From: a virus | Reading direction: 5' to 3' (one strand) | Virus record (IMG/VR): IMGVR_UViG_3300045988_169405 | Length of the DNA: 64,000 nt | Part shown: positions 1 to 64,000 of the stretch, one piece after another | Layout: the number at the start of each line of letters is the position of its first letter | Numbering within the stretch: position 1 is the first letter of the stretch | Notes under the pieces: generated by a model | Told to the model about the DNA's origin: nothing | The model's database searches: none | Seen by the model: the letters and a program-made list of their open reading frames with translations, nothing else | Position numbers and translations under genes: made by a program

Positions 1-14
1 AGGGGTTCCTTTCG

Positions 15-341
15 TTAGTTTTCGAGGGTCACGCTTAGCCCGCCGGTAGAATCATGGAAGCTGTCAATGATTTTCACGCGGGTGCTACGGTTCATGTTCT
101 TGGTGAACTCTTCGAGTGCTTGGATTTCTTCACCCTCGGCAACGCCGCCAATGATGAAGGTTCCATCTACGGGCTGGTTACTAGGTACGACCTGCCAGCT
201 AGTGTCGCCGGTGCGTTCAAAGTCGCCGCGCATTACGGTAATGTTCTTGAATGACACGGGGATAGTAATTTCGCTTACTTCATTACCGTTTTCGTAGGTG
301 TCGATAATGACCGCGTATGCACCGAGTGTAATGCGTGCCAT
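15..341 (-). CDS. hypothetical small protein (108 aa)
   Basis: ORF; AAGGAG RBS; promoter module directly upstream (398-452). Confidence 0.6.
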   Translation of the reverse strand: MARITLGAYAVIIDTYENGNEVSEITIPVSFKNITVMRGDFERTGDTSWQVVPSNQPVDGTFIIGGVAEGEEIQALEEFTKNMNRSTRVKIIDSFHDSTGGLSVTLEN

Positions 342-397
342 ATGGGTACTCCTTATGTGGGGTATTGCCTTATAGGGGCTAACTAATTGTTATGTAA

Positions 398-452
398 CCA
401 TTATGGCACACTCTAGTTGGGTGTGCAACTTGGAACCATGTGAAATAGGTAA
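398..452 (-). promoter_or_regulatory. conserved promoter module: TGTGA-N6-TCACA-like palindrome + TTGCAC-N17-CATAAT
   Basis: copy 1. Confidence 0.55.
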
Positions 453-519
453 CAGTACACCAAAAGACCCCCTCCAAATCACAAGATTCAGAGGGGGCAA
501 CCGAAAGGTTAGGGACTAA

Positions 520-2121
520 CTAGCTCTTGTTTTCCCACGGGAAACCAGCATCAATACCACGCTCAAGAAGCGGGATAAGCTCGAACCCCTTATCAGTCAG
601 ACCACCAAGCGACCAGCGGCGCTCCTTAGCCTCCATATGAGCCGCCTCATACCCGGCAAGGTTCCAGGTGAAGACATTCACATGCGCCGGTACATAGCGG
701 TCAAGAACCTCATCGACAGTGTACTCATCACCCCAGTACCTACGGGCATTAAGGCTCTGCTCATCACTGATAATGAGGATACGGTCATGACCATTATAAG
801 ACTCACGCAGAGCCTTAGCGGTAGCGGTACCACCACGAGCCTCCGGCATGTCATTCTCAACAACACGCAACAGGTCATTAGAGGTAATCTTAACCTTCTC
901 AACCTGAGTATCGAACGCCACAACATCAACGCGACCCTTATTCTTCAGAGCAAAGGCGGCGGCGAACATGTTAGCGGCATCCTGACGCGACAGAGAGCTA
1001 CGCTCAGAAAGGCGGCTACCCATAGAGCCGGAACGGTCAAGAAGAAGCAGGGTGCGACCCGGCAACTCCGGCACATTATCCAGCACACTATTAGCACCCG
1101 CCTGTAGTGCGGCGGCAAAATCAAGCGGCGCGTTCTTGTAAGCGGCAAGGAAGTTAATCGGCATAGTCTTCGCACGCACAATAGCTTCCTCATCACGCAA
1201 CTTACGGTTAATCTTCTCGATAGTATCGTAAGACACACCCGCGTTGCTGATACGGCTCAGGTTCATACGAAGCGCCTGGTAACCCATATGGTCAATGAGG
1301 TTATCCCAAACCTCAGCCGGGATAACACCAATAGTACCCGCAATTACCTCATGGGTAAGACGCGCATCCTTGATGATACGGTCAGCGGATTCCTTATCGG
1401 AAAGAACCTTAATCTTCTCATCCTTGGTGAGGTTCAAGAAGTCACGGCGTGCCTTCATGACGGACAGCTCTTCAAGGTTCGGCTCACGACCGTAAGCAGA
1501 ATCAATGATAGCGCCGTACAGGTTCTCACGGTACTTATCAGACGGCTTCGGGTGAACAAGGTTCACCACATCAGCAAGAGTGAAAGCACCCTTAGCCATA
1601 CGACCCTGCCACTTCAAAACACTGTTCTCAGTAACAGACCTATTCAGGGCATCAGCAATACCACGCTTCACAGCAGACGGCACCTTACGACCAAAACGAG
1701 AGAACCAATAAGCCAGGAACTCACTAGACTCATCCAGACGACCAATAGCGGCAGAAACAAGGGCACGGTTACCACCACTCAAACCAGCCTCCAGGCGCGC
1801 ATGAACAGCTTCAGCGGCAATCATTGCCGGTACAGCACGAAGACCCGCCTCCTGGCGAAGCCAACCAATCAGACCCTCAAGCCAAACATTATCGTCTGCA
1901 ACCTGCTTCACAAGACCAGCGATACGGTCAGCACGCGCGTCAGCCTTCTCATAGAACGTATCCTCATTCAGCGAAGTAACGGCGGCTAGGAACAGCTCAG
2001 CCTTCGGGGTACGCTTCCAGCCGGTACCACCCTCAAAGGTGCTGATACGCTCGCCGGTAGTGTCAATCTTATTAGTCGCCTTGTTAGCGGTCACATGGTT
2101 CTTAGTGTTGAATCGTCCCAT
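520..2121 (-). CDS. rsr: Ro60/Rsr-like protein: N-terminal TROVE-like domain + C-terminal von Willebrand A domain (MIDAS motif D-R-S-G-S: LLLDRSGSMGS)
   Basis: 533 aa; the vWA DxSxS motif is read directly; TROVE+vWA architecture and size match Ro60; candidate Y-RNA repeats lie adjacent. Confidence 0.6.
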   Translation of the reverse strand: MGRFNTKNHVTANKATNKIDTTGERISTFEGGTGWKRTPKAELFLAAVTSLNEDTFYEKADARADRIAGLVKQVADDNVWLEGLIGWLRQEAGLRAVPAMIAAEAVHARLEAGLSGGNRALVSAAIGRLDESSEFLAYWFSRFGRKVPSAVKRGIADALNRSVTENSVLKWQGRMAKGAFTLADVVNLVHPKPSDKYRENLYGAIIDSAYGREPNLEELSVMKARRDFLNLTKDEKIKVLSDKESADRIIKDARLTHEVIAGTIGVIPAEVWDNLIDHMGYQALRMNLSRISNAGVSYDTIEKINRKLRDEEAIVRAKTMPINFLAAYKNAPLDFAAALQAGANSVLDNVPELPGRTLLLLDRSGSMGSRLSERSSLSRQDAANMFAAAFALKNKGRVDVVAFDTQVEKVKITSNDLLRVVENDMPEARGGTATAKALRESYNGHDRILIISDEQSLNARRYWGDEYTVDEVLDRYVPAHVNVFTWNLAGYEAAHMEAKERRWSLGGLTDKGFELIPLLERGIDAGFPWENKS

Positions 2122-2249
2122 GATAGGGGTTCCTTCCTATAGTTACTGTTTGGGGTGGCTGGTTGATGCCCCTTATCTGTTGTGCTTGCTTGTTTTTGGG
2201 TAAAAGAAATGGGGGTGCGGAGAACCAGCCATGTCGAGGTTAGTTACTA

Positions 2250-2455
2250 GCCGACAAAGGCGACCGGTTTCGTTGCAAATTTACAGATTTGTTTGAAGTA
2301 ACTCGACAAATTCACATCCACACCCCCAAAGGGGAGCAAATATATTACACTATATTCGCTAGTGCCCGTAGCAAGTTCGACCCTGCGTGTCACCTTTCAG
2401 TGCAACACCCCCTATTGGGGTGCGGGCTTTGAAGTGTTGGAATTGTAGAGAATGG
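2250..2455 (+). ncRNA. candidate Y-RNA-like / tRNA-like ncRNA, repeat unit 1 of 3 (strand uncertain)
   Basis: tandem ~235-bp repeat; T-arm-like GCAAGTTCGACCCTGCG at ~2370; hairpin CACCCC-ctatt-GGGGTG; adjacent to the Ro60 gene. Confidence 0.35.
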
Positions 2456-2464
2456 AGCTTATCG

Positions 2465-2700
2465 AGGGTGTTTGACTAGTCTAAAGGCGACCAGTTCATG
2501 ATTCTAAGCAATTCCCAAAATTGTTGAAGTAACTCGATAATCGCGCTTCTACAATTCCAAGTGTAGCACAGGGGTTATCCCCCTGCAAGTGTTCATAACA
2601 GGTTTGACTCTGTGTGCCACCTTTCGGCGCAACACCCCCTGCGGGGTATGAACTGTTATTGTGTTGAAGGTACAGAGAATTAGTCTCAATCGAGGTTGTA
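2465..2700 (+). ncRNA. candidate Y-RNA-like / tRNA-like ncRNA, repeat unit 2 of 3
   Basis: same unit; ACAGGTTTGACTCTGTG T-arm-like; hairpin ACCCC-ctgc-GGGGT (covariation versus unit 1). Confidence 0.35.
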
Positions 2701-2704
2701 TTTA

Positions 2705-2940
2705 ACTAGCCCGCCGGTTATTAGCCAGCAGGTGATTAGTTGTTAGCAATTCCCATAATTGTTTAGAAGTAACTCGATTGAATCGCTTCTGTACTCTCAA
2801 GTTTATTATAGCAAACCTTGTTTAGGCCTGCAAGTGCCTGTAGCAGGTTCGACTCTGCGTGCTCTGAGCACCCACCCTTATGGTGGTACAGGCTCCATTG
2901 GGCTCGCGCCCCCTTGGATAGCAACCGCAAGTCTTTCAGG
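2705..2940 (+). ncRNA. candidate Y-RNA-like / tRNA-like ncRNA, repeat unit 3 of 3
   Basis: same unit; GCAGGTTCGACTCTGCG (GGTTCGA T-loop-like); hairpin CACC-cttat-GGTG. Confidence 0.35.
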
Positions 2941-3037
2941 TTTCCCTGTCGTCCTTACACATATAACTATAACGTACCTGCGTGGGGTATGCAAGTCAAA
3001 AACTAACTATTTTCGTATGGGCTTCACCACACCCCTT

Positions 3038-3388
3038 TTACTGGGTGACATATGCTTCGATTCGACCGTTGCCGCAGTGGATAATGTGAGTGTCCTTAGC
3101 CTTGACGCGGGTGTTAGTGGTGTTGGTGTACATGTTGGTGGTTGCCGCTAGGTTGTATCGGAGCCAGTGGGTAGCGTTGCCGCCCTTTTCCATGTTTCGG
3201 ATTACGGGCTTGAGGTTGCTTGAGTTGAGGCGTTCTAGGGTTGCGCGGCGGGTGATGGTGGTGGTGGGTCGCCCCTTCTTGTCATTGAGTCGGAGGGCGG
3301 TGATGGTGCCGGTCTTCTTGTCGTATTCAATGGTGATGCGCTGACTGGCTCGCTTGTTGCGGCGGCTAAAAAGCTTGAAGATGTTCAT
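3038..3388 (-). CDS. hypothetical basic protein (116 aa)
   Basis: ORF; degenerate copy of the promoter module at ~2945-3010. Confidence 0.55.
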   Translation of the reverse strand: MNIFKLFSRRNKRASQRITIEYDKKTGTITALRLNDKKGRPTTTITRRATLERLNSSNLKPVIRNMEKGGNATHWLRYNLAATTNMYTNTTNTRVKAKDTHIIHCGNGRIEAYVTQ

Positions 3389-3478
3389 TGGTGGGTTCCT
3401 TTCAGTGTGTAGTGGTTTGGGTTACCCCCCCCTATGGGTGGTTTGTGTACCCATAGGGGGAGGGGCTGGTCTTTGGGG

Positions 3479-3838
3479 TTAGGGCTTCTCTACTACTTCT
3501 GCGACCAGGTAGAAGATGCCGATGTTATCTTCTTCAACCTTGACGTTCTGGAAGCCGTATCGCTTACCGTCACCAAGCGGGTTATCTAGAGTGACTGCGA
3601 GAAGCTGGACAATAATGTTGGTTCGTGCGATTACTACCCAGGTTTCCATGTCACTATCAGTCATATTGTCGCTGTAGTATTCGACTACGGGGTTAGGGAT
3701 AGGAAGAATGAACTCGCCGTATTCCTCCCAGGTGTCAGTGTCCAGGATGGTAGCGGTTGCAATGCGCGCACCGTTGCCGTTCTTCTCGTCAAACTCGTAG
3801 GTAATGTTTGCGATAGCGTCCATGACGGTTCCTTTCAC
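3479..3838 (-). CDS. hypothetical acidic protein (119 aa)
   Basis: ORF; promoter module upstream at 3903-3960. Confidence 0.6.
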   Translation of the reverse strand: MKGTVMDAIANITYEFDEKNGNGARIATATILDTDTWEEYGEFILPIPNPVVEYYSDNMTDSDMETWVVIARTNIIVQLLAVTLDNPLGDGKRYGFQNVKVEEDNIGIFYLVAEVVEKP

Positions 3839-3902
3839 AGGTGGTGAATCCTATAGGGGTTCCTATAGGGGGTTTCAGGGTTTCCCCCTTTGCTTATGTA
3901 AC

Positions 3903-3960
3903 TATTATGCCACACTCTAGCGGGGTACGCAAGTCGAAACAATGTGAACCTGGTCACATT
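3903..3960 (-). promoter_or_regulatory. conserved promoter module (ATGTGAACCTGGTCACAT + TTGCGT-N17-CATAAT)
   Basis: copy 2. Confidence 0.6.
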
Positions 3961-3982
3961 CTATTTGTGAGTGCATAAAACC

Positions 3983-4012
3983 CCCTAGCGGAACTATTAC
4001 TAGGGGGTTTCT
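3983..4012 (-). terminator. hairpin AAACCCCCTAG...CTAGGGGGTTT followed by TTTTAT on the minus strand
   Basis: inverted repeat; downstream of the stop of 4029-4442. Confidence 0.55.
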
Positions 4013-4028
4013 AGGACTACCTATAAGG

Positions 4029-4442
4029 TTAGGCGGTTAGCTCCAGCGGCTCCGGGTCAGCGTACCGCATAACAATGTTGCCGCTGTAACGCTCAAGGTG
4101 GGTAATCTTGAACTCAAGCGGGAAAGTCTGAGCATCAACCATAAGAGCCGCAATGTCACGAAGGATAGGTGAGGTGAGCGGGAACTCTGCCTCAAACTCA
4201 TAACCGCCGGTGCTAATCGTCACAAACAGGGACTTCATGGAATTACCAACGCCGTCCGGGTCTTCGTCCTGTCGAATCTGGAAGCCGGTAGCGGTCAAGT
4301 CCTGGTCGTTGATAGTGGCAATATCTTCAGGGTCGAACTTACCGTCAAAGAAGCCGAGGATAGTGAAACCAGAAACGAAAATACTGTTTTCGTACATGAT
4401 AGAGGGGTTCTCCTTGCGATTGGAAAATCTGACATGTACCAC
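4029..4442 (-). CDS. hypothetical protein (137 aa)
   Basis: ORF followed by hairpin terminator 3983-4012. Confidence 0.6.
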   Translation of the reverse strand: MVHVRFSNRKENPSIMYENSIFVSGFTILGFFDGKFDPEDIATINDQDLTATGFQIRQDEDPDGVGNSMKSLFVTISTGGYEFEAEFPLTSPILRDIAALMVDAQTFPLEFKITHLERYSGNIVMRYADPEPLELTA

Positions 4443-4639
4443 CCGGTAGGTGAATCACCTGCTAGATATTCAAGGTGGCACCCACCCAGTATACCAGTAC
4501 TGCTGACTGGGTGCCAACCCGCGCCTGTGTGTCCCGTATCGGGGCAGGTTTAGATGTCGCATATCTTACGGCTCGTTATGGACACTCACGAGTTAGCACA
4601 ACGTGATTCAGGGCGCTCTTTTTTATTCTTCAAAAATCC

Positions 4640-5060
4640 ACCTCCAGAACCCTTATAGTCCCCGTCAGGGTAACCATCTATTAGCTATCTACAATCCACC
4701 CCCTATCTAATCCAGGGTGAACCTATATAACCTTCTCGCGCACGCGCGTAATAATCTTTATCCCCATCTATAGTCATTATGCCCCAAATACCCCGTTTTA
4801 CCCCGGTATTACAAGGAACAACCACCCCCAAGACGGGGCGGAAACTCCCAAATAGTCACCGGTAGAGCCCTTATAGTCACCCCCAAATAGTCCCCGCAAA
4901 CTCCCAAATAACCACCCCCAAAAAGCCCTAATAGTCACCCAAGGGCCCTTATAGTCACCGGGGTGCCCTGGCATTGATTGGGCGCTTCTATACCTTGCCG
5001 CTAGAGCCCTTATAGTCACCCCTGCATTGAGCTACAAGAGTCCCCTATAGTCACCGCGCC
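4640..5060. repeat. iteron-like direct repeats, (G)CCCTTATAGTCACC in at least 6 copies plus CTCCCAAATA(G/A) sub-repeats
   Basis: copies at ~4650, 4867, 4926, 4945, 5006, 5042; lies in an ~800-bp noncoding region. Confidence 0.7.
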
Positions 5061-5235
5061 ATAGAAGCCGCTCTAAGTAGCGCAAATAATGTGAAGTAAT
5101 CATGAGTCATAAACCCTAAATAATCCCCACAGTGGGCTTCCTGTACCTTCCTATAGGGTCTTTATAGGCATAGTAATACCCCCATAAGATTCAATGACCT
5201 TACGGGGGTATTACTTATAGATGGGGTGTTAGGCG

Positions 5236-6216
5236 CTACTGGTCGCTTTTCTTGATGTACTTTTGAGCTTCACTCTTGGGTACATGGAACGCAATTTTTG
5301 CGCGTCCAGCATCCCAAGCGTTCACGGCACAGCCCGTGTCACGACCTTCTACGCAGAGCGGCTGTCCATCAAAAACAGTCAGCCGAGTGCGATACAAGGG
5401 GGTGTACTCGACATACGCCTTACCAGGCTCCTGGTCTTCAATAATAAAGTACTTATCAGGCGTGTAGGTGACTTCCTGCTTAGCCGGTGATTCACCTTCC
5501 TGCACCCAAGCATATAGGGGCTTCGTAGGTTTATTGGCACTCTTGGCACTATCAAGTAGAGTATCGCTAGGGGTGCCGCCCGTGTTCTGGATTTCGTGTG
5601 CTATCTGCTGTTGCCCATTATTACTATCCAGCTCTCGTAGTGGGTACTTGATGGTCACGGTCTGGTGCGTACCATTTTCAACCTTCGTATCAGGCATTAG
5701 CTCCAACGCCTTAACATTAGGGCTTACAACGGCAAGGGTTACCAGGGCAATGCTGACAATAATCTTTAGGATTGAACTAACCATAATCTTGCCGTATTCC
5801 TTGTAGCCATATTCCCATAGGGCGTGCGGGTTTTTATGAACCCACCAATCATGGGTGAGGCGGTCGCACCCGAACAATATTTCAAAACCTTCAAAACCTG
5901 GGTCTTCCGGCACGCCTTCGGGAATGTCCTTATTGAAAAAGAACGCCGGTATGATTGCGGCAATAATTAGCCCACCAATAACGTAAGGGACAACCTGGGC
6001 ATCTAGCTTTAGAGTCACCGCAACAGCAATAAGCATGAAGATGAAACTGAAACTTTTCAGCTCTGAAGGCACAGGGTCAAAGGACGGCAGAGGCCCCTTG
6101 AAATTTCGTTCTTTGAACTCTTTAATTCCTTTGGTGAGCCGCCATGCAACTATCGCCTTATAAACTTGAAACGGAATGAAGGCAATGAGCATTAGCAACA
6201 GGAGCGTTAGGAACAT
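5236..6216 (-). CDS. membrane protein (several N-terminal TM helices + C-terminal soluble domain)
   Basis: hydrophobic segments in the translation. Confidence 0.55.
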   Translation of the reverse strand: MFLTLLLLMLIAFIPFQVYKAIVAWRLTKGIKEFKERNFKGPLPSFDPVPSELKSFSFIFMLIAVAVTLKLDAQVVPYVIGGLIIAAIIPAFFFNKDIPEGVPEDPGFEGFEILFGCDRLTHDWWVHKNPHALWEYGYKEYGKIMVSSILKIIVSIALVTLAVVSPNVKALELMPDTKVENGTHQTVTIKYPLRELDSNNGQQQIAHEIQNTGGTPSDTLLDSAKSANKPTKPLYAWVQEGESPAKQEVTYTPDKYFIIEDQEPGKAYVEYTPLYRTRLTVFDGQPLCVEGRDTGCAVNAWDAGRAKIAFHVPKSEAQKYIKKSDQ

Positions 6217-6329
6217 GATAACTATTCTTTCTGTAGGTAATGTTCACTGTCCACTATACCCGATTCGCGTAGAGTAAAGCCATGCCCCTAACCTGTTCTC
6301 CAAGTTAGGGGCATAGGGTTCTTGTTTAC

Positions 6330-8030
6330 CGGTGGGAAGGGTGCATGACTGTTGCTGAGTTTATTGATATTGCGCCCATGATTTAATATTGATAATATTA
6401 GATACATTAGCCGCAACCCAAAGACACTAGAGAGGAGGGTGCGTTGGCAAAGAACAAAACCTATAGGGCGTTTGTCGCGCGCCCAACCCATGTTCTCGAC
6501 TTGAACGGTGAGCTACTGGAAGCCGCGCCTATCATGGCTCAGCTCACTACTGAGGTTCGCGGCATTTCGTCTTACGCAACTTACGTTACCCGTAACGACA
6601 CTCAGCTTGAGGCGGGTCTGGCAACGGCTGGCACTGCCCAGCCTGCGGTTGTGGGTCGCCGCGCGGGTATCACTATGCCCGAGTTTCTTGTAACCGGCAA
6701 GTCTGGTAGGTCGCGTAAAGAATGGCTGGTTAGGTATAACGTCGTCACAGCTTTCCGTTCCTGGCAGGAACGCATCAAAGCCGTAAACGGTGAAAGTGAT
6801 AAGTATGTTTCGCAGGGCTGGAAACGCACCGTGAATGACTCGGCCCCCACGTATGGCGAGGGCACTATCAATCTCGGTGCTGTAGACCGTTGCTACGCCG
6901 TAATTGAGAACAATCCGTTTGTTGATGGTGAGATTACCCTCAAGATGGTTATCCGTGGCGCATGGTATCGCCTATTTTTCCCCTTCGATAATACCCGCTT
7001 CACTGAGGGTAAGGTCACTTTGCCACTCATCAAGGTTCAGGACGGCGCGCCCGTTTTCATTTTCTCCGTGGTGACGGATAACCCGATTGTCCAGTTCTCT
7101 GGTGACTATGTTATCGGCGTGGATGTTGGTATCAATGATTATGCTACCGTCGTGGTTCGCAATACTGTAACGGGTGAAATCACTCACCAGACGACACTCT
7201 CTCAGCGTGTCCATTCGCTCTGGAATAGTGTTCGTGCGTCTGAGCGGCAGGTGCGTCAGCTTAGAGAGAAAGCCGCCCGGTTGTTGAATGACCGCCCATA
7301 TGAGCGTCAAGCAATTATGGCGGCACTAGACGAGGCACAACTCCACCGCAAGGCGGCCTCTAGGAAGAAACGTGAACTCGCTATCCTTGCCGCCCAGGAA
7401 ATTGCTTATTTGTCGCATTTCTTTGGTAATGCTGTTGTTGCTGTTGAAGACCTCAGCTGGATTACGAATACCATGCAGAACGGCAGGTGGAACAGGGGCG
7501 CGTTCACCCAATGGCTCACCCATTACGTCAGTCAGAATGGTGGGTGGGTCGTATCTGTGAGCTCTTTTAATACGTCGCAGGTATGCCATGTGTGCGGTGT
7601 GGAAGTCACACACCCTGAACACAGGGTATCTATATGCTCTAAGCACGGCATGATGGATAGGGACGTGAACGCCGCCGCAAACATTGCGGCGCGCGCTGTA
7701 CCGAAGGTTGAGAAGGCGCGTAAGAAGCGTTCCAGGAACAGTAAGCTCCAACCGCAGGCTCCTCTGAAAACCCCGGTAGCTAGGGGCTCTTTGAAGTACC
7801 CTGGTCGTGATAGGACGAAGAACGCGCCTACACCAAAAAGGAAGAACCACTCCCAAGTTTCTAGGGAGGTGACTCTTCCTTCTAGCCCCGCTAGGGCACA
7901 AGCAAAATGCTTGGAAGCCAGCGTACTAGCGGACTGCCTCGCATACGGTGTTGCAGGGACTTCTCAAGCGGCTATCAAACAGGGAACCATAACCAAATAT
8001 AGGTTATGTAGCCCTATTTGATACAGTATT
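6330..8030 (+). mobile_element. putative IS605-family (tnpB-only) insertion; ends not precisely defined
   Basis: opposite strand to every other gene; AT-rich left flank; right end abuts the stop of 8014-9099. Confidence 0.55.
6444..8021 (+). CDS. tnpB: IS605/IS1341-family TnpB (OrfB) RuvC-like nuclease; TTG start. The long C-terminal tail is probably read-through over the omega-RNA/right-end region
   Basis: RuvC-I IGVDVGINDYATVVV, RuvC-II AVEDLSW, Zn ribbon CHVCG...CSKHG, RuvC-III DRDVNAAANIA; only plus-strand gene; AT-rich 5' flank. Confidence 0.8.
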   Translation: MAKNKTYRAFVARPTHVLDLNGELLEAAPIMAQLTTEVRGISSYATYVTRNDTQLEAGLATAGTAQPAVVGRRAGITMPEFLVTGKSGRSRKEWLVRYNVVTAFRSWQERIKAVNGESDKYVSQGWKRTVNDSAPTYGEGTINLGAVDRCYAVIENNPFVDGEITLKMVIRGAWYRLFFPFDNTRFTEGKVTLPLIKVQDGAPVFIFSVVTDNPIVQFSGDYVIGVDVGINDYATVVVRNTVTGEITHQTTLSQRVHSLWNSVRASERQVRQLREKAARLLNDRPYERQAIMAALDEAQLHRKAASRKKRELAILAAQEIAYLSHFFGNAVVAVEDLSWITNTMQNGRWNRGAFTQWLTHYVSQNGGWVVSVSSFNTSQVCHVCGVEVTHPEHRVSICSKHGMMDRDVNAAANIAARAVPKVEKARKKRSRNSKLQPQAPLKTPVARGSLKYPGRDRTKNAPTPKRKNHSQVSREVTLPSSPARAQAKCLEASVLADCLAYGVAGTSQAAIKQGTITKYRLCSPI

Positions 8031-9099
8031 GCCACAGGCTGTCAGGCTGGTTAGCCGCCAACAGCTTACCCCATGCCTTGTTTACTTCCTTGAGGTTTAC
8101 CTCTTCGGTGTTGCCGGGGGTGTGCATCTTAATGTACTTGTCGTACAGTTCGGGTGCGTCGATTCGTGCCAGTTCCCAGCCGATGCACTTGCAGGTGTTG
8201 TCGTGCTGTTCAGGGTTTCGGCAGTATCGGGTAATGCCGTCGGTGAAGGTGTGCAGTTCGTCTACACGGTTATAGATGCCCTGCATGTTCCATGCCATGC
8301 GTACCGTGCCGTAGGGGTCGGCGGCGGTGTATCCGTCCTCATCGAGTGGGTACAGGCTTTCACTGAACACGAGGGGGCTACCTTCGGTGGTTACAGCCGA
8401 GTCAGCACCAAACAGTTCGTTCTCACCATATGAGGGGTCGGACTCGATGGCGATATTACCCCCCAGGATGTAGCGCCACAGGCTTACCTTTCCGGTAATG
8501 TTTGCGGTGCCCTTGATTGTTACGCGGTCTACTTCATAGAGTCCACGCAGGTCGCTAGGGGCTTCACTGATAATGGTGACCTTGTAGAAGTACTTGACGG
8601 GGCTCGGGAGGGTCATGGTGCCGTCCAGGTATACATGCTCGAAACGCCCCTCCGGGGTGATTCCGTCACCACGGAAGAAGCACCAACCGTAGAAGGTAGT
8701 CTTGTGGGTGGTTGCCATGTTGAATCGGGTACCACCCATGAGGAATACACGGGTTTCCGGCACAGAGTCACGCTTCACATAACCGCCTACAAACTGGGTG
8801 AGGGTACGGATGGGAATAGTCACGGTCTTATCTTCATGGTTCCAGGTAACACCCTGCAAGTTATCGAAGTCTTCAAGGAAGAACAAGGGGTTGAGCTGAC
8901 GGCGCACCGTGATAGTAATCAGCTCCTTACCCGCCTGCTGAAGCTTACGAAGCTCAGGGTACAGGATAGGGTAGGGGTTAATATCATCATCGGTGGTACC
9001 GTAGCGGTAGGCATTTGCCAACTGTCCGGTGGGCGCAATATCCGCCGGGGTTAGGGGTCGCACCTCATACGGTACGGTAACGGTCTTATGTGCAGGCAT
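8014..9099 (-). CDS. hypothetical protein (361 aa)
   Basis: ORF. Confidence 0.6.
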   Translation of the reverse strand: MPAHKTVTVPYEVRPLTPADIAPTGQLANAYRYGTTDDDINPYPILYPELRKLQQAGKELITITVRRQLNPLFFLEDFDNLQGVTWNHEDKTVTIPIRTLTQFVGGYVKRDSVPETRVFLMGGTRFNMATTHKTTFYGWCFFRGDGITPEGRFEHVYLDGTMTLPSPVKYFYKVTIISEAPSDLRGLYEVDRVTIKGTANITGKVSLWRYILGGNIAIESDPSYGENELFGADSAVTTEGSPLVFSESLYPLDEDGYTAADPYGTVRMAWNMQGIYNRVDELHTFTDGITRYCRNPEQHDNTCKCIGWELARIDAPELYDKYIKMHTPGNTEEVNLKEVNKAWGKLLAANQPDSLWQYCIK

Positions 9100-9129
9100 G
9101 TTAGTTCTCCTTCGGGTGTGTGGTAGAGA

Positions 9130-9393
9130 CTAGTAGGTATCTACGGTTTCGGTAATCTTGGTGTGGTTATTGGCGGTGTTCATCTCGAACCTAAATTCCT
9201 TAATGGTTGATTTCAAGCCGTCTTCAATGGTTACGGTAGCTTCACCGATAATCGGGTTCTTTAGCTTATCGTCTTCGTTTACATAGGTGAAAACGTCACC
9301 ACAGATTAGGAAGCCCTTAATGTTGTATTCTTCGATAGCGGCTTCCTTGACAGATTCTTCGATTACCTGGTCAATGGCATTAGAGATAGTCAT
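9130..9393 (-). CDS. hypothetical protein (87 aa)
   Basis: ORF; promoter module 9463-9518. Confidence 0.55.
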   Translation of the reverse strand: MTISNAIDQVIEESVKEAAIEEYNIKGFLICGDVFTYVNEDDKLKNPIIGEATVTIEDGLKSTIKEFRFEMNTANNHTKITETVDTY

Positions 9394-9462
9394 GGGGGTA
9401 TTCCTTTTCTGTGGTGAGTAGGTATTTCCTTGTGGCGGTATCCATAACCACCATTCATATAA

Positions 9463-9518
9463 CCATTATGACACACTCTAAACCCCTATGCAAGTTAGAA
9501 TTACGTGAAATAGGTAAC
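9463..9518 (-). promoter_or_regulatory. conserved promoter module
   Basis: copy 3. Confidence 0.55.
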
Positions 9519-9540
9519 ATAAAGAATTTAGTAAAGTAAA

Positions 9541-9575
9541 ACCCCCTAGAGGAAATACCACTAGGGGGTTCTACT
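9541..9575 (-). terminator. hairpin CCCCCTAG...CTAGGGGG
   Basis: inverted repeat after the pspA stop. Confidence 0.5.
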
Positions 9576-9590
9576 TAGTGAGTCACACTA

Positions 9591-10364
9591 CTACTTCTTG
9601 TTGTTTGCCTTCAGCTTTGCAAGCTCATCATCCAGGGCGGAATCAACAGCCAGAGAGTCCAGCTCATCGAAGCCGTCCTTTACCGGGTCAGCCATAATCT
9701 CCTGACGACCCTGAAGACGTGCCTCCTCACGGGCGATACGCTCTTCCCACTCATTCATAGGCGAGCTCAGGTTAGTACCATTGACGTTGATACTCTCAGT
9801 AGCGTCAAGGATACGACCCATAGCCTCATTCGTCTTATGACGTGCCAGAAGCTCATCACGCTGGTGGTGAGCCGCCGCCAGCTTCTCACGTGCATCATTC
9901 AGCTGACCCTTCAGAGAATCAACACGCGGGGTAGCAACCTTAATCTGCTCCTCAAGCTTCTCAGCAGTCTTCTCAGCGTTAGTACGGTTCTTCAGGGCGA
10001 TACGTGCCAGACCGTCAAACTTATCAGCCTGAGCCTCAGCCTTGGTACGTGCCGGGTCACCAACCTCAAGCTTCTCAGCCTGAGCACGGAACTCATCAGC
10101 CTTATCAGAAGCCGCCTGAGCCTTAACCTGCCACTCCTGAACCTTGCCCTGTTCCTTCTTATGGTCAGACTCCATGATGCGCAGGTTGCCGATAACCTCA
10201 GCAACATTACCCTCCGCTACACGAATCTCTTCCTTGTAGTCACGGATAAGCTGGTTCAGCATCTCCTGCGGGTCTTCCGCCTTATCAATTGCGGTGTTAA
10301 TCTTTGCGCGAATGAGGTTGTTGAAACGTGCAAAAATGCTGTTCTTGTTCTGGTTCTTACCCAT
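9591..10364 (-). CDS. pspA: PspA/IM30 (phage shock protein A / Vipp1 / LiaH) family coiled-coil protein
   Basis: the N-terminus MGKNQNKNSIFARFNNLIRAKINTAIDKAEDPQEMLNQLIRDYKEEI matches the PspA N-terminal helix (MGIFSRF..INALLEKAEDPQK); ~255 aa coiled coil; start chosen at the ATG preceded by GAAAGG. Confidence 0.75.
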   Translation of the reverse strand: MGKNQNKNSIFARFNNLIRAKINTAIDKAEDPQEMLNQLIRDYKEEIRVAEGNVAEVIGNLRIMESDHKKEQGKVQEWQVKAQAASDKADEFRAQAEKLEVGDPARTKAEAQADKFDGLARIALKNRTNAEKTAEKLEEQIKVATPRVDSLKGQLNDAREKLAAAHHQRDELLARHKTNEAMGRILDATESINVNGTNLSSPMNEWEERIAREEARLQGRQEIMADPVKDGFDELDSLAVDSALDDELAKLKANNKK

Positions 10365-10625
10365 TGTGGGTTTACCTAACCTTTCGTTGGTTAATGTTGT
10401 GGAACATGATTCACGGTCGCCCATCCTGTAGGGCTTCCTGTCTTTCGTGTGACCTTTTAGGGGTCATACTCAGAATATCAGGTTCCGGGGTTAAAATCTA
10501 GTGTATTACTGTATCGTCACCGACTGTTCACCTGTTGGAGCCAACCCTGCATACAAGGGGAAGGTGCTTCTTGTCTAGGGTAAATACCTAGCCAAGTTGC
10601 GAAATACATTCACTATAAGTCTTCC

Positions 10626-10756
10626 TTATGCGGGGCGGGTCGGGTATCACTACCCGGCGGTGACCATCAAGCTAACCAAGCGGCTAACTGTATAGGCCTT
10701 GACAGTACCCGTAAAGGGCAATGTCCGTTTAACCTCTCCCGTCTCTCACAGGCGAG
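10626..10756. repeat. copy A of a ~130-bp duplicated structured element (hairpin CGGGTA-tcac-TACCCG, then GGTGACCATCAAGCT...CAATGTCCGTTTAACCTCTCCCGTCTCTCACAGGCGAGG)
   Basis: aligned by eye to copy B. Confidence 0.6.
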
Positions 10757-10823
10757 GTGTTGTACCGATTATATCATATTTTCTGTCCGGTAGCACCTAT
10801 TGGCGCTCTTACCTTGTTCAGGT

Positions 10824-11234
10824 TTATGCATTGGGTGCCTTGATGTATCGACCTGTGAGGCGGATGTGAAGCGCCAAGTTCAGTAGGTGCGAAACCATGA
10901 GCACGGTGTTGTCTGTAATGTTAGCACCTGCAAGAGCTTTGGATACCGCAAAGACGGAGGCGATAACACATGCCACCTCGAAGGCGATAGTGAAAGCGAA
11001 AATTATTGCCGCTGGGACGCGGTGATGCTTAAAAAGGTATGTCCGCCAAAGCTGAACAGCAAAGGTGTACCCAAAAGCGCTACCGATAGCTCTACAGGCG
11101 GTAGGGATGAAGATTGCCGAGGTTAGCACTAGAAGCCAGTGCATGACCTGTTCGGGGTGACTCCACATTTCCATATATGGGGGGTTCCTGTCTGATAGGT
11201 AAGGGGGGGGTGGTAGCTTGGGTTGTGCTACCAC
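10824..11234 (-). CDS. small membrane protein
   Basis: 3-4 hydrophobic helices. Confidence 0.5.
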   Translation of the reverse strand: MVAQPKLPPPPYLSDRNPPYMEMWSHPEQVMHWLLVLTSAIFIPTACRAIGSAFGYTFAVQLWRTYLFKHHRVPAAIIFAFTIAFEVACVIASVFAVSKALAGANITDNTVLMVSHLLNLALHIRLTGRYIKAPNA

Positions 11235-11258
11235 CCCCTAGCATGTTTAGTGAATCGT

Positions 11259-11828
11259 TTAGTTGTTTACGTCTCGAACGTTCACCTTGAACTCACCCTT
11301 TACGTTTACGCCGTCCTTGGGTGCAACGATGGTGATTTCACCGTTACGGTACTGTTCCTTAGTGCCGATAGCGTAGGCATAATCTACGTCTTCAACAATG
11401 ATACGCACCTTGGAGCGGGGTACGGTGTTGCTGTACAGTTCGCCTTCCTGGGTTCGCAGGGTGTAGTTTAGGTACACTTCGTAGCTAGTGTTCAGGGTGC
11501 CGTCCTGTGCCGAGCCACCGCCCACATCAGCGGTGAGCTTTCCAATCCTATTGCCAGATTGCGTATCAGTATCACTGTTGCGGTGGGGGTGCTCTTCACC
11601 AGTAAGGTGCTGACGGGTTGTAAGGTTAGCGTTGATGACCACAGCTTCCTTAGCCTTCTCAGTAGGTTCAGGGCTAGGGGTTGCACTGGTGGTAGCGGTT
11701 GCCGTTGCGGTAGTGGTTTCTTCTACCTTGTTTGCAGTATTGGTACTGGAACAGCCGGTGAGCGCGATAGCACCGATAAGAGCGGCGGCGGTCAGCTTGG
11801 AGAGCTTCATTGTTTGGGTTCCTTTCAA
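11259..11828 (-). CDS. lipoprotein (signal peptide + lipobox LTGC, T/A-rich linker)
   Basis: MKLSKLTAAALIGAIALTGCSS. Confidence 0.6.
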   Translation of the reverse strand: MKGTQTMKLSKLTAAALIGAIALTGCSSTNTANKVEETTTATATATTSATPSPEPTEKAKEAVVINANLTTRQHLTGEEHPHRNSDTDTQSGNRIGKLTADVGGGSAQDGTLNTSYEVYLNYTLRTQEGELYSNTVPRSKVRIIVEDVDYAYAIGTKEQYRNGEITIVAPKDGVNVKGEFKVNVRDVNN

Positions 11829-11856
11829 GGGGTAAGGGTTGTTATTGCTAACAGGT

Positions 11857-12108
11857 TTAGCGGGTCTGCATGGAAATGCAGGGGGTGTCTACGAACGCTT
11901 CCAGGGCGCGCTTAGGGTTTCCAGCGTCAGCGGTACGGTCAAGGTAGATAGGGTATTCCTTTACGCCGCGTGCATGGTATGCGAAAGTGCCAGGGCGCAA
12001 CTTCCAATCCTTATTATAGGTGATGATACCTACGCGCTCGTGGTTACCGTTCATGATTCGGTAAGTATCGTTTTGCACCTTCACCAAGTGGAGACCCTTG
12101 TATGCCAT
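11857..12108 (-). CDS. hypothetical protein (83 aa)
   Basis: ORF. Confidence 0.5.
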   Translation of the reverse strand: MAYKGLHLVKVQNDTYRIMNGNHERVGIITYNKDWKLRPGTFAYHARGVKEYPIYLDRTADAGNPKRALEAFVDTPCISMQTR

Positions 12109-12207
12109 TGTAACGCTTCCTTTCCGCTCTGATTAGTGGTTAGTGGTATTTGCCCCGCTAGGCGCTTAGGTGAGCACCTAGTGGGGGTTTAGGGGGCACT
12201 ATAGGGC

Positions 12208-12462
12208 TTAGTAACCCTCTTCGTCTTCATCGTATTCATAAGAACCCATGCCGTGATTTACGCAATAGGCACCCAGGGTGGCGAGCAGGTGGTCATAATT
12301 GCCACTCATGGCTTCATTGATTACCATGTCAATGTCAGCCTTATCCCAGCCGTCACGTCGAGCCTGCTGTGCGAAGCCGCCCATAAGGTTGAAGGCGTTA
12401 CCGTCCTGACCAATCATCTTGTAATTGACCTCGCAAACGGGGGTGAAATTCTCAAGAGCCAT
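12208..12462 (-). CDS. hypothetical acidic protein (84 aa)
   Basis: ORF; promoter module 12555-12612. Confidence 0.55.
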   Translation of the reverse strand: MALENFTPVCEVNYKMIGQDGNAFNLMGGFAQQARRDGWDKADIDMVINEAMSGNYDHLLATLGAYCVNHGMGSYEYDEDEEGY

Positions 12463-12554
12463 TTGGTATACTTCCTCTCTAGAAGTAGTAGTAGATATAA
12501 GGTCTAGCCATGTTTAGCTAGTACCTTTGAGGTTTCCCTCTTGCTTATGTAACC

Positions 12555-12612
12555 ATTATGGCACACTCTAAACCCCTATGCAAGCCGAAATCAAGTGAAA
12601 TAGCTCACATAG
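12555..12612 (-). promoter_or_regulatory. conserved promoter module (TTGCAT-N17-CATAAT; AGTGAAATAGCTCACA)
   Basis: copy 4. Confidence 0.6.
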
Positions 12613-12690
12613 GGGTTTATAGGGGTAAAGTGCCTTATAAATAGGGCTTCTTCTTACTCTACTTCTTCAAGAAAGCACCAAAGAACACGC

Positions 12691-13761
12691 CTATGAGATA
12701 GGTGTCAGTAGAGTATCTACAGCACGGACAATATTGCGCCCATAGTAACTATGCCGCATGTCTTCACTAATAGGAACATTGCCATGCGCTACCGTGGGCT
12801 CAATCTTTTCACCCAAATAGACAGGTGGGGCAATTCGGATAGCACACACCGTAGAAGTAGGTGCACCCGTGACATACGGTTGCTTGTTCTTACCGGCGGA
12901 AAGTGCATACACTTCATTATTAGGGGTAGTGACATAAGCGAAAGATGCTTCACTGAAACTCAAACAAAGCTTGTCCAACAAATAGGTGGATACTGCCGCA
13001 CTGCAATCTGCGTAACCATGAGGATAGCCCATATCATTATCAGTATCCGACCCAGCAGATGCAATAATAGATTCAAGAATGGTTCGATAATTCAAGTCAT
13101 GTGAGACAATCACCTTATACCCAACCATTGCCCCATACTGATTAACAAGCGCATAAGCACCACAATCACTATAGGGCGGCATCTTAGCCACGAGCCTGCC
13201 GGTTTCCACCTCTGAATCCGCGTTAGTCATAAAGTACCCCTTCGGGTCTTCGCCTTCACCATGAGGAAGTACAGCCATAGCCACATCACGCACAGTTTCC
13301 GAAAGAGCATGACCTACAGTAGTTTCACTAAGATGCCGACCACCTGAGCGTGCATAACTATACCCATGCTCACCACTCCTTAGATGCTTCGGCAAGTCAC
13401 TCAATCGGGTAGTGGTATTGAAAATACTGTATTCCTCAGCGGTATAAACGGCAACAGACTTGGCGGTTACGATACTGTAATACTTACCTTGCGGGTCTGC
13501 AACTGCTGTAACAGTGAGAGTGAATACATTGCCTTCATTGTCGATAATGTACCGCTTAGAAGTATTAGTTGGTGCTTCACTACCCGCCGGGTCATCAACG
13601 CTAACCCAGGTAAGAGGTTGCGGTGGCTTATACCCGGCGGGCGGTTCAGCCGTGATAGTCGCGATAGTTGTAGTCATCTCAGAGGTCAAGAGATTATCCA
13701 ACAGAAGCTTGAGTACTTCCTCAATAGTGACCTTGTTTTCAATATGTACAGATGCGTACAT
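12691..13761 (-). CDS. hypothetical protein (356 aa)
   Basis: ORF. Confidence 0.6.
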   Translation of the reverse strand: MYASVHIENKVTIEEVLKLLLDNLLTSEMTTTIATITAEPPAGYKPPQPLTWVSVDDPAGSEAPTNTSKRYIIDNEGNVFTLTVTAVADPQGKYYSIVTAKSVAVYTAEEYSIFNTTTRLSDLPKHLRSGEHGYSYARSGGRHLSETTVGHALSETVRDVAMAVLPHGEGEDPKGYFMTNADSEVETGRLVAKMPPYSDCGAYALVNQYGAMVGYKVIVSHDLNYRTILESIIASAGSDTDNDMGYPHGYADCSAAVSTYLLDKLCLSFSEASFAYVTTPNNEVYALSAGKNKQPYVTGAPTSTVCAIRIAPPVYLGEKIEPTVAHGNVPISEDMRHSYYGRNIVRAVDTLLTPIS

Positions 13762-13859
13762 GGCATCTCCAAAAGGGGTAGGGGTCTATAGGTTGTAAAA
13801 TAGAGTGCATGAGGGGCTACTAATTCACCCGTCATGCACTCTATCCTATCATATCCTAT

Positions 13860-14990
13860 TTACTTACGGTGCTTACCGCGAGTCAGGAAAGCATTAGAAA
13901 CAATCTTGAAGTGGGCACGGTTAGCAATTTCACGGCGGGGCTTACCGTCCTTGAAGTACCAGACGATGCCTTCGGCGGTCTGACCGGGCGCTACCTGAGA
14001 CTCTACAGAGTCAGCCTGCTCAAGGGCGGCAAAGCCGTTACCTACCCATTCAATGTCGAGTACGGGTACCCAGAGGTTCGCGTCCTTGAATAGTGCTTCG
14101 ACAGTATCGTTAGATGCGTGGAAGGCGCGGAAATCGGGCTGGTCGCCGGTAGCAAACTTGAAGGTACCCCTAATCTTGTTGCAGAAAAGTTCACCCTGTA
14201 CCCATTCACCCGGCTTGAGCTGGTCAAAAACATGGGCGTAGCGGCGGTAACCGTCAAGGTACTGCTTCCAATTCTTGCTATCCATTGCGTCTACCTTAAT
14301 GGAGCGGTCACGGTTAGCGATACGAATTTCACCGGTATCAGCATCACGCCAAACAGTCATAGAGGTGCCGTCAATCTTCTCAGTAGCATACACGTCATCT
14401 GCGGTGATGCTATCCAGGAAGTCGGTAGGGATATTCTGGACGCGCTCAGCGTCAGTCTTGGTGATGAAGTTAGGGAACGCTTCTAGACCGTAGTCACCAC
14501 CGGCAAGAATCTTCTCCTCGACATGCTTAGTGATGATGCCGTCGAAGTAGGTGTCCACCTCTTCTTGAGTAGCATCTTCACTCAAGCCTTCAAACTCAGA
14601 GACGGGCAAGATAAGACCCTGCGACAGGGTTTCACGCAGGTACATGGTGCGCAGTACTACGCCTTCAATATAGTGTCCATTGACAACGCGGGTCGCCTTC
14701 TTGCCACGGATAGGCTCAAACGCCGGGTGCTTGGTGTTGAGGATTGAGTCAATCTCAAAGTAAACACCCTTATCGCCTTCGGTCATGGTCTTGGGCGCTA
14801 CAACCCACCACAGGGTGCCTTCGGGTCGGACGGCGTGAATCTTATCTGCCGGGTTGTTACATTCCTTTACTTCTTCAATGGTGGTAATGTGTGCGAGGTG
14901 TCGGATACCGTCTACGGCGGTAGAAGTCATGATGTTTATGTTCCTTATCTTTCGGATATGCTGGGTTCCCCGTATGGTGAATAATACCAT
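13860..14990 (-). CDS. ATP-dependent RNA ligase-like covalent nucleotidyltransferase (Rnl family; N-terminal domain + NTase)
   Basis: motif I TEKIDGTS (KxDG), motif IV AEGIVWYFKDGK (EGhVhK), motif V HFKIVS; likely start at MTSTAVDG (14930). Confidence 0.5.
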   Translation of the reverse strand: MVLFTIRGTQHIRKIRNINIMTSTAVDGIRHLAHITTIEEVKECNNPADKIHAVRPEGTLWWVVAPKTMTEGDKGVYFEIDSILNTKHPAFEPIRGKKATRVVNGHYIEGVVLRTMYLRETLSQGLILPVSEFEGLSEDATQEEVDTYFDGIITKHVEEKILAGGDYGLEAFPNFITKTDAERVQNIPTDFLDSITADDVYATEKIDGTSMTVWRDADTGEIRIANRDRSIKVDAMDSKNWKQYLDGYRRYAHVFDQLKPGEWVQGELFCNKIRGTFKFATGDQPDFRAFHASNDTVEALFKDANLWVPVLDIEWVGNGFAALEQADSVESQVAPGQTAEGIVWYFKDGKPRREIANRAHFKIVSNAFLTRGKHRK

Positions 14991-15015
14991 ACGGGGAGAG
15001 GGTAAGGGCTAGGGG

Positions 15016-15342
15016 TTAGTTCATTTCAATCCTATTGTCTTTGAGGGTCAGAATACCGTCTTCAAAGTCTACCTCGCCAATATCATCAACGTTTACGCGA
15101 ATAATCTTCAGGAGAGCAAAGAAGTCGGGGTCAAAAGTCGTAAGGTCGATAGTAAATCGGGATTCCTCTACAGCCGCCACAATGTGCGCACCGAGAGTAC
15201 CATCTTCTTCCACGTGGGTATCAATGGCGATTGCCTCGGGGACAAAGCCATCAAACATGAGGTCGGAAAGCTCATCGGGGGTTTCAAAAGAGAACGAGAT
15301 ACCTTCCCATGCGATAGCGGGTACCTGAAGTTCGATAGTCAT
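15016..15342 (-). CDS. hypothetical acidic protein (108 aa)
   Basis: ORF; promoter module 15425-15480. Confidence 0.55.
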   Translation of the reverse strand: MTIELQVPAIAWEGISFSFETPDELSDLMFDGFVPEAIAIDTHVEEDGTLGAHIVAAVEESRFTIDLTTFDPDFFALLKIIRVNVDDIGEVDFEDGILTLKDNRIEMN

Positions 15343-15424
15343 TGGGTGCTTCCTTTCGGGGAGTCTACTGTAGCGGGCTTAGGCGCCTTGTGGAAGTTGT
15401 CTATCACTTCCTCGCTACATTTCT

Positions 15425-15480
15425 ATTATGGCACACCCTAACCGGGTATGCAACTCGAAATCATGTGAAATAGGTCACAC
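15425..15480 (-). promoter_or_regulatory. conserved promoter module (TGTGACCTATTTCACA; TTGCAT-N17-CATAAT)
   Basis: copy 5. Confidence 0.6.
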
Positions 15481-15499
15481 GCATAATAAAGGTACAGGA

Positions 15500-15535
15500 A
15501 GGCCCCTAGCGCACACAATCACACTAGGGGCTTCT
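15500..15535 (-). terminator. hairpin GCCCCTAG...CTAGGGGC
   Basis: inverted repeat. Confidence 0.45.
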
Positions 15536-15549
15536 TAGTTACATATGGT

Positions 15550-16143
15550 CTACCAGTTAGAAGCAAACGCAGGCAACTCACGGGCAACACTCTCAAAATC
15601 CGTACCAACAAAAGAGCCAGCACCATTCATCTTAGTATCGCCTTCCACCTTCTTATTCATAAGGCGAACAGAACCATACACCCACGCCGTATCACACACA
15701 GTACAGGAACCATCTAGACGGGATTCACCGAACACCTGCGCCTTATCGTAAACCCATGACGTGCCACCAACCCAGGTGCGCCCGTGTACCTTAGCTTCAC
15801 CATAGATGAGAGGCGAACCGTACACGAAAGCGTTACCGTACACCTGTGCCTGCTGTGCTACCTGTGCATCATCTTTAACAACAGCTGAACTATACACGAT
15901 AGCGTCATCATGAACCCAAGCGCCGTCGCCCTGCGACAGGTTGCCGATTCCTTGAATCCAGCCACCTAGAGCACCCTTCGGGGCGATAAGCTTACCGTCG
16001 CTAGTGTACACGTCTTCCAATGCGCGGATACGGTGGACAGTCACCCCGTTATCGAGTTGCTTGCTAATATCTGTTACTTCATACTTCTTACTTGCTTTAC
16101 TAGTCATAATAATTACTGTAATCTTTCTGTAAAGTAGTACCAA
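15550..16143 (-). CDS. beta-helix repeat protein (VYGxAxV repeats); paralog of 39293-40345 and of the C-terminus of 26988-28313
   Basis: repeats VYGNAFVYGSPLIYGEAKVHGRTWVGG; shares the HRIRAL/YRIKAL motif with 39293. Confidence 0.5.
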   Translation of the reverse strand: MVLLYRKITVIIMTSKASKKYEVTDISKQLDNGVTVHRIRALEDVYTSDGKLIAPKGALGGWIQGIGNLSQGDGAWVHDDAIVYSSAVVKDDAQVAQQAQVYGNAFVYGSPLIYGEAKVHGRTWVGGTSWVYDKAQVFGESRLDGSCTVCDTAWVYGSVRLMNKKVEGDTKMNGAGSFVGTDFESVARELPAFASNW

Positions 16144-16232
16144 TTTTAGATATTCCCCTGGGGTTTTATCTTACATTGGTACTACTTTTACCATCTTTCA
16201 TCTTTAGTGTTACGCCATAGAGCCTAAAATGA

Positions 16233-16760
16233 CTACTTGAGCATAACAACACTTTGGAACACCCGCTCCACCCCATGTGGACAGTGAGGGCGATAGAAGC
16301 TTGCCCCTAGTATCCTACTTGTAAAACTGGGCTTGAGTGTACTGCGGAGTTCGCCTGCAATGAGAGTTGCATCATAGTTGTAGACATAGTATGACCGCTG
16401 TTCCGTGTCTTCTACTACGGTGTAGCCACTGGATGCATGTATTGTGACGTGCACAACCGCGATAATATCTCCGTAGGCTTTCAAGCCTTCACGAACACGC
16501 CAGTTTCCGCTCCAGAGTGTCTTGAGTGTGACTGTCGGCTCTGAGGCCTGAGAGTTCCATGTGATGCGTGAAACTTCGGCACCCTTTAGCCGCACCTCTT
16601 GACGGGTGTGTGGCGAAAGCTTGTAGCGACCATTTTTGATAGCCTGTACTGCCCGTTGCCAAAAGTAAGCGTGCTGTTGCTCGGACATGCTGTGAATGTC
16701 GCCGCCGCGTGGAGAGAAATTTGATTCCATTGTCATGGAGCCTTTCATAGATAGAACCAC
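16233..16760 (-). CDS. hypothetical protein (175 aa)
   Basis: ORF. Confidence 0.55.
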   Translation of the reverse strand: MVLSMKGSMTMESNFSPRGGDIHSMSEQQHAYFWQRAVQAIKNGRYKLSPHTRQEVRLKGAEVSRITWNSQASEPTVTLKTLWSGNWRVREGLKAYGDIIAVVHVTIHASSGYTVVEDTEQRSYYVYNYDATLIAGELRSTLKPSFTSRILGASFYRPHCPHGVERVFQSVVMLK

Positions 16761-16790
16761 CCCGCATAGGCGGGTGGAATGGTTGCAATA

Positions 16791-18074
16791 TTAGCCGCCA
16801 GAGGTGCCACCGCCAGACTTGGAACCGCCACCAAAGCCACCCTTAGAGCCACCGCTAGAGGAACCACCAGACTTGGAGCCACCACCGGACGAAGAGCCAG
16901 AACCGCTATTGCTACCGCCACTCTTAGAGCCAGAGTTAGAGTTGCTACCGTTATTGGAGGAGCCACTGTTGCTACCGGACTTGCTATCACTCTTGGAGTT
17001 ATTAGAAGAGCCGTTACTGTTGCCGTTGGAGCCGCTACCGTTATTGTTCTTGTTAGCGTTATTGTTGTCGTTGTTCGGCTTGTTGTTATTGGTATCCTTA
17101 CCAGCGTTGTTATTATTACCGGTATTGCTGTTGTTGCCTGACTTGTTAGCGGCTACAGCACCTGCCGCCGCTCCAGCCGCCGCACCTGCACCTGCCGCCG
17201 CCGCCGCGTTACCACCATTATTGTTACTGGTGCCACTATTACCGCTAGAAGAGCTGTTGCTACCGTTAGAGGTACCGGAATTAGACTTAGTGCCGTTACT
17301 AGAGTTCGGCTTATAGTTGTAACGTTCAGTGGTGACTACCTTACCGTCCTTCACGCCCGCCTTAGCCTTAGCCGCACGGTAAGAATCAGCGAAAGAACCA
17401 CCGCTAGAGGGTACACCCTGATAGACGGTTCCCTTATTGGGCATACTAGTGCTACCGCCCTGCAAGGAAGAACCTACAGCGGGTACGTTACCGTTGTAGT
17501 GGCTGTTACTATAACCGTAGCCACCGCCGCCGTTATTGTTCTGACCCATCATGTATCCAATGTAGTACCAGATAAACATGCTGGTGCCACTATTACTACC
17601 GTGGGCATCACCACCGCCGCCGTTATTAATATTGATGTTAGTACCACCATTATTATTAGACGGGCTACTAGTAGGCGAAGCCGAAGGGGTAGTACTAGAA
17701 GACACGGACGGGGAAGCGCTCGCAGTTGCAGACTCAGACACGGAAGGCGACGGGGAAGGCGAAGCTGATTCGGTAGCTTCACAGCTAGTATCCTCAGCGC
17801 GGGTACCATCTTCAACCTTCTGGCATACACGGACATACTCAATGCCCTGCGTACTGAACGGAGTCTCACTAGGGGTAGGCTGAGTATTAGTCTCAGGGAC
17901 ACTACAGCCCGAGAGGATTAGAGCACCAGCACCAGCGGTAGCAATAGCCCTTAGAAGCCGGTTAGGGCGCGGGTTGTCGTCAATAGTGGGCGCGTCTTCA
18001 TTCCAGGCGTGCAGGGCGCTCTGTGCGACTTCCTGAATATCTGGAACGTTATTGTGAGATGAAGAGGTATTCAT
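16791..18074 (-). CDS. lipoprotein with a very long Ser/Gly/Asn-rich low-complexity region
   Basis: lipobox LSGC; ~300 aa of S/G/N repeats; imperfect DNA repeats 16800-17300. Confidence 0.55.
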   Translation of the reverse strand: MNTSSSHNNVPDIQEVAQSALHAWNEDAPTIDDNPRPNRLLRAIATAGAGALILSGCSVPETNTQPTPSETPFSTQGIEYVRVCQKVEDGTRAEDTSCEATESASPSPSPSVSESATASASPSVSSSTTPSASPTSSPSNNNGGTNININNGGGGDAHGSNSGTSMFIWYYIGYMMGQNNNGGGGYGYSNSHYNGNVPAVGSSLQGGSTSMPNKGTVYQGVPSSGGSFADSYRAAKAKAGVKDGKVVTTERYNYKPNSSNGTKSNSGTSNGSNSSSSGNSGTSNNNGGNAAAAAGAGAAAGAAAGAVAANKSGNNSNTGNNNNAGKDTNNNKPNNDNNNANKNNNGSGSNGNSNGSSNNSKSDSKSGSNSGSSNNGSNSNSGSKSGGSNSGSGSSSGGGSKSGGSSSGGSKGGFGGGSKSGGGTSGG

Positions 18075-18326
18075 GTATACATGGCTCCTTTAGATAAAAG
18101 ATAGGGGTGTACTAGTCACATAGTGCGACAATCTATGGAAATTATAACACACCCCCTTATCTACCGCTAATCACAGTAAATAAGGGGGTGCACCACATCT
18201 TATCCGCTACTCAGTATATCACTACTACAGGCGAAGTGCAAGATATTGAGTCCAGGTATTAGACACGAGGGCAAATAAAATGCTTTCAATACGCCACTTA
18301 CAGCAATACACCGAAAGCATGATAGG

Positions 18327-18914
18327 TTACTCGTTCACTATGGGTAGCATTGTCTCGGCACTACCAGCGGGAATATGAATAATGATGCGACTCTTCAAGA
18401 ATTGGGCATTAGATTCTTCCATATTGCCACGTACAGGGAATAGGTCGAATGGGTCATAGTAACTATTTAGAACACGTAGTTCCTTACCCGCTTCCAGGTC
18501 AGCACCCTTCACCTGGTACTCGACAATGTGTTCTATACGCGCTTCTTTATCGGTAGCTGGCAGGTCATCCTTGAGAGCTACCTCACACTCTGGCTTATTC
18601 CTTATGCGTGCAGTCTGAGTGACTAGGCTACCGTCTTTTTTACGTTCTATCCACCTGTATCGGGTGTAGGTAGCGTTAGTACGCAGATTGCTGATGGGAT
18701 AGGAGGTGTTGCCGCCTTCCAGCATGTTACCGTCAGCGTTGAGGTAATAGGTCACAGTGTGAGTGTAGAGTGCATTATCCATCTCTTCTTCACATGCCTT
18801 CTTACTCAGTTTACGCATTTCCATGATGGAGCATACTAGCGCTACTGTGCATATAAGCAAAATTATTATTAAGAACGCGCGGAAGACCGCATCGTCGAAG
18901 ATGTATTTATCCAT
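18327..18914 (-). CDS. membrane-anchored hypothetical protein
   Basis: N-terminal TM helix. Confidence 0.55.
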   Translation of the reverse strand: MDKYIFDDAVFRAFLIIILLICTVALVCSIMEMRKLSKKACEEEMDNALYTHTVTYYLNADGNMLEGGNTSYPISNLRTNATYTRYRWIERKKDGSLVTQTARIRNKPECEVALKDDLPATDKEARIEHIVEYQVKGADLEAGKELRVLNSYYDPFDLFPVRGNMEESNAQFLKSRIIIHIPAGSAETMLPIVNE

Positions 18915-18987
18915 AGGTAATCCTTACTTACTAGAGACGCAACCGGGTTACTCAATCACTAGGGGGTGCACCCTTTAGGTCTAGCGT

Positions 18988-19803
18988 TTAGTCACTGTAG
19001 TTATCTGATTCCGAGGGGGTAGTTGGCAACGAGTTTAGATACCTAAACGTTTCAACAACAGCTTCTAGCTCTTTGAGGTTATCCGCTGTAATAGGTGCCT
19101 TACCTGCATGTAGACCTGCACCCATATACACATAGAAGTCGCCGCGCCTAATCTTATAACAACTCACAGTGAACCTTGTTCCAGACGCACCCGTGAAACT
19201 AATGAGTGTATCATCCCAACCCCAATAGCCGTCTTCATCATCAATGAAAACATCATGGAAAAGACCGGGGTTAGTAGCTTCGAGTGCTTCAGTGAACTCT
19301 GTCTTCTCGAAACGGTTAGCCGGGTCACAGTGAACCCAAACCGAAACAGTATCTTCCGCTCCCTTATCACCATCATGGTACAGGTTATAGATTAGGTGGT
19401 CGCCACGGCTCCAACGTGATTTAAGGTAAGCATCAATATCTTCCCGCGTGATAGGGATACCCGACAGCTTAGCCGACTCCTCATGAAGGCGCGCCTTTTC
19501 CTGCTTCTCAGCCTCAATCTTTGCCCGTTCCTCAGCGGACATAGGCGGCAACTTCGTGTACATATCCTGTACCCTAGTTTTACCCCAGCCCATAGGCTTA
19601 CCCTCATGCAAGAGTTCCCAGAGGCTACGACCACCCCCCTGTTTCGTGGGGTGCTGTGTATTGGGCTCACGCAAATAAGTTACCTTAACCTCGACTATCC
19701 CATCATGCTCCCCTAGAACCTCAATATCCACCTTATCATTATTGGGGTGCGGCTCACTATTTGACTCTTCACCCTTTTTCTTCCAAAACATAAGCTTCCT
19801 CAA
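18988..19803 (-). CDS. hypothetical protein, tandem paralog of 19804-20352
   Basis: shared FHDV...SCYKI(R/H)RG C-terminal domain. Confidence 0.6.
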   Translation of the reverse strand: MRKLMFWKKKGEESNSEPHPNNDKVDIEVLGEHDGIVEVKVTYLREPNTQHPTKQGGGRSLWELLHEGKPMGWGKTRVQDMYTKLPPMSAEERAKIEAEKQEKARLHEESAKLSGIPITREDIDAYLKSRWSRGDHLIYNLYHDGDKGAEDTVSVWVHCDPANRFEKTEFTEALEATNPGLFHDVFIDDEDGYWGWDDTLISFTGASGTRFTVSCYKIRRGDFYVYMGAGLHAGKAPITADNLKELEAVVETFRYLNSLPTTPSESDNYSD

Positions 19804-28354: not shown

Positions 28355-28717
28355 TTAGTTGTATCGTTCCTTGTACTTTGTAACAGCCCAGGGTACTAGG
28401 TTGGAAATTAGCATCATTGCGCCCCAGCCGAAGGTGCCGGAAATGATTAGGGGGTTCCCTTCAATGACTCCATGTGCAGTGAACGCGGGTGTAACAACGA
28501 TACCCCAATAGACAGTGGCGACAGCCTGGATTGCCCCAATAATGATTGAGGTGCCGCCCTTGAATGTGGCTTCCCACACGGGACACCCTAGCCGCCACCA
28601 CACTAGAGCCACAGGCACGGCTGTGATAACCCCCGGTATCACGAAGGCTAACCATAGGGGTGCGGCACTAAAGAACCCAGTCGGGTCAGCGAACATGTTT
28701 ACAAAATCAACAAACAT
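28355..28717 (-). CDS. small membrane protein, MFVDFVNMF family
   Basis: paralog. Confidence 0.6.
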   Translation of the reverse strand: MFVDFVNMFADPTGFFSAAPLWLAFVIPGVITAVPVALVWWRLGCPVWEATFKGGTSIIIGAIQAVATVYWGIVVTPAFTAHGVIEGNPLIISGTFGWGAMMLISNLVPWAVTKYKERYN

Positions 28718-28891
28718 AGGCGGTCACCTTTTCATTCAGGATAGTATTCATTGTTTTATTGTATCAGTCCTGCGGTTTCTTTACCTAGTAGGGCTTGATT
28801 GCGTGCTGGTCATGTTTCAGGGTAAGCAAAAAGCGCCGCGAAACCCTGTAGTATTTTTGGGTTTCGCGGTGCTTCGTGCCCCTTATAGGGG

Positions 28892-29572
28892 TTATTGCTG
28901 TTCGTTGTGTAGTTCTGCCTGTCGTAGGCTTCCAGTATCCACAGGAACAGTGATACCGGACGAGGTGATGGGCGGCGGCTCTGTGGTGCGCATACGTTGC
29001 CATACGCTTAATGCTACACCTACGAGGACTAGCATGTTACCGATGATGTTGGTGTAGCTACCTACTAGGAGGTAGTAGCTGACCCAGCACGCTACATTGA
29101 GAACTGTTACGGTTTTGAGTGCTACGAAGTTTTCTAGTAGCGCCATAACGAGTCCGGTTAGCCCACCTAGTAGCGCTAGGGTGCCGGGTGACCATAAGCC
29201 CCACCCGAGGATGCCGTACTGGGTGACGGCGGCGGTACCGACTGCTACACTCATTGATGCACCACGGTAGATAGGTGATTGGACGAATGTTAGCCGGTTC
29301 TCGAATAATAGCATGATGTAGTATGCCAGGTTTACTAGGTTCATGGCTAGAACACCGGTTTGTCCTAGTAGGAATGATTGGGCGGCTGTTAGGGCACACA
29401 TTCCTAGACTGATGTTTCTGACCCAGGTGCGGTTTGCGTACCCGATAAAGAACAGTCCGGCGCTCACACCTAGACCAAGTATCTGTACAGTGATGTTTGC
29501 TGGTGCTGTCAGCATATGTTCACCTGTGTCCTTTCTGTTTGTTTGGCGGGTACGTTTTCGTGTTGTGGGCAA
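28892..29572 (-). CDS. polytopic membrane protein (likely start at MLTAP, 29515)
   Basis: 6-7 TM segments. Confidence 0.55.
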   Translation of the reverse strand: MPTTRKRTRQTNRKDTGEHMLTAPANITVQILGLGVSAGLFFIGYANRTWVRNISLGMCALTAAQSFLLGQTGVLAMNLVNLAYYIMLLFENRLTFVQSPIYRGASMSVAVGTAAVTQYGILGWGLWSPGTLALLGGLTGLVMALLENFVALKTVTVLNVACWVSYYLLVGSYTNIIGNMLVLVGVALSVWQRMRTTEPPPITSSGITVPVDTGSLRQAELHNEQQ

Positions 29573-29652
29573 AAAAGTACCCCCCCCCCGGCGAACAAAA
29601 CATTACTGTTTATTGTCCGATAAGGGAGGGGTGCTTTAGTTTGTTATTTTAG

Positions 29653-30441
29653 TTACTTGAGAGTAATCTTAGCCTTTTTGGGGTGGCGCTCATCAACCTC
29701 TACCGATTCAATAATGAAGGTGTGACCTGCAAGACCTGACGCGATAGGCTTATCTGGGGTGAGAGTAATCAGTGGTTCATCTTGGCTGTACTTACTGGGC
29801 ACACGTACAGCGATATTGTCACTAATGAAGACAATCTCTCGCTCGATGGGGTGCACTTCTGCAAGATGCTCAGCCGGGTTCTTGTCCTTGTAGTAGTAGA
29901 GCGGCGAATAGTCGTAGAGGAAGTCTTCAAATTCCCAAATGTCGCCCGTGCTGAAGTTCACGGTCACCTCAATGGGGTGTTCCGGGGTGAAAGAGGTTAC
30001 CAGGTGTCGCTTCTCTTCGGCGTACCACTTGATAGCTTCCTTAGCCTTTCGGCTCTCGTCGTGGTTTCGCGGCTCGTGGGGGCGGTTATAGCCTTTAAGT
30101 ACGACTGCTTCACCTTTCTTTGTCCAACCGTAGAGGGTGCTGTGGTCCCACCAACCCATAAGGCTGTTCTCCCACTTCTTCACGCCGTAGTCACGGTTAA
30201 GCAAGATGGTGAGTGAAGCCGCGCCGTAGGTTTCGGGGAAGTGAATATCTACGGGGTCTTCTACATAGAGGTAGCAGTCATCAAGGTAGACGGGGTCTTC
30301 ATCCTTTAGGTAGGGGTGCTTCTTGAGGTCGGCGGGTGTCATGCGACGAACCTGTCCCGTGTCGATAATGCTCTGAATCTGGTACTTCCCATAGTTCCAG
30401 GTGATGTCCCGGATGATGCGTCCTGCGTCAGTGAAACCCAT
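29653..30441 (-). CDS. hypothetical protein (262 aa)
   Basis: ORF. Confidence 0.6.
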   Translation of the reverse strand: MGFTDAGRIIRDITWNYGKYQIQSIIDTGQVRRMTPADLKKHPYLKDEDPVYLDDCYLYVEDPVDIHFPETYGAASLTILLNRDYGVKKWENSLMGWWDHSTLYGWTKKGEAVVLKGYNRPHEPRNHDESRKAKEAIKWYAEEKRHLVTSFTPEHPIEVTVNFSTGDIWEFEDFLYDYSPLYYYKDKNPAEHLAEVHPIEREIVFISDNIAVRVPSKYSQDEPLITLTPDKPIASGLAGHTFIIESVEVDERHPKKAKITLK

Positions 30442-30479
30442 GATGTATCCTTTCCTTGGAGGGGTAATTGGGGGGGGGG

Positions 30480-30947
30480 TTAGTTTATGGCTTTGGTTGC
30501 TTCTTTGAGTTTGTCGCGTCCGTAGTTGTATAGGGTGATTGAGCGGTCGAGGAAGTTTTTAGCTTCCTGGAGTCGTTTCATTTGAATGTCGTAGGTGGTT
30601 AGCTCTTCGTGTCCTTCGTAGGGGATTGCTGTGAAGTCTTCGTTGAGGGTTTGTGCTACGTCGTTTGTGAAGGCGAACCTGTGGGTGTCGATGTCGTTAG
30701 AGAGCTTAATCAGGTCAGTGTATAGTGACTGGTTGGTTTTGGCTAGGGTGCCGTCATTGATTTTCGCTTCAATGTTGATGGTGTTGAAGTTCGCATATGC
30801 CTCTGTTACGGCTTCTATACGCTTCGTGTCAAGCTCTTCTTGCTTGAGGGCGACTAGGGTACGGTCTGCTTCAAGCTGTAGCTCATATAGGGCTTCAAGC
30901 TTTACACCAATACTTGCTAGTACTTCATCCATTTCAGGGGTGTGCAT
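30480..30947 (-). CDS. hypothetical coiled-coil protein (155 aa)
   Basis: ORF; promoter module 31005-31062. Confidence 0.55.
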   Translation of the reverse strand: MHTPEMDEVLASIGVKLEALYELQLEADRTLVALKQEELDTKRIEAVTEAYANFNTINIEAKINDGTLAKTNQSLYTDLIKLSNDIDTHRFAFTNDVAQTLNEDFTAIPYEGHEELTTYDIQMKRLQEAKNFLDRSITLYNYGRDKLKEATKAIN

Positions 30948-31004
30948 TGCGTATCTTTTCCTTTCCTATAGTAACTTGGGTGTCTTACAAGAACTTCTAT
31001 AACT

Positions 31005-31062
31005 ATTATGCCACACCTTATAGGTGAGCGCAAACCTAAAACCGTGATTTATACCACACCCC
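31005..31062 (-). promoter_or_regulatory. conserved promoter module
   Basis: copy. Confidence 0.55.
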
Positions 31063-31074
31063 CATTTTGGCATG

Positions 31075-31135
31075 AAGGAAGCCCCTAACCGTAGAGCCTA
31101 TTACTCTATAGGTTAGGGGCTTATCTGTATCGGCT
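31075..31135 (-). terminator. hairpin GCCCCTAACC...GGTTAGGGGC
   Basis: inverted repeat after the flotillin stop. Confidence 0.5.
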
Positions 31136-31150
31136 CTACGCCGTTACATT

Positions 31151-32728
31151 CTAGAACTCACCATCATCTTCTGGGTCACCTAGATTCAGAGGCTCTAGAA
31201 CAGGCTCAGCTTCCTTCTTAGTATCCTTAGCGGCGTTATTGATTCCGCTACCGATAGCTCGACCGGTTACAGTTGCCTGAATCAGGTCACGAACATCAAG
31301 TCCTAGACCGGCGGTAACCTTATCCATGCTGGTCATGATGTCGCCAACCATCTGCCCGGTGTTACCTTCACCGTACATGGTAATGCTATCAACGTTATTC
31401 AGCGGCTCAGATACGGCGCGTGCAACTTCAGGTAGGACATTGACAAGCATCTCGATAACAGCGGCATCCTTCATCTTGAGCATTGCTTCCGCCTTCTTGT
31501 CTAGACCGTCTGCTTCTGCTTCAAGCTTGAGGCGTACTGCTTCTGCTTCTGCTTCACCGCGTAGGCGGATTGCGTCTGCTTCTGCTTCTGCCGTCATCTT
31601 GAGAGCTTCCGCTTCCTGCTGGCGGCGGTATGCTTCCGCTTCAGCGGTCATCTTCAGCACTTCTGCTTCCTGCTGGCGGCGGTACGCCTCAGCTTCAGAC
31701 TTCTTCATGCTCTCAAACAGTTCAGCCTGTGCGCGCTGTTCACGTGCTCGACGTTCAGTGTTCGCGGTTTCTTCAACCTCAGCAACTAGGGTCTGCTTGC
31801 GGACTTCAACTTCCTTAGCCTTGACCAGCGCTTCCTTTTCCTGTCGGACAATGTTAGCGTTAGCGCGGGCGGCTTCGGTTCGGCTTCGCTGGTTCTCGAA
31901 CTCAGTCTCGAACGCGGCTTCAGCGATTGCTCGTTCCTTCTCAGCTTCAGCTTTGAGCTGGCTCTTAGAAATTTCGAGTTCGTTCTGCCTCTTAGCGATT
32001 TCCTTATCAGCGGCGACACGTGCGTCGTTTGCGAGCTTTTCAGAGCTTGCCTGCTGTTCCTCAATCTTCTGGGTTGCGATAGCCTTAGCGGTTGCCGCTT
32101 CCTGTCGAATCTTTTCGGTATTGTCAGCACCAAGGTTGTCGATAACACCCTTATCGTCACGGACGGTCTGGATGTTGAACGCTACGATTTCTAGACCCAT
32201 TTCCTCTAGGTCGTTCGTCGCGTTTTCCTGAACCTTGTTAGCGAGCTGTTGCCTATCTTGGACGATAGCCTTCAGTTCCATTTCACCAATGATGGAGCGT
32301 AGGTGACCTTCAAGGGTTTCACGTACCGAGTCAGCGATTTCAATATCAGTCCTACCGAGGAAGTTACGGGCGGCAACCTCGAACAGTTCCTTACGGTCTA
32401 GACCGATACGTACCTTCACTTCAGCTTCAGCCTGCACGTTGATAAAGTCGTTAGTAGGGGTGCTACCGTTCGTCTTCACATCAATAGATACCATGCTTGC
32501 GGTCATGGAGTCTACACGCTCAATGAACGGGACACGCCAACCAGTCTTACCCTGTAGTACACGGATACCACGGCGACCTGAGATGACCTTCACCTCACCG
32601 GGGCTTGCCGATACGATACCTGCCATGAAGATTGCCACACCGATACCAATGATGATGAGTGCGGCTACGGCGATAATTAGTAGGTTCGCGATTTGCATTA
32701 TGTAGTTATTCTTTCTGTCATGGGACAA
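31151..32728 (-). CDS. flotillin / SPFH (band-7) domain protein: N-terminal TM, SPFH domain and a long E/A-rich coiled coil
   Basis: TM MQIANLLIIAVAALIIIGIGVAIF, then GEVKVISGRRG...; EA repeats resemble FloT/YqiK; likely start at MQIANLL (32698). Confidence 0.65.
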   Translation of the reverse strand: MSHDRKNNYIMQIANLLIIAVAALIIIGIGVAIFMAGIVSASPGEVKVISGRRGIRVLQGKTGWRVPFIERVDSMTASMVSIDVKTNGSTPTNDFINVQAEAEVKVRIGLDRKELFEVAARNFLGRTDIEIADSVRETLEGHLRSIIGEMELKAIVQDRQQLANKVQENATNDLEEMGLEIVAFNIQTVRDDKGVIDNLGADNTEKIRQEAATAKAIATQKIEEQQASSEKLANDARVAADKEIAKRQNELEISKSQLKAEAEKERAIAEAAFETEFENQRSRTEAARANANIVRQEKEALVKAKEVEVRKQTLVAEVEETANTERRAREQRAQAELFESMKKSEAEAYRRQQEAEVLKMTAEAEAYRRQQEAEALKMTAEAEADAIRLRGEAEAEAVRLKLEAEADGLDKKAEAMLKMKDAAVIEMLVNVLPEVARAVSEPLNNVDSITMYGEGNTGQMVGDIMTSMDKVTAGLGLDVRDLIQATVTGRAIGSGINNAAKDTKKEAEPVLEPLNLGDPEDDGEF

Positions 32729-32892
32729 TATAGGTTCACGGGTTGCCGCACCCTGCGGGTTCGTGTCGTGAACCGTTAGAGTGCTTGACTTGAAGGGGTT
32801 CCCGTAAACCTTGATGTTTCCCAGTGTACACGTTGCGGTGTGCGTGTATCAAATCTGTGGGCGTGTCTCATGCCCCGGCAACAAAAATAAGG

Positions 32893-32933
32893 GGCACCTA
32901 CCCGCTACTGTCAGCGAGTAGGTGCCCCTTATG
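32893..32933 (-). terminator. 12-bp stem hairpin AGGGGCACCTAC...GTAGGTGCCCCT
   Basis: inverted repeat. Confidence 0.5.
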
Positions 32934-32951
32934 TGGATGCATATTGTTCGG

Positions 32952-33398
32952 TTAGATGAAGAAATATTCTTCTACAACATGGTTAATGATTTTACCGTTC
33001 ACACCTGCGTGCTGTTCGCGATTATCGCATACCTGCTGGTCGTAGTGAGTGAACCTATGGTACGGGCGGCTATTGTTCTTGCCTGTGGGTTTACCTTCAT
33101 GCTTAGCCCACGCCTGTGTACCTTCGTACCGCCATTCAAAGCTCTCTGCGCGGTGGGTTGGCATCATCTTCATGCACGGCTTGTAGGTGCCGTCTTCGGT
33201 ACAGAACGTATGCTGTAGTGTTTCGCCGTTAAACTCTTCTACATAGTTCTGCACCTGAATAGGGGTATCGTCATTATGCTCATTGACCCGGCACGTCTTA
33301 GGGGTAATATAGGTTACCCCGGCAATGACTCCAATGACGGCGACTAGGAAGCCGGACACTAGGAAGAAGACCTTAGCCCGCTCGATTAGATTTTCCAT
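32952..33398 (-). CDS. membrane-anchored Cys-containing protein, family member 1 of 4
   Basis: shared motifs W(R)Y and C-D-x-R-E-x-H...G-x-I-x-H-x-V with 37858, 42595, 55889. Confidence 0.55.
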   Translation of the reverse strand: MENLIERAKVFFLVSGFLVAVIGVIAGVTYITPKTCRVNEHNDDTPIQVQNYVEEFNGETLQHTFCTEDGTYKPCMKMMPTHRAESFEWRYEGTQAWAKHEGKPTGKNNSRPYHRFTHYDQQVCDNREQHAGVNGKIINHVVEEYFFI

Positions 33399-33416
33399 TT
33401 CAGCTTATTCTTACGC

Positions 33417-33935
33417 CTAGTAGGAGCCACGGGATGCCATATAGCGATAAGCGGGGTGCTTTGCGGCGGATTCAATACGCTTCGCCTCACGTTCTGCTTC
33501 CTTAGGTTCACGCTGTGCGCGGTGTTCAGGCATCTCTGCGTCTAGCCAGAAGCCGGAGCCGTAGTAGCCCCAATCTTCCTCAGCGTCCGTGCCTTCAATG
33601 CTGATAACGTCATTCTTCATGTAGATAAAGATTCGGAAACCGGTATGGTGGCGCTCGTCATAATCCTCAATCTCCTCGTACTTGACGTTCATGACGGCGG
33701 CATCTAGCGGCTTATTAACATAAGATGCTGAGATTTCAGCACTACCATTACCGCAGTCACAGCCATAGTTAGGGCGAATCTTGACGGTATACCCGTTATC
33801 AAGCTCGAGGTAACTTTCGGTAAGCTTGATAATGCGGCGACCGATGAGGGCGTTCTTGAGGAACTGGTAGAACTCGCCGGAGTCGAAATTGTCTTCACTG
33901 AGGCGGGGGTACTTGTTGGTTTCCGTGGTTTCCAT
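33417..33935 (-). CDS. hypothetical protein (172 aa)
   Basis: ORF. Confidence 0.55.
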   Translation of the reverse strand: METTETNKYPRLSEDNFDSGEFYQFLKNALIGRRIIKLTESYLELDNGYTVKIRPNYGCDCGNGSAEISASYVNKPLDAAVMNVKYEEIEDYDERHHTGFRIFIYMKNDVISIEGTDAEEDWGYYGSGFWLDAEMPEHRAQREPKEAEREAKRIESAAKHPAYRYMASRGSY

Positions 33936-33972
33936 AATGGCTGGTTTCCTTTCCGTTAATGGTTACGGTGTG

Positions 33973-34770
33973 CTACTTCATCTTACTGTCGATTTCGGTA
34001 CCGATGACGTTCTTAATGATGTCTAGTACGGTGTGGGATTCTTGCCAGTCTACCCAGGTTAGTACGTCTAGGGTTGCGTAGGTGGGCAGGGTTTCGAGAA
34101 GTCCTGCAAGGTGGCTAGTAGCTTCCTTGATTTCGTTGTAGCGTTCCTTCAACTCGTCGCCGGTGAGCCATTCCTGCTGGGTTACGGGCGGCACGTTTTC
34201 TACGGGCGGGTTGGTGAGCTTGTACAGCTTTTCCAGCTCATCATCTTCGATAATGAACTCGCCCTCACCATGTTCTAGCTCACAGTTAGCGAGCGCCTTT
34301 TTAATATAAACGATTAGGGTGTTGATATTGATGTTCGCTACAGCTTCAGCTACACCCTGCCCCTTATGTTCGTAGTGGGCTAGTTCAGAGTATGCGTAGT
34401 CATGTACGGGTTCAATGAAGAAGCTGGTGCGTACAAAGTCTGGGATGTTGTGCGGGTTGCCGTACTTGTTGTGCTTGTGTGCTAGGGCGTAGTATGCGAG
34501 CACGTGTAGCTTAGCGTTGAGGGGGTTGTTTTCCACCTTGTAGTAGGTGTTGGTTACGAACGTGTAGTCGCCGTGTGTGTACCCGTCGATATGGTATTCG
34601 GCTCCCTCCCAGCCGATAATATCCTCATTGGGGACATAGTATCCGCCGTTGTTGCGGTCAATATGCAGGGTTGCACCTAGTACGTTGTACCAGTGGGCAC
34701 CGGTTGCCTTGTCGTGGTGGTAGCTTACGAGGGCGTTTACGTAGCGCTCTAGAGCGTCTTCTCGTTCCAT
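33973..34770 (-). CDS. hypothetical His/Tyr-rich protein (265 aa)
   Basis: ORF. Confidence 0.55.
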   Translation of the reverse strand: MEREDALERYVNALVSYHHDKATGAHWYNVLGATLHIDRNNGGYYVPNEDIIGWEGAEYHIDGYTHGDYTFVTNTYYKVENNPLNAKLHVLAYYALAHKHNKYGNPHNIPDFVRTSFFIEPVHDYAYSELAHYEHKGQGVAEAVANININTLIVYIKKALANCELEHGEGEFIIEDDELEKLYKLTNPPVENVPPVTQQEWLTGDELKERYNEIKEATSHLAGLLETLPTYATLDVLTWVDWQESHTVLDIIKNVIGTEIDSKMK

Positions 34771-34879
34771 GTTAGAGCCTTTCTATGGGGTGTTAGTCAT
34801 GACGGTTAGGGTGGGGTACCACGTTCTACCTAACCCCCAACCATATAGATACGGGGGTTAGGAGTTAGGTAGGTGCGCT

Positions 34880-35293
34880 TTAGAATCGAAGAATGTTGCG
34901 GTCAATAACAGAGTTGATAGTTACTGATACCCAGCCGTCTTCTTCTACAGTGAAGCTGAGGTCGGTACCGAGGTATTCGCCTTCCTTGAGTGCTTCGTGA
35001 CCGTCCAGCTGTCGAGTATCGACACTTTCAATGTAGGCGGTAACGTCCTGGGTGAGCTCTAGTGGGTCTTCAGGGTCGATAACACCTACGGGGTAGCCGT
35101 CTTCGTCGCAGAAGTCCACCATAGGAAGACCATCGTCTTCGTTATCTTCGGTCACGGCATCAATGTAAATCACATCCTTGTCCATTGCGCGCTCTGTAAG
35201 TTCTTCAACGGGAATGTTATTGACGTGCTTAAAGCTGAGCGAGAAGGTAATAGGTTCGATAGCACGCTTTTCAATCGGGGGCAGTTCAGTCAT
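34880..35293 (-). CDS. hypothetical acidic protein
   Basis: ORF. Confidence 0.55.
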   Translation of the reverse strand: MTELPPIEKRAIEPITFSLSFKHVNNIPVEELTERAMDKDVIYIDAVTEDNEDDGLPMVDFCDEDGYPVGVIDPEDPLELTQDVTAYIESVDTRQLDGHEALKEGEYLGTDLSFTVEEDGWVSVTINSVIDRNILRF

Positions 35294-35372
35294 GGGTGAT
35301 TCCTTTCAGTTGATGGGCGGGCAACCCCCGCCCACCTCATTTGGGGGCGGGGGTAAAGGGGGGGGGTACGGA

Positions 35373-35717
35373 CTAGAAGTTCAGTTCCGGGGTGATAAAG
35401 TCAATGCGGGTATCTTGGGTGGTGAAGGTAGAGTCAATATGCACGTAGTAGCGGTCACGTTCATCAATAATGACGTAAGGCTGGGTGCCCGCAGGCTGGT
35501 CACCAATAATGGTTACTTTGCTACGCGGAACGGTCACATTACGCAATTCCTGAGTTTCAGGATTAACCATAGTCATAGTGGCGGTCATCTCATAATTGGT
35601 TTCCAGAGAGGCGTTATGAACGTCCCTATCGGTGCGAGTTTCGGGGGACATCTTACCGGTAGTGTACTTGCGGGTGTGCAGGCGGGCGTAGAGCAGGTCA
35701 TAAACAGTGTTGCTCAT
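35373..35717 (-). CDS. hypothetical protein (114 aa)
   Basis: ORF; promoter module 35808-35862. Confidence 0.55.
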   Translation of the reverse strand: MSNTVYDLLYARLHTRKYTTGKMSPETRTDRDVHNASLETNYEMTATMTMVNPETQELRNVTVPRSKVTIIGDQPAGTQPYVIIDERDRYYVHIDSTFTTQDTRIDFITPELNF

Positions 35718-35807
35718 TGGTGGGCTTATCCTTTCGGTCTTTGCAACAAGGGGTAGATAATGGACTTGTTGCTAGGGTTTATCCCATCGCTACATTTCTA
35801 TTATGAC

Positions 35808-35862
35808 ACACCCATAACCCCTATGCAAGCTAGAATCATATGAAATAGCTCACATAGGGGTT
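35808..35862 (-). promoter_or_regulatory. conserved promoter module
   Basis: copy. Confidence 0.6.
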
Positions 35863-35947
35863 ATAAGGGGTAACAGCTACAAGGGGGCTAATTATGTATT
35901 GAGATTTATTGCCCAGCGCAATATACTACAACCCACCTTCCTGCCTT

Positions 35948-36385
35948 CTACCTTTGGGTAGCAGAGATGCCAAAGGTAACGTACATACTTCCGGTATCCG
36001 ATACGTAAATATCACGAATCTTGAAAGTTGGACTGAACCACCGACCCCACTTGAACTTCTTACTCACTAGTACATTAGGGTTCTTCATGGCTTCCAGGGG
36101 GGCATCAAGAATCTTCCTATTACGCATTAGAAGAGCGACTGTGTTCTTAGAGCCGTCTACAGCACCAAACCTTACACGAGCAAAAATACAGGTGTTGAAA
36201 TTACTTAGTGTGGCGTGGGCGCTTGGTTCTTCCAGCAGGGCAAGCCCCTTCATAATATCGCGGGGCATGGCAAATGGCTTGTTGCCCCGATAGACAATAT
36301 CCTCACTAATGCAATCTTTCAGCTCACTATCGCGTTTACTGCCGAGGTGTACATCATCTACACAGATAAGATTTACAACACTCAT
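35948..36385 (-). CDS. hypothetical protein, paralog of 37314-37739
   Basis: LLDAPLEAMKNPNVLVSKKFKW versus LLNAPLDALKDPTILAGKKFKR. Confidence 0.55.
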   Translation of the reverse strand: MSVVNLICVDDVHLGSKRDSELKDCISEDIVYRGNKPFAMPRDIMKGLALLEEPSAHATLSNFNTCIFARVRFGAVDGSKNTVALLMRNRKILDAPLEAMKNPNVLVSKKFKWGRWFSPTFKIRDIYVSDTGSMYVTFGISATQR

Positions 36386-36479
36386 GGTCTTACATTTCCT
36401 TCCTTGTTTGGCTTATAGGTGCATTATACATCTATAGGGGTTAGCTTGGGCTGATTACTTAGGGGTTGTTGGGGTAGGC

Positions 36480-36860
36480 TTAGTAATCGTAATAGTCTTG
36501 CGGGTCACCATAGGGGCTACCATTAGCGTCTCCGTAGTCGTCGTAATCATTGGGAACATAGTCGTCATTTTCGTCATCATAATAATTGTCGCAGTCATCA
36601 TCATCGCCATTCTCTGAGAATATGGCTAGACCAAAGAAATCATCATTGCCCCCATACCATGAATTATCGTTGTAGTAATCGTCGTAGCTGTATTCCCATT
36701 CTCCATCTTCAGCGGTTAGCTGTTCTTCCTTCTTCCAGAGAGAGGTGAACCAGCCGGTGATACTGTCTTTGATGGTGTCGATAATCTGTGCCATAGTTAG
36801 TGAACTTTCGTTAGAGGGTGTCTTGTTGCTGGCAGGCGTGTAGGTTGTACGCCTACACAC
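36480..36860 (-). CDS. hypothetical protein with an Asp/Tyr-rich acidic tail
   Basis: ORF. Confidence 0.5.
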   Translation of the reverse strand: MCRRTTYTPASNKTPSNESSLTMAQIIDTIKDSITGWFTSLWKKEEQLTAEDGEWEYSYDDYYNDNSWYGGNDDFFGLAIFSENGDDDDCDNYYDDENDDYVPNDYDDYGDANGSPYGDPQDYYDY

Positions 36861-36916
36861 TTTAGGGTAGCCCTGTGCGGGGCGCTTGACTCTACGCCCC
36901 GCACAGGGCTACTTTA

Positions 36917-37300
36917 TTACAGCTTGCGAATTGCTAGAAGTAACCCACCATACTTGGTGACATGGGTGCATTCAATAATGCCTTCTCCACCATTCTTTAG
37001 CGTAACTTTTTCCCCTAGTAGCCTATTGGGGTCAAGCATTGCGCCTGCGTCAAAGGTGCCCAGATTGTGCGTGTCGTCATACAAGGGCACCTTTCCACGG
37101 TTCACTAGACCGAATAGCACACCTGCGAAAGTGTAGCTACACCCGTGGGTGACTGAGTGTGCGCTGGTTCGCTCCAACTTTTCAACAGCTGATAGGACAT
37201 CTTCTAGGGTGTATTCATCATTGATTGGCTTACGCATTGCTTGTAGTAGCTCTCCAACCTCGCCGCTGAAGATGAAGGAATCTGAGGGTACGGTTTTCAT
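36917..37300 (-). CDS. hypothetical protein (127 aa)
   Basis: ORF. Confidence 0.5.
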   Translation of the reverse strand: MKTVPSDSFIFSGEVGELLQAMRKPINDEYTLEDVLSAVEKLERTSAHSVTHGCSYTFAGVLFGLVNRGKVPLYDDTHNLGTFDAGAMLDPNRLLGEKVTLKNGGEGIIECTHVTKYGGLLLAIRKL

Positions 37301-37313
37301 TGGTGTTTCCTTT

Positions 37314-37739
37314 CTATCGAAGGATTAGTTCGTATGCGACGTATAGGGCACCTTGTTCTGTTGCGTGTACGCCGATAATCTTAGACATACCCACGCCTTC
37401 ACGCTTAAACTTCTTGCCAGCTAGGATAGTGGGGTCTTTGAGAGCATCCAAGGGTGCGTTTAGTAGCTTACGCCCGTGGTCAATAAGTGGTACGGTCTTC
37501 AATTCGGCATTTACCACACCGAAGCCTGCAACCCTGAATGAGGGCGCTGATGGTTCGTTCCAGTAATCGACGTATGCATTATCTTCTCCAATGGCGGCAA
37601 GCCCGCGCAGGGTGTCCTTGACAGTGCAGTATTCTTCGCCGTTCTTGCGGATAATGTTGTCGCTTAGGTATGCCCTGAGTACGCCTTTCGACTTTAGGGC
37701 TAGGTTCAGTTCCCTAATGGGAATGAGGGGTGCACTCAT
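37314..37739 (-). CDS. hypothetical protein, paralog of 35948-36385
   Basis: alignment. Confidence 0.55.
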   Translation of the reverse strand: MSAPLIPIRELNLALKSKGVLRAYLSDNIIRKNGEEYCTVKDTLRGLAAIGEDNAYVDYWNEPSAPSFRVAGFGVVNAELKTVPLIDHGRKLLNAPLDALKDPTILAGKKFKREGVGMSKIIGVHATEQGALYVAYELILR

Positions 37740-37857
37740 GGTTTACGTTCCTTTACTCTTAGAGGGGGAGGGGTTTGTTCTGTAGTGGTACCCCTGGGGT
37801 GTTGGTGGCGTACCCCTAGCGCCTTTCTGATTAGCTCTAGGGGCACGCCTGCGGGGG

Positions 37858-38331
37858 TTATGCCATGTAGAAAGTGTCGCTCACGTTATGCTTGATAACC
37901 TGCCCGTCTTTGTCCTTGAAGCGTTCACGTCCATCACAGACTGCGGTGTCGCTTTCTTGGTGGAGGTAGTAAGAGTAACCGGTGCTTGACTTTTCAGGGT
38001 CACCGCTCCAGTTCGTCCAACCTTCCTCGGGGTCTGTGTACTTGTCTGCGTATCGCCACTGGTAGCTACCGCTGTGCCATTCTGAGCCGTCGTAGGGGCA
38101 TGAGCCCATAGACCCGTCAGCGTTCAGGCACGGGCGCATTTCGTGGACGCTTTCGTAGTATCCGGGGCTGTAGTTTCGGATTTCTACACGGACTTCCTGG
38201 CTGGTTTCGTTCCTGACACATGTATTGGGCTTTTCGTTGGCACTGATAATGCCAAATACGCCTAGTCCGACCACCATTGTGGTTACCGCTTTACCGATTA
38301 TGCTACCAATGGTTTCTTCTTCGTCGCTCAT
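37858..38331 (-). CDS. Cys-containing secreted/membrane-anchored protein, family member 2
   Basis: motif CDGRERFKDKDGQVIKHNV. Confidence 0.55.
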   Translation of the reverse strand: MSDEEETIGSIIGKAVTTMVVGLGVFGIISANEKPNTCVRNETSQEVRVEIRNYSPGYYESVHEMRPCLNADGSMGSCPYDGSEWHSGSYQWRYADKYTDPEEGWTNWSGDPEKSSTGYSYYLHQESDTAVCDGRERFKDKDGQVIKHNVSDTFYMA

Positions 38332-38367
38332 TAGCTTTCCTTTTCCTAGCAGGTCTATTGATGCCGT

Positions 38368-38688
38368 TTAGCCCTGAAGTTCATAGAGGCAATTAACTAC
38401 CGACTCGAAGGCGCGGATACTTGCAGGCGACCAGTCTGTGTAGTCTTCACCGTAGGTTTCACCGTCTACTACGAGGTGATTGGATTCATAGATGCACACC
38501 TCAATGTCCTGTTCATTGTCACCGAACACGAAGTGGATAATTCCAATCTGTCCACCGGCGGGTTCGCCAAGGTTACAGGAGGTGTATTCCAGGGTGTCTT
38601 CGTTGGCTTCGATGTGGTTGAAAATATCTTCAACGGTGTAGGTGCCGGGGAGGTAGATGTGTCGTTCGCGGCTGAAGAACTCGGTCAT
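38368..38688 (-). CDS. hypothetical acidic protein, tandem paralog of 38728-39096
   Basis: FSRERH..P.TYTVEDIF.HIE ... FESVVNCL shared. Confidence 0.6.
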   Translation of the reverse strand: MTEFFSRERHIYLPGTYTVEDIFNHIEANEDTLEYTSCNLGEPAGGQIGIIHFVFGDNEQDIEVCIYESNHLVVDGETYGEDYTDWSPASIRAFESVVNCLYELQG

Positions 38689-38727
38689 GGTGTCTTTCCT
38701 TTACGGTAGTGGGTCTATTGGTGGTGA

Positions 38728-39096
38728 TTATCGTTCTAGTTCCTTGAGGCAATTAACTACCGACTCAAAGGTATCGAAGCTTGCATCTGACCATTCAAGG
38801 TAATCTTCATGAATGGCATCACCGTCTACTGCGAGGCGGTTCTTAGAGTCCTTGTCCTCATAGATGTACACTTCAATCTGCTGTTCTTGGTCGCCAAACT
38901 CAAGGTTGATAATACCAATCTGGTTACCCATAGGCTCACCAATCCAGCCGTGGGTGTACTCTCGGGTGCACTCTTGAACGTTTCCGCTCTTCATGGTGTG
39001 CTCAATATGTGCGAAAATATCCTCAACGGTGTAGGTATTGGGGATGAAGACATGGCGCTCACGGCTAAACTCTTCGTTCATGAGGTCCCAGGACAT
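38728..39096 (-). CDS. hypothetical acidic protein, tandem paralog
   Basis: as above; promoter module 39172-39232. Confidence 0.6.
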   Translation of the reverse strand: MSWDLMNEEFSRERHVFIPNTYTVEDIFAHIEHTMKSGNVQECTREYTHGWIGEPMGNQIGIINLEFGDQEQQIEVYIYEDKDSKNRLAVDGDAIHEDYLEWSDASFDTFESVVNCLKELER

Positions 39097-39171
39097 AGTA
39101 TCTGTTCCTTTCAGTGAATAGTGGATAGTGAGTGGGTATCGGGGTGGTTTCCCGCTTACTTAATATACTTC

Positions 39172-39232
39172 CATTATGGCACACTCTGGCATGAGATGCA
39201 ACCTAAAACACTGTGATTTATACAATATGCCC
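39172..39232 (-). promoter_or_regulatory. conserved promoter module
   Basis: copy. Confidence 0.55.
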
Positions 39233-39235
39233 CAA

Positions 39236-39272
39236 ACATTAGACCCCCTAAAGTTTGTCCTTTAGGGGGTCT
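39236..39272 (-). terminator. hairpin GACCCCCTAAAG...CTTTAGGGGGTC
   Basis: inverted repeat. Confidence 0.5.
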
Positions 39273-39292
39273 AATATTCAATGCACTAAGTG

Positions 39293-40345
39293 CTAATCTT
39301 CAAATTCTTCAACGTCTTCTAGGGGCTTCCTGTAGTAAACGCCTAGAACCCTATTGGTTGCCGCGTATTCCAGTAGCTCATCATTGGGATTTCGTGTACT
39401 CCAGCGGGTAGCCCTGAGATAATACGATTTACGCCAATGCCTAGTAAACTTGCCCTGTCCGGGATTTACCCACGCAAGGTTACTATGGTGCTTTTCACTG
39501 TCCCTTATATGTTTCTGAAGGTCATCTGAGGCACCTTGTGACTTGTGCGATAGTTCGGTAATGTCACAGCTATCGGGGGTAATCTTCCACCCCTTATCCC
39601 TGTAACCGGTCGTAAATGCGTTGGGTGAGCCGTTGCTGTTCACTGGTTCTTCCAGTATGACATTCTCAATACTAAGTGGGGCTGATTCTACTACTAGTGC
39701 GATTGCGCCATGAATCATGGAACGGTCTTTCACAGAGATATTGCCTGCAAGATACACAGAGCCGCTAACGGTACTATCTTCAATGCGTACACCATTGGCT
39801 ACATGGGCGTTATCCATAATGACAGAACGCTTTATGATTGTTTCCCGAATTGGTGACTCATTTTCGGGTACGTCGCCCCTCAGCTTAGCTATCATGGAGT
39901 TAGTTATGTAGGTTGCATTGCCGGTCACGGTTGCAGTGTTAATAATCTTTGAATCTTCCACAAATGCGCCATGCAGTACACGCGCATAGTCCGATACATA
40001 GGATAGCCCAGTAACCACTGAGGGGAACTGCACGGTTGCTTGACCACTAACCTGCGCGTCACCTGACACTTCACCGGACACTAGCGCCATGTCACCAACC
40101 CAGCATGTCCCCTCATGACTTAGACAATCTTCACGGGATACGTACCCACCCAGGTCGCCCGCTTCCACAGAGGGTAGATTAAGGGGACGGTCAATATGAC
40201 GTAGTGCCTTAATGCGATAGTAGCGGGTCGTACCAATATCTTTATAGTCACCATGCAGGATTTCATACTTACGGTCACTATCGGCACTGTATGCTTCCTT
40301 ATGATTAAGCTTATCCTTGAGTGATTCTAGGGTCTTTTTCAGCAT
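39293..40345 (-). CDS. beta-helix repeat protein, paralog of 15550-16143
   Basis: repeats VSGEVSGDAQVSGQATV; YRIKALRHID. Confidence 0.55.
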   Translation of the reverse strand: MLKKTLESLKDKLNHKEAYSADSDRKYEILHGDYKDIGTTRYYRIKALRHIDRPLNLPSVEAGDLGGYVSREDCLSHEGTCWVGDMALVSGEVSGDAQVSGQATVQFPSVVTGLSYVSDYARVLHGAFVEDSKIINTATVTGNATYITNSMIAKLRGDVPENESPIRETIIKRSVIMDNAHVANGVRIEDSTVSGSVYLAGNISVKDRSMIHGAIALVVESAPLSIENVILEEPVNSNGSPNAFTTGYRDKGWKITPDSCDITELSHKSQGASDDLQKHIRDSEKHHSNLAWVNPGQGKFTRHWRKSYYLRATRWSTRNPNDELLEYAATNRVLGVYYRKPLEDVEEFED

Positions 40346-40632
40346 GGGCTATGACTTCCTTTCTATCTAGCCTTTAGGGGATGCTTGCGTGGTCATTGCG
40401 GCACATATTACACCTTATGTCACGTGTCAATTATAGCAAACATATATGTATTTTGACGCGCCGCCTGTCGCCCCGCAGGGGGCTTTTGTTTACCTGGGGG
40501 TAAAGTTATACTATCAACTAGTTTTAGGGCGCGAAATACCCCCTAGAGGGCTTCCAGAGGGTATCTAAGGGGATATGAGGAAGACCCGCTAGTTACCTTT
40601 AGGGGTATCTAGCGGGTCTTATGTGTCTAGCC

Positions 40633-41091
40633 TTAGTGCTCTTCGTACTCGCCTTCAATGTCCATGATTTCGTAGGAAGAGGAGGGGGACTCTTCAAGCT
40701 CAATGTCACCGAACAGGTATTCAGTCCACTCGGATACCATGTGTTCAATCTGTGCGTCTACCTTATCCTGCACTTCCTTGAGGTCAGCACCGGCGGGAAT
40801 TTCATGAGTGTACTCGAAGTAGAGCTTTCCTTCCTTGATAGCTTCACTGAAAGCTTCAAGCTCTTCACCTGCAAGGTAGTAGATAGCCTCATCAAAACCG
40901 ATAATGATACCGTCTTCGAGTTCCCATTCGACAGTTACATAGTTGCCAATGTGGGTAAACTCTTCGGTGTATACATCATCTTCAAGCTCGGTACGGTTCA
41001 GGGTTTCAAAGCGTGCCACGAGCGGGGTTGCATGACCCTCGTTCTGAATGGTCGCAAAAGCATTGCGGAGGTTAGCGATAGATGCGGTCAT
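40633..41091 (-). CDS. hypothetical acidic protein (start MTASIAN after the conserved leader)
   Basis: leader/RBS at 41092-41130. Confidence 0.6.
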   Translation of the reverse strand: MTASIANLRNAFATIQNEGHATPLVARFETLNRTELEDDVYTEEFTHIGNYVTVEWELEDGIIIGFDEAIYYLAGEELEAFSEAIKEGKLYFEYTHEIPAGADLKEVQDKVDAQIEHMVSEWTEYLFGDIELEESPSSSYEIMDIEGEYEEH

Positions 41092-41164
41092 GATGGTTAC
41101 CCTTTCGGTAGGTAGATAGATAGTGGAACTGGTATTAGGGGTAGCACCCCTTTGCTTTATATAA

Positions 41165-41222
41165 CTATTATGACACACTCTAAAACCTTACGCAAGCCAA
41201 AATCATATGAAATAGCTCACAT
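41165..41222 (-). promoter_or_regulatory. conserved promoter module
   Basis: copy. Confidence 0.6.
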
Positions 41223-41244
41223 AAGGGTTGGGCGGTATAGTGCT

Positions 41245-42483
41245 CTACCTATTAAATTCAGCAATGCCCTGCAAGCATGACCAAAGCTCAGCGTGATTCC
41301 GCTTGGACTCTTCTAAGTAGTCATTGACTTCACGCTTAATATACTCACGTGTATATTCCTCGAGCTTCTGGATACGGAAGATATTACCGACCTCATGCAA
41401 TAACCTGTCAGTTTCAACACACAGGTTTGCAAGAGTGAAGCTAGACCTCATCAAGCTCTGCTCGTAACCGCCGAGCATATTGCGCATACTATGCAATGAA
41501 TTATGCTGTCCCGTTACTAGTGCATGGTAATCTTCCACTAGTTCCAGGTCAGGGCTAGGCAAGATAGTGTACTCTGCTACGGTATCTACGGTTCCGTCTG
41601 CCCAGCCTAGCTGTAGGTCGGTCTTGTAGTGGAACTCAAGGTCACAGTCAGGCTGACAGAATGAGGGGTTACTGTCGTCATGGGTTGCTACTACGGCTAG
41701 GGTACTTTCGTCGCCTGTGTCGAGGTTCTTCAAGGTAGCGTTTTTGGTGTTGCCGCCGGTCACCTGGAAGTATTGCCAGCCGTGGCGGGTTGTAATCTGT
41801 AGAATGTCACCTACGGTAACACCCATGTCGTAGATTCCTGTGATTCCGTCCTGTAGATAGATGAACTCACAGCCCGACTCAACTTTACTTGCCCGCACTT
41901 TGCCCATGTAGGCGTTTACTTGCTCCTCATCCTGTCGTGCATGGTCATTGATAATGTCTACCGCCCACCCGGTTTCCTTGCGGTAGTTTTCGACATGCTC
42001 ATTGCTTTCTTTCTGGAAGCAACGGATAATGTCGGTCACATCCTGTTCGCTGGCTACAGTGTGCGGGTTGTTGCACCACTGATTCAGGGGCGGTACCGGC
42101 TTGTCATGCCGGGTTGCACGCCTAATATCAGCTAGTAGGTTATGCGCCTTATAGAGGTTGGCATAGTATCGGTCAATGTTCCGTTTGGCGGCTTCTTCCT
42201 TGGTGAAGTGGTTGATGATGTTCACCGGCTCTGCCTTTGAACCTTTAGGGTTACGCTTTGACCACTTATCGCTCTGGTAGAGAGTGTGGGTATAGGGGTA
42301 CCCTTCCTCTGTGGTTCCGGGGTTGTACTCTAGGGCGTATCGCCTATCCCAGTAGGGGCTATCTTTCATCATTGCGATATTGCCGCCACCGTTGGTACCT
42401 GCAATGGTGTGCATACCGTATTCGCCGGTCACAGCATGGCTAGTGATAATGATGTCGCCGGGGTTGAAGCTAATGTTAGTCAT
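41245..42483 (-). CDS. hypothetical protein (412 aa)
   Basis: ORF. Confidence 0.6.
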   Translation of the reverse strand: MTNISFNPGDIIITSHAVTGEYGMHTIAGTNGGGNIAMMKDSPYWDRRYALEYNPGTTEEGYPYTHTLYQSDKWSKRNPKGSKAEPVNIINHFTKEEAAKRNIDRYYANLYKAHNLLADIRRATRHDKPVPPLNQWCNNPHTVASEQDVTDIIRCFQKESNEHVENYRKETGWAVDIINDHARQDEEQVNAYMGKVRASKVESGCEFIYLQDGITGIYDMGVTVGDILQITTRHGWQYFQVTGGNTKNATLKNLDTGDESTLAVVATHDDSNPSFCQPDCDLEFHYKTDLQLGWADGTVDTVAEYTILPSPDLELVEDYHALVTGQHNSLHSMRNMLGGYEQSLMRSSFTLANLCVETDRLLHEVGNIFRIQKLEEYTREYIKREVNDYLEESKRNHAELWSCLQGIAEFNR

Positions 42484-42594
42484 AGGTTAAATTCCTTCTC
42501 TTAGTAGGGTTAGGGGGGGTACCCCCTCTAGGGGTGGAAGATTTCAGTGGTTTTGTGTAATCTTCGTTCCCTTAGAGGGGGTTACTGTGTGGCG

Positions 42595-43041
42595 TTAGCT
42601 ACGTACATAGAACACGGAGTATGTGTTGTGGGCTACGATTTCGCCGTCACGCGCTTTATGGTTCTCGCGACCGTCACAAATCATGTCGTCACTCTCAACG
42701 TCTAGCTTATATGCTTGGTCAAGGTTATCAACCCGCTTAGCGTCACCAACCCAGTGAGTCCACCCCTCATCAGGGTTATCATACTTACCTGCTTCACGCC
42801 AATCAAGGCCGCCGTCTTCCCAGTGCGGGTCTTGACGACTGCATACGCCTTTACCGTCTGGGCAGGTGTAGTACTCGGTACTGTACCATGTGTAGCTAGA
42901 TGAGACGTTACGAACCTCAACATTGACTCGCGTCTCATTGATGTTCACTTCACACAGGTTAGGGGCATCGCACCCGGTTAGTAGTACTATGGGTAGTGCT
43001 ACTAGGGCGGCTAGTTTCTTACGCATATGTTGCGACTCCAA
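42595..43041 (-). CDS. Cys-containing lipoprotein, family member 3
   Basis: lipobox LLTGC; motif CDGRENHKARDGEIVAHN. Confidence 0.55.
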   Translation of the reverse strand: MESQHMRKKLAALVALPIVLLTGCDAPNLCEVNINETRVNVEVRNVSSSYTWYSTEYYTCPDGKGVCSRQDPHWEDGGLDWREAGKYDNPDEGWTHWVGDAKRVDNLDQAYKLDVESDDMICDGRENHKARDGEIVAHNTYSVFYVRS

Positions 43042-43070
43042 TTCCTTCCAATAGGGGTAGGCTTAGGTGA

Positions 43071-43580
43071 CTAGTCCCAGCTGTCAATGTCTTTAAACAT
43101 TTTCCGCTGACTAATAAATTCCCTGGCAATAATCCAGATACCACCCGCAATGTTAGATGCTAGTATACACATGGAGGGGTGCCCCGTGAGTAGCATACCT
43201 ATGAACAAGCCAAATGTAACAAAGTTCGCAAAAAGACCAAATAAAGCAAGTGCTTGATTTGCTAACCAATTACAGTCCATTTCATCATCTATCATGAGGC
43301 AAACCTTGGAATCATTATTGAAGTAACCTGTCACATAACCCAACATGGCTACTCCTGGGAACCAGAAAAAATAGAGTACGGGTGCAATAAGTGCAAGCGC
43401 GAACAATTCATGAAATGAATAGTTGCCGTCACCCCCATACGTGGTCACCTCTTTGGGGCGTTCCCACCTTTTCGCTCCAGGGTTATGCAGTAGGGCCGTG
43501 TACTGGTTTACGGGCTGGTCTTTATTCTGTTGAATAATGATGTTTTCTAGGTGCTCTTGTGGGGTGAGTTTCCGGGTCAT
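43071..43580 (-). CDS. membrane protein (169 aa)
   Basis: hydrophobic helices. Confidence 0.55.
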   Translation of the reverse strand: MTRKLTPQEHLENIIIQQNKDQPVNQYTALLHNPGAKRWERPKEVTTYGGDGNYSFHELFALALIAPVLYFFWFPGVAMLGYVTGYFNNDSKVCLMIDDEMDCNWLANQALALFGLFANFVTFGLFIGMLLTGHPSMCILASNIAGGIWIIAREFISQRKMFKDIDSWD

Positions 43581-43592
43581 GGGGTGGTTCCT

Positions 43593-44534
43593 TTAGTGGC
43601 GTGCTAGTAGTTCCTTGAGGTATTCCTCATTGTCGAGGTTTTCCAGGTCTTTGTTGCTGTCCTGAATTTCGTTATATGCCTTGAGGGTTTCACGGTTGAG
43701 GTTCAGGTCGGCGGTGTCTACGTCGGGTAGTGCCTTGATGCGCTGTACGTCCTTGATGAGGGTTTTGGTTGCGGCGCTTAGGCGCTTGTTGCGTAGCGCT
43801 TCGTTGAGTTTGGTGACTGCTTCTCGACCGGCTCGAACCATTTCGGTTAGCTGTTCAAGGTTCTTCTCCTGTGCGGGGATTACCTTCTTATCTAGCATCT
43901 TTGCGGTGCTGATAAGCTCGTCCTTGTGGGCGCTGTTAGCATTGTAGCGCTGAATGTTACGTAGGGCTTCAGTAATGTCTACTAGGTCTTTGCGGCTTGC
44001 GGCTAGGGTTGCTTCGGCTTGGTAGCGTAGGGCGATGTTGATGCCGTTGGCTTTGTTGATTTTTTCGAGGTGTCGGTTTATCTTTCGGTCACTGAGCATG
44101 AGGGTTGTTCCTTTCGATTCTGGCTTTTGGGTGGTGATAGGTTCGGGGCGGACGGTGGTTTCGCCTAGCTTTTCAATGTCTAGGGCGTGTCCCGCTAGGG
44201 TCTTGTAGTATTTGGTGCGTCCTGTCCTACGCCAGCTAGAGGCGGCTTTACCGTCGCGGGCAATGTCTTTAATGGTTGCGGTCATGATGCCTTGCACCAT
44301 GTGGGGCATACGGGGGTTATTGGAACGCATAATGATAGCATCAGCGCGCTTATCCATGCAGGCTAGTAGCCAGCCTACCTCGGGGGTAATGATACGGTTT
44401 AGATTGCGTCCACTGAGTATGGGTCGCCCGTATTCTTTGCTGTTGATTTTGGTAATAAGCTCTTGTGCTTTGTCGGTCATTTGCTGTTCCTTTTCTGCTC
44501 TTACGGTAAATAGGGTGCGTATTGGTTGTATCAC
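43593..44534 (-). CDS. hypothetical protein (313 aa); contains an internal GAAAGG RBS + ATG at 44100, so possibly two products
   Basis: ORF; internal conserved RBS. Confidence 0.5.
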   Translation of the reverse strand: MIQPIRTLFTVRAEKEQQMTDKAQELITKINSKEYGRPILSGRNLNRIITPEVGWLLACMDKRADAIIMRSNNPRMPHMVQGIMTATIKDIARDGKAASSWRRTGRTKYYKTLAGHALDIEKLGETTVRPEPITTQKPESKGTTLMLSDRKINRHLEKINKANGINIALRYQAEATLAASRKDLVDITEALRNIQRYNANSAHKDELISTAKMLDKKVIPAQEKNLEQLTEMVRAGREAVTKLNEALRNKRLSAATKTLIKDVQRIKALPDVDTADLNLNRETLKAYNEIQDSNKDLENLDNEEYLKELLARH

Positions 44535-44639
44535 TCTTCGGCGCGGTTTTTTCGCCTGTCTGTGGTGATGTTATATGGGTGTGGGTTTGCCCCGCGTAAA
44601 CCTTGTGGGGGTTCATGCGGGGCGGGCGACTAATTGGGG

Positions 44640-45026
44640 TTAGTCTTCCTTGGTTGCGCCGTCAATGAAGATAATGCCTTTATCAATGTTTTCAATGGTT
44701 GCGGTCATGCCGTTCTTAGCAATGAATCGCAGGGTTTCGTATTTGGGGTTATCCTCACCTACCACGCTTACGCCGATAATGGAGCGGGTCACGCCTTCGT
44801 ATGCAATGTGGCTATCGTCGGTGTCCGTGTGGAAAGTGAAGTCAAACCAGGCGGCATCTTCGTACTCTTCACCAATCGAAATGTCTACCTTGGTAGCGGT
44901 ATTCTCAAGGATTTCCCAGAGCTCTTCGTTTTCGGTGTCGTCGGTTACATACTTATGGTTTTCGACCAGGAGAGAGGCGATTTCGGTGTTGATACCCATG
45001 TAACCGTCGAGAATGAGCTTTGCCAT
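44640..45026 (-). CDS. hypothetical acidic protein
   Basis: conserved leader at 45027-45060; promoter 45098-45160. Confidence 0.6.
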   Translation of the reverse strand: MAKLILDGYMGINTEIASLLVENHKYVTDDTENEELWEILENTATKVDISIGEEYEDAAWFDFTFHTDTDDSHIAYEGVTRSIIGVSVVGEDNPKYETLRFIAKNGMTATIENIDKGIIFIDGATKED

Positions 45027-45097
45027 GATGAGCAACCTTTCGGTAGGTAGATAGTGAACTTATCGCTAGGGGCTTTCCCCCTTGCTTATATAACTAT

Positions 45098-45160
45098 TAT
45101 GGCACAATCATAACCCCTGCGCAAGTTAAAAATCTGTGAATTAGCCCACATAGGGGTTGT
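45098..45160 (-). promoter_or_regulatory. conserved promoter module (TGTGAATTAGCCCACA)
   Basis: copy. Confidence 0.6.
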
Positions 45161-45168
45161 ATGCATAT

Positions 45169-45582
45169 TTAGGGGGTGCCACCACAAACGTCAGAGTGTT
45201 CGGGGAAATTACTAATCCAAACCCGAATCAACCCATCGAAGCAAAACTCTGGCTCTTCTACTTCGCCCAAAAGGTCAAGGGCACCCGTAACACGGTAGAT
45301 AGCATACTCAAGCTCACCAGGTTCACTGCTCCGACTAGTCAGGCGAGCGCGAATACTTTCATCATCCACCGTCAGGCGCGCCCCATTCTTGCCACAAAAG
45401 TAGAACTCCATAGGCTCCCCCTCAAACAGATACCTAGATGTAACCTCGAGGTATGCGACTTCCTTAGTTAAAACTTCTATAATGTCGCTCATGCCAACAC
45501 CCTTAACCGGGTCGATAACGAGCTTAAAAGGTAGCGGGTCATCAATATACAGAGCTGTCATGTGTAAATTTTTTCCTTCCAA
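45169..45582 (-). CDS. hypothetical protein (137 aa)
   Basis: ORF. Confidence 0.55.
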   Translation of the reverse strand: MEGKNLHMTALYIDDPLPFKLVIDPVKGVGMSDIIEVLTKEVAYLEVTSRYLFEGEPMEFYFCGKNGARLTVDDESIRARLTSRSSEPGELEYAIYRVTGALDLLGEVEEPEFCFDGLIRVWISNFPEHSDVCGGTP

Positions 45583-45681
45583 TAGTGAATCTTCAATATA
45601 CCCAGCCGGGCACCCTATATAGGGGTGTACCCCTTAGTGCTCGCAATGGTATTCTGCAAGCACTAAGGGGTATTTGGGTTT

Positions 45682-46102
45682 TTAGCGGTATTCTACCCGC
45701 TCATCGTTCCAGTATAGAGCACCGGCACAGAAGATGACACTCTGTGGTTCTTTGTCAATGTCTCGCACCCAGACACTTCCTGACACGTTGCGGTTTGCCA
45801 TGTACCCGATAAGCTTAGGGTCTTCACTGGGCACTGCAATTTCGCCGGTAATCCATTCATGCCTACCCTCAGTGTCGAGGCGTAGGTGCCACCTGTCTTC
45901 CTTGAGTAGGATTCCGTCGTAGCGATTCTTGTCTTCGTTCCGGCGAACAATGAAGCGCGCAATATAGGTGTTCTTGAACACCTGGGCGATTTCGTCGAAC
46001 GTCACCCCTTCGATAGGGTCGGGGGGTAAATTGGAAGTAGATACCGTTTGCCTCGTACTTTTCCATATAGTACTCTTCGGTGTAGTTGAGGTTGTTCTTC
46101 AT
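45682..46102 (-). pseudogene. gene split by a frameshift at a C6/G6 tract (~46012-46018): N-terminal part MKNNLNYTEEYY... (46102 down) and C-terminal part in another frame (to 45682)
   Basis: two overlapping ORFs 45682-46005 and 45869-46102 joined across the homopolymer; conserved leader precedes 46102. Confidence 0.45.
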
Positions 46103-46182
46103 GGTGTTATTCCTTTCGGTAGTTGCCCTATACCCCCTAGCTGTGTTTGGTAGCTAGGGGGCGGAGGGGGTAGGTTGGTGGT

Positions 46183-46557
46183 TTACTTGATATACTTGTC
46201 CATTACCTTCTTTGCATCGTTGTAGTTCTTCAGTTCGTCAGCTACAGCCTTCTGCCAGTACTGGATGTTGATGTCACGCGGGATAGTGTCATTATCCTTA
46301 ACGCCTTCTTCAGCTTGCCACATGCGGGTCTGTTCCAGGTATGAGATGCAGTCGATTTCGTTGTAGTGGAACTCCATATATGCCTTATCATGGAGGGTCG
46401 CCGCGTCTTCGTGGCTCATGGTGTGCAGGTTTTCGTGGCTGTACTTGAAGATTACCTCCATGTTTGCGCGGGCGGCTTCACGAATGACCTGGCACGCCTT
46501 ACGGATAGCACCGTAGGTGGTGAGGGTTTCGAGCTTGATGTCCTGTATGGTCTGCAT
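46183..46557 (-). CDS. hypothetical protein (start MQTIQDIKL)
   Basis: conserved leader; promoter 46618-46680. Confidence 0.6.
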   Translation of the reverse strand: MQTIQDIKLETLTTYGAIRKACQVIREAARANMEVIFKYSHENLHTMSHEDAATLHDKAYMEFHYNEIDCISYLEQTRMWQAEEGVKDNDTIPRDINIQYWQKAVADELKNYNDAKKVMDKYIK

Positions 46558-46617
46558 GATGGGCAACCTTTCGGTAGATAGTGAACTACTTGAGGGGATA
46601 ACCCCTCGGTACACTTC

Positions 46618-46680
46618 TATTATGGCACACTCTTAACCCCTATGCAAGCCAAATTTATATGAATTAGGTCACATAGGGGT
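46618..46680 (-). promoter_or_regulatory. conserved promoter module
   Basis: copy. Confidence 0.6.
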
Positions 46681-46701
46681 TATGTAGGTGTGGGTGTGCA
46701 G

Positions 46702-47592
46702 TTATTCAAGTTCTACCCGGTCTATTTCTTCACCGTCCGAACGTTTACCCCTGAATAGCTCATAACAGGCGAAAGGTGCGCAACCCACGATAGCAATAAG
46801 AGCCGCAACACCAAATTTTCCAGTCAAAACATAGGCACACAGGGCAACAATGAAAGGCAACAGGAACAAGAAAGTGGACAGTAGTACCGACCACCCCTTA
46901 CGCGAACGCTTCCTATCCTTACCTGGCTTGTCATTACCACCCTCCGGTTCCTTCTTAGCCTTTACAGTCTTCTTCTTATCCCCAGTGGTGAGCACTGAGT
47001 CAATACCGGGGTATTCACCGTACCCTTGGAGGACGGCTAGAAGTTCGGCGGGTGTAGGCAACGTGTCTTCTTTGCCCGTGCGTGGTAGGACGTTGAACTC
47101 TAGGATTTCTTCATAGACCCGGTATGCGTCACGAAACAAGTTAGTGTACTTGATGCCGAGGTTGTAATCTGTCTGCTTGATAAGGCACCCCTGCACGTAA
47201 CCTAGCCTTGGGGCGTTCTTGGTTCGCTTGGCGTTCTGCTGGTAGGCAACAATCTTATACTGCTTACCGCTTGCAAGGACACTATTCCATAGGAAGCTGT
47301 ACCGCTCGTTAGTACCTTTGATGGTCAGATACACGCCGTAGGGGTCGTCGGTTCCATATTCTACTACCTTGTCGGTGGTGAGTAGTTTCTGAAACGCTAC
47401 GGTGTGTAGTACGTCTTCCGTATAGGGGCTGAGGTGGTCACAGATAGGGGACACTGCTTTATCGTTAAGTTCGCCGGGGTAGGGTGCGCGGTGTGTCCAG
47501 TCTGAGGTGAGAATCTGGGTGTAGAGTGCTTCAAGGATGGTGTACTCGTTTTGGGTTACCCCGAAGAATTGGGCGAGTCCATTGTCAGTCAT
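46702..47592 (-). CDS. hypothetical protein with a C-terminal basic segment + TM helix
   Basis: ORF. Confidence 0.55.
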   Translation of the reverse strand: MTDNGLAQFFGVTQNEYTILEALYTQILTSDWTHRAPYPGELNDKAVSPICDHLSPYTEDVLHTVAFQKLLTTDKVVEYGTDDPYGVYLTIKGTNERYSFLWNSVLASGKQYKIVAYQQNAKRTKNAPRLGYVQGCLIKQTDYNLGIKYTNLFRDAYRVYEEILEFNVLPRTGKEDTLPTPAELLAVLQGYGEYPGIDSVLTTGDKKKTVKAKKEPEGGNDKPGKDRKRSRKGWSVLLSTFLFLLPFIVALCAYVLTGKFGVAALIAIVGCAPFACYELFRGKRSDGEEIDRVELE

Positions 47593-47594
47593 GG

Positions 47595-48449
47595 TTATAC
47601 CTCGATACCCTTCTCTCGAATCTTCTTAATGTCTAGTTCTAGCCCCAGTTCGTCCATCATGGTTTCACTGTCAGATGCAGGCTCTAGGGGCATGTTCTTC
47701 AGGATTTCGCTAATGGTTTCATCCTGAATGTTAGTGAATCCGTCGTCTTGGTTGCTGAAGTTGTTGACGATTGCCTGGTTCTGCTTCTCTACCTGCGCGA
47801 TTTCCTTTGCGAGGGCGTAGATATGTAGCTGGTCTTCGATAGTGTCTAGGCGCGCACGGGTGATGTTGAACGACTCGGTAAGGTCGTTGATGGTTCGCTC
47901 CGTGTTCTTGTAGGACGTTTTGCGGGCGTTAATTTCTCGCATGACACGCATCAGCTCCGGGTCATTGGCGGGCTTCTCGCTTGAGTTAATGACGTTCGCG
48001 CGGTTGATAATGTCAGCCCTGCGTGCTTCATTTGCGGCGCGGCACTCATTGAGTGATAGGGTGAGCTGTTCTAGGCGTGCTTTGTTTGCCTTATGTTCCG
48101 CTACGAGGTTGTTGTAGTTGTTGCTTACCTTGGTTTTGCGGTTGAAGATGGGCAAGGGTCGTCCTTTCAGAATAAATTTTGCTTGGTCTACGGTGATGTT
48201 TCCGTTCAGTGCGGCGTATGTGTTGATGATGAATCCGTCGAGCCCTGCAAGCTTAACATGTGGGATAGGGGTTCCGCCGGTTCGGGCGCGGTGGATTGCT
48301 TCGTTTGCTTTATTGAAAGCGTCTACGTATTCGGGTACACCACTGTTAAGGATTGTTTCACGGGCGGTTTCCGCTACGATTGCCGCCGCCGCTAGGGTTT
48401 CCTTGTTTGCGGGCGTGTAGTAGTTGTGTGCGATAGTGGCTGTGTCCAT
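47595..48449 (-). CDS. hypothetical coiled-coil protein (284 aa)
   Basis: ORF. Confidence 0.55.
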   Translation of the reverse strand: MDTATIAHNYYTPANKETLAAAAIVAETARETILNSGVPEYVDAFNKANEAIHRARTGGTPIPHVKLAGLDGFIINTYAALNGNITVDQAKFILKGRPLPIFNRKTKVSNNYNNLVAEHKANKARLEQLTLSLNECRAANEARRADIINRANVINSSEKPANDPELMRVMREINARKTSYKNTERTINDLTESFNITRARLDTIEDQLHIYALAKEIAQVEKQNQAIVNNFSNQDDGFTNIQDETISEILKNMPLEPASDSETMMDELGLELDIKKIREKGIEV

Positions 48450-48554
48450 GTTTGAGCCTTTCTTGATGGTTGCTTGGGTGGATTGTCGTACTGTTATTAT
48501 ACCCCCTCCAGGTGATTCTAGAGGGGGTATTTAGTGTTTCAGGTTGTGATTTAT

Positions 48555-48866
48555 TTAATAACGGGTACGCTCATGGTTGATGTCTACGGCGTAGTGGGTG
48601 GTGGTGATTGCGGCGACCTGTTCGGGGGTTCCGTAGAGGGCGTAGTCGATAATGTAGGGCTTATCCATCTCAGGGGCGGGTTCCTTGAACGCGAATCGGC
48701 TAGAGTCGGTGCCGCCACTGCAACCGTAGATATGCTGGGACTTAATCTTATTGCCTTCAATATACCATGCGTAAGCATTGAGGGTGACGCGCCCGCCATA
48801 AGTGGAATGGTCTTTGCCGTACACGAGGTCAAGCTTGAATACTTCCTTGAGGCCTTCGGTACCCAT
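48555..48866 (-). CDS. hypothetical protein (103 aa)
   Basis: ORF; promoter 48928-48990. Confidence 0.55.
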   Translation of the reverse strand: MGTEGLKEVFKLDLVYGKDHSTYGGRVTLNAYAWYIEGNKIKSQHIYGCSGGTDSSRFAFKEPAPEMDKPYIIDYALYGTPEQVAAITTTHYAVDINHERTRY

Positions 48867-48927
48867 GATTAGTCTCCTTATGGTAGGGGTGGTTGGTGGG
48901 TGTGTTATTCACACCTGATTACATTTT

Positions 48928-48990
48928 TATTATGACACACCGACCAAGGGTGCGCAAGTCAGAATTATGTGAAATAGACCACAAGCACAA
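48928..48990 (-). promoter_or_regulatory. conserved promoter module
   Basis: copy. Confidence 0.55.
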
Positions 48991-49052
48991 AAATTCCCCA
49001 GATAGCCCGTAAATCATCAAGCTATCTAGGGAATTTTGATTTATCGTGATGC

Positions 49053-50423
49053 CTAATCTAGGACACTAGCTGGGAGGTGAATAGTTGCACCGTAAGGCTC
49101 TTTATAGTCAATACCAACTTCCAAGGCAACCCAAGGGGTATCCAACGGATACTCTAGGTCTTCGTACTTAATCTTCGTCTTCTCAGGAAGCTCAAGAAGA
49201 CCATACTCGCCGCGCGGTAGGTACACGCCCACAACACTCTTAGCCTTACCGCCTGCATCAGGTGCGGGGCGGGGCTGAATCCAGTCTGCATACTTGCTAC
49301 CGTCTTCATTGAACGGGATAAGCGGTAGAATAATCGACCTAGAGCGGTACTGTAGCTTTTCCTTGAAGTTCTCAGGAAGACCCATAGATGAGGTGCTCCA
49401 CATTTCAGAATAATCTTTGAGGTAGGTTGCCCTATTGTACCAAGCTTCTACAGCGCTGAAGGACACAAGGGTTACAGCCATGAAAACACAGAGTCCAGTA
49501 AGTAGGAGCGGCAAAATTGCGCTACCGTAACGTTGTTCCGCGAAGGCATCTACGGTAAGCGTTAGGGCTCCACCACCAAAAAGTCCAGCGATAAGGAGTA
49601 CTACCGCGGAGCCACTAAGTGCTTTAGGGCTTAGCCTGTGCGATAGCCTATCCTTGGGCTTACCTAGTATATAGGGGCGAATATCATCCTGGTAGGTTAG
49701 GGTCTTATCCTGTAGGGTTACATTGTCCTTGGAGGGTTCTTTACCCTTTGCCTTTTCGCCAAAGGCGGCGCTGTAGTGCTTGTGGTAGTTTGTGGGTAGG
49801 TGTAGGTGCCAGTGAACGTCACGGGTGTCGTATCGCCATTCTGAGGCGTATCCTACTAGTTCCGGTTCACTACCTTCGAGTAAGTCAAAGGTGGCTTCGT
49901 AGATGTCGGCAGGGTGAATGACTAGGGTTCCTTCACCGTACTTGTCGTTCTGTACGTCTAGAACTACGTTGCCGTCTTGGCTGGTAATCCAGGGGGCTAG
50001 TGGGTTCCCGTCGGTGGGTTGTGTTGCCTTTACCTTGAAGGTAATCTTTTCCTGCGTTCCAAATAGGGCGGTATAGAGGTTCTTCGGGTACAGGTAGGGG
50101 GATGCCTCCCATTGGCAAACGTTAAGCTCTTTACTCATTTTAAAATTGAGAGTAAGACCTGTGAGGGCTACGGCACCTGAGATGATGCTGATAGCGTTTA
50201 GCGCCGTCATTACGTAGAAGTTGGTGGCTGTCAGTTCGGGGTTTAGTGCCCTGTAGGTGATAACCCCTGCAAGTGAAGCGACGAAGACGATACCGGTAAT
50301 GATGGTTACGACGTTTTCACGGTTTCGCCTGTTGGTCACCGGGTCGAGTGGTGGGGTGGTGACCTTTTCAGTCATGGTGTCGGTGTGCTTTGGTGGGTCT
50401 TTTGTGATTGGTTCGTTGCTCAA
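49053..50423 (-). CDS. polytopic membrane protein (456 aa)
   Basis: multiple TM segments. Confidence 0.6.
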   Translation of the reverse strand: MSNEPITKDPPKHTDTMTEKVTTPPLDPVTNRRNRENVVTIITGIVFVASLAGVITYRALNPELTATNFYVMTALNAISIISGAVALTGLTLNFKMSKELNVCQWEASPYLYPKNLYTALFGTQEKITFKVKATQPTDGNPLAPWITSQDGNVVLDVQNDKYGEGTLVIHPADIYEATFDLLEGSEPELVGYASEWRYDTRDVHWHLHLPTNYHKHYSAAFGEKAKGKEPSKDNVTLQDKTLTYQDDIRPYILGKPKDRLSHRLSPKALSGSAVVLLIAGLFGGGALTLTVDAFAEQRYGSAILPLLLTGLCVFMAVTLVSFSAVEAWYNRATYLKDYSEMWSTSSMGLPENFKEKLQYRSRSIILPLIPFNEDGSKYADWIQPRPAPDAGGKAKSVVGVYLPRGEYGLLELPEKTKIKYEDLEYPLDTPWVALEVGIDYKEPYGATIHLPASVLD

Positions 50424-50560
50424 TGCTTTACCTTCTTCCTGTCGGGGTTTAGGGTTGCTTGCAGGTCGCCTGGCGTTACCTTGCGTAGGTTCCAGTTTTC
50501 CCGCGTGTTTCTACTATACCATACAGTGTTCATTCTTTGGGTACTGACTGGTCATATAAG

Positions 50561-50605
50561 GCATGAAGAAACCCCCTAGCGGTGGTTTTGCTAGGGGGTT
50601 TCTTG
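50561..50605 (-). terminator. hairpin AAACCCCCTAGC...GCTAGGGGGTTT
   Basis: inverted repeat. Confidence 0.5.
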
Positions 50606-50615
50606 GTTTGTGGGG

Positions 50616-50961
50616 TTACCGCAGGTTCTCGAAGTGGGTCATGAGGTGGCGGGATTCGTTGGTGTGAAGTACGTCTAGGGGCTTGTTGGTGTCAATGTCC
50701 CAGGCGTGGATATTTACCATGTCCATTTTGGGGGTTTCGTTACTGAATCGGAGCCCTACCATAACGCCTGCGTCGAGTTCCACGGTCATGTAGTTGTCGG
50801 TTACCTTTTCGGGGTAGTAGATGTTCTGTCCGTCTGCGGCGCGCTTGTAGTTCTTGATGAAGGCTTCCAGGGCTTCCATGTCGGTTACCTGACCGGCGGG
50901 GAACTGAACAGATGCGGACTTGACGAAGGAATCGGGGGAGGTAACGTACAGGGTGTGCATG
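50616..50961 (-). CDS. hypothetical protein (start MHTLYVT)
   Basis: conserved leader; promoter 51024-51082. Confidence 0.6.
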
Positions 50962-51023
50962 GTTGGTAACCTTTCGGTAGGTAGTGGAACTAGCTTTAGG
51001 GGTTTTCCCCTTGTTGTACTTCT

Positions 51024-51082
51024 ATTATGACACACCCCTAGTCCCTATGCAAATCCAAATCATATGAAATGGGTCACATAGG
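51024..51082 (-). promoter_or_regulatory. conserved promoter module
   Basis: copy. Confidence 0.6.
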
Positions 51083-51179
51083 GGCTAGGGGTGTTTATCT
51101 ATCTACCTTTAGGGGAATCTCGCCCGCTAATCAGGGGCGAGAAATCTGTGGGGGTGCCTAGCTTCTATAGGCGGGGTGA

Positions 51180-51710
51180 CTAGGCACCTGCGGGCTCGTT
51201 GGTGAAGTAGAAATCAATGGTTTCACGATTATCTACAATGGCACCCAGGCGCATGTAGCGGTGCTTACCGGCAACCTTTTCCATTGCCGCCTCCTGCTCG
51301 TCATTGGTGGGGCGGGGGATAGTGAAGCGGGTAATGTCCATCCAGCCGTCAATGTCGGTCATGAGAGCCAGAGAGTACTCGTAGAGGTATTCCTGCTTGA
51401 GGTGACCATATACGCGCAGGGGAATTTCCTGTTCGCTGTTGAGGTTCAGGTGCTTGTGTGCGCGGTGAATGTCGTACATGTCGTTGTACAGGCTGTACAG
51501 GGGCTTCATGCACTTAAAGACCTCGAACGGTACTCGAACTACGGCAGTGTCTCCAACGGTCGAGAGCTGTTCCTCTAGGGTCTTAGCGTCTACTACTTCA
51601 TCAATAAGCTCAATGTAGTATTCACCGGCGGGGAGGTCACGCATACCGGCTTCAGTGTCGGCGTAGCGGTTTGCGAAAAAGGTCTGGTGTGCCAGGGTGC
51701 TGTTAGCCAT
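51180..51710 (-). CDS. hypothetical protein (176 aa)
   Basis: ORF. Confidence 0.55.
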   Translation of the reverse strand: MANSTLAHQTFFANRYADTEAGMRDLPAGEYYIELIDEVVDAKTLEEQLSTVGDTAVVRVPFEVFKCMKPLYSLYNDMYDIHRAHKHLNLNSEQEIPLRVYGHLKQEYLYEYSLALMTDIDGWMDITRFTIPRPTNDEQEAAMEKVAGKHRYMRLGAIVDNRETIDFYFTNEPAGA

Positions 51711-51833
51711 GTGTGGTGCTTCCTTCGTAAGTATCGGGGGCGGTTAGGGGTTATATGGGGTTGGTTGGTTAGGGTGGCTTGAGGGGGTGCTCTTGACCCC
51801 CTCAAGCTTTAGGGCTTACCGTACTGGTTGTGC

Positions 51834-52208
51834 CTAGTTGGTGGTGAAGTAGATGACGGCATCCTCGTCGGTTTCATTTACTACCATAAGAAGCATGGGG
51901 AACTCGCCGTATTCTCCATTGATAAGGAACTGACCCATAGAGCTGTCAATGTCTTCAATGGCGATAAAGTCATAGTAGGAATTAGTCTCAATGTCAAAGA
52001 TGGTAAGCTCTGCACGTACTGAATCTTCTTCACTTTCGGTATCAATCTCAACAATGCGGATTTGGGGTTCCAACATCTTTGCAAACTTACCGGTGGTTGC
52101 CATGTCGCCACACGCAATGACCTCAAGACGCTTCACGCCTTCAACCTGTCGAAGGTCAATCAGGAGGTCGTTGAGCTTACGGTCACCACGGGAAATTGCA
52201 GTAAACAT
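51834..52208 (-). CDS. hypothetical acidic protein
   Basis: ORF; promoter 52286-52345. Confidence 0.55.
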   Translation of the reverse strand: MFTAISRGDRKLNDLLIDLRQVEGVKRLEVIACGDMATTGKFAKMLEPQIRIVEIDTESEEDSVRAELTIFDIETNSYYDFIAIEDIDSSMGQFLINGEYGEFPMLLMVVNETDEDAVIYFTTN

Positions 52209-52285
52209 TAGGTATTCCTTTCGGGGAATCTATTGTAGCGGGCTTAGTGCCTTGGAAGTTATCTACCACTTCCTCGCTACACTTC

Positions 52286-52345
52286 TATTATGACACACCT
52301 TTTAGGGGTACGCAAACCGAAATAGCGTGAAATAGGTCACATAAA
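52286..52345 (-). promoter_or_regulatory. conserved promoter module
   Basis: copy. Confidence 0.55.
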
Positions 52346-52435
52346 GGTTAGGGGTAGATTAGCACGCCCCACCATATACCCCCTAGGTGACCTTTTAGGG
52401 GGTGTTCCAGGGGGTATACGGTTTACAGGGGCTAG

Positions 52436-53626
52436 TTACTCACCATGTGCCAGCTCATAGTACTCTTCAAGCTGGGCAATGTAACCATTAGCCTGCTTAA
52501 TAAGTTCACGGCGGGCGGTCTTCAACTGTGATACACGGTAGGTTGCCAGGGAAAGAATGTTAGAAATAGTGTTATTACCACGCTCATCCCACCCACTATC
52601 AATCTGACACATAGGGTGACCCCAGGTATCAACAGGGTAATTCATTTCCTTCTTAGCCTTCTTCAATGGCTCCCAAAAGGTGGTAAAGATAGCCTTTACC
52701 TGTTCGGTAAGTTCCTTACGGGCTTCAATGTCCTCAATGGATACGGCGGGGTATGCGTGTGCGGACTGGTAAAAACTTACCGTATCGCCATTGTTGAAGT
52801 GCAGGTCGGGGTGGTCATGAGAATCTACAGCCAGGTATCCTACTTCCTTACCGGTTGCCGGGTCGGTCACGTATGCGCGGCTCTCATCCATGCGGCTAAC
52901 AAGATATTCGGTACCGTCTTCAGTGATTGCGGTTCCAGTGATAAACAGGTTATCGAACGGTCGCTGAACAGTCGGATTGGTAAAGATAGCGACTTCACAG
53001 TTCGGCAGGAGGGCAACAGTATTCTCGGTAGCAAGCTGGTTAATCTTGTTACGGGCTTCCTTTGCTTCCTGAATAAGCTCATCAATCTTCTTGAGGTCTT
53101 CTTCCAGAAGGTCACGGGCAATATTGATACCGCCGCGAACAACTTCACCCATGATACCGCGCGCCGTCTCATTGTTTACAACGCTAGTTAGTGCATGGTC
53201 ATTATTCGGGACATGCTGAGCATACAGGTTATCAAACGCCTCTTCAAGGCTCTTAGGGGCATTGCGACCACCACTCCGGCACACGAAGTCACGCAAGTCT
53301 TCCTGCGCCTCAGCGCGCTCATACAGGTTAGCGGCTTCAGCTTCCTCGGTAGTGTAGTGGTAGATAGCACCGTTAGCGACGGGCACAGGGCTTCCAATCA
53401 GCATACTAGTGATAACATATTCGTCGTCATGCTTGGTAACAACGTAACGGTGCCCCCGGTCACCTACCGACACGATAAAGGCATTATCTACCTTGTTGCA
53501 GGATTCTACAACAAACAGGCGGTAACGGTACTGATAGTACAAGTCAAAAAACATAATCTCAGAGTCGAAGGTGTCAGCAATGAGAATGTCGCCGGGGTTC
53601 AGGTTTGCAAAATCAAAGGGGCGCAT
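52436..53626 (-). CDS. hypothetical protein (396 aa)
   Basis: ORF. Confidence 0.6.
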   Translation of the reverse strand: MRPFDFANLNPGDILIADTFDSEIMFFDLYYQYRYRLFVVESCNKVDNAFIVSVGDRGHRYVVTKHDDEYVITSMLIGSPVPVANGAIYHYTTEEAEAANLYERAEAQEDLRDFVCRSGGRNAPKSLEEAFDNLYAQHVPNNDHALTSVVNNETARGIMGEVVRGGINIARDLLEEDLKKIDELIQEAKEARNKINQLATENTVALLPNCEVAIFTNPTVQRPFDNLFITGTAITEDGTEYLVSRMDESRAYVTDPATGKEVGYLAVDSHDHPDLHFNNGDTVSFYQSAHAYPAVSIEDIEARKELTEQVKAIFTTFWEPLKKAKKEMNYPVDTWGHPMCQIDSGWDERGNNTISNILSLATYRVSQLKTARRELIKQANGYIAQLEEYYELAHGE

Positions 53627-53713
53627 AGTGTTCAGGGGTTCCTTTCGGGGTGGTCATTAGGGGTGTATCTCACCCCTAGAAGCTACTCTAGGGGTGAGAT
53701 AGAGATTAGGGGC

Positions 53714-54079
53714 CTAGAGGTAGGTTACCTTGCTGGATACGTGCAGGTTGATTGCCTGACCAAAATCGCGCCCCTTAGCGTCAATGTAGCGCATACCGTC
53801 GATTACGTAGTTACCGTCACAGAACATTGCGTGAACTTCGTCATCTTCGCTCATGCACTCTTCACATTCGATAACGAACTCGGCAACCTGAAGGTATCCG
53901 GTAAGGTCACCCTCGCAGGTTTCAAGGCGGGCACCGTTTCGCGAATCATAGGCGGCAAGATAATCGTCGCGCTTGACAAGCTTACCGTTTTCGCCAACGT
54001 ACTCAAACTTGAGGCTGTCGCCAATGTTCACGTCGGTGAGTACGGTCTTACCATTGGAGGGGTTGATAATGCAAGCCAT
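53714..54079 (-). CDS. hypothetical protein (start MACIINP)
   Basis: conserved leader; promoter 54144-54202. Confidence 0.6.
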   Translation of the reverse strand: MACIINPSNGKTVLTDVNIGDSLKFEYVGENGKLVKRDDYLAAYDSRNGARLETCEGDLTGYLQVAEFVIECEECMSEDDEVHAMFCDGNYVIDGMRYIDAKGRDFGQAINLHVSSKVTYL

Positions 54080-54143
54080 GATTAGCACCTTTCGGTAGAT
54101 AGTGGAACTAGCTTTAGGGGTGATTCCCTATCGCTTATATAAC

Positions 54144-54202
54144 TATTATGCCACACCCTAACCGGGTGCGCAAGTCGAAACCATGTGAACCTAGTCACAT
54201 TT
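54144..54202 (-). promoter_or_regulatory. conserved promoter module (ATGTGAACCTAGTCACAT)
   Basis: copy. Confidence 0.6.
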
Positions 54203-54215
54203 AATAACAGGGGGG

Positions 54216-54524
54216 TTACCACCCCTCAATAACGGTAGCGAGTTGCTTCTTGTATTCCTCTATGGAGTCCTTGATAGCCTGAATGTCCAGGTCTTCAATT
54301 TTGCGTATGCGAATATCAGACGACTGATACCACACAGAGAGTGCCTTGTAGTGGTTACGCTTAGCGCAAATGTCCTTATAGAGGTTTCGGGCTTCACTGG
54401 AGCGCTCTATGTTACCAATGAAACGCATGGCACCCGCAAAACCGTCGGCAACCTGAGCGAGCGTATCAAATTCTTCAACACACTTCACTAGTTCACCTAG
54501 CCTTGCTAGAAGTTCCTGAATCAC
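54216..54524 (-). CDS. hypothetical protein (102 aa)
   Basis: promoter 54592-54655. Confidence 0.55.
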   Translation of the reverse strand: MIQELLARLGELVKCVEEFDTLAQVADGFAGAMRFIGNIERSSEARNLYKDICAKRNHYKALSVWYQSSDIRIRKIEDLDIQAIKDSIEEYKKQLATVIEGW

Positions 54525-54591
54525 GGTGGGGTACCTTTCATCTAGTGGGTAATCAGGTAGGCTTTAGGGCTATTCCCTAACGCTTATGTAA

Positions 54592-54655
54592 TCATTATGG
54601 CACAACAATAACCCCTATGCAATCTGAAATACTATGAAATAGCTCACATAGGGGT
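54592..54655 (-). promoter_or_regulatory. conserved promoter module
   Basis: copy. Confidence 0.6.
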
Positions 54656-54672
54656 TATAGGCTGTTATTCCC

Positions 54673-55344
54673 CTAACGCTTAGAGTGAGTAGGAACTAGC
54701 GCATCTACAACCATGTCACTATCATTTCCTTTACCTTCGCGGCGGAAAATGTCAGAGATGATACATGGCGCACCATCAACCATGCCGCCATTAGTGTCAG
54801 TAAGCCATTCGAGAGAGTCGCCTGATGCCTGGCATGTAGTCCAGCCATAGAACAGCCGCTCCGGTTCCTGAGTGAATCCGTCATTGATAGCCGGAATCTT
54901 GAAGGTAGCACAATAGAGACGTGAAGCCGGATTCACAGCCTCCGGGTGCGTAAAATCTTCCAGAGTGAAGGTACGCATATTTGCCCAGAGGTGGAAGATA
55001 CGATGTGCATCTTCGGGTGACTGGAACTCCATATGGAAACTGACAGGCACCCACTCCACGCCTGCGATAGACGGCTCACTAGTCGCATTATGGGTCGCCC
55101 TCGCAATTTCGGCGGTACACACTTCATTGCGGCGTACACATACCTTATGGGTGTACTCTGCTAGATTCTTGACGCGCTCCAAAAGTGCACCCTGTTCCTC
55201 ACGTTTACCGGCGGCGTGCTGATTAGTTACATCACGATAGCTTTCTTCCTCAGCACGAAGGGCTAGTATAGTTTCCAGCGCTTCCTTGAGCTCTTTAATG
55301 TCATGGTCTAGTACATTAGTTAGCCAGTCAATATTTCGTTGCAT
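54673..55344 (-). CDS. hypothetical protein (223 aa)
   Basis: ORF. Confidence 0.55.
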   Translation of the reverse strand: MQRNIDWLTNVLDHDIKELKEALETILALRAEEESYRDVTNQHAAGKREEQGALLERVKNLAEYTHKVCVRRNEVCTAEIARATHNATSEPSIAGVEWVPVSFHMEFQSPEDAHRIFHLWANMRTFTLEDFTHPEAVNPASRLYCATFKIPAINDGFTQEPERLFYGWTTCQASGDSLEWLTDTNGGMVDGAPCIISDIFRREGKGNDSDMVVDALVPTHSKR

Positions 55345-55376
55345 TGGCGGGTTACCCCTTTCTGTTGTCGGTTTGG

Positions 55377-55811
55377 CTAGAAGCTCTGGTAGTAATCTAC
55401 ATCTTCGCGGGTTAGCCCGTACTTTGCTAGTAGTTCGTTTTCGGCTTCCTCGAAGGGGTTGCCGGGCATAGATGCCTTGAAGGTGTAGCTCTCCCAGTCG
55501 AAATATTCAGTGTTGCCCTCTAGGGTCATGAATCCGGTGCAGGGGTCTTCACCCTCAAGGTATGGCACCATTAGGTTTAGCTTGTAGCTGTACAGTGATT
55601 CGTAACCATCATTAACAATGGTATCGCTATCTTCGATAATGAAGCTGGATTCGGCATTAAATTCCCATGCGAGAAGAATCTTACCACCGGCGGTGCGGTA
55701 TTCCGCCATGCGTTCAGCCTTGGACTTCTCCGTACTCCATAGGGCGCTTCGGAAGGCGTGCACTTCTTCCCAGGTGCGGGTGTATTCGTATTTCTTCTGT
55801 GGAATGAACAT
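55377..55811 (-). CDS. hypothetical protein (144 aa)
   Basis: ORF. Confidence 0.55.
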   Translation of the reverse strand: MFIPQKKYEYTRTWEEVHAFRSALWSTEKSKAERMAEYRTAGGKILLAWEFNAESSFIIEDSDTIVNDGYESLYSYKLNLMVPYLEGEDPCTGFMTLEGNTEYFDWESYTFKASMPGNPFEEAENELLAKYGLTREDVDYYQSF

Positions 55812-55888
55812 TATGGGGTTCCTTTCGGGTTAGGGGTTACCCCCGCCCCCTTGGTCACGGTTAGCAACCAGGGGGGGTAGATGGGTAG

Positions 55889-56269
55889 TTAGATGTAGTA
55901 GCTTACGGATACCTGGTGGGATTCAATCTGTCCGTTCTTGTCCGCGTGCTGTGAGCGTCCGTCGCAAATCTGTACGTCGTATTCGGTGACGCGGCGGTAC
56001 GGGTGCTCATTGTCGGTTCCGGCGGGTTCACGGGTTTCCTTAGCCCAGTCTTCGGTTCCTACGTAGCGCCATTCAAAGGTTGCCGGTTCGTAGTGGTCTT
56101 CGTCCTTCCAGCACCCCTCGTAGGTGGCTTTGGTGGGGTTGAAGCACCAACCCCATTCGTGGGTGCTCCATGACCTAGACGGCTTGTAGTTTCGCGTCTC
56201 AATAGGGGTGTCGGTGGTTTGCTGGTTGATGTAACAGCGGTTGGGGATAGATTCGCGGGTGATTAGCAA
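55889..56269 (-). CDS. Cys-containing protein, family member 4
   Basis: FEWRYVGTEDW...CDGRSQHADKNGQIESHQV. Confidence 0.55.
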   Translation of the reverse strand: MLITRESIPNRCYINQQTTDTPIETRNYKPSRSWSTHEWGWCFNPTKATYEGCWKDEDHYEPATFEWRYVGTEDWAKETREPAGTDNEHPYRRVTEYDVQICDGRSQHADKNGQIESHQVSVSYYI

Positions 56270-56480
56270 GCCAGCAATGAAAATAATGAGAAGTAGAATA
56301 GGGAGCCCAAATAGTATGGCGAAGGTGATTTCATCGCTTTTGTCCGGTTCGGGGTTCTAATTCTTGCTCATGCGTGGTGTCCTTTCGTGATTCTCTATAG
56401 GGTGTGAGTCTTTGATGATGGGGTGCGCCCTAACCCCGCTACGGTGTGGGTAGCGGGGCGGACGCTAGGGTTAGCGGCTC

Positions 56481-56852
56481 TTAGAAGTCGCCCTCGTAAT
56501 CTTCGTCGGTGAGGTATGCGTGGTACTTTGCCGCGATACCTTCCAGCTGTTCCAGCTTTTCGGGGGTGAACTCGGTGCGGGTGTGCAGGTCAATGATGGA
56601 CAGTGCCATGCTACGCTTTGCGCCTTCGAGCATGAGGGCGGCAAATTCCTTTGCGCCTTCCTTGTCACCGACAGCCTCCAGGTTTGCGATAGCTTCGTTA
56701 GCCTGGCGTGCAAGGTGAAGCATAGTACCTGCAAGGCTAATGTGGTTTACCGACAGGGCATTGGGGGCGCTCAGGGCGGCGAAACCGAACTCACTAGCGT
56801 CGTCCTTGAAGGACTTGTAATCAGCAATCAGAGCCTCGAAAGTAACCGACAT
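56481..56852 (-). CDS. hypothetical protein (start MSVTFEAL)
   Basis: promoter 56926-56988. Confidence 0.55.
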   Translation of the reverse strand: MSVTFEALIADYKSFKDDASEFGFAALSAPNALSVNHISLAGTMLHLARQANEAIANLEAVGDKEGAKEFAALMLEGAKRSMALSIIDLHTRTEFTPEKLEQLEGIAAKYHAYLTDEDYEGDF

Positions 56853-56925
56853 GATAAACACCTCTCAGTAGAGAAACAATAAATAAAACCTGTAGCTTTA
56901 GGGGTTATCCCCTTGCTACATTTCT

Positions 56926-56988
56926 ATTATGACACACCCATAACCCCTTTGCAACTCGAAAACGTGTGAATTGAGTCACAAAGGGGTT
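56926..56988 (-). promoter_or_regulatory. conserved promoter module (TGTGAATTGAGTCACA)
   Basis: copy. Confidence 0.6.
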
Positions 56989-57019
56989 ATGGGTATCCCT
57001 GTAGGGGTATATGGGCACT

Positions 57020-57421
57020 TTAGGGCTTCTTACGAAGCTTAGTAATAACCTTGTAAGCAAGAGCTAATAGACCCCATGACAAGAGCACAATAATGCACAG
57101 TCCAGCCGCTACAGGGAAACCATTATCTACGCCCTTGTGTGTCAGTACCGAGAGCGATACATAACCAAGGGAAAAAAGGTAGATAGCGTTAATGGTAGCC
57201 ACAACGAAAGCCGCAATTAGTGAAACAAATGCAGAAGCAACCTCGTCCCCTGGTTCACCTTTATTGGATTCTTCGATAGCTTGCTCAACACCCTTCATTA
57301 TGCTGGCAGTAAGGACTTTCCTAAAAATACCAATGATGCCAAAAATAACAACGGTAACCCATATAGGGGAGTCCATGAAGAACTGGATGGGCTGGAAGCT
57401 GTTTAGAATATCTACAAACAT
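57020..57421 (-). CDS. small membrane protein, MFVD family
   Basis: MFVDILNSF...; paralogs. Confidence 0.55.
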   Translation of the reverse strand: MFVDILNSFQPIQFFMDSPIWVTVVIFGIIGIFRKVLTASIMKGVEQAIEESNKGEPGDEVASAFVSLIAAFVVATINAIYLFSLGYVSLSVLTHKGVDNGFPVAAGLCIIVLLSWGLLALAYKVITKLRKKP

Positions 57422-57627
57422 AACAAGTGTCTACCTTTCAGATACGGGGGTACAGCTAGTATTATACACGTACCTTTCAAGTGCTTTAAAGGTAGTTGCC
57501 CCAGGGGTCGTTCGGGTCTACGCGGTACGATTCATCATTATCTAGCGCCATTTCTTCTAGGTGCGCCTTGTATGCGTTGATTTCACGCATGACCTGTTCC
57601 TGTTTGCGGGGGCTAATGACCTGGCTG

Positions 57628-58095
57628 TTATTCACCCTTGTCATTGTCGGTAGGTACGGGGTAGAGTCCCTTGATGTCACGGTCGGTTATGGGGCGGGTG
57701 TCTTCCTCTAGGTCTGGAATGAATGATAGCGGCTCTTCTGATACGACTGCGCCGCTGTAGTATTCGCACTCTTCATAGGTGAGGGTGCTAGTGCTGGGGG
57801 TGATTCGTAGCTGATATTCGAGCTTATCCTGCTGGTCGCTTCCAGTACCACCAAAGGTGAAGCGTGCCCCAATACGTGCCATAATCTCTGTGATGCTTTC
57901 GGGTTCTACCGGTGGGTTCTCTAGGGGGTTTCCGGTAACGTCATAACCCTGGTTTGAGGGGGTGTCAGCGGGGCGGCGGGCAACGTCTCCAAGGGTGGCG
58001 AAGCCGCTCTTAACTACCATTGAACGCAGGGCAGTGCTGTTCCAGTATGCCAGTAGCTCTAGGAAGTTGTAGACCTGTCCCGCGTTATCGGTCAC
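57628..58095 (-). CDS. hypothetical protein (GTG start)
   Basis: ORF; ~260 bp upstream without an ORF, containing a G7 tract. Confidence 0.45.
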   Translation of the reverse strand: MTDNAGQVYNFLELLAYWNSTALRSMVVKSGFATLGDVARRPADTPSNQGYDVTGNPLENPPVEPESITEIMARIGARFTFGGTGSDQQDKLEYQLRITPSTSTLTYEECEYYSGAVVSEEPLSFIPDLEEDTRPITDRDIKGLYPVPTDNDKGE

Positions 58096-58355
58096 CGTGT
58101 TACCGCGCCTATAGATAACGCCTTGGTCAGTGTTAATTTCACACCCGTAGGTGCCTTCGATTGCGCCGCCGCCAAATCGGACGGGAATTAGTAGACGTAC
58201 TTTATCGCCGGTGGTAATGTCCCAGCACAGCTTAGGGGTTCCAGCTTGAGCGTATACGTATTCGGTGGGGGGGCATAGGGTTTCTTCTCTCTTTCCTGTG
58301 TGCGTACCCCCTCTAGGGGCTTCCTGGAGGGGGTACTCATTGTGTTTGTGGTCGG

Positions 58356-58676
58356 TTAGACATTGAAGTGTACGTAACCTTCTTCGGGGTCTACGTCGTA
58401 GACAGCTGACTTTTCAAACAGGTAGTACTCAGGGATTTCCTCGCCTTCGTAGCGTGCCCTAAGAGCGTCAAAGTCTTCAGTGTCTTCAGGCTGAGCGTCT
58501 ACATCGCGGCTACCGTGGTCGTTACCCAGGGTGAGGGTTAGGGTGCGGTCGTGGTCATTAAATTCAACACCCTCAACGATAAGTTCGCAACAGCCGGGGT
58601 ACTCGTAGTTGCGGTGAGGTGCAACCCCGTCGAGCTCCTCGAGGGGCATTTCAAAGGTGAAAGTAGCGAGAGACAT
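58356..58676 (-). CDS. hypothetical acidic protein
   Basis: promoter 58751-58810. Confidence 0.55.
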   Translation of the reverse strand: MSLATFTFEMPLEELDGVAPHRNYEYPGCCELIVEGVEFNDHDRTLTLTLGNDHGSRDVDAQPEDTEDFDALRARYEGEEIPEYYLFEKSAVYDVDPEEGYVHFNV

Positions 58677-58750
58677 GCTTGTAAACCTCTTTCAGTGGGT
58701 AGGTAGTGAACATGTTGCTAGGGTGTTTCCATAACGCCTTATATATATAA

Positions 58751-58810
58751 CTATTATGCCACACTATTTGGGGGTATGCAAGTTAAAATCATATGAAATA
58801 GCTCACATTA
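58751..58810 (-). promoter_or_regulatory. conserved promoter module
   Basis: copy. Confidence 0.6.
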
Positions 58811-58874
58811 CATTCGGGGTTAGCAACACCCACCCCCTAGTGACAGTTCAGCTAGGGGGGGGTATTTGCGTGAT

Positions 58875-59189
58875 TTACTGCTTTGCCTTGCGGTTGCGGA
58901 TTTCACGCTTCACAGTATTAACGAAGTGGTCTGCGGCTTCAAAGAACAACAGGGACTCATCTTCGGGACTGTAGAGGTGTACCTCATTTTCTTCTTCGTC
59001 AATGAGTGCCATGTAGTGACAGCCGTCAATCTCAACAGTCAGGCGGTCGTTAGCAATTGCAGAATCATATACGGGGAGGGTTTCATCACCGAACCACACT
59101 TCATCTTCAGAGCGACGCAGGGCGGTCGCAATATCCTTCAGGGTGAGGGTGATTTCCTCGGGGATTTCGATAATGCGGTAGTTGGTCAT
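58875..59189 (-). CDS. hypothetical protein (104 aa)
   Basis: conserved leader. Confidence 0.55.
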   Translation of the reverse strand: MTNYRIIEIPEEITLTLKDIATALRRSEDEVWFGDETLPVYDSAIANDRLTVEIDGCHYMALIDEEENEVHLYSPEDESLLFFEAADHFVNTVKREIRNRKAKQ

Positions 59190-59285
59190 GATGTCCAGCC
59201 TTTCGGTAGATAGATAGTGAACTTGTTACTAGGGGTACCCCCTCTAGGGTATTCCTAGAAGGGGGCGTACTGTATCCAGGGCGGC

Positions 59286-59612
59286 TTACATGTAAGCCTT
59301 GAGATTTACAGCCTTAAGGTGCTCGCTCACACTCTGGAGGTCGCGAACCTCGTTTAGGCGTGCTTCATAGATGCCGTCAATATCAAGCTCACGGATAGCC
59401 TCCTGGTTTTCCTTTGCATTGGCAAACATGTCACGGTAAGCGCGTCCCTCGACATAGAGCGAGATGCGGATTTCTTCACCCTTTTCAACAGCTTCAGAGA
59501 TGCCAAGCTTTTCGCCCAGGAGTGCCATGTCACCGGCGGCGTGCATCAGGCGGTCGAGCTTGAGGCTCATTTTGAACATGTCGTTTGCCTTTGCCTTGTA
59601 TGCTCTGGACAT
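59286..59612 (-). CDS. hypothetical protein (108 aa)
   Basis: promoter 59681-59738. Confidence 0.55.
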   Translation of the reverse strand: MSRAYKAKANDMFKMSLKLDRLMHAAGDMALLGEKLGISEAVEKGEEIRISLYVEGRAYRDMFANAKENQEAIRELDIDGIYEARLNEVRDLQSVSEHLKAVNLKAYM

Positions 59613-59680
59613 TTTCGGTACCCCTTTCGGTGGGTGAATAGTGGAAGTAGCTTTAGGGGTTATCCCCTTGCTATACTTCC

Positions 59681-59738
59681 ATTATGGCACACCCTAGCCT
59701 GGTGCGCAAGTCGAAACCATATGAAATGAATCACATTG
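59681..59738 (-). promoter_or_regulatory. conserved promoter module
   Basis: copy. Confidence 0.55.
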
Positions 59739-59963
59739 TGGTTTTTTAATCCAGGGCTCCACATATTTAATGCCTAGAAATTTCATTAGGTAGGCACCTG
59801 TCCACCATCTATACCCACGCCATGCATGAACTTCATATTTACTCATTCGTTTCACCTGATAACAGGGAAAGCTCTTATACGCCAGGGTGGAAGTCAAAGG
59901 TAGTATTAGGGCGGTCTTATCTAGGGGGTTCATGGTACACCTGTTCTTTCGGCAAGCAACTAC

Positions 59964-60010
59964 CCCCTCACTCTTCGTCTATCTGCGAGGTCTTTGTAAG
60001 AGTGAGGGGG
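59964..60010. terminator. 13-bp stem hairpin CCCCCTCACTCTT...AAGAGTGAGGGGG
   Basis: inverted repeat. Confidence 0.45.
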
Positions 60011-60100
60011 TGCAATGAAATTCGTTCCTATGAAACTGTCAGTCGTGTCGGGGAATAACTGACAGTTTCATTATAACTGTAACTGGATTGCTGGGCAACC

Positions 60101-61033
60101 TTAAATGTTTTCCTTATATTCCGCTACTAGGTTCGGGTCATGTAGCGGCGACTCTTCAAGGGCACTAATTGATTCCTTGATGCGTTCCTGGAAACTCTTT
60201 AGGTGTAGCTCTGTTTCTTCGAGCATGTCTAGCAGGTGACTAAGTTCGGCGTTTAGCCCGTTGTGGGTTCGCTTGAGGATTGTTTCGCCAATGTTGGAGG
60301 TGTCGCCATTGAGTCGTGCTACGTCGATTGCGTCTAGTACGTACTTGTCCATGATTTCTACGACATGGGTTTTACCAATGGTGCTAGTCAGCTGTATCGC
60401 TAGGCTGTTGAAGCTAGAGGAGTTTAGTATACCCTGTGCGTGTTCTAGTGCGGCATGGGCGGTAACATCTAGAGGTAGCACGTCGCAGAAGTGCTGAACG
60501 TTTTCTACAATGTCGGCAGGGTTGGTGATGCTATCGTATGCGTCATTCAGCGCCACAATGTAGTCAGCGTATCCTACGTTAAGTACGGCGGCTTCCTTGT
60601 ATACGGCGGTGAATACACCCTTGACAATACTATTGTCAGCGTCACTATTGAATCGCCCGTATGCGCCCGGTACACAGCCGTGAATAGGGGTAGGGTCGCC
60701 TGGATTGATGGGGGCACCTAGCGGGTATACTACAACCGCCTCACCGCCATAGGTAGGGGTTTCAGTGTCACCGTAACCTGTGGGGGTTATACTGACCTGC
60801 GGGGTTTCGTATTCGCCGGTGGTTTCGTTAAGGGCGGCGGTTAGGGTGATAATTTCGTGGTTAGTTTCGGTACTGGCTTCCAGAGTGCTGGGGGTTACCT
60901 TAGTGACCGTGAGAATGTGCGCGGTATGCACCTTTAGCTCACCCGGCTTAGGGAAGCGGGTTCCCTTGTCCTGCGGTTCGTCTTTGATGGTGACTAGGAT
61001 TCCGTCGCCTTCGTGAATGTCGTTAGGTCGCAT
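60101..61033 (-). CDS. hypothetical protein (310 aa)
   Basis: ORF. Confidence 0.6.
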   Translation of the reverse strand: MRPNDIHEGDGILVTIKDEPQDKGTRFPKPGELKVHTAHILTVTKVTPSTLEASTETNHEIITLTAALNETTGEYETPQVSITPTGYGDTETPTYGGEAVVVYPLGAPINPGDPTPIHGCVPGAYGRFNSDADNSIVKGVFTAVYKEAAVLNVGYADYIVALNDAYDSITNPADIVENVQHFCDVLPLDVTAHAALEHAQGILNSSSFNSLAIQLTSTIGKTHVVEIMDKYVLDAIDVARLNGDTSNIGETILKRTHNGLNAELSHLLDMLEETELHLKSFQERIKESISALEESPLHDPNLVAEYKENI

Positions 61034-61181
61034 AGTTGCCGTGGTTCCTTTCGGGCGTGTTTTGATTGCGTATATGCTAATACCCCCTAGCTTATCACAA
61101 TAAGGGGTATTCGTCTAGAGTTATGTGCAATATCCCCCCTATGGTGGGTAGAGTCCATAGGGGGGCGCTAGGGGGGTTGGG

Positions 61182-61700
61182 TTATTCGGTACCCAGCACT
61201 TCGTTGCCCTTCTTCTTGGCGTCTTCGTAGCGGTGCAGGAGGGTCTTAAATTCACGCTCGAAGATGCGCGCCTTCTTCTTGTGTGCGTTCAGGGCGGCGG
61301 TGAGGCGTGCTACCTTCATTTCTTCGAGGCTGGTCATGCCCTTCTCTTCGTAAGGTTCGGTAGCGAAGTCGCCACTACGGATTTCCTTAATGTCGTCGGT
61401 TGCAACCACGCGGTAGAGGTTTACACGGTTTGCGAACTTGTGGAGGTCGGTTACAAGCTGGCTGGACTCGATAGAGTGCCCCAGCTTGTCATCACTGAAA
61501 ACGTCGCTGTCGATAGCGTCCGCGAAACCCTTACCGTAAGAGCGAACCAAGGTATCCAACTGCATACGGTTCGGCTGGCGCTGGAATACATTAGCGTGCG
61601 CGCGGGCAATGATTTCCCAGTCGGTCATGCGCTTCAACGCCTCGCTACCGATACGGTCTGTGAGGGTGTTGATGGTGTCATTCAGGTTTGCGGTCTGCAT
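61182..61700 (-). CDS. hypothetical protein (172 aa)
   Basis: promoter 61770-61830. Confidence 0.55.
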   Translation of the reverse strand: MQTANLNDTINTLTDRIGSEALKRMTDWEIIARAHANVFQRQPNRMQLDTLVRSYGKGFADAIDSDVFSDDKLGHSIESSQLVTDLHKFANRVNLYRVVATDDIKEIRSGDFATEPYEEKGMTSLEEMKVARLTAALNAHKKKARIFEREFKTLLHRYEDAKKKGNEVLGTE

Positions 61701-61769
61701 GATGTCCAGCCTTCCAGTTGGTAGATAACGAACTGCACTCTAGGGGGTTTCCCTAATGCCTTATATAAC

Positions 61770-61830
61770 TATTATGGCACAATAATCACCCCCATGCAAG
61801 CCAGAACTATGTGAATTAGCCCACATAGAG
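61770..61830 (-). promoter_or_regulatory. conserved promoter module
   Basis: copy. Confidence 0.6.
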
Positions 61831-61851
61831 GTTTAGGGGGCTGGTTATGGG

Positions 61852-62232
61852 TTAGAGCAATTCCCTAGCGGCGGGCACAAACTTAGCCGTGAACGCTAGA
61901 ATCAAACCGTAACCGATAGCAAAGTTTGTGACATAAGAAGTAATTACAAGAGGGGGTGCAATGAGTATATTGCCAAGCCCAACGTAACCCAATGCCCCAA
62001 GAGTTATCGGGGTAAGGGCAACAAATGAAAGAATGGCAACCAAAAAAGCTAGGAATAGTGAAGTAAACCCAAGAAGTTTAAACTTATCCCCCGCCTTATC
62101 ATCAACCAAAAAAGCTAGGCACCCAAATAGGGCGACGACTAGACCGGGAATTACAAAAACAAGCCATGCAAGAAAATTCATGGGGAAACTTGCAGGGTGT
62201 ACAGCGCTTACAGTATCTATCAAGGTGTTCAT
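61852..62232 (-). CDS. small membrane protein, MFVD-like family
   Basis: FLAWLVFVIPGLVVALFG motif. Confidence 0.5.
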   Translation of the reverse strand: MNTLIDTVSAVHPASFPMNFLAWLVFVIPGLVVALFGCLAFLVDDKAGDKFKLLGFTSLFLAFLVAILSFVALTPITLGALGYVGLGNILIAPPLVITSYVTNFAIGYGLILAFTAKFVPAARELL

Positions 62233-62310
62233 GTGGTTATTATATACAAAAAGCCCTTATGGGTGCTAGGTATAGTACCTAACACCCATAAGGGGGGGCA
62301 TAAGAGGGTA

Positions 62311-62601
62311 TTAGCCCTGAAGCTTTTCCAGGTGCTTAATGAACGCCCGCGCTACTCCATTCGCCTGCATGTCGATAAGCTCGCCACCCTTACCCCAGCC
62401 GTATGCGGCGAGCTTGCAGTTTTCGTTATCGCCCTTGATTACCTCTACCTCCAAGGTAATATCCGAAAAATCAGTGCGAACATGGCACTCGCCAATGGAC
62501 TCGGCGGGGTTGAACTTCGACATGTGCTCTTCCAGCTTGTCAATGCCACGGATTGCACGGTTAGGAACCATGATGGTAACTTCGTGGTTTGCATTGGTCA
62601 T
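62311..62601 (-). CDS. hypothetical protein (start MTNANHEV)
   Basis: promoter 62668-62728. Confidence 0.55.
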   Translation of the reverse strand: MTNANHEVTIMVPNRAIRGIDKLEEHMSKFNPAESIGECHVRTDFSDITLEVEVIKGDNENCKLAAYGWGKGGELIDMQANGVARAFIKHLEKLQG

Positions 62602-62667
62602 GATTAGCACCTTTCGGTAGACAGTGGAACTAGCTTTAGGGGTTATCCCCTTGCTACATTTCTATTA

Positions 62668-62728
62668 TGGCACAACAATAACCCCCATGCAAGTTAAAAC
62701 CGTGTGAATTAGCTCACATAGGGGTTAG
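62668..62728 (-). promoter_or_regulatory. conserved promoter module (GTGTGAATTAGCTCACA)
   Basis: copy. Confidence 0.6.
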
Positions 62729-62919
62729 GTAGTGAGTACTGGGGGGGGAATATGGAGGGTTTGCCGCTTACTCGATAGATAACACCCCTTATAGGGCTTA
62801 GTATCCCATAGGGGGCGCTCTACGCCTCTTAGGGGGTTATATTACCCCTTGGTGTACCACTTTTACCACCTAATCACTTAGGGGGCTCTATGGGGCTTCC
62901 AGGGGCTAATGAGGGGGTA

Positions 62920-63309
62920 TTAGGGGATATTGGTTAGCTCGGGGTTGAGCACCTGATATTCCTCCCCATTTTCGGGCTTCGTGTATTTTAGGGAATAGAA
63001 GGTAATCCAACCGTCACAGGTTCGCTCTTCGTCGGTATCATCTTCTTCCATTTCCCAGCACACTTCACATTCGCGCCTGTATTCAGCGACGGTTAGGGTG
63101 CCAATAAGGTTACCGTTAGCGTCTTGCAGGGTGATGCAACCTGGGGTGGATTCGCTGACATATCCGGTCATGTAGTATGACTTGTCATCTTCATAGAAGA
63201 AGTCGAGGCGGTCGCCGGGGTTCAGGGATGGGATAGTGTCGGTCATGTAGCCGAGCTTAGCCCATTCCTTAAATTCCTGGGCGGTAGTGGTAGCGGCGTG
63301 CTTACTCAT
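62920..63309 (-). CDS. hypothetical acidic protein
   Basis: ORF. Confidence 0.55.
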   Translation of the reverse strand: MSKHAATTTAQEFKEWAKLGYMTDTIPSLNPGDRLDFFYEDDKSYYMTGYVSESTPGCITLQDANGNLIGTLTVAEYRRECEVCWEMEEDDTDEERTCDGWITFYSLKYTKPENGEEYQVLNPELTNIP

Positions 63310-63428
63310 GGTGTGGTTCCTTTCAGGGGGGGTACTGTGTTTAGGTGCTCTTGATTGCTTGTGGGTCAGGGGTTTACCCCCCCCCTTGGTTTCCCAGGGG
63401 GGGGGGGTATCTATCTACCTTTTACGGC

Positions 63429-63908
63429 TTACGCGCCGTAAAGCTTCTGCCATGCGCGGACGGCATGGTGGTGGGCGGTCACGCCGGCTTCGTAACCATT
63501 CTCAGTGAAAGCCTTGATTGCGCCTTCCTGAAGGTTTACATCACTTGCTACGCGGTCGGTGCGAATCTTGAACATTGCGAGGTGACCGTTAGCGTCCGCC
63601 GTGTTGAAGGTTGAATCTTCGATACGTGCGTTGAAGACCTTAGCGGCATCAATCAGCTCTCGACCTGCTTCTACAAGGTTATCCATGATAGCCTCTACAG
63701 CGTGTTCGGCGGTGTAGGAAGCGACGAATCGGTCGGTCTTAGTAGCGGTGGTGTAAGGAACCTGTGCCTCGGGGTCGTTCGCCATTGCCGCGTGAAGCGC
63801 CTCAGCCTTGGCTAACAGCTCTGCGCGCTTACCGTCAATCTCATTAAGAAGCTCGCGAACCTTAGCGATTGCGTTTGCCTTAGCGGATACAACGTTTGCG
63901 TTAGTCAT
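63429..63908 (-). CDS. hypothetical protein (start MTNANVV, GGAGG RBS)
   Basis: promoter 63975-64000 (partial). Confidence 0.55.
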   Translation of the reverse strand: MTNANVVSAKANAIAKVRELLNEIDGKRAELLAKAEALHAAMANDPEAQVPYTTATKTDRFVASYTAEHAVEAIMDNLVEAGRELIDAAKVFNARIEDSTFNTADANGHLAMFKIRTDRVASDVNLQEGAIKAFTENGYEAGVTAHHHAVRAWQKLYGA

Positions 63909-63974
63909 GATGAACAACCTCCAAATAGGAAAAAGGGGGAAAATCTGTAGCTCTAGGGGTTTCCCTATCGCCTT

Positions 63975-64000
63975 ATATAACTATTATGCCACACTCTAGC
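63975..64000 (-). promoter_or_regulatory. conserved promoter module (truncated by the window end)
   Basis: partial copy. Confidence 0.4.

Follow-up and report, generated by a model that had tools for sequence, protein, structure and literature searches.

The DNA analysed here (the window) is a 64,000-nucleotide stretch from an uncultured phage of ~290 kb (roughly 290-310 kb) of the human mouth. About 25 gene groups in the window each begin with a common compact cassette. A scan for the promoter core TTGC-N16-18-nATAAT located 24 full copies of this module, 24/24 on the minus strand, and a 25th copy is truncated where the window stops; an independent repeat search returned repeat families of 16-22 copies. 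The roughly 25 repeated operator, promoter and leader modules proposed in a sequence-only reading of this DNA are real, and where that reading placed them before most minus-strand genes they were found to head most minus-strand transcription units. The cassette also contains a terminator-like stem-loop, absent from the earlier description, which in some copies precedes the operator and in others encloses both it and the -35 element.

All modules are given by their minus-strand intervals. An upstream hairpin accompanies module 1 (323-462; palindrome 439-454, TGTTACCTATTTCACA, 1 mismatch; -35 423-428; -10 400-405; predicted +1 393; strong hairpin 461-529, -29 kcal/mol), module 2 (3827-3966; palindrome 3943-3958, TGTGACCAGGTTCACA, 0 mismatches; -35 3927-3932; -10 3904-3909; predicted +1 3897; terminator-like hairpin 3970-4034, AAACCCCCTAG..CTAGGGGGTTTT), module 3 (9388-9527; palindrome 9504-9519, TGTTACCTATTTCACG, 2 mismatches; -10 9465-9470; predicted +1 9458; hairpin 9522-9599, -35 kcal/mol) and module 5 (15348-15487; palindrome 15464-15479, TGTGACCTATTTCACA, perfect including the central TA; -10 15425-15430; hairpin 15481-15553). 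The same arrangement occurs in module 8 (24905-25044; palindrome 25021-25036, TGTGGCTTAATTCATA, 2 mismatches; -10 24982-24987; hairpin 25045-25114, -38 kcal/mol), module 9, where the palindrome is shifted by 1 bp and the gap to the -35 is 9 bp (30928-31067; palindrome 31043-31058, TGTGGTATAAATCACG, 2 mismatches; -10 31005-31010; hairpin 31060-31139), module 11, which has a degenerate left half-site (39096-39235; palindrome 39212-39227, TATTGTATAAATCACA, 3 mismatches; -10 39173-39178; hairpin 39228-39285, -36 kcal/mol), module 15 (48852-48991; palindrome 48968-48983, TGTGGTCTATTTCACA, 1 mismatch; -10 48929-48934; hairpin 48986-49062, -31 kcal/mol), module 17 (52210-52349; palindrome 52326-52341, TGTGACCTATTTCACG, 1 mismatch; -10 52287-52292; hairpin 52349-52421, -37 kcal/mol) and module 21 (58676-58815; palindrome 58792-58807, TGTGAGCTATTTCATA, 1 mismatch; -10 58753-58758; hairpin 58810-58881, -31 kcal/mol).

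Inverted-repeat arms embrace the operator and the -35 in module 4 (12478-12619; palindrome 12594-12609, TGTGAGCTATTTCACT, 1 mismatch; -10 12555-12560; 12-nt repeat TAAACCCCTATG, arms 12608-12619 and 12569-12580). Embracing repeats are also present in module 10 (35723-35864; palindrome 35839-35854, TGTGAGCTATTTCATA, 1 mismatch; -10 35800-35805; 12-nt repeat ATAACCCCTATG, arms 35853-35864 and 35814-35825), module 13 (45019-45158; palindrome 45135-45150, TGTGGGCTAATTCACA, 1 mismatch; -10 45096-45101; 7-nt repeat AACCCCT), module 14 (46542-46682; palindrome 46658-46673, TGTGACCTAATTCATA, 1 mismatch; -10 46619-46624; 11-nt arms 46672-46682 and 46634-46644), module 16 (50947-51094; palindrome 51063-51078, TGTGACCCATTTCATA, 1 mismatch; -10 51024-51029; 10-nt arms 51085-51094 and 51032-51041), module 19 (54517-54658; palindrome 54633-54648, TGTGAGCTATTTCATA, 1 mismatch; -10 54594-54599; 12-nt arms 54647-54658 and 54608-54619) and module 20, whose repeat is the longest (56849-56994; palindrome 56965-56980, TGTGACTCAATTCACA, 0 mismatches; -10 56926-56931; 16-nt arms 56979-56994 and 56936-56951; leader hairpin GTAGCAAGGGGATAACCCCTAAAGCTAC, -15 kcal/mol).

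The other full copies are module 12 (41090-41229; palindrome 41206-41221, TGTGAGCTATTTCATA, 1 mismatch; -10 41167-41172; leader CACTATCTATCTACCTACCGAAAGG), module 18 (54068-54207; palindrome 54184-54199, TGTGACTAGGTTCACA, 0 mismatches; -10 54145-54150), module 22 (59604-59743; palindrome 59720-59735, TGTGATTCATTTCATA, 1 mismatch; -10 59681-59686; leader hairpin GGGGATAACCCC), module 23 (61694-61833; palindrome 61810-61825, TGTGGGCTAATTCACA, 1 mismatch; -10 61771-61776), module 24 (62587-62727; palindrome 62703-62718, TGTGAGCTAATTCACA, perfect with central TA; -10 62664-62669; leader with the GGGGATAACCCC hairpin and CTACCGAAAGG) and a tandem pair. Module 6 of this pair is the promoter of a tRNA cluster and has neither mRNA leader nor ribosome site (23692-23761; palindrome 23738-23753, TGTGACACGAAACACA, 1 mismatch; -10 TATAAT 23699-23704; predicted +1 23692, 33 nt before tRNA-Glu at 23659), and module 7 is a second promoter 128 bp upstream of it (23820-23889; palindrome 23866-23881, AGTGACGCACATCACA, 1 mismatch; -10 23827-23832). 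Module 25 (63906-64000; repeat family D7) retains only GCTAGAGTGTGGCATAAT and the leader within the window, with the -10 at 63983-63988 and the -35 and palindrome beyond base 64000.

The embracing inverted repeat occurs in about one third of modules, with an RNA minimum free energy (MFE) of -24 versus -12 (z = -4.9). The 75 nt upstream of modules lacking it fold to a mean of -25 kcal/mol, 86% being at or below -15, versus a mean of -14 and 43% at or below -15 where it is present. The 5' leader hairpin has a mean MFE of -9.5 kcal/mol versus -4.5 kcal/mol for shuffles, and 94% of leaders fall below -5. Both stem-loops are conserved as structure. The leader hairpin of the sequence-only reading thus stands as a structure, but its stems vary in sequence and GGGGATAACCCC is only one version; likewise, GAAAGG of the proposed ribosome site is present in 61% of leaders, the longer CTACC..GAAAGG in just 33%.

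The cassette recurs in more than 100 metagenomic loci on contigs of 215-306 kb and on one IMG/VR contig, and about 300 further copies were found in related metagenomic phage contigs of 250-313 kb. The clade set comprises 330 unique promoter cores, 301 of which carry the palindrome at 8/10 or better. Part of the 300-copy set underlying the counts below was retrieved with a pattern demanding TTCAYA, TTGC and GTGTGnCATAAT, so that conservation at those positions is inflated; the left half-site was never in any retrieval pattern. Loci fetched through a TnpB gene, independently of the pattern, have the palindrome on 10/10 (L152) and 7/7 (L155) cores. The cassette is restricted to one genome region and is absent from three non-early loci totalling 64.7 kb.

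The promoter core consists of a -35 TTGC, a 17-bp spacer and the -10 TGTGnCATAAT, which is an extended -10 because an invariant TGTG precedes the hexamer. The TTGC, the spacer length and CATAAT had been proposed earlier, and the clade copies bear them out (CATAAT in 287/300). The predicted start site has a purine at +1 in 297/300 copies and a pyrimidine at -1 in 296/300. The promoter fits the description of Corynebacterium sigmaA promoters, ttgnca / TAnnnT, in which an extended -10 is frequent and CATAAT is functional as a -10 (PMC3890552, PMC5483222).

The palindrome consensus over 300 clade copies is aTGTGAccTAtTTCAcAt, exactly 10 bp from the -35 (in 297/301 copies) and centred at -53.5 relative to the predicted +1, in agreement with the ~10 nt and the centre near -53 first estimated. 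The CRP-family half-sites and 6-bp spacing also held, the consensus matching CRP/GlxR with the central TA included (T in 202/300 copies, A in 234/300), whereas only a subclass, about a third of the copies, has the CCCCTA placed upstream of the palindrome. Within the window, exact TGTGA-N6-TCACA was observed 5 times versus 0.07 expected; at the fixed module position there are 0 mismatches in 5 copies, 1 in 15 and 2 in 2, and the remaining two are the shifted and the degenerate palindromes of modules 9 and 11. The central six bases are asymmetric, with T at -51 in 267/300 and C or G at its symmetry partner, -56, and a T-tract at -42 to -40, beyond the CRP core, is also conserved. Across 36 orthologous promoter groups from different phages, the half-sites diverge by 0.12-0.135, the upstream flank by 0.38 and the spacer by 0.30, and the palindrome is under purifying selection as strong as that on the core promoter. 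No compensatory double changes were found at any of the five arm pairs in the 300 copies (111 distinct 16-mers), and deviations in one arm, among them G-C to T-C (17 times) and to A-C (8 times), go uncompensated. Slow evolution like that of the core promoter, together with the lack of compensatory arm changes, makes the palindrome read as a protein site and argues against the RNA element that the sequence-only reading had named as its refuting alternative.

The phage encodes a sortase, a signal peptidase and SecA, and a lysin combines GH25 (E = 1e-40), an LGFP repeat (25 bits, cut-off 22) and NlpC/P60. Of the 99 phage records that match the fragment of the GH25 lysin, 56 are Mycobacterium phages, and the best hits of a Ro-like protein and an RNA ligase are in Arthrobacter, Microbacterium, Streptomyces and Gordonia phages. 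GAAAGGA ribosome sites are common to Arthrobacter phage Atuin and these modules. Because of the sortase, the GH25-LGFP lysin, the actinophage best hits and the ribosome site, the host is taken to be an oral Gram-positive bacterium, probably an actinobacterium; both genome-collection scans for the host were without match. Actinobacterial CRP homologues, GlxR and CRP-Mt, recognise a box of the kind found here. The dyad consensus equals the actinobacterial GlxR/CRP consensus TGTGANNTANNTCACA, central TA included, as described for the GlxR box of Corynebacterium (PMC4254451, PMC7999487), and binding by a CRP-type protein appears the most likely reading of the dyad.

We propose that the modules are self-contained early cassettes whose dyad would be bound by a CRP/FNR-type dimer, likely the host GlxR/CRP, an explanation that, taken whole and judged from sequence, has about an even chance of being right. 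The early timing is suggested by gene content and strand; which protein binds, where it originates and whether it activates or represses are what we infer. The stem-loop, as a separate hairpin just upstream or as arms embracing the operator and -35, would act as a terminator or insulator that ends the previous unit. The 16-bp dyad ATGTGA-N6-TCACAT, fixed 10 bp from the -35 with its centre at -53.5, would bind a single dimeric helix-turn-helix protein whose specificity is of the CRP/FNR type, the likeliest candidate being host GlxR/CRP. Positioned immediately ahead of the -35, this dimer would make class-I-like contact with RNA polymerase. A strong promoter for the host primary sigma would start at Y(-1)R(+1), and the transcript would carry a 5'-proximal stem-loop, probably mRNA-stabilising, followed by unstructured, C/A/T-rich sequence and, about 8-9 nt ahead of the start codon, a GAAAGG Shine-Dalgarno. 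Over an early region of ~110 kb, about 50 or more promoters would all be switched together. Since about 25 gene groups start with the same cassette, one DNA-binding dimer, probably the host cAMP receptor protein, could control the whole early programme. PeSLs, a feature of T4-like phages, combine a terminator with an early promoter in repeated units and mediate shuffling (PMC2839356, PMC4122927). Our verdict is a PeSL-like early cassette to which a putative CRP-type operator is added.

The operator position complicates a host-CRP reading. In E. coli, activation by CRP takes place from -41.5, -61.5, -71.5 and so forth, and -53.5 is not among the classical class I or class II positions of that species; being about 8 bp off the -61.5 register, it does not allow the class-I mechanism to be simply transferred. 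In favour of the host-CRP reading, M. tuberculosis CRP sites are located at -55.5, -58.5 and -62.5 from start sites (PMC4117774). The asymmetric centre exceeds what CRP specificity alone predicts; common descent of the copies, gene conversion between them or binding by another protein may account for it. Also against host CRP, tying every early promoter to one host signal is a risk for a lytic phage, and phages commonly make a shut-off repressor of their own.

A less probable explanation is that the dyad serves as operator for a dimeric regulator encoded by the phage and made early or delivered with the virion, which could lack any relation to CRP or be a diverged mimic of it. Its most plausible role would be joint shut-off or autoregulation of the early promoters at the early-to-middle switch, by occupying -62 to -45, otherwise the site of the polymerase alpha C-terminal domain. 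The non-canonical position and the conservation beyond the CRP core favour such a regulator. So do the rigid spacing and the fact that the operator, present about once per 2 kb, is strictly confined to a single promoter class and a single genome region. Phage proteins commonly shut off early genes in a coordinated way, and the conserved inverted repeats of phiC31 and the stoperators of L5 are repeated operators adjoining early promoters. However, no CRP-like, helix-turn-helix or other DNA-binding Pfam domain was detected in the 73 window ORFs of at least 70 aa, a search that small regulators often escape, and no CRP homologue was found in 1.2 Mb of clade DNA, which covers part of the genome. 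An unrelated protein would, moreover, have to coincide with the CRP/GlxR consensus at 10 core positions and the central TA.

It is unlikely that no dedicated regulator is involved, with -62 to -36 serving as an UP-element-like intrinsic element read by polymerase alpha, or with the cassette spread and homogenised by recombination as a PeSL and its dyad symmetry incidental. The copies share sequence from -70 to about +60, far beyond one binding site; homology-block ends between related phages fall at modules in 23.5% of cases, where a uniform distribution would give 6.8% and intergenic positions 19%; PeSLs are known to mediate shuffling; and -62 to -36 covers the usual UP-element position. UP elements are, however, A/T tracts without dyad symmetry, whereas here the symmetry takes in five of five half-site positions and the adjoining A/T, all of which agree with an established protein consensus. 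The half-sites diverge by 12-13.5% where adjacent non-coding positions reach 30-38%, and this low divergence within diverged orthologous promoters indicates that their bases are selected, not merely co-inherited.

Least probable is a nucleic-acid structure, either an RNA hairpin in read-through transcripts (terminator, processing or stability) or a DNA cruciform: the arms can pair (5-7 bp, -4.6 kcal/mol) with a short T-run after them, G-U pairs would be retained by the frequent right-arm variants (C to T at -47, A to G at -46), a longer inverted repeat embraces the palindrome in one third of modules, where RNA pairing between the left half-site and the -35 is possible, but the hairpin is weak, left-arm changes stay unpaired, the MFE fold of the embracing-repeat class pairs the palindrome arms in only 11/105 copies, Rfam gave no match, the stronger terminator-like stem-loops are separate features, and conservation is of base identity, not of pairing.

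The module recurs 24 times in full in the window, as located by promoter-core anchoring, and a 25th copy is truncated by the window end. All copies lie on the minus strand, before minus-strand ORFs or the tRNA cluster. The exact palindrome TGTGA-N6-TCACA occurs 5 times in the window versus 0.07 expected, and the repeated palindrome-bearing module of about 25 copies described in the sequence-only reading is thus real. With up to 2 mismatches allowed, 44 matches were observed in the window versus 25.7 expected, the good matches being regularly placed, and a repeat search of the window returned families of 16–22 copies with a unit of 47–120 nt. At its fixed position in the module the palindrome has no mismatch in 5 copies, one in 15 and two in 2, such that 22 of the 24 copies carry at most 2 mismatches over 10 positions. 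One of the remaining copies has a palindrome shifted by 1 bp and the other has a degenerate left arm.

A metagenome pattern scan yielded more than 105 module-bearing loci from source contigs of up to 306 kb, including ERZ1674288, ERZ1674051, QWBZ01000001, QWCL01000005, QWCO01000015 and the ODJI and ODIT sets. Two pattern scans of IMG/VR added one related contig; each of the 41 other loci showed one match, by chance. From all clade loci, 330 unique promoter cores were extracted under relaxed criteria. The palindrome matches at 8 or more of the 10 positions in 301 of these, 297 of which have a gap of exactly 10 bp to the −35 element; because the metagenome loci were retrieved with a pattern requiring TTCAYA, TTGC and GTGTGnCATAAT, conservation is inflated at those motifs. 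Unbiased checks are provided by the window, which lay outside that retrieval, and by the left half-site, which is in none of the patterns. A third unbiased check comes from two loci fetched through the TnpB-like gene, where the palindrome is present in 10/10 and 7/7 cores. The logo, built from the 300 copies with a 17-bp spacer, reads aTGTGAccTAtTTCAcAt from −62 to −45, with the highest information content at G−60, T−59, C−49 and A−48. A central TA is prevalent (T at −54 in 202/300 copies and A at −53 in 234/300), and a T-tract follows at −42 to −40.

The promoter core comprises TTGC(A) at the −35 position, GTGTGn at −18 to −13, a −10 hexamer CATAAT at −12 to −7 (C in 287 of the 300 copies, T in 13), A/G at −6 and G at −5. 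Position −1 is a pyrimidine in 296/300 copies and position +1 a purine in 297/300. With hexamers 17 bp apart, a TGn extended −10 and a predicted purine start about 7 nt downstream, the module core has the sequence features of a primary-sigma promoter with an extended −10. It is in agreement with Corynebacterium sigmaA promoters, which have the elements ttgnca and TAnnnT with a frequent extended −10 (PMC3890552, PMC5483222), and CATAAT works as a −10 element in C. glutamicum (PMC5483222). Over its first 42 nt the predicted transcript folds with −9.5 kcal/mol compared with −4.5 kcal/mol for shuffled sequences, and 94% fall below −5 kcal/mol. The stems of this 5′ hairpin vary in sequence among copies, which indicates that it is conserved as a structure. 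The ribosome site GAAAGG occurs in 61% of the leaders, about 48 nt from +1 and mostly 8–9 nt ahead of the start codon.

A terminator-like stem-loop was overlooked in the earlier description. In many copies a GC-rich hairpin, often followed by Ts, lies between the upstream stop codon and the palindrome, for example AAACCCCCTAG-N11-CTAGGGGGTTTT ahead of module 2. About one third of the copies do not have this upstream hairpin and instead carry AACCCCTAT directly 5′ of the palindrome, with the complementary ATAGGGGTT located in the −35/−10 spacer. The resulting inverted repeat, up to 16 nt long, embraces the operator and the −35 element, and the region folds as RNA with −24 kcal/mol versus −12 kcal/mol when shuffled (z = −4.9). 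In modules without the embracing repeat the upstream 75 nt form hairpins with a mean of −25 kcal/mol, 86% being at or below −15 kcal/mol, whereas in modules with the embracing repeat the mean is −14 kcal/mol and 43% reach −15 kcal/mol. The two stem-loop layouts are complementary, and the cassette therefore includes a putative terminator/insulator stem-loop in one of the two. Covariation of CCCCTA...TAGGGG in every copy was rejected, as this pairing is confined to about one third of the copies; within that class the complementarity is copy-specific to a modest degree (mean 8.1 versus 6.9 in permutations).

Some transcription signals of the window fall outside the cassette family. A terminator with a 19-bp stem followed by a T-run occupies 62254–62294 (minus strand), in a gap of the crude ORF map, and a good sigma70-type promoter, TTGCCC-N17-TATAAT, lies at 60070–60098 (minus strand) without a palindrome.

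The window is phage DNA, with one cluster of 17 tRNA genes, a nearly single-strand gene layout and mostly ORFs without a Pfam match. The Pfam scan, which took in all window ORFs of at least 70 aa, concatenated, matched TROVE/vWA (Ro60-like), RNA ligase, SPFH/flotillin, PspA and the TNB domain of TnpB, with three matches sub-threshold. No nucleotide match emerged when 20 kb of the window was compared by megablast with 50,697 phage records. For the Ro-like protein and the RNA ligase, the best protein matches come from large actinophages that infect Arthrobacter (Atuin, Racecar), Microbacterium, Streptomyces and Gordonia, at 34–39% identity. An identical Ro-like protein is present in the assembly of run ERR589706 and an identical TnpB on a JGI contig of 291,867 bp. 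Many jumbo phages of ~200–300 kb or more are reported from human oral sites, based on datasets from China and the USA, in a preprint where the module motif is undescribed (10.1101/2020.07.06.186817), and a literature search found no paper on this phage clade or motif.

Scans of reference genomes with the module pattern and with the TnpB protein were both empty, and thus gave no host link via prophages or IS copies. Other clues to the host came from non-early loci of related genomes, which were reached through TnpB paralogues. Three of these (L154, QWCL01000005.1 203–225 kb; L156, QWBZ01000001.1 139–161 kb; and L151) contain secretion and surface genes that are unusual for a phage. SecA, encoded in full length (938 bits to the SecA equivalog), is accompanied in the related genomes by signal peptidase I and a sortase. 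Two surface proteins, one with CshA repeats (1,017 aa) and one P1-adhesin-like (943 aa), are encoded as well, as is an NlpC/P60 protein that resembles RipC and DIP1281. A 997-aa lysin carries GH25 (E = 1e-40) together with NlpC/P60 and an LGFP repeat, whose 25 bits exceed the Pfam cut-off. Its GH25 fragment matches 99 phage records, of which 56 are Mycobacterium phages. The sortase implies a Gram-positive host. Taken together, the GC content of the window (50%), the LGFP repeat of the lysin, the relatedness to actinophages and the use of GAAAGG as a ribosome site, shared with Arthrobacter phage Atuin, lead us to infer an oral actinobacterium such as Corynebacterium or Rothia.

Selection on the palindrome was assessed in 36 orthologous promoter groups, in each of which promoters of different phages precede the same gene. 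Divergence per site is 0.12–0.135 for the half-sites, compared with 0.38 for the upstream flank, 0.30 for the −35/−10 spacer and 0.30 for the leader, which argues for selection on base identity about as strong as that on the −35 element and the extended −10. The GlxR consensus of actinobacteria is TGTGANNTANNTCACA (PMC4254451; also PMC7999487), whose central TA is carried by the module dyad, and the CRP box of PMC10187061 equals the module consensus. Since the dyad matches the CRP/GlxR consensus and the likely host group uses it, a CRP-family dimer is the most likely ligand. Queried by phmmer with E. coli CRP, the 6,850 ORFs of the clade loci (1.2 Mb) gave no homologue below E = 1, and none was found among the window ORFs. 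Because no CRP-family gene was found in the phage DNA examined, a host protein is the leading candidate; the chance that the ligand is a CRP-type protein of host origin is put at about even. The dyad consensus, the fixed spacing and the base-level selection lend partial support to the earlier CRP-operator interpretation, of which the CRP-family ligand stays a candidate assignment.

The module resembles CRP/GlxR promoters (E. coli CAP class I, C. glutamicum GlxR, M. tuberculosis CRP) in its 16-bp dyad with a central TA, as in GlxR, and A/T flanks, and in the predicted placement of the site upstream of, and adjoining, the −35 element of a primary-sigma promoter. It differs in that the dyad is centered at −53.5 relative to the inferred +1, and not at −41.5 or −61.5, which is outside the E. 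coli class I and class II positions. M. tuberculosis CRP sites mapped by ChIP-seq lie at −55.5, −58.5 and −62.5 (PMC4117774). Whereas host CRP regulons have scattered and degenerate sites, the module presents dozens of near-consensus candidate sites at one identical position. A CRP-family dimer at −53.5 would sit directly against the −35 element and sigma region 4, at the usual site of the alpha C-terminal domain, and could act by class-I-like activation or by occlusion as a repressor. The cassette is best read as a self-contained early transcription unit, in which a stem-loop and a dyad operator precede a strong host-sigmaA promoter, followed by a probably stabilizing 5′ hairpin and a ribosome site.

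A regulator made by the phage itself is a less probable ligand that still merits consideration. Streptomyces phage phiC31, a temperate phage of ~41 kb, has early promoters with conserved inverted repeats that are bound by the phage repressor. As in phiC31, an actinophage genome carries many near-identical early promoters, each with an inverted-repeat operator that would place them under the control of one protein. The sequence of the repeat differs, however, and that of the module is the consensus of a host global regulator whereas the phiC31 ligand is its own repressor. The Pfam scan of window ORFs of at least 70 aa detected no DNA-binding domain, and a regular-expression search of the clade loci detected no WhiB-like protein. 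Mycobacteriophage L5 and further phages of cluster A have stoperators, which are asymmetric 13–14-bp sites, in or between genes, that block elongation. They share with the putative module sites the tens of copies and the single orientation relative to transcription, but in the module the dyad is symmetric and its position relative to the promoter is fixed. It is improbable that the dyad block is an intrinsic or recombination-maintained promoter element.

A role of the palindrome as an RNA or DNA structure is very improbable, for among the 300 copies (111 distinct 16-mers) no double compensatory change occurs at any arm pair, one-arm changes stay unpaired (G-C to T-C 17 times, A-T to T-T 22 times) and the palindrome hairpin alone is weak (−4.6 kcal/mol). 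The covariation test is hence negative for the RNA element that the sequence-only reading had named as the alternative to its operator, and the data favor a protein site over a nucleic-acid structure. An intrinsic terminator or RNA hairpin was rejected on the same absence of compensatory pairs, the weak stem and the absence of an Rfam match. Rfam searches over the window matched tRNAs alone, and those over 2100–3500 gave no match at E ≤ 1.

The modules are densely spaced, with 36 cores in 68 kb of ERZ1674288 and 33 in 70 kb of QWBZ01000001, on a single strand at about one per 2 kb, and module-bearing loci span ~110–120 kb of each of these two genomes. They are absent from 64.7 kb of non-early DNA with large structural, secretion and lysis genes (L151, L154 and L156). 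In 91.6 kb of Arthrobacter phage Atuin, the closest cultured relative, there is no module and no enrichment in CRP boxes. A second repeated (late) promoter was sought in one non-early locus, where only TnpB copies turned up. Comparison of the window with related phages gave 366 internal ends of homology blocks, 23.5% of which lie in modules versus 6.8% if uniformly distributed; modules make up 19% of intergenic positions and account for 31% of the intergenic homology-block ends. Some replaced gene blocks are module-bounded, such as window 45158–48925 relative to a locus from a related genome (L120). These values lend modest support to a possible role in mosaicism like that of the PeSL (promoter-early stem-loop) cassettes found in T4-like phages (Arbiol et al. 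2010, PMC2839356; Comeau et al. 2014, PMC4122927).

Both PeSLs and modules are short composite units of a terminator stem-loop and an early promoter, repeated many times on one strand. Both precede small genes of unknown function in a plastic region; PeSLs tend to edge swapped or inserted blocks, and the modules may do so as well. The coupling of a stem-loop to a repeated early promoter, which defines PeSLs, is found in the modules as well. In contrast to PeSLs, the module belongs to a phage of another lineage with a ~300-kb genome and probably an actinobacterial, Gram-positive host. It adds a 16-bp dyad operator at a fixed position, its stem-loop may wrap the operator and the −35 element, it includes a conserved 5′ hairpin and ribosome site, and its link to mosaic boundaries is modest. 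Membership in the PeSL family of T4-like myoviruses of Gram-negative hosts was rejected based on the lack of a nucleotide match to phage records, the actinophage protein relatives, the sortase and the LGFP lysin. The module works like a PeSL and is outside that family.

Repeated early promoters and promoter/terminator cassettes are already known in large phages. The new elements are a CRP-type box at a fixed position in all copies, an operator/−35 layout embraced by a hairpin, and the setting in a prevalent, uncultured clade of ~300-kb oral phages. A near-consensus box for a host global regulator, locked to each of the early promoters of a jumbo phage, is unfamiliar. We tentatively propose, with somewhat less than even confidence, that this widespread oral ~300-kb phage clade has wired its entire early region (~110 kb, at least 50 promoters) to host GlxR/CRP through a near-consensus box at the unusual fixed position −53.5, such that the cAMP or metabolic state of the host gates the start of infection, and has fused terminator, operator and promoter in a hairpin-embraced unit not described before. 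If the ligand is host CRP/GlxR, a phage clade abundant in human oral metagenomes would clearly exemplify a lytic program that depends on a second-messenger signal of the host. If the ligand is a phage protein, the dyad offers a handle on the early-switch regulator of an uncultured phage family. The module is short and portable and has a model relative in C. glutamicum GlxR, and it is therefore directly testable. The cassette is a ready-made strong promoter, 5′ UTR and ribosome-site part for actinobacteria, and the ~300 natural copies form a variant set for studying a class-I-like activator at −53.5.

Several further features of the window were observed. The sole large plus-strand gene (6444–8021) encodes a TnpB/Cas12f-like protein (PF07282) with at least 2,811 relatives (E ≤ 1e-20), the best 120 of which are ~77–91% identical. 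Many are encoded on ~250–313 kb contigs in two or more copies per genome at differing positions, and no relative was found in a protein search of 185,579 reference genomes. The gene seems to be an IS-like element that has multiplied in the clade. Three tandem units of ~235 nt (2240–2900, minus strand) lie upstream of the Ro60-like gene (520–2121). In every unit a GAAG..CGAGTTACTTC stem is conserved, and a T-arm resembling that of tRNAs is present (e.g. CACGCAGAGTCGAACCTGC). A separate promoter without a palindrome, TTGCAG-N17-TATAAT at 2805–2833, belongs to the first unit. These units look like YrlA-type Y RNAs paired with Ro60, albeit with no Rfam match at E ≤ 1. Within the tRNA cluster, ARAGORN predicts a 78-nt tRNA with a four-base anticodon (taac) at 22913–22990 (minus strand; Rfam tRNA 38 bits), which could be quadruplet-decoding, suppressor-like or a degenerate copy.

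Four small paralogous proteins are encoded on the minus strand at 32952–33398, 37858–38331, 42595–43041 and 55889–56269. They share a C-terminal motif, (E/Q)WRY..., CDGRE.H....G.I..H.V...(F/Y)(Y/F), preceded by a signal/membrane segment, and form an early gene family of several copies for which Pfam gave no match. A 135-nt repeat (38347–38481 and 38707–38841, 72% identity) accompanies adjacent paralogous ORFs at 38368–38688 and 38728–39096, which indicates a local tandem duplication in the early region. PspA/IM30 (9591–10424, minus strand, E = 1e-28) and SPFH/flotillin (31151–32728, minus strand, E = 6e-21) are membrane-stress or membrane-organizing proteins under module promoters, and a band-7-like gene is also present in Arthrobacter phage Atuin.

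What the first reader, a model, noticed from the sequence alone, without database searches (positions are those of the whole stretch)
520..3040. Ro60/Rsr homolog with three tandem tRNA-like candidate Y-RNA repeats
The 533-aa protein ends in a vWA domain with an intact MIDAS motif (DRSGS) after a ~350-aa N-terminal domain, which is the TROVE+vWA layout of Ro60/Rsr. Directly upstream, 2250-2940 is noncoding and made of three ~235-bp tandem units. Each unit has a T-arm-like GGTTCGACTCTG-type motif, and a downstream hairpin whose stem differs between units while keeping pairing (CACCCC/GGGGTG, ACCCC/GGGGT, CACC/GGTG). Bacterial and phage Y RNAs (YrlA) are tRNA-like and are encoded next to rsr. A triplicated Y-RNA locus beside rsr would be unusual.
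Basis: partly seen in the sequence, partly recalled or inferred. Interest (0 to 1): 0.8.

Follow-up and report, generated by a model that had tools for sequence, protein, structure and literature searches.

The report
Phage Ro60 gene with three Y-RNA-like repeats
A large uncultivated phage carries a Ro60 RNA-binding protein gene preceded by three tandem RNA units, each a degenerate tRNA-like cloverleaf plus a long Y-RNA-like stem-loop; this is a new layout of the known Ro60/Y-RNA partnership, not a new kind of system.

Summary
Window 520-2121 (-) encodes a Ro60/Rsr homolog with TROVE and vWA domains and an intact MIDAS motif. The 916-bp upstream gap holds three ~230-240 bp diverged repeats.

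The units read best on the minus strand, the same strand as Ro60. Each has three parts:
- B', a 4-way-junction cloverleaf in tRNA arm order. tRNA and YrlA models do not detect it.
- C', a small hairpin.
- A', a 120-140 nt stem / internal loop / stem hairpin.

A' is the real Y-RNA candidate. A covariance model of A' finds one or more copies directly upstream of Ro60, on the same strand, in every related clade (47-99% Ro60 identity). Covariation is strong. The model also hits a YrlA-type element beside the Ro gene of Arthrobacter phage Atuin. In relatives, genuine tRNAs or a YrlA-like element sit where B' sits here. This suggests tRNA-style processing of a poly-Y-RNA precursor.

Rfam YrlA (RF02553) does not match the window. 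Tandem Y-like arrays of 3-4 elements also occur, unannotated, in known actinophages, so triplication itself is not exceptional.

Verdict: new variant of a known kind, moderately interesting.

The parts
520..2121 (-). Ro60/Rsr homolog, 533 aa (TROVE HEAT-repeat ring region plus C-terminal vWA domain with MIDAS DRSGS...T...D)
   Evidence: Pfam TROVE 1.5e-11 and VWA_2 2.9e-6. A profile of 28 homologs hits solved Ro60 structures: phiLo 9KOP 8e-41, Xenopus 1YVP 5e-12, human 9NEN 1e-9, D. radiodurans Rsr 2NVO 1e-8. tblastn hits are annotated 'Ro-like RNA binding protein' in actinophages.
2208..2330 (-). A'1: the Y-RNA-like stem / internal loop / stem hairpin nearest Ro60. S1 arms are 2210-2221 and 2317-2328. 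The S2 5' strand is UGUCGAG, followed by UUACUUC.
   Evidence: R1 covariance model gives 86 bits, but this is a seed member.
2201..2209 (-). U-tract (UUUCUUUUA) directly after the A'1 outer stem. Likely the 3' end of the Y RNA and an intrinsic terminator or attenuator, 87 nt before the Ro60 ATG.
   Evidence: The Ro-proximal A' is followed by 4-8 T in 10 nt in most clades. The internal A'2 and A'3 have only 1-2. The generic terminator scan did not call it because the hairpin is too long.
2335..2359 (-). C'1: small hairpin between cloverleaf and A'1
   Evidence: MFE fold. Compensatory variants are seen in relatives.
2360..2431 (-). B'1: tRNA-like 4-way junction. It has a 7-bp closing stem with one C.A mismatch, a D-like arm CCCC/GGGG, a variable anticodon-like arm, and a T-like arm GCAGG-GUCGAA-CUUGC.
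   Evidence: R2 model gives 85.5 bits, but this is a seed member. Single-sequence MFE gives the same cloverleaf.
2436..2561 (-). A'2: second Y-RNA-like hairpin. S1 arms are 2437-2449 and 2548-2560 (13 bp, perfect). Motifs AGA-AGCG and AUCGAG-UUACUUC are present.
   Evidence: (I4).
2568..2586 (-). C'2: small hairpin (CAGGGG-GAUAA-CCCCUG)
   Evidence: Relatives carry the compensatory variant CAAGGG/CCCUUG.
2587..2657 (-). B'2: tRNA-like cloverleaf (closing stem GUUCAUA/UAUGAAC)
2663..2801 (-). A'3: third, promoter-proximal Y-RNA-like hairpin (S1 arms 2664-2676 and 2788-2800)
   Evidence: (I8).
2811..2831 (-). C'3: small hairpin
2832..2897 (-). B'3: tRNA-like cloverleaf. It has a perfect 7-bp closing stem GCCUGUA/UACAGGC, a 5-bp D-like arm, a 5-bp arm with a 3-nt loop, and a T-like arm.
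2961..2994 (-). Promoter-like element. TTGCATACCC (2985-2994) is followed by GTTATAGTTATAT (2961-2973), placing the transcription start just upstream of B'3.
   Evidence: Both half-motifs are over-represented in the window (36 vs 15 expected; 28 vs 9.5 expected), and the exact matches are mostly (first motif) or all (second motif) on the minus strand. They pair up at ~400-428, 3896-3932, 54137-54173 and 58745-58781. Function is inferred, not shown.
467..498 (-). Terminator-like hairpin plus U-tract downstream of Ro60

Best explanation
The 2201-2994 region is transcribed on the minus strand, together with or just ahead of the Ro60 gene, from a phage promoter near 2961-2994. The precursor carries three composite units, each B' - C' - A'.

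A' is a Y RNA of the kind that lacks an internal tRNA-like domain (YrlB-like). It has an outer helix S1 ending in AGA, an internal loop beginning (A/U)G(C/U)G, and a 7-bp helix S2 closed by a G-C pair. An invariant UUACUU follows S2, then a variable apical part. This is the same stem architecture that carries the Ro60-binding site in YrlA-type RNAs of other Ro-encoding actinophages, so A' most likely binds the phage Ro60.

B' is a degenerate tRNA-shaped cloverleaf. A 7-bp acceptor-like stem stacks on a 5-bp T-like stem. It occupies the position held by genuine tRNAs, or by a YrlA-like element, in related phages. It most likely serves as a handle for host tRNA-processing enzymes (RNase P, RNase Z), which would cut the precursor into individual RNAs. 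It may additionally act as a tRNA mimic.

The last A' ends in a U-tract. This would set its 3' end and limit read-through into Ro60.

By analogy with Deinococcus, Salmonella and phage phiLo, the Ro60-Y RNA particles would recruit a host exoribonuclease such as PNPase and redirect structured-RNA decay during infection.

Shown here: the structures, the strand, conservation and linkage to Ro60. Inferred: transcription, processing, Ro60 binding and downstream function.
For: Ro60 identity.

A' structure:
- 92.9% of cells are paired, against 34-52% when partners are slid.
- 16 of 18 pairs show compensatory change across 89 distinct sequences.

Linkage of A' to Ro60:
- Model R1 was built from only 7 A' elements.
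- It hits directly upstream of Ro60, on the Ro strand, in every clade not used for the seed: L041-type 56 bits, L078-type 36 bits, L053-type 30 bits.
- In the 64-kb window it gives exactly three hits.
- Of 80 IMG/VR loci fetched by a bare sequence pattern, three had R1 hits at E<=0.01. The two best-scoring are exactly the two loci that encode Ro60; the third (L099, E 0.006) has none in the DNA held.

Homology of A' to YrlA stems:
- R1 hits Atuin 4974-5120 (E 6e-5), which encloses an Rfam YrlA hit at 5019-5077.
- The Quantum YrlA 5' strand GUCGUCG-GUUACUUC aligns to the Rfam consensus cggCga-AUGCuu. The window has GUCGAG-UUACUUC at that position.
- The L004 YrlA-like element has the same ...AGA-AGCG outer stem.

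Strand:
- Z-scores are -4.4, -4.9 and -5.3 for the Ro-sense strand, against -1.9, -2.6 and -3.3 for the opposite strand.
- G.U outnumbers A.C by 120 to 43 in A' and 65 to 32 in B'.
- A promoter motif lies on the minus strand.
- A U-tract follows only the last A'.

B' structure: 87% of cells are paired against 35-51% slid, and 14 of 23 pairs are compensatory. 18 of the 19 copies tested fold to the same cloverleaf on their own.

Processing idea:
- In L053, tRNA-Ser 2296-2385 abuts A' at 2387.
- In the same locus an A'-like element at 4588-4696 lies between tRNA-Tyr and tRNA-Gln.
- M. smegmatis YrlA is cut by RNase P, and YrlA and YrlB come from one precursor (PMC4201824).

Phage precedent: phiLo Ro60 binds two upstream Y-like RNAs and forms complexes with PNPase (PMC12135203).
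Against: - No expression, processing or binding data exist. The phage is uncultivated.
- Rfam YrlA and tRNA models do not hit the window.
- The published GNCGAA motif is only approximated (GUCGAG, AUCGAG). It is not conserved across clades, because S2 covaries.
- R1 finds nothing significant at the experimentally tested phiLo Yrl locus.
- B' lacks D-loop GG, has a 6-nt T-like loop, and is not called by ARAGORN even when relaxed. Recognition by RNase P or RNase Z is therefore unproven.
- Much of the B' covariation comes from differences between the three paralogous units, so it reflects few independent events.
- The promoter and terminator are pattern-based inferences. The generic scan was not enriched over shuffles.
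Confidence: 0.68

Rival explanations
1. Each unit would be a YrlA-type Y RNA on the plus strand, with a permuted tRNA-like domain: T-arm GGUUCGAC first, then an acceptor-like hairpin, then a D-like hairpin. It would be transcribed divergently from Ro60.
For: On the plus strand the arm order (T-like, middle arm, 4-bp arm) matches the T-AS-D order of YrlA, and the loop reads UUCGAC. Helices are strand-symmetric, so covariation alone cannot exclude this reading.
Against: - RF02553 gives no hit on either strand at E<=10. It does detect real YrlA-type elements in relatives, always on the Ro strand.
- The cloverleaf is not enclosed by a Ro-binding stem.
- The third arm has a 3-5 nt loop without GG.
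- G.U pairs would become A.C mismatches on the plus strand.
- Z-scores are weaker on the plus strand.
- The conserved AGA-AGCG and GUUACUUC motifs, the U-tract and the promoter motif all read on the minus strand.
- Chen et al. found nearly all YrlAs on the Ro60 strand (PMC4201824).
Confidence: 0.05
2. The array is mainly a cis-acting 5' leader of the Ro60 mRNA rather than a source of stable small RNAs. Ro60 would bind the A' elements in its own leader and tune termination at the A'1 U-tract or translation, giving autoregulation.
For: No promoter motif lies between the array and Ro60. The Ro-proximal A' doubles as a terminator-like stem plus U-tract, 34-158 nt before the ATG, in most clades. 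A' is always immediately upstream of Ro60.
Against: A'-like elements also lie downstream of Ro60 between tRNAs in the 53-55% clade and downstream of Ro in Atuin. There they cannot be leaders. Known Y RNAs are stable trans-acting RNAs (PMC4201824, PMC12135203). The two roles are not mutually exclusive.
Confidence: 0.17
3. The cloverleaves are decaying tRNA pseudogenes and the repeats are remnants of a duplicated tRNA cluster, or a DNA-level repeat such as iterons or a mobile element, with no RNA function.
For: The phage has 17 tRNA genes elsewhere. Relatives have real tRNAs next to Ro60. Outside its own family, the B' model's next-best hits are genuine tRNAs, although weak at E 0.03-2.5.
Against: Base pairing is maintained by compensatory and wobble changes in all four B' helices and both A' helices. 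Substitutions between 91%-identical relatives cluster in loops. Strand-asymmetric motifs are conserved across clades whose Ro60 is only 47-62% identical. No terminal inverted repeats or target duplications were seen.
Confidence: 0.05

Closest known systems
YrlA / YrlB bacterial and phage Y RNAs (Rfam RF02553; Chen et al. 2014, PMC4201824)
   Same: - Encoded within 1 kb of a Ro60 ortholog, on the same strand, in multiple copies, probably from one precursor.
- The 5' and 3' ends pair into a stem / internal loop / stem module.
- The S2 helix plus following loop aligns with YrlA helix 1 plus AUGCuu.
- There is a tRNA connection, as in M. smegmatis, where YrlA is an RNase P substrate.
   Different: - No hit to RF02553.
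- The tRNA-like module is not nested in the apex of the Ro-binding stem in T-AS-D order. It sits outside, 5' of it, in ordinary D / anticodon-like / T order.
- The tRNA-like module is much more degenerate: no D-loop GG, a 6-nt T-like loop, and a variable 'anticodon' arm.
- The GNCGAA motif is only approximated.
- An extra outer helix S1 and an AGA-(A/U)G(C/U)G loop are conserved.
Yrl1 / Yrl2 of Thermus phage phiLo (PMC12135203)
   Same: Phage-encoded Ro60 with more than one Y-like stem-bulge-stem RNA directly upstream. For phiLo, binding to phage Ro60 and complexes with host PNPase were shown in vitro. The window's Ro60 family profile matches phiLo Ro60 at 8e-41.
   Different: No detectable RNA similarity: R1 gives E>=0.047 on the phiLo locus. 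phiLo has two elements and no cloverleaf modules are described.
Unannotated Y-like arrays in Streptomyces phages BRock and Quantum, Arthrobacter phage Atuin and Gordonia phage VanLee
   Same: They carry tandem arrays of 3-4 elements with ...(A/U)GCG...G(U/A)UACUUC... 5' strands next to 'Ro-like RNA binding protein' genes, often among tRNAs. They mix YrlA-type elements and elements without a tRNA-like domain.
   Different: In those phages the tRNA-like domains are canonical, nested YrlA domains (Rfam 32-47 bits) or real flanking tRNAs. The window clade has regular B'-C'-A' units instead.
tRNA-punctuated processing of non-tRNA transcripts (for example the MALAT1 mascRNA tRNA-like element, and mitochondrial tRNA punctuation; from general knowledge, not tested here)
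   Same: A cloverleaf-shaped element adjacent to another RNA could recruit RNase P or RNase Z to define that RNA's ends.
   Different: Cleavage at B' is not shown. B' deviates strongly from tRNA consensus.

Membership tests
Ro60 / Rsr (TROVE + vWA) | TROVE (HEAT-repeat ring) domain | tested here: met
   Pfam PF05731 at 1.5e-11, 44.6 bits against a cutoff of 23, although only residues 269-328 match. The family profile aligns along most of its length (two stretches, profile positions 22-216 and 247-514) to phiLo Ro60, and over positions 150-454 to Xenopus Ro60, human Ro60 and Rsr.
Ro60 / Rsr (TROVE + vWA) | C-terminal vWA domain with MIDAS motif | tested here: met
   VWA_2 scores 28.3 bits (cutoff 27). 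vWA_Ro60 scores 22.4 bits, below its cutoff of 27.7. DRSGS at 362-366 plus T432 and D453 are invariant in 28 homologs.
Ro60 / Rsr (TROVE + vWA) | Ring structure that binds Y RNA and misfolded RNA | not tested
   No structure prediction or binding assay was run.
YrlA (Rfam RF02553) | Match to the family covariance model at or above the gathering score (69 bits) | tested here: not met
   No YrlA hit in 2100-3100 on either strand at E<=10, and none in the whole window at gathering. As a positive control, the same model gives 32-47 bits beside Ro genes of VanLee, Quantum, BRock, Atuin and L004.
YrlA (Rfam RF02553) | Encoded within 4 kb of Ro60 on the same strand | tested here: met
   A'1-3 and B'1-3 lie 87-780 nt upstream of the Ro60 ATG. 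The minus strand is favoured.
YrlA (Rfam RF02553) | GNCGAAN0-1G motif near the 5' end | tested here: inconclusive
   At the homologous position the window has GUCGAG-UUA (A'1) and AUCGAG-UUA (A'2, A'3). Across clades this helix covaries and only the closing G plus UUACUU is invariant.
YrlA (Rfam RF02553) | tRNA-like domain (T arm, acceptor-like stem, D arm) nested inside the Ro-binding stem | tested here: not met
   The apex of A' holds only simple hairpins. The cloverleaf B' lies outside A' and has D-AC-T order with non-tRNA loops.
Y RNA in the broad sense (Ro60-bound stem-bulge-stem RNA) | 5' and 3' ends pair into a long stem interrupted by a conserved internal loop | tested here: met
   S1 (12 pairs) and S2 (6-7 pairs) have 92.9% pairing and 16 of 18 compensatory pairs. 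The conserved loop motifs are AGA-nGcG, UUACUU and UucuCu.
Y RNA in the broad sense (Ro60-bound stem-bulge-stem RNA) | Physically bound by Ro60 | not testable with these tools
   Needs EMSA or co-immunoprecipitation. Only genomic linkage is shown.
tRNA (for the B' cloverleaf) | Cloverleaf with a 7-bp acceptor stem stacked on a 5-bp T stem | tested here: met
   Four helices are supported. There are no linker nucleotides between the T-like arm and the 3' strand of the closing stem.
tRNA (for the B' cloverleaf) | Detected by tRNA models; conserved D-loop GG, 7-nt UUCRANY T-loop and 7-nt anticodon loop | tested here: not met
   ARAGORN and RF00005 find nothing there. Relaxed ARAGORN gives inconsistent calls. 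The D-like loop is 3-5 nt, the T-like loop is GUCRAA (6 nt), and the middle arm loop is 3-9 nt and variable.

The most novel reading that the evidence does not exclude
The B'-C'-A' unit would be a topologically rearranged Y RNA. The tRNA-mimic module has moved out of the apex of the Ro60-binding stem, where YrlA has it, and become a separate 5' cloverleaf derived from a flanking tRNA. That cloverleaf serves both as an RNase P/Z processing handle for a poly-Y-RNA precursor and as the tRNA-like effector arm. The last Y RNA doubles as a Ro60-responsive terminator, so the phage couples Y RNA dosage (three copies) to Ro60 synthesis. This would show that tRNA mimicry in Ro60 RNPs has evolved more than once and in modular fashion. 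It would also define an A'-type Y RNA family, widespread in large uncultivated actinophages, that current models miss.
Probability: 0.3. Interest if true: 0.65.

Novelty: new variant of a known kind. Interest (0 to 1): 0.5.

Why it matters
Ro60-Y RNA particles are conserved from bacteria to humans, where they are a lupus and Sjogren autoantigen. How phages use them is barely explored: there is one in-vitro study, on phiLo.

This locus and about 90 related metagenomic loci define a Y-RNA-like family that the Rfam YrlA model does not detect. They show that it travels with phage Ro60 across wide divergence.

The loci also display a graded series of arrangements:
- a real tRNA followed by the Y RNA;
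- a YrlA-like element followed by the Y RNA;
- a degenerate cloverleaf followed by the Y RNA, three times over.

This series makes the evolutionary link between tRNAs and Y RNAs, and the processing of multi-Y-RNA precursors, directly testable. It also gives a covariance model for annotating such RNAs in actinophage genomes, where they are currently unannotated.

Tried and rejected
- megablast and blastn against INPHARED phages gave no close relative. The only hit was an 84-nt match inside the Atuin Ro gene.
- The search for related loci on IMG/VR with the single protein found nothing.
- TRF does not see the repeats.
- The supplementary YrlA alignments of Chen et al. are not held, so they could not be used.
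- The generic sigma-70 and terminator scan was not enriched over shuffles. I relied instead on a phage-specific recurrent motif.
- RNAalifold on a plain MAFFT alignment of B' recovered only the closing stem, the T-like arm and part of the D-like arm, because MAFFT mis-registers the variable arms. A model-based alignment was used instead, and that leans towards the given structure.
- ARAGORN with relaxed or mitochondrial settings gave inconsistent calls on B'.
- R1 on the phiLo locus gave nothing significant.
- The bare pattern AGAAGCG-N5-12-GTTACTTC in IMG/VR is mostly chance matches. It was useful only as a negative set.
- Rfam finds nothing in the ~420-nt insertion of L018.
- Mycobacteriophage (cluster C) Ro loci were not retrieved. 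They did not appear among the leading tblastn hits, so the published ET08 and Bxz1 YrlAs were not compared directly.


Full report
**The protein.** The ORF at 520-2121 on the minus strand encodes 533 aa.
- Pfam finds TROVE at 1.5e-11, above its cutoff but covering only residues 269-328. It also finds VWA_2 just above cutoff and vWA_Ro60 just below.
- tblastn against deposited phages gives 85 records, led by genes annotated 'Ro-like RNA binding protein': Arthrobacter phage Atuin at 39% identity, and Streptomyces and Gordonia phages at 31-35%. Thermus phage phiLo is at 27%.
- A profile of 28 metagenomic homologs matches the solved structures of phiLo Ro60 (8e-41, two stretches covering profile positions 22-216 and 247-514), Xenopus and human Ro60, and D. 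radiodurans Rsr.
- The MIDAS residues D362, S364, S366, T432 and D453 are invariant in that alignment.

The protein is therefore a Ro60/Rsr homolog.

**The repeats.** The 916-bp gap between this gene and the next minus-strand gene (3038-3388) contains three-copy direct-repeat families spaced 227-245 bp apart, at 64-81% identity. Each copy has a pair of 12-13 nt inverted arms about 95-111 nt apart. The arms differ in sequence between copies but stay complementary. Rfam (4227 families, E<=10, both strands) and ARAGORN find nothing there.

**Relatives.** No deposited phage is close. The protein databases hold hundreds of homologs on contigs of up to 240-400 kb. I fetched 92 loci. They fall into Ro60 identity classes of 94-99%, 59-62%, 53-55% and 47-48%. 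In the 94-99% class the whole upstream region is about 91% identical to the window. All three units are present, and most substitutions fall in loops or are wobble or compensatory.

**Anatomy and strand.** Read on the minus (Ro60) strand, each unit folds into three parts:
- a compact four-way junction, B';
- a small hairpin, C';
- a long hairpin, A'.

Several lines favour the minus strand:
- Z-scores against dinucleotide shuffles are -4.4, -4.9 and -5.3 on the Ro strand. On the other strand they are -1.9, -2.6 and -3.3.
- G.U pairs outnumber A.C mismatches by 120 to 43 in A' and 65 to 32 in B'.
- A bipartite motif, TTGCRYACCC then ATAATRGTTAYAT about 14 nt later, is over-represented, and its exact matches lie mostly or wholly on the minus strand. 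It recurs in front of minus-strand genes and of the tRNA array. A copy sits at 2994-2961, just upstream of the first unit.
- The A' nearest Ro60 is followed by UUUCUUUUA. The two internal A' copies are not followed by a U-tract. The same holds in most other clades.

**A' is the Y-RNA-like element.** Inspection of relatives showed the same hairpin immediately upstream of Ro60 in every clade:
- an outer helix S1 ending in AGA;
- a loop beginning (A/U)G(C/U)G;
- a 7-bp helix S2 closed by G-C;
- then UUACUU(C), a variable apex, and the return strands with ...UUC-UCU...

A covariance model (R1) was built from seven such elements, three from the window and four from two other subclades. Over 625 kb of loci plus the window, its results were:
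- It found 141 matches. All lie on the Ro strand except one weak (E 0.08) reverse-strand match at the position of a top hit.
- It gave exactly three hits in the 64-kb window.
- It hit clades not in the seed at 56, 36 and 30 bits.

On the resulting alignment of 89 distinct sequences, 92.9% of cells pair, against 34-52% when partners are slid by 1-3 columns. 16 of 18 pairs show compensatory change.

As an independent check, I retrieved 80 IMG/VR loci by a bare sequence pattern. Most are chance matches. Three had R1 hits at E<=0.01; the two best-scoring are exactly the two loci that encode a Ro60 homolog, again directly upstream of it, and the third (L099, E 0.006) has no Ro60 in the DNA held.

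**Relation to YrlA.** Rfam's YrlA model gives sub-threshold but clearly non-random hits, on the Ro strand, beside the Ro genes of several phages:
- VanLee, 47 and 33 bits;
- Quantum, 43 bits;
- BRock, two hits of about 32 bits;
- Atuin, 32 bits;
- the 60% relative L004, 34 bits, E 1.4e-5 in the local search.

In Quantum the 5' strand GUCGUCG-GUUACUUC aligns to the model's cggCga-AUGCuu. That segment contains the GNCGAAN0-1G motif that Chen et al. proposed for Ro60 recognition (PMC4201824). The window has GUCGAG-UUACUUC or AUCGAG-UUACUUC at the equivalent place.

The L004 YrlA-like element has the same ...AGA-AGCG outer stem as A', and it is itself followed by an A'. R1 hits Atuin 4974-5120, which encloses the Rfam YrlA hit.

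So A' shares its stem module with YrlA-type RNAs but lacks their nested tRNA-like domain. This resembles what Chen et al. called YrlB. By eye, supported by the two models, BRock, Quantum and Atuin each carry three or four tandem Y-like elements beside Ro. Multiplicity is therefore common, though unannotated.

**B' is tRNA-shaped but not a tRNA or a YrlA domain.**
- A second model (R2) finds B' three times per locus in the window clade.
- It finds one weak copy upstream of the two tandem A' elements in L035.
- Beyond that it finds only genuine tRNAs, at E 0.03-2.5.
- Pairing is 87%, against 35-51% when slid, and 14 of 23 pairs are compensatory. Many of these reflect differences between the three paralogs.

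The closing stem is 7 bp. It abuts a 5-bp T-like arm without a linker, as in tRNA. The other features are not tRNA-like: the D-like loop is 3-5 nt, the T-like loop is GUCRAA, and the middle arm varies freely.

In the 53-55% and 47-48% clades a real tRNA-Ser ends 1-2 nt before A'. In the former, a second A'-like element lies between tRNA-Tyr and tRNA-Gln downstream of Ro60. This positional equivalence is the basis for proposing that B' recruits tRNA-processing enzymes to release the Y RNAs. M. smegmatis YrlA is an RNase P substrate, and YrlA and YrlB come from one precursor (PMC4201824).

**Function.** No tool here can show transcription, processing or binding. By analogy, Y RNA tethers Ro60 to PNPase in D. 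radiodurans and Salmonella (PMC4201824), and phiLo Ro60 binds two upstream Y-like RNAs and forms ternary complexes with host PNPase (PMC12135203). The most likely role is therefore formation of phage Ro60-Y RNA particles that redirect host exoribonucleases. The window also encodes an RNA ligase and 17 tRNAs, which fits a phage that invests in RNA maintenance.

**Verdict.** It is a new variant of a known system and of moderate interest.

Noticed in passing
window 20537-23659 (-): An array of 17 tRNA genes on the minus strand. One, at 22913-22990, is called by ARAGORN with a 4-base anticodon (taac, 'tRNA-???') and scores only 38 bits with Rfam tRNA. A copy of the recurrent promoter-like motif lies just upstream (23819-23831).
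   Followed up: no
window 6444-8021 (+): A 525-aa ORF with a Cas12f1-like/TnpB TNB domain (8.8e-14). It is one of the few large plus-strand ORFs in a minus-strand gene block. The relative L004 has two 515-aa TnpB-like genes flanking its Ro60 locus.
   Followed up: no
window 13860-14990 (-) and 9591-10424 (-): An RNA ligase (PF09414 plus a PHA02142 OB-fold) and a PspA/IM30 family protein are encoded within 13 kb of Ro60. The RNA ligase, tRNAs and Ro60 together suggest an RNA repair and maintenance theme.
   Followed up: no
window, minus strand: 392-428, 2961-2994, 3896-3932, 9457, 12547, 23819, 41159, 45088, 54137-54173, 58745-58781, 61763, 63975: A recurrent motif, TTGCRYACCC followed about 14 nt later by ATAATRGTTAYAT. 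Exact matches are mostly (first half) or all (second half) on the minus strand and are well above shuffle expectation. It is probably this phage's promoter consensus.
   Followed up: partly
L018 1648-2068 (and L023 193-405): In two close relatives the array is disrupted. A ~420-nt insertion sits inside the outer stem of the first A', and the first and second units are fused. No Rfam family matches it and no convincing ORF is present.
   Followed up: partly
L010 (Streptomyces phage BRock) 2420-2900; L012 (Quantum) 2520-2930; L009 (Atuin) 4670-5260; L011 (VanLee) 2550-2940: Deposited actinophage genomes carry unannotated tandem arrays of 3-4 Y-RNA-like elements next to their 'Ro-like RNA binding protein' genes. 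The arrays mix YrlA-type elements and elements without a tRNA-like domain.
   Followed up: partly
L010 5079-5242 (+): A near-threshold match to the manA RNA motif (RF01745, 49.7 bits against a gathering score of 55.2) between tRNA-Lys genes in Streptomyces phage BRock.
   Followed up: no
L053 4588-4696 (and equivalents in the 53-55% clade): A second, more elaborate A'-like element lies downstream of Ro60, exactly between tRNA-Tyr and tRNA-Gln.
   Followed up: partly
L002 1810-3171: A relative with 62% Ro60 identity encodes a PolyA_pol/CCA-adding-enzyme family protein just upstream of its tRNA, Y RNA and Ro60 block.
   Followed up: no

What the first reader, a model, noticed from the sequence alone, without database searches (positions are those of the whole stretch)
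4443..5235. 800-bp noncoding region with iteron-like direct repeats (candidate origin or partition site)
There are at least 6 spaced copies of (G)CCCTTATAGTCACC plus nested CTCCCAAATA(G) repeats. A strong hairpin lies at 4474-4515 (GGCACCCACCCAGT...ACTGGGTGCC). None of this is explained by the promoter modules. Spaced iterons are typical of replication origins or parS/centromere sites, and of regulator operator arrays.
Basis: seen in the sequence. Interest (0 to 1): 0.55.

Follow-up and report, generated by a model that had tools for sequence, protein, structure and literature searches.

The report
Second copy of an iteron replication-origin module
The repeats are real and conserved, and they duplicate a DNA module that elsewhere in the same 200-300 kb oral phage- or plasmid-like genomes sits directly in front of a gene whose predicted fold matches plasmid replication-starter proteins, so this is most likely a binding array for that protein (an extra origin or a copy-control site).

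Summary
GACTATNNGGG occurs 8 times in 64 kb, always on the minus strand between 4650 and 5052, against 0.5 expected. The units are about 21 bp.

The roughly 640-bp module (5215-4616) is conserved in more than 20 related contigs from human oral metagenomes. Its core is at least as conserved as the flanking proteins, while unit number varies.

Related 256-291 kb contigs carry two copies: A (this one) and B. They are inverted and 46-49% of the contig apart.

Relatives with about 47% initiator identity keep the architecture but use different repeat units.

I conclude that this is an iteron-type initiator-binding module served in trans. It is either an auxiliary origin or a control array; which one is unproven.

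The 4474-4515 hairpin belongs to the downstream gene's leader, not to this module.

No par genes were found. The array is not a structured RNA.

The parts
5172..5215 (-). 5' boundary hairpin of the module (19-bp stem, AGTAATACCCCCGTAAGG...CTTATGGGGGTATTACT). It has no U-tract.
   Evidence: z = -5.6. The pairs are kept through one-sided changes and a paired deletion in relatives. The hairpin stays with the module when the 326-aa gene is absent.
5125..5159 (-). Second, weaker hairpin (ACCCTATAGG...CTGTGGGG). A degenerate unit follows at 5129-5110.
   Evidence: pairs 83-116, with one compensatory pair. One search gives z = -1.0, so support is weak.
4843..5056 (-). Iteron array of nine ~21-nt units, all in one orientation, consensus sGGkGACTATwwGGGmTyT. 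The units lie at 5056-5038, 5021-5003, 4960-4942, 4940-4922, 4917-4899, 4896-4876, 4882-4864 and 4861-4843.
   Evidence: PWM hits of at least 10 bits are confined to the arrays in all 26 loci.
4839..4922 (-). Nearly invariant 84-nt block of the array (TTTGGGGGTGGTTATTTGGGAGTTTGCGGGGACTATTTGGGGGTGACTATAAGGGCTCTACCGGTGACTATTTGGGAGTTTCCG). It is shared by the A and B copies.
   Evidence: Alignments A1-A3 and the identity matrix.
4822..4841 (-). GC-rich hairpin CCGCCCC-GTCTT-GGGGGTGG. In the 'type II' allele it is replaced by an unrelated GC-rich segment.
   Evidence: z = -3.2.
4734..4816 (-). Conserved core. It contains CCTTGTAATACCGGGG..GGGG. It then has AT block 1, ATAATGACTATAGATGGGGATAAAGATTATTA, which holds an 8/9 DnaA-box-like TTATCCCCA on the other strand. 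It ends in the alternating run CGCGCGTGCGCG.
   Evidence: Invariant in A and B copies. It is the least stable 30-mer of the module. DnaA-box-like site.
4646..4664 (-). Solitary iteron unit CGGGGACTATAAGGGTTCT, 197 nt downstream of the array. It is specific to the A copy and is lost in L039.
4616..4645 (-). AT block 2, GGAGGTGGATTTTTGAAGAATAAAAAAGAG. It marks the 3' end of the shared module and has a positional counterpart in distant relatives (TTTTTAAAAATAA).
4395..4615 (-). This is not part of the module. It is the leader of the 122-aa gene, with a promoter-like TTGGCA-N18-TATACT site inside the hairpin at 4517-4476 and an RBS and ATG at 4415-4395.
5236..6216 (-). Upstream flanking gene (326 aa, membrane-like, no family hit). 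It is absent in some relatives.
4029..4397 (-). Downstream flanking gene (122 aa, acidic, no family hit). It is not an initiator.

Best explanation
The segment 5215-4616 on the minus strand is a cis-acting DNA module of the iteron class. It consists of a tandem array of about 21-bp direct repeats, two short conserved AT-rich blocks and a GC-rich clamp.

It is the 'A' copy of a module that occurs twice in these 200-300 kb elements from the human mouth. The ancestral 'B' copy lies immediately upstream of a 776-aa protein gene, in the same orientation. That protein's central region (about residues 155-380) is predicted to fold as two tandem winged-helix domains, like the iteron-binding initiators RctB, pi and RepE. 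A DnaG primase operon is transcribed divergently from B.

Inferred mechanism: monomers of this initiator, supplied in trans from the B locus, bind the units of the A array. What follows is one of two things. Either the adjacent AT-rich blocks melt and A fires as an auxiliary origin, or the bound array pairs with or titrates against B to set initiation frequency, as P1 incA and F incC do.

I lean towards an auxiliary origin, because the complete module is kept nearly invariant at A, not only the iterons.

Shown: the repeats, their conservation, the two-copy arrangement, the synteny with the initiator-like gene and primase, and the fold similarity. Inferred: binding, melting and replication activity.
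For: Conservation: the 189-nt core is 91-97% identical among A copies whose flanking 326-aa protein is 72-95% identical. Unit number varies from 7 to 11 per array, with gains of about 20-80 nt in runs of units.

Two inverted copies per contig lie 117-141 kb apart, which is 46-49% of the contig, in three large contigs. The two core alleles do not track location, which indicates gene conversion between A and B.

Context of B: glutaredoxin-like gene, 144-aa gene and DnaG primase run divergently, and the 776-aa gene is directly downstream.

Relatives with 46-49% initiator identity keep the order primase <- grx <- [repeats, AT blocks] -> initiator, but with different units (GTGACTTTTTGGTAG, GTGGTTTTTCGGTAG). 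That is the pattern expected if sites and binder co-evolve.

The array is not a structured RNA (z = -1.1) and has no Rfam hit.
Against: No initiator gene lies in the window or next to any A copy.

The AT-rich blocks are short (about 20-30 bp, 67-77% AT). Only one 8/9 DnaA-box-like site was found.

The structure models are of modest quality (mean pLDDT 51-55, and 65-82 in the winged-helix region). TM-scores are about 0.4-0.5. The protein matches no Pfam or NCBIfam family.

A sits inside a co-directional gene block, and the window's cumulative GC skew shows no inflection there.

The unit spacing follows a 7-nt lattice and is not cleanly phased with the helix.

The sense strand is strongly G-rich (GC skew +0.35 to +0.6 over about 400 nt), so a role at the RNA, R-loop or G-quadruplex level cannot be excluded.

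Distant relatives appear to manage with one copy.
Confidence: 0.6

Rival explanations
1. A is a pure copy-control or handcuffing array, not an origin. It binds the same initiator but only titrates it or pairs with B to restrain initiation, as P1 incA, F incC or the regulatory sites of Vibrio cholerae chromosome 2 do.
For: The initiator is encoded only at B. Distant relatives have a single, B-type locus. There is no GC-skew inflection at A. A second iteron cluster acting as a negative regulator is established plasmid biology (own knowledge).
Against: Known control arrays flank the rep gene, whereas A lies 117-141 kb away. A also keeps the non-iteron parts of the module (both AT blocks and the CG run) nearly invariant, which titration alone would not require. 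Gene conversion from B could, however, maintain them passively.
Confidence: 0.2
2. The array is a centromere or a translocase-loading site. It would be bound by a partition adaptor or by the neighbouring VirD4/TraD/FtsK-like ATPase, in the manner of parC/parS, Streptomyces clt or KOPS.
For: Arrays of direct repeats are typical of type Ib and type II centromeres and of clt (own knowledge). An 874-aa ATPase resembling a coupling protein, plus TcpC-like and TcpF/VirB4-like genes, lie 3-8 kb from B. The two arrays are polar and inverted.
Against: No ParA, ParM, ParB or ParR family hit was found among the neighbours of A or B that I scanned. The gene physically coupled to the array in all relatives is the RepE/RctB-like one, whereas in L083 the gene next to the primase is different. 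The ATPase hits are far below the curated cut-offs.
Confidence: 0.07
3. The function is at the RNA or transcription level. The G-rich sense transcript would act as a protein sponge or leader, or would form an R-loop or G-quadruplex. Alternatively, the bound array would act as a polar roadblock or insulator between gene blocks.
For: The G-rich strand is the sense strand of the gene downstream of each copy. There are 29 runs of at least 3 G, spaced 7-9 nt apart, and strong GC skew. The whole 636-nt sense RNA folds with z = -8.4, against -1.5 for the antisense strand. The 5' hairpin is conserved with structure-preserving changes.
Against: That z-score comes from the flanking hairpins; the array alone gives z = -1.1. 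Covariation is weak, with an RNAalifold term of -2.78. No promoter or terminator is conserved in both copies, and the transcriptional contexts of A and B differ. There is no Rfam match. An R-loop-primed origin would be compatible with the main explanation rather than a rival to it.
Confidence: 0.08
4. The two inverted copies are mainly recombination substrates that flip half of the genome, giving genome isomers. Sequence conservation would then reflect homogenisation only.
For: L061 joins the primase side of B to the 122-aa/Ro60 side of A through the array. The alleles are exchanged between A and B. L058 carries an A-specific spacer inside a B array. Many contigs break inside the array.
Against: L061 is a 9-kb contig at 2.8x coverage and may be an assembly chimera across a repeat. 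Recombination does not explain the motif-level conservation or the conserved position next to the initiator gene in single-copy relatives.
Confidence: 0.05

Closest known systems
Mini-F oriS/RepE, R6K gamma-ori/pi and pPS10 RepA iteron replicons
   Same: All have tandem direct repeats of about 19-22 bp in one orientation, next to AT-rich DNA and immediately upstream of the initiator gene. Here the initiator-like protein has a predicted tandem winged-helix fold that matches RepE and pi.
   Different: The protein here is 776-860 aa rather than about 250-300 aa. It has no sequence-family match. The replicon is 200-360 kb and is listed as viral in IMG/VR. The unit consensus is new. The AT-rich blocks are short. 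The copy in this window lies more than 100 kb from the initiator gene.
Vibrio cholerae chromosome 2 ori2/RctB, with its remote crtS site
   Different: No 39-mer-like sites were recognised. No GATC (Dam) sites occur in the module. The remote site here is a near-complete duplicate of the origin module, whereas crtS is an unrelated sequence. Membership in the RctB family is not shown by sequence.
Phage-plasmid P1 plasmid replicon (incC iterons, repA, incA iterons)
   Same: It is a phage-associated, plasmid-type iteron replicon with two iteron clusters bound by one initiator, one of them regulatory.
   Different: The two clusters of P1 flank repA within about 1.5 kb. Here they are inverted and 117-141 kb apart. 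It is not known whether these elements have a plasmid-prophage lifestyle.

Membership tests
Iteron-type replication origin (RepE/pi/RepA/RctB class) | At least 3 tandem direct repeats of about 17-22 bp in one orientation | tested here: met
   There are nine ~21-nt units at 5056-4843 and one at 4664-4646, all on the minus strand.
Iteron-type replication origin (RepE/pi/RepA/RctB class) | A cognate initiator with tandem winged-helix domains encoded next to the iterons | tested here: inconclusive
   The paralogous B copy meets this at the fold level. The copy in this window does not: there is no homologue in the window or beside any A copy.
Iteron-type replication origin (RepE/pi/RepA/RctB class) | An adjacent AT-rich DNA-unwinding element | tested here: inconclusive
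   There are two conserved blocks, 4780-4750 and 4645-4616. They are the least stable 30-mers of the module, but they are only 67-77% AT and about 20-30 bp long.
Iteron-type replication origin (RepE/pi/RepA/RctB class) | Host DnaA boxes | tested here: inconclusive
   One 8/9 match (TTATCCCCA) lies in the invariant block of both A and B. The background rate is 0.33 per kb. The host and its box consensus are unknown.
Iteron-type replication origin (RepE/pi/RepA/RctB class) | The repeat sequence diverges together with the initiator in relatives, while position and architecture are kept | tested here: met
   L083, L084 and L086 have 46-49% initiator identity. They carry units GTGGTTTTTCGGTAG or GTGACTTTTTGGTAG at the same place, followed by AT blocks.
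Iteron-type replication origin (RepE/pi/RepA/RctB class) | Autonomous replication, incompatibility and initiator binding | not testable with these tools
   This needs cloning, EMSA or footprinting, and marker-frequency data.
Partition centromere (parS / parC / sopC) | An adjacent parA/parM gene plus an adaptor gene, with repeats bound by the adaptor | tested here: not met
   There are no Par-family hits among the neighbours of A or B that I scanned. The rest of the genome was not seen.
Structured non-coding RNA | A significant fold, covariation, its own promoter and terminator, or a match to a known family | tested here: not met
   The array gives z = -1.1. The covariation term is -2.78. There is no Rfam hit. 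Only the boundary hairpin is well supported.
Phage single-subunit RNA polymerase promoter array (T7/SP6-like) | The motif is dispersed upstream of many genes across the genome | tested here: not met
   The motif occurs only in the A and B arrays across the window and 25 related loci. The resemblance of GGTGACTATA to SP6 or T7 promoters is superficial.

The most novel reading that the evidence does not exclude
These 200-300 kb oral elements replicate from two antipodal, inverted copies of one iteron origin, both driven by a single highly divergent RctB/RepE-like initiator. Recombination between the copies flips half of the genome. That would amount to a dual-origin, isomerising plasmid-type replicon in contigs currently catalogued as jumbo phages, which also carry conjugation-like genes.
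Probability: 0.2. Interest if true: 0.75.

Novelty: new variant of a known kind. Interest (0 to 1): 0.55.

Why it matters
Replication origins and initiators of uncultivated jumbo phages and giant extrachromosomal elements are almost never identified at the sequence level.

Here a defined cis module and a candidate initiator can be named for a widespread family from the human mouth. Neither is recognised by any family library.

The plasmid-type iteron/Rep logic raises a question about lifestyle. Together with the VirD4/TcpC/VirB4-like genes, it asks whether these 'jumbo phages' are phage-plasmids or plasmid-like elements.

The duplicated, inverted, roughly antipodal arrangement is unusual for iteron replicons. 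It gives a testable model of multi-origin or remote-site control.

It also matters practically. The array breaks short-read assemblies and may create chimeric joins.

Tried and rejected
- T7/SP6-like promoter array: rejected. The minus strand reads GGTGACTATAAGGG, but the motif is confined to the two arrays.
- omega-RNA or end of the neighbouring TnpB element: rejected. TnpB is absent at this place in relatives that keep the module.
- Structured ncRNA or CsrA-type sponge: not supported. GGA is not the constant part of the unit.
- Small ORFs in the gap: not conserved, and the indels are not in multiples of 3.
- Chi, KOPS, SRS, matS and telomere-like resemblances (GGGGGTGG, GCGCGTG, TATAAGGG, GTGAC, TTAGGG/TTTGGGG): noted by eye only and not pursued. 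No test was available.
- Helical phasing: not clean. The lattice is 7 nt.
- My first reading that B marks a global switch of gene strand was wrong. Only the initiator-like gene is reversed there.
- Searches that found nothing:
  - INPHARED, by DNA.
  - IMG/VR, with the flanking proteins; a scan with a 15-mer gave single chance matches only.
  - GTDB genomes, with the 18-mer: three single chance hits, so no host or prophage copies.
  - INPHARED and PLSDB, with the 874-aa ATPase.
  - Pfam, NCBIfam and PDB by sequence, for the 776-aa protein. The only result was non-significant TRAP hits at E = 0.07.
- Inocle elements were excluded by GC content, 24-32% against about 50% here.
- One contig look-up failed because the start codon I assumed did not match the called gene.

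Full report
**Source and setting.** The window is part of a 201-kb contig from a human oral metagenome. All genes but one lie on the minus strand. The finding covers the gap between a 326-aa gene (5236-6216) and a 122-aa gene (4029-4397). Read on the minus strand, the repeats are GGkGACTATwwGGGmTyT.

**Observation.** The repeats are real and local.
Window-wide there are 19 matches with up to 3 mismatches against 6.1 expected.
- GACTATNNGGG occurs 8 times in 64 kb. All 8 are on the minus strand between 4650 and 5052, against 0.5 expected.
- The 'CTCCCAAATA' repeats are variant units of the same family.
- The units are about 21 nt, equal to three heptads, and their spacings are 14, 20-23, 35, 61, 82 and 197.
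- A position-weight matrix built from the units hits only the arrays in the window and in 25 related loci. It finds 3-11 hits per array, 2 hits outside the arrays in total, and at most 1 on the opposite strand.

**The hairpin at 4476-4516.** It exists but overlaps a promoter-like TTGGCA-N18-TATACT site. In relatives where a 357-360-aa gene is inserted after the repeats, the hairpin stays directly upstream of the 122-aa gene. It is therefore that gene's leader and a separate module.

**Relatives.**
- The 326-aa protein has homologues at 65-95% identity.
- Every related contig keeps a 760-920-nt gap with the same architecture.
- The 189-nt core is 91-97% identical among A copies (L057, which carries the type II allele, aside), and an 84-nt part of the array is nearly invariant. 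The flanking protein is only 72-95% identical.
- Unit number changes by the gain or loss of stretches of units.
- When the 326-aa gene is absent, the module starts right after the preceding gene with the same 19-bp hairpin. That hairpin is therefore the module's 5' boundary.
- The neighbouring TnpB is a window-specific insertion.

**Two copies per genome.** An 18-mer scan of metagenome contigs found many relatives of 215-304 kb. Three contigs carry two arrays. I call the copy in this window A and the other copy B.
- The two arrays are inverted relative to each other. They lie 117-141 kb apart, which is 46-49% of the contig.
- B is a paralogue of the whole module: the array, the CCTTGTAATACCGGGG stretch, ACTATAGATGGGGATAAAGATTATTACGCGCGTGCGCGAGA and GGGGTGGrTTTTTGAAGAA.
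- The core has two alleles that do not track location. The A copy of L057 carries the 'B-type' allele, and the B copies of L074 and L076 carry the 'A-type' allele. L058 has an A-specific spacer inside a B array. L061 joins the B-upstream flank to the A-downstream flank. The copies therefore exchange sequence. Whether whole-genome inversion really occurs or L061 is an assembly chimera is open.

**What lies next to B.**
- A glutaredoxin-like gene, a 144-aa gene and a DnaG-type primase are transcribed divergently from B. The primase matches Zn_ribbon_DnaG, DNAG_N and Toprim.
- Next come weak VirD4/TraD-like, TcpC-like and TcpF/VirB4-like proteins.
- Directly downstream of B, in the orientation of the repeats, is a lone reverse gene of 776 aa. 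It matches no Pfam or NCBIfam family and no PDB sequence.
- Its AlphaFold2 model has a mean pLDDT of 55, and 65-82 for about residues 155-380. That region shows two alpha-beta-alpha-alpha-beta-beta winged-helix units.
- Foldseek against the PDB returns iteron-binding initiators as its top 43 hits: RctB domains 2-3 at E = 8e-4, RepE54 from 6e-3, and the Rep-iteron-DUE complex. Below these the hits are noise.
- A second model, of a homologue with 45% identity, reproduces the result. Its top 45 hits are all RepE, Rep or pi.

**Distant relatives.**
- Homologues of this protein at 38-49% identity occur on 236-360 kb contigs, some of them in IMG/VR.
- Synteny is kept there: primase <- small gene <- grx <- [about 660 nt] -> initiator-like gene.
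- The gap again has G/T-rich direct repeats followed by two AT-rich blocks. The units differ, being GTGACTTTTTGGTAG or GTGGTTTTTCGGTAG.
- Exact-unit scans find only this one locus in those contigs. B is therefore ancestral, and A is a duplicate specific to the lineage of the window.

**Interpretation.**
- B has the canonical layout of an iteron replicon: iterons, then AT-rich DNA, then the rep gene. It also has a primase operon alongside.
- A is a near-complete copy of the cis part of that replicon without an initiator gene.
- I therefore read 5215-4616 as an initiator-binding iteron module served in trans. Whether it fires as a second origin or acts as a control or handcuffing array is not decided.
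- Favouring an origin: the AT blocks and the CG run are conserved at A.
- Favouring a control array: distant relatives have a single copy, and the window's GC skew shows no inflection at A.
- Weak points:
  - The AT blocks are short.
  - There is only one 8/9 DnaA-box-like site.
  - Model confidence is modest.
  - There is no sequence-level family membership.
  - No experiment has been done.

**Alternatives.**
- Structured RNA: the array folds no better than shuffled sequence (z = -1.1). Covariation is weak. Rfam is silent. The strong z of -8.4 for the whole region comes from the boundary hairpins.
- Strand asymmetry: the sense strand is very G-rich, with skew up to +0.6 and 29 G-runs. R-loop or G-quadruplex involvement stays possible and would be compatible with an origin.
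- Partition site: no Par proteins were found beside either copy.
- Phage-polymerase promoters: excluded by the motif's confinement to the two arrays.

**Nature of the element.** IMG/VR lists relatives as viral. I saw no capsid or terminase gene, and conjugation-like genes lie near B. An Rpf-type transglycosylase and actinophage-like Ro60 hits suggest an actinobacterial host; this is an inference. A literature search linking iterons with jumbo or huge phages found nothing relevant.

Noticed in passing
window 2121-3038 (minus strand): A promoter is followed by three tandem ~235-nt units, each with a tRNA T-arm-like GAGTCGAACC/GGGTCGAAC stretch. They lie directly upstream of a Ro60/TROVE+vWA gene (520-2121). 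They are probably YrlA-type Y-RNA genes. Rfam gives no hit.
   Followed up: partly
window, more than 20 sites, e.g. 3870-3958, 12521-12609, 45067-45164 (minus strand): Promoter modules recur. Each has a TGTGA-N6-TCACA palindrome (CRP/FNR-like) about 10 nt upstream of TTGCAT-N17-CATAAT. A short GC hairpin and a conserved 5' UTR (..CACTATCTACCGAAAGG..ATG) follow.
   Followed up: partly
window 6444-8021 (+): This TnpB/Cas12f-like ORF is the only plus-strand gene. It is absent at this position in relatives and present at another position in L048, so it is a recent IS200/IS605-type insertion.
   Followed up: partly
window 20537-23659 (minus strand): There is an array of 17 tRNA genes. One (22913-22990) is called with a 4-base anticodon (taac), so it may be a frameshift suppressor or a degenerate tRNA.
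   Followed up: no
L067 2532-6952; L072 4124-10805: Next to the B copy lie a DnaG primase, an 874-aa VirD4/TraD/TcpA-like ATPase, a TcpC-like protein, a weak TcpF/VirB4-like ATPase and a GmrSD_C nuclease. This is a conjugation-like module in contigs catalogued as viral. The ATPase has no homologue in INPHARED or PLSDB.
   Followed up: partly
L061 5100-7200: This contig joins the primase/grx flank of copy B to the 122-aa/Ro60 flank of copy A through the array. It is either a genome-inversion isomer or an assembly chimera (9 kb, 2.8x coverage).
   Followed up: partly
L038, L041, L047, L049, L050, L066: Several short-read contigs end inside or just before the array, so the repeat breaks assemblies.
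   Followed up: no
L076 219-4092: A PP2C phosphatase, a Ser/Thr kinase and an Rpf-type transglycosylase with LysM lie beside the initiator-like gene. Together with the Ro60 hits to actinophages, this hints at an actinobacterial host.
   Followed up: no
window 9591-10424 and 31151-32728 (minus strand): PspA/IM30 and flotillin/SPFH homologues are encoded here. These are membrane-stress proteins carried by the element.
   Followed up: no
L067 ~800-840 (minus-strand reading), and the same position in all B loci: A conserved promoter-like element (CTTACA-N17-CATAAG) on the C-rich strand points from the initiator-gene side into the B module. This may represent transcription into the origin.
   Followed up: no

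Follow-up and report, generated by a model that had tools for sequence, protein, structure and literature searches.

Introduction

TnpB proteins in phages and the biology of IS607 elements and their TnpBs are already known, and finding such a gene in a phage genome is in itself unsurprising. The published features of the IS607 family, which fit the locus described here, are a serine recombinase, the absence of inverted repeats, a G-rich target and a short core (10.1101/2023.11.20.567912; PMC13565253). The omega-RNAs of IS607 TnpBs are reported to belong to RAGATH-18 (PMC13565253). In Fanzors, the RuvC-II glutamate is relocated beside the zinc finger (PMC13565253). TnpBs of the IS200/IS605 elements ISDra2 and ISFba1 have been solved together with their omega/reRNA (8exa, 8h1j, 8iaz).

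Here we analyzed a 64,000-nucleotide stretch (the window) of a human oral phage of ~290 kb (IMG/VR record IMGVR_UViG_3300045988_169405). Positions 6343-8024 probably represent a tnpA-less, non-autonomous IS607-family member of an oral jumbo-phage lineage, carrying TnpB and a putative omega-RNA and presumably mobilised in trans or by homing. The lineage resides in oral phages of ~250-310 kb. The value of the family lies in how well it is resolved from sequence alone: its ends are nucleotide-exact, natural filled and empty sites can be paired, a clear target/TAM motif is predicted, covariation backs a guide-RNA structure that is absent from Rfam, and autonomous partners are identified.

Results

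Positions 6343-8024 form a discrete mobile unit

The 1682-nt (1.68-kb) unit at 6343-8024 consists of a 101-nt left end (6343-6443, plus strand), an intact tnpB gene (6444-8021, plus strand) and ~160 nt of structured RNA at the right (7864-8024, plus strand). Similarity between copies, which sit in unrelated neighbourhoods, is confined to 6343-8024 and begins at 6343. A left boundary at 6347 (GACTG) was displaced to 6343 by further copies and empty sites. The nhmmer profile of the left end gave its sole match in the 64-kb window with an envelope of 6343-6446, and the left- and right-end profiles score 1e-28 and 3e-50 on the window copy. At the right, the element closes with TTGATAC (8018-8024, plus strand), a terminus invariant in 75 copies that holds the tnpB stop codon TGA (8019-8021).

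The left end begins GCAT-GACTGTTGC, is homologous to the left end of the autonomous copy L075 and carries two direct TTGATA motifs (6364 and 6389, plus strand), as well as the ribosome-binding site GAGGAGGG ahead of the TTG start of tnpB. The AT-rich 5' flank pointed out in the preliminary description of this DNA is this left end; GC content is 0.43 at 6151-6450 versus ~0.50-0.56 around it. A simple scan detected no sigma-70 promoter in the left end. Terminal inverted repeats are absent, as 0 of 23 inverted pairs (seed 7) join the two termini. Rfam scans returned no intron family, and hence no group I intron, the hallmark of IStrons; the left end is merely 101 nt long. Positions 7159-7169 are perfectly complementary over 11 nt to the right-end/flank junction (8022-8032), which is about the level expected by chance.

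The element lies in the last codons of a minus-strand phage gene (8014-9099), at a G-rich site (AAG/GGT, 6337-6342, plus strand) whose GGT (6340-6342) is the left core triplet. The end of the tnpB ORF (8021) overlaps the 3' end of this gene by 8 bp, as had been noticed before. The gene now ends in C-I-K-stop, with the Cys codon (8023-8025) straddling the boundary between element and core and the remaining codons inside the element. The original ending, P-P-H/R-R-stop, has been replaced; intact homologues end in ...LWQYPP(R/H)R*. The displaced 3' end of the gene was recognised at 6326-6340 (minus strand), where the frame fixed by the homologues reads P-S-H-R-stop, and a terminator-like hairpin (6280-6316) follows it. 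In-silico excision of 6343-8024 restores the gene to 362 aa ending in ...LWQYPSHR*, in agreement with the length and C-terminus of its homologues, and relatives L007-L011 hold syntenic empty sites. Together these data demonstrate a true insertion, as the preliminary description had supposed. Searching IMG/VR with the protein encoded by the interrupted gene gave no match. The statement that tnpB is the only plus-strand gene of the window is essentially true: in a non-exhaustive survey, the other plus-strand ORFs of at least 120 aa either overlap a longer minus-strand ORF or have no family match.

The ORF encodes an intact TnpB-type nuclease

The 525-aa ORF at 6444-8021 was confirmed to encode a TnpB-type nuclease, presumably active in cutting. 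It matches Pfam PF07282 Cas12f1-like_TNB (8.8e-14, 51.8 bits versus a cut-off of 26.3) and PHROG 506 'transposase' (1e-22). The NCBIfam model guided_TnpB scores 64.3 bits over residues 103-417, under its cut-off of 100, and the NCBIfam model IS200_TnpB 39.7 bits, with a cut-off of 425. Alignments (A3, A5 and A6, including 26- and 28-sequence sets with members at 38-44% identity) showed that D227 of RuvC-I (IGVDVG), E335 of RuvC-II (AVEDL) and D407 of RuvC-III (DRDVNAAANIA) are invariant down to members at 22-44% identity. C381, C384 and C398 of the zinc ribbon (CxxC...CxxH/C) are likewise invariant, and the RuvC-III motif aligns with those of Cas12m, Fanzor2 and Cas12f. The RuvC and zinc-ribbon motifs recognised at first reading, and the TTG start, are thus borne out. 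Over residues 1-470 the ratio of codon-position entropies is ~3, a sign of purifying selection, and the ORF runs ~118 codons beyond D407.

The AF2 model of the protein is confident over residues 1-440 (pLDDT 80-93), and residues 440-525 are predicted to be disordered. As modelled, the bilobed fold (WED/REC plus RuvC) matches TnpB/Cas12f along its whole length. Foldseek retrieved Cas12f (8j3r, 1.5e-12), ISDra2 TnpB (8h1j, 1.4e-11), ISFba1 TnpB (8iaz, 6e-9) and Fanzor2 (9b0l, 2e-8), in matches spanning ~440-465 columns and, for the first three, with a probability of 1.00.

The lineage is divergent, as the guided_TnpB cut-off is missed and an exhaustive phmmer scan reaches 374 cluster representatives only. 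GenBank phages contain no near-DNA match to the element, and the sole tblastn match among them is OrfB of Thermus phage T72 (27%). No relatives turned up in two pattern-limited scans of 185,579 species genomes of bacteria and archaea, and the lineage seems restricted to abundant jumbo phages of the human mouth. Another 525-aa ORF with a TTG start (31151-32728, minus strand) was considered as a second copy and rejected: it encodes an unrelated flotillin/SPFH protein, and the equal length is coincidental.

The element is assigned to the IS607 family

The preliminary description had placed the gene in the IS605 family. The serine recombinases of autonomous relatives, the absence of terminal inverted repeats, the G-rich target and the core at both junctions indicate instead that the element is, on these sequence features, a tnpA-less member of the IS607 family. 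A serine recombinase is encoded directly upstream of tnpB in L075, in L084 and in the distant member L093 (44% TnpB identity). The TnpA of L075 combines HTH_17 and Resolvase domains and matches NF033518 'IS607 family transposase' at 111.6 bits versus a cut-off of 110. The 64-kb window contains no tnpA, and tnpA was found in just 2 of ~87 copies; hence, mobilisation in trans is assumed. The Rfam model RAGATH-18 gave no match in 6000-8500 at E <= 10 and none in the whole window at the gathering threshold. A DDE-type transposase generating a 3-bp target duplication was ruled out by the absence of terminal inverted repeats and by the serine recombinases beside family members.

An IS200/IS605 element would encode a Y1/HUH TnpA, move as single-stranded DNA, insert 3' of a fixed tetra- or pentanucleotide and carry subterminal hairpins at both ends. 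Source and library annotations label relatives 'IS605 OrfB', the IS200_TnpB model matches weakly and hairpins are present in the right end. However, the sole transposase genes found beside family members are the three serine recombinases, and the IS200_TnpB score is far under its cut-off. In place of a fixed AT-rich tetra- or pentamer, the left flank shows a G-rich, variable sequence, with a core triplet on both sides, and the hairpins of the right end covary as RNA. We regard membership in IS200/IS605 as highly improbable and refer to the element below as IS607-type.

Filled and empty sites reveal a variable core and a predicted TAM

The family is multi-copy per genome in many related oral jumbo phages, and its sites vary among related phages. 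Eighteen filled/empty comparisons were available, and five of the empty sites lie within the 64-kb window itself. The pairs L026/L006, L039/L028, L044/L004, L079/L078 and L021/window are examples, in which the empty site holds one triplet. Hints of mutations in the TAM or core exist at empty sites, near 29.07 kb in the window and in L006. Across 65 non-redundant copies, position -9 of the left flank is A (34 copies) or at least not C and position -8 is G (60/65), followed by B-S-T with T in 58/65; farther out the sequence is random. Left and right triplets are identical in register in 31 of the 65 copies, compared with a mean of 8.4 and a maximum of 18 in 2000 shuffling trials. The first two core positions vary (G/T/C, then G/C), and GG, the core typical of IS607 (PMC13565253), is merely the commonest. 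By eye, the core does not covary with the first 4 nt of the left end. Comparison with uninterrupted relatives was the check suggested in the preliminary description; the ends lie at 6343 and 8024, and the predicted TAM is (A)G-N-N-T.

Past the right end, sequence is random from copy to copy, and each 'guide' is simply the flank of its copy. For the window copy, the predicted guide is ATTGCCACAGGCTGTCAGGC (8028-8047, plus strand), directly 3' of the element and its right core triplet, assigned by analogy with IS605 and IS607 TnpB systems (10.1101/2023.11.20.567912, PMC13565253). It differs from the empty alleles of relatives by 2-3 mismatches in 20. Because IS607 excision is scarless, an empty site may equally be one that was never filled or one that was vacated.

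The two cores flanking the window copy differ, GGT at the left and AGT at the right (8025-8027, plus strand). Its right junction is also found in phage L092 from a second sample, and the other retrieved copies are ~69-82% identical to it in DNA. These observations leave the earlier view of a 'recent' insertion unsupported. Moreover, they raise the question of whether the window copy is a decaying relic, that is, a genuine IS607-type insertion that has lost mobility and cutting. The differing cores and the lack of tnpA in the window would fit such decay, the divergence of copies other than that in L092 speaks against a recent burst, and the identical junction in L092 indicates some age. Yet the ORF is full-length with all catalytic residues, both end profiles score strongly, all consensus RNA helices form in the window copy (see below), and mismatched left and right cores have been reported for functional IS607 integration products (10.1101/2023.11.20.567912). 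We therefore consider decay unlikely and favor a mobile element.

A further explanation is that TnpB has been domesticated, has lost its mobility and serves the phage, for example as a TldR-like RNA-guided repressor or as a nuclease directed against the host or its defences. Nearly all copies lack tnpA, the gene is under purifying selection and the clade looks phage-resident, as far as the pattern-limited scans of bacterial and archaeal species genomes can tell. Against this, insertion sites are polymorphic between close relatives and have precise empty counterparts, both ends are sharply bounded and conserved, the RuvC triad, inactivated in TldR, is intact here, and the 'guide' is the random flank, as in selfish elements. 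Domestication is thus very unlikely, and a mobile IS607-type element remains our preferred reading.

The right end is a covarying RNA structure

Comparative folding suggests that 7864-8024 (plus strand) is the omega-RNA scaffold. RNAalifold applied to 75 copies produced 40 pairs, 18 of them with double compensatory changes. Of the pair cells, 95.7% are paired versus 31-44% in slid controls, and double-compensatory cells number 259 versus 15-51 in slid controls (0/500 shuffles). The consensus consists of eight helices on the plus strand: 7864-7868/7876-7880, 7884-7887/7970-7973, 7888-7897/7917-7932, 7899-7903/7909-7913, 7934-7941/7949-7956, 7960-7961/7967-7968, 7975-7979/8017-8021 and 7988-7993/8003-8008. 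The single-sequence minimum free energy structure of the window copy reproduces the helices (z = -2.5). The TTGATAC terminus pairs with TCAAA at 7975-7979, in a helix that covaries (A-U 37 : U-A 18), and 78 of 87 ORFs stop exactly at this terminus. In Rfam the right-end RNA matches no known family.

Codon periodicity is gone from residue 471 of TnpB, whereas residues 421-470 still evolve as protein. An omega-RNA overlapping the 3' end of the ORF had been expected from the preliminary description, and a structured, covarying RNA does lie there; its overlap, however, comprises the last ~55 tnpB codons (from residue ~474), over which the frame is kept open, rather than the ~100 residues past RuvC-III.

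Discussion

The catalytic residues of TnpB are present and the gene is not syntenic in all relatives, so that the core idea of an inserted TnpB element stands. We propose that a serine recombinase of the L075 type moves the element in trans. A circular double-stranded intermediate, as the recombinase type suggests, would recombine at the short core, leaving the core at both junctions and allowing scarless excision. The tnpB transcript may be processed into an omega-RNA made of the 7864-8024 scaffold and ~16-20 nt of right flank from 8028. TnpB carrying this RNA would cut the predicted TAM-like (A)G-N-N-T plus flank, namely the empty allele, whether left behind by excision or present in a co-infecting relative. 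Repair by recombination with a filled copy would reinstate the element or spread it (homing). Filled sites would be spared, because the terminal C of the element occupies the position of the G in the TAM (TTGATAC-NNT versus AG-NNT).

More tentatively, copies lacking tnpA may owe their persistence and spread chiefly to acting as RNA-guided homing endonucleases when jumbo phages co-infect a cell ('non-restorative' transposon homing), a possibility to which we give less than even weight. If it holds, the omega-RNA would target the empty allele of a rival phage, leading to its conversion or exclusion, and recombination among dispersed copies would also reshuffle phage genomes (the L092 and L018/L021 chimeras). 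Guided by RNA, this IS607 lineage would then parallel the protein-only homing endonucleases of T4-like phages, and it would constitute a natural gene drive in a human-associated phage population. The family has divergent traits, namely a long TnpB, a variable non-GG core and an ORF open through the entire guide-RNA scaffold. Two questions could readily be addressed with it, namely whether RNA-guided nucleases drive homing when phages co-infect and how variable crossover cores are handled by a serine transposase; it is also a candidate source of new TAM specificity for TnpB-based editors.

Among known systems, IS607 elements (H. pylori IS607, IS1535 and the Clostridium botulinum CboIStron) are like the present family in having, in autonomous copies, a serine TnpA (HTH plus resolvase) followed by tnpB. 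Both also lack terminal inverted repeats, have a G-rich left target and a core at both boundaries that is single at the empty site, carry a guide-RNA scaffold (predicted here) at the right end overlapping the 3' end of tnpB, and commonly occur as tnpA-less derivatives. The family differs in its core, B-S(-T) (GGT, GCT, TCT, CGT, TGT and others) versus GG, in its terminus, TTGATAC, and in its predicted TAM, (A)G-N-N-T versus TGGG, AGGAG or GAGGG. In addition, its omega-RNA goes unrecognised by the RAGATH-18 model, its TnpB is long (525 aa) and divergent, and the lineage was found in jumbo-phage genomes and not in bacterial species genomes. Unlike IStrons, it has no group I intron.

ISDra2 and ISFba1 TnpB share with our protein the overall fold (Foldseek 1e-11 to 6e-9), the RuvC D-E-D triad with the glutamate ~46 residues ahead of the zinc ribbon, which is the canonical prokaryotic arrangement, and a guide RNA from the right end plus flank (predicted here). 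Identity is only 14-17%, our TnpB exceeds them by ~115 residues and has a tail that is basic and disordered, and it is associated with a serine recombinase and a G-rich target as opposed to a Y1 transposase and an AT-rich one. TldR has an inactivated RuvC and a fixed genomic position, in contrast to the intact triad and polymorphic sites seen here.

If homing holds, the family would resemble the Seg/Mob homing endonucleases of T4-like phages, which are multi-copy selfish nuclease genes placed in the gaps separating phage genes or at gene ends. Their presence varies among relatives, and the allele lacking them is expected to be cut at co-infection. Seg/Mob enzymes are protein-only and have no transposase-defined ends; the likeness is an analogy and not a relationship. 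Lastly, the Fanzor2/IS607-like elements of giant eukaryotic viruses (mimivirus L79; 9b0l) match in fold (2e-8) and align over the RuvC-III/zinc-ribbon stretch. The glutamate is canonical in our protein and the host virus is a bacteriophage, but in both cases very large viral genomes have been the setting for the proliferation of a TnpB-type nuclease with IS607 ancestry.

The element encodes a divergent TnpB protein

The tnpB ORF (6444..8021, plus strand) encodes 525 amino acids from a TTG start preceded by GAGGAGGG. The protein matches Pfam PF07282 (Cas12f1-like TNB, 8.8e-14) and PHROG 506 'transposase' (1e-22), and the NCBIfam model guided_TnpB aligns with residues 103-417 at 64 bits, below its curated cut-off of 100. 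Alignments of 26-28 homologues, some at just 38-44% identity, demonstrated that the RuvC residues D227 (IGVDVG), E335 (AVEDL) and D407 (DRDVNAAANIA) and the zinc-ribbon cysteines C381, C384 and C398 are invariant. The RuvC-II glutamate lies 46 residues ahead of the zinc ribbon, which is the canonical prokaryotic arrangement, unlike that of Fanzor (PMC13565253). An AlphaFold2 model gives residues 1-440 with confidence, and the tail (440-525) is disordered. Foldseek searches with this model, over ~440-465 columns, detected Cas12f (8j3r, 1.5e-12), ISDra2 TnpB (8h1j, 1.4e-11), ISFba1 TnpB (8iaz, 6e-9) and mimivirus Fanzor2 (9b0l, 2e-8); when solved structures are compared by sequence only, just the RuvC/zinc-ribbon part finds matches. 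Family matches, invariant residues and fold bear out the preliminary description of a TTG-initiated TnpB with RuvC and zinc-ribbon motifs, and the AT-rich 5' flank, the long tail past RuvC-III and the 8-bp overlap of the ORF with the minus-strand gene 8014..9099 are as it described them. TnpB is divergent: an exhaustive phmmer search of 1.84 billion representatives returned only 374 proteins, of which 97 have E <= 1e-30. A second 525-aa ORF with a TTG start, 31151..32728, was rejected as a relative, as it encodes a flotillin-like protein unrelated to TnpB.

The element is a discrete unit inserted into a phage gene

DNA similarity between copies is limited to window ~6343-8024, and the nucleotide profiles of the left and right ends each match the window once, at 6343/6345-6446 and 7860-8024, respectively. 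TnpB homologues at 70-90% identity number in the thousands and are carried by contigs of 250-313 kb, where one contig can bear several different homologues; some source samples are labelled human oral metagenome. A metagenome scan yielded 410 relatives, and the 80 loci fetched carry at most 4 copies per contig. The tnpB neighbourhoods of six relatives are six unrelated settings. No close phage was found in GenBank. Species genomes of bacteria and archaea (185,579) were scanned twice by pattern, an insensitive method, and yielded no relative, so the close clade may be phage-resident.

Additional right-end/omega-RNA matches lie near the main copy in three loci of related phages, L050 (2485-2632), L088 (81-247, minus strand) and L002 (20830-20985). 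The second right end of L050, ~270 nt upstream of the left end of the main copy, may be a solo end or belong to a neighbouring copy that is truncated. A different TnpB type, matching PF01385 OrfB_IS605 and PF07282, is present in the same phages (L010 and L011, 1-1020; L093, 16327-17497), so more than one TnpB lineage coexists in these genomes.

The minus-strand neighbour 8014..9099 encodes 361 aa ending in ...LWQYCIK*. Its homologues end in ...LWQYPP(R/H)(S)R*, and the window copy diverges exactly at the element. In five contigs, among them that of the 288.5-kb relative L007, PspA is followed by the neighbour's homologue and a 325-aa gene, with nothing between the latter two. In-silico removal of 6343-8027 generated a neighbour ORF of 362 aa ending in ...LWQYPSHR*, which has the length of the intact homologues and an ending that differs by one substitution; the original codons P-S-H-R-stop are displaced and still there at 6326-6340. 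When the two flanks of each copy were joined and used to search all the DNA fetched, 18 more filled/empty comparisons emerged. Five of these are empty sites within the window for insertions carried by relatives: ~15016 (filled in L021), ~25480 (L025), ~29070 (L024), ~32720 (L029/L041) and ~61205 (L017). At ~29070 the window reads GAGG vs GGT-A in the filled relative, hence the region of the core (the triplet flanking the element) and the predicted target-adjacent motif (TAM) has diverged there. The empty sites in syntenic relatives and the restored neighbour indicate a true insertion, as had been proposed.

The element belongs to the IS607 family

Flanks were compared in 65 non-redundant copies. 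In the left flank, position -9 is A in 34 copies and almost never C, and -8 is G in 60, followed by a B-S-T triplet (T in 58); further out the flank is random. On the right, every copy terminates in TTGATAC; a further B-S-T triplet comes next, and the flank beyond it is random. In 31 of the 65 copies the left triplet is the same as the right one, in register, vs a mean of 8.4 and a maximum of 18 in 2000 trials of shuffled pairings, and the match extends to triplets without T as third base (L026, TCA on both sides). Empty sites have one triplet and filled sites one per side. No inverted repeat joining both element termini was found. In L075, a locus whose left end is homologous to that of the window element and whose copy has GGT on both flanks, a 206-aa gene with HTH_17 and Resolvase domains ends at the tnpB ribosome-binding site, and its product passes the NCBIfam equivalog 'IS607 family transposase' (111.6 bits vs a cut-off of 110). 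L084 carries the same transposase gene, and the distant member L093 (44% TnpB identity, 209-kb contig) has an HTH_17 and Resolvase gene directly upstream of tnpB.

IS607 elements, as published (10.1101/2023.11.20.567912; PMC13565253), use a serine transposase, lack inverted repeats and cause no true duplication. Both of their boundaries carry a crossover core, left and right cores may differ, and the G-rich target ends in the core. The serine recombinase, absent inverted repeats, cores and G-rich target of the element family agree with these hallmarks. Judged by these sequence features, the element is a member of IS607 and not of IS605, to which it had been assigned. The transposase gene tnpA is found in only 2 of ~87 copies and is missing from the 64-kb window; the window copy is therefore a non-autonomous derivative.

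A predicted omega-RNA overlaps the end of the tnpB frame

RNAalifold was applied to the aligned final 300 nt of 75 copies and gave 40 consensus pairs, of which 18 show double compensatory changes; one hairpin was added by hand, and the resulting 45 pairs were used for pair counts. Standard pairs occupy 95.7% of cells vs 31-44% with partners slid 1-3 columns, 259 cells are changed on both sides vs 15-51, and the covariation score is 0.294 vs 0.057-0.081. None of 500 column shuffles attained the observed paired-cell, double-change or covariation values. The helices span window 7864-8021, and the one joining TCAAA (7975-7979) to TTTGA of the invariant terminus covaries (A-U 37 : U-A 18). The window's own sequence yields the same helices (MFE -66.1 kcal/mol, z = -2.5).

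The entropy of the third codon position relative to that of the first and second is 3.07 for residues 1-420 and 2.98 for 421-470, then 1.06 for 471-500 and 1.11 for 501-525: the coding signal ceases where the RNA begins. Covariation and loss of codon signal over the RNA uphold the suggested overlap of an omega-RNA-like structured RNA with the ORF end. AlphaFold2 predicts the protein tail over the RNA to be disordered. The frame is nevertheless kept open, as 78 of 87 tnpB ORFs stop at the TGA within TTGATAC and the last 53 codons lack a stop in 71 of 76 copies; the other two frames contain 225 and 333 stops over these codons and are open in no copy. Indels in this 3' stretch are nearly all multiples of three. 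Together, covariation, lost codon signal and open frame indicate two separate constraints on the stretch, one on the RNA and one on read-through.

Recombination between copies and the age of the insertion

The L092 copy (563-2327), from another oral sample, matches the window exactly at the right junction and flank, whereas its left flank is unrelated. The TnpB of this copy (P0002) is a mosaic: residues 1-200 share ~80% identity with the window protein and the remainder is near-identical, which together with the flanks points to recombination between copies. L018 and L021 likewise have a common right flank and unrelated left flanks. These sequence patterns indicate that recombination between dispersed IS copies rearranges phage genomes. 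The cores of the window copy differ (GGT left, AGT right), and the other copies, setting L092 aside, are ~69-82% identical in DNA. IS607 excision is scarless, so that an empty site may be ancestral or excised. Given these observations, the recency suggested in the preliminary description is not established.

Other features of the window

About 22 intergenic sites between ~366 and 64000 carry ~90-nt repeats (e.g. 9438-9527, 12528-12617 and 45069-45158). On the minus strand, which carries nearly all genes, they contain TTGCAT-N17-(TG)nCATAAT, a sigma-70-like promoter, then conserved sequence, and in many cases a GC-rich hairpin precedes them; probably they serve the phage as repeated promoter/terminator cassettes. 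A ~140-nt element occurs twice (~10630-10757 and ~21870-21988, with one copy inside the tRNA cluster), includes a perfect 40-nt repeat and has a compensatory stem (CGGGTA...TACCCG vs CTAACA...TGTTAG). It has no Rfam match and is probably an unannotated structured RNA; a Y-RNA-like partner is conceivable because a Ro60 homologue is encoded nearby (520..2121, minus strand; 533 aa, TROVE and vWA domains), an unusual phage cargo. Two further minus-strand genes encode membrane-remodelling or stress proteins, a PspA/IM30 homologue (9591..10424) and the flotillin/SPFH homologue (31151..32728, Band 7 and Flot).

Seventeen tRNA genes cluster at 20537-23659 (minus strand). The one at 22913-22990, with an 8-nt anticodon loop and anticodon 'taac', is also called tRNA by Rfam (38 bits); it might act as a frameshift-suppressor-like tRNA, unless the call is an ARAGORN artefact. 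Two RNA-ligase-like genes adjoin on the minus strand, 13860..14990 (PHA02142 OB-fold and RNA_ligase domains) and 12691..13761, assigned solely via a syntenic 356-aa gene in L007; the pair and the tRNA cluster suggest a tRNA-repair module.

Proposed mechanism and comparison with known systems

If the element works like the IS607 and IS605 systems characterised so far, a serine recombinase acting in trans would cut it out as a double-stranded circle and integrate it at (A)G-core-T sites. An omega-RNA comprising the scaffold and the initial ~16-20 nt of right flank would be processed by TnpB from its own transcript, with a predicted guide at 8028-8047, ATTGCCACAGGCTGTCAGGC. The complex would cut the empty allele, in which the TAM is followed by the guide-matching flank, and repair from a filled copy would restore or spread the element. 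Predicted guides have 0-3 mismatches in 20 to the empty alleles of relatives. The left-flank motif A-G-N-N-T and the element end A-C-N-N-T differ consistently only in G vs C, a plausible self/non-self discriminator.

TnpB has been reported as frequent in phages (PMC12607003), and IS607-like elements are known from giant eukaryotic viruses (PMC13565253). An oral jumbo-phage preprint makes no mention of transposases, and a limited literature search found no published description of this TnpB/IS607 lineage. The typical IS607 core is GG, whereas the core is variable in the present family; the lineage further departs from typical IS607 in its divergent TnpB and in that the Rfam family RAGATH-18 was not detected at the element or in the window. 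The element is a new, well-resolved and somewhat atypical IS607/TnpB member.
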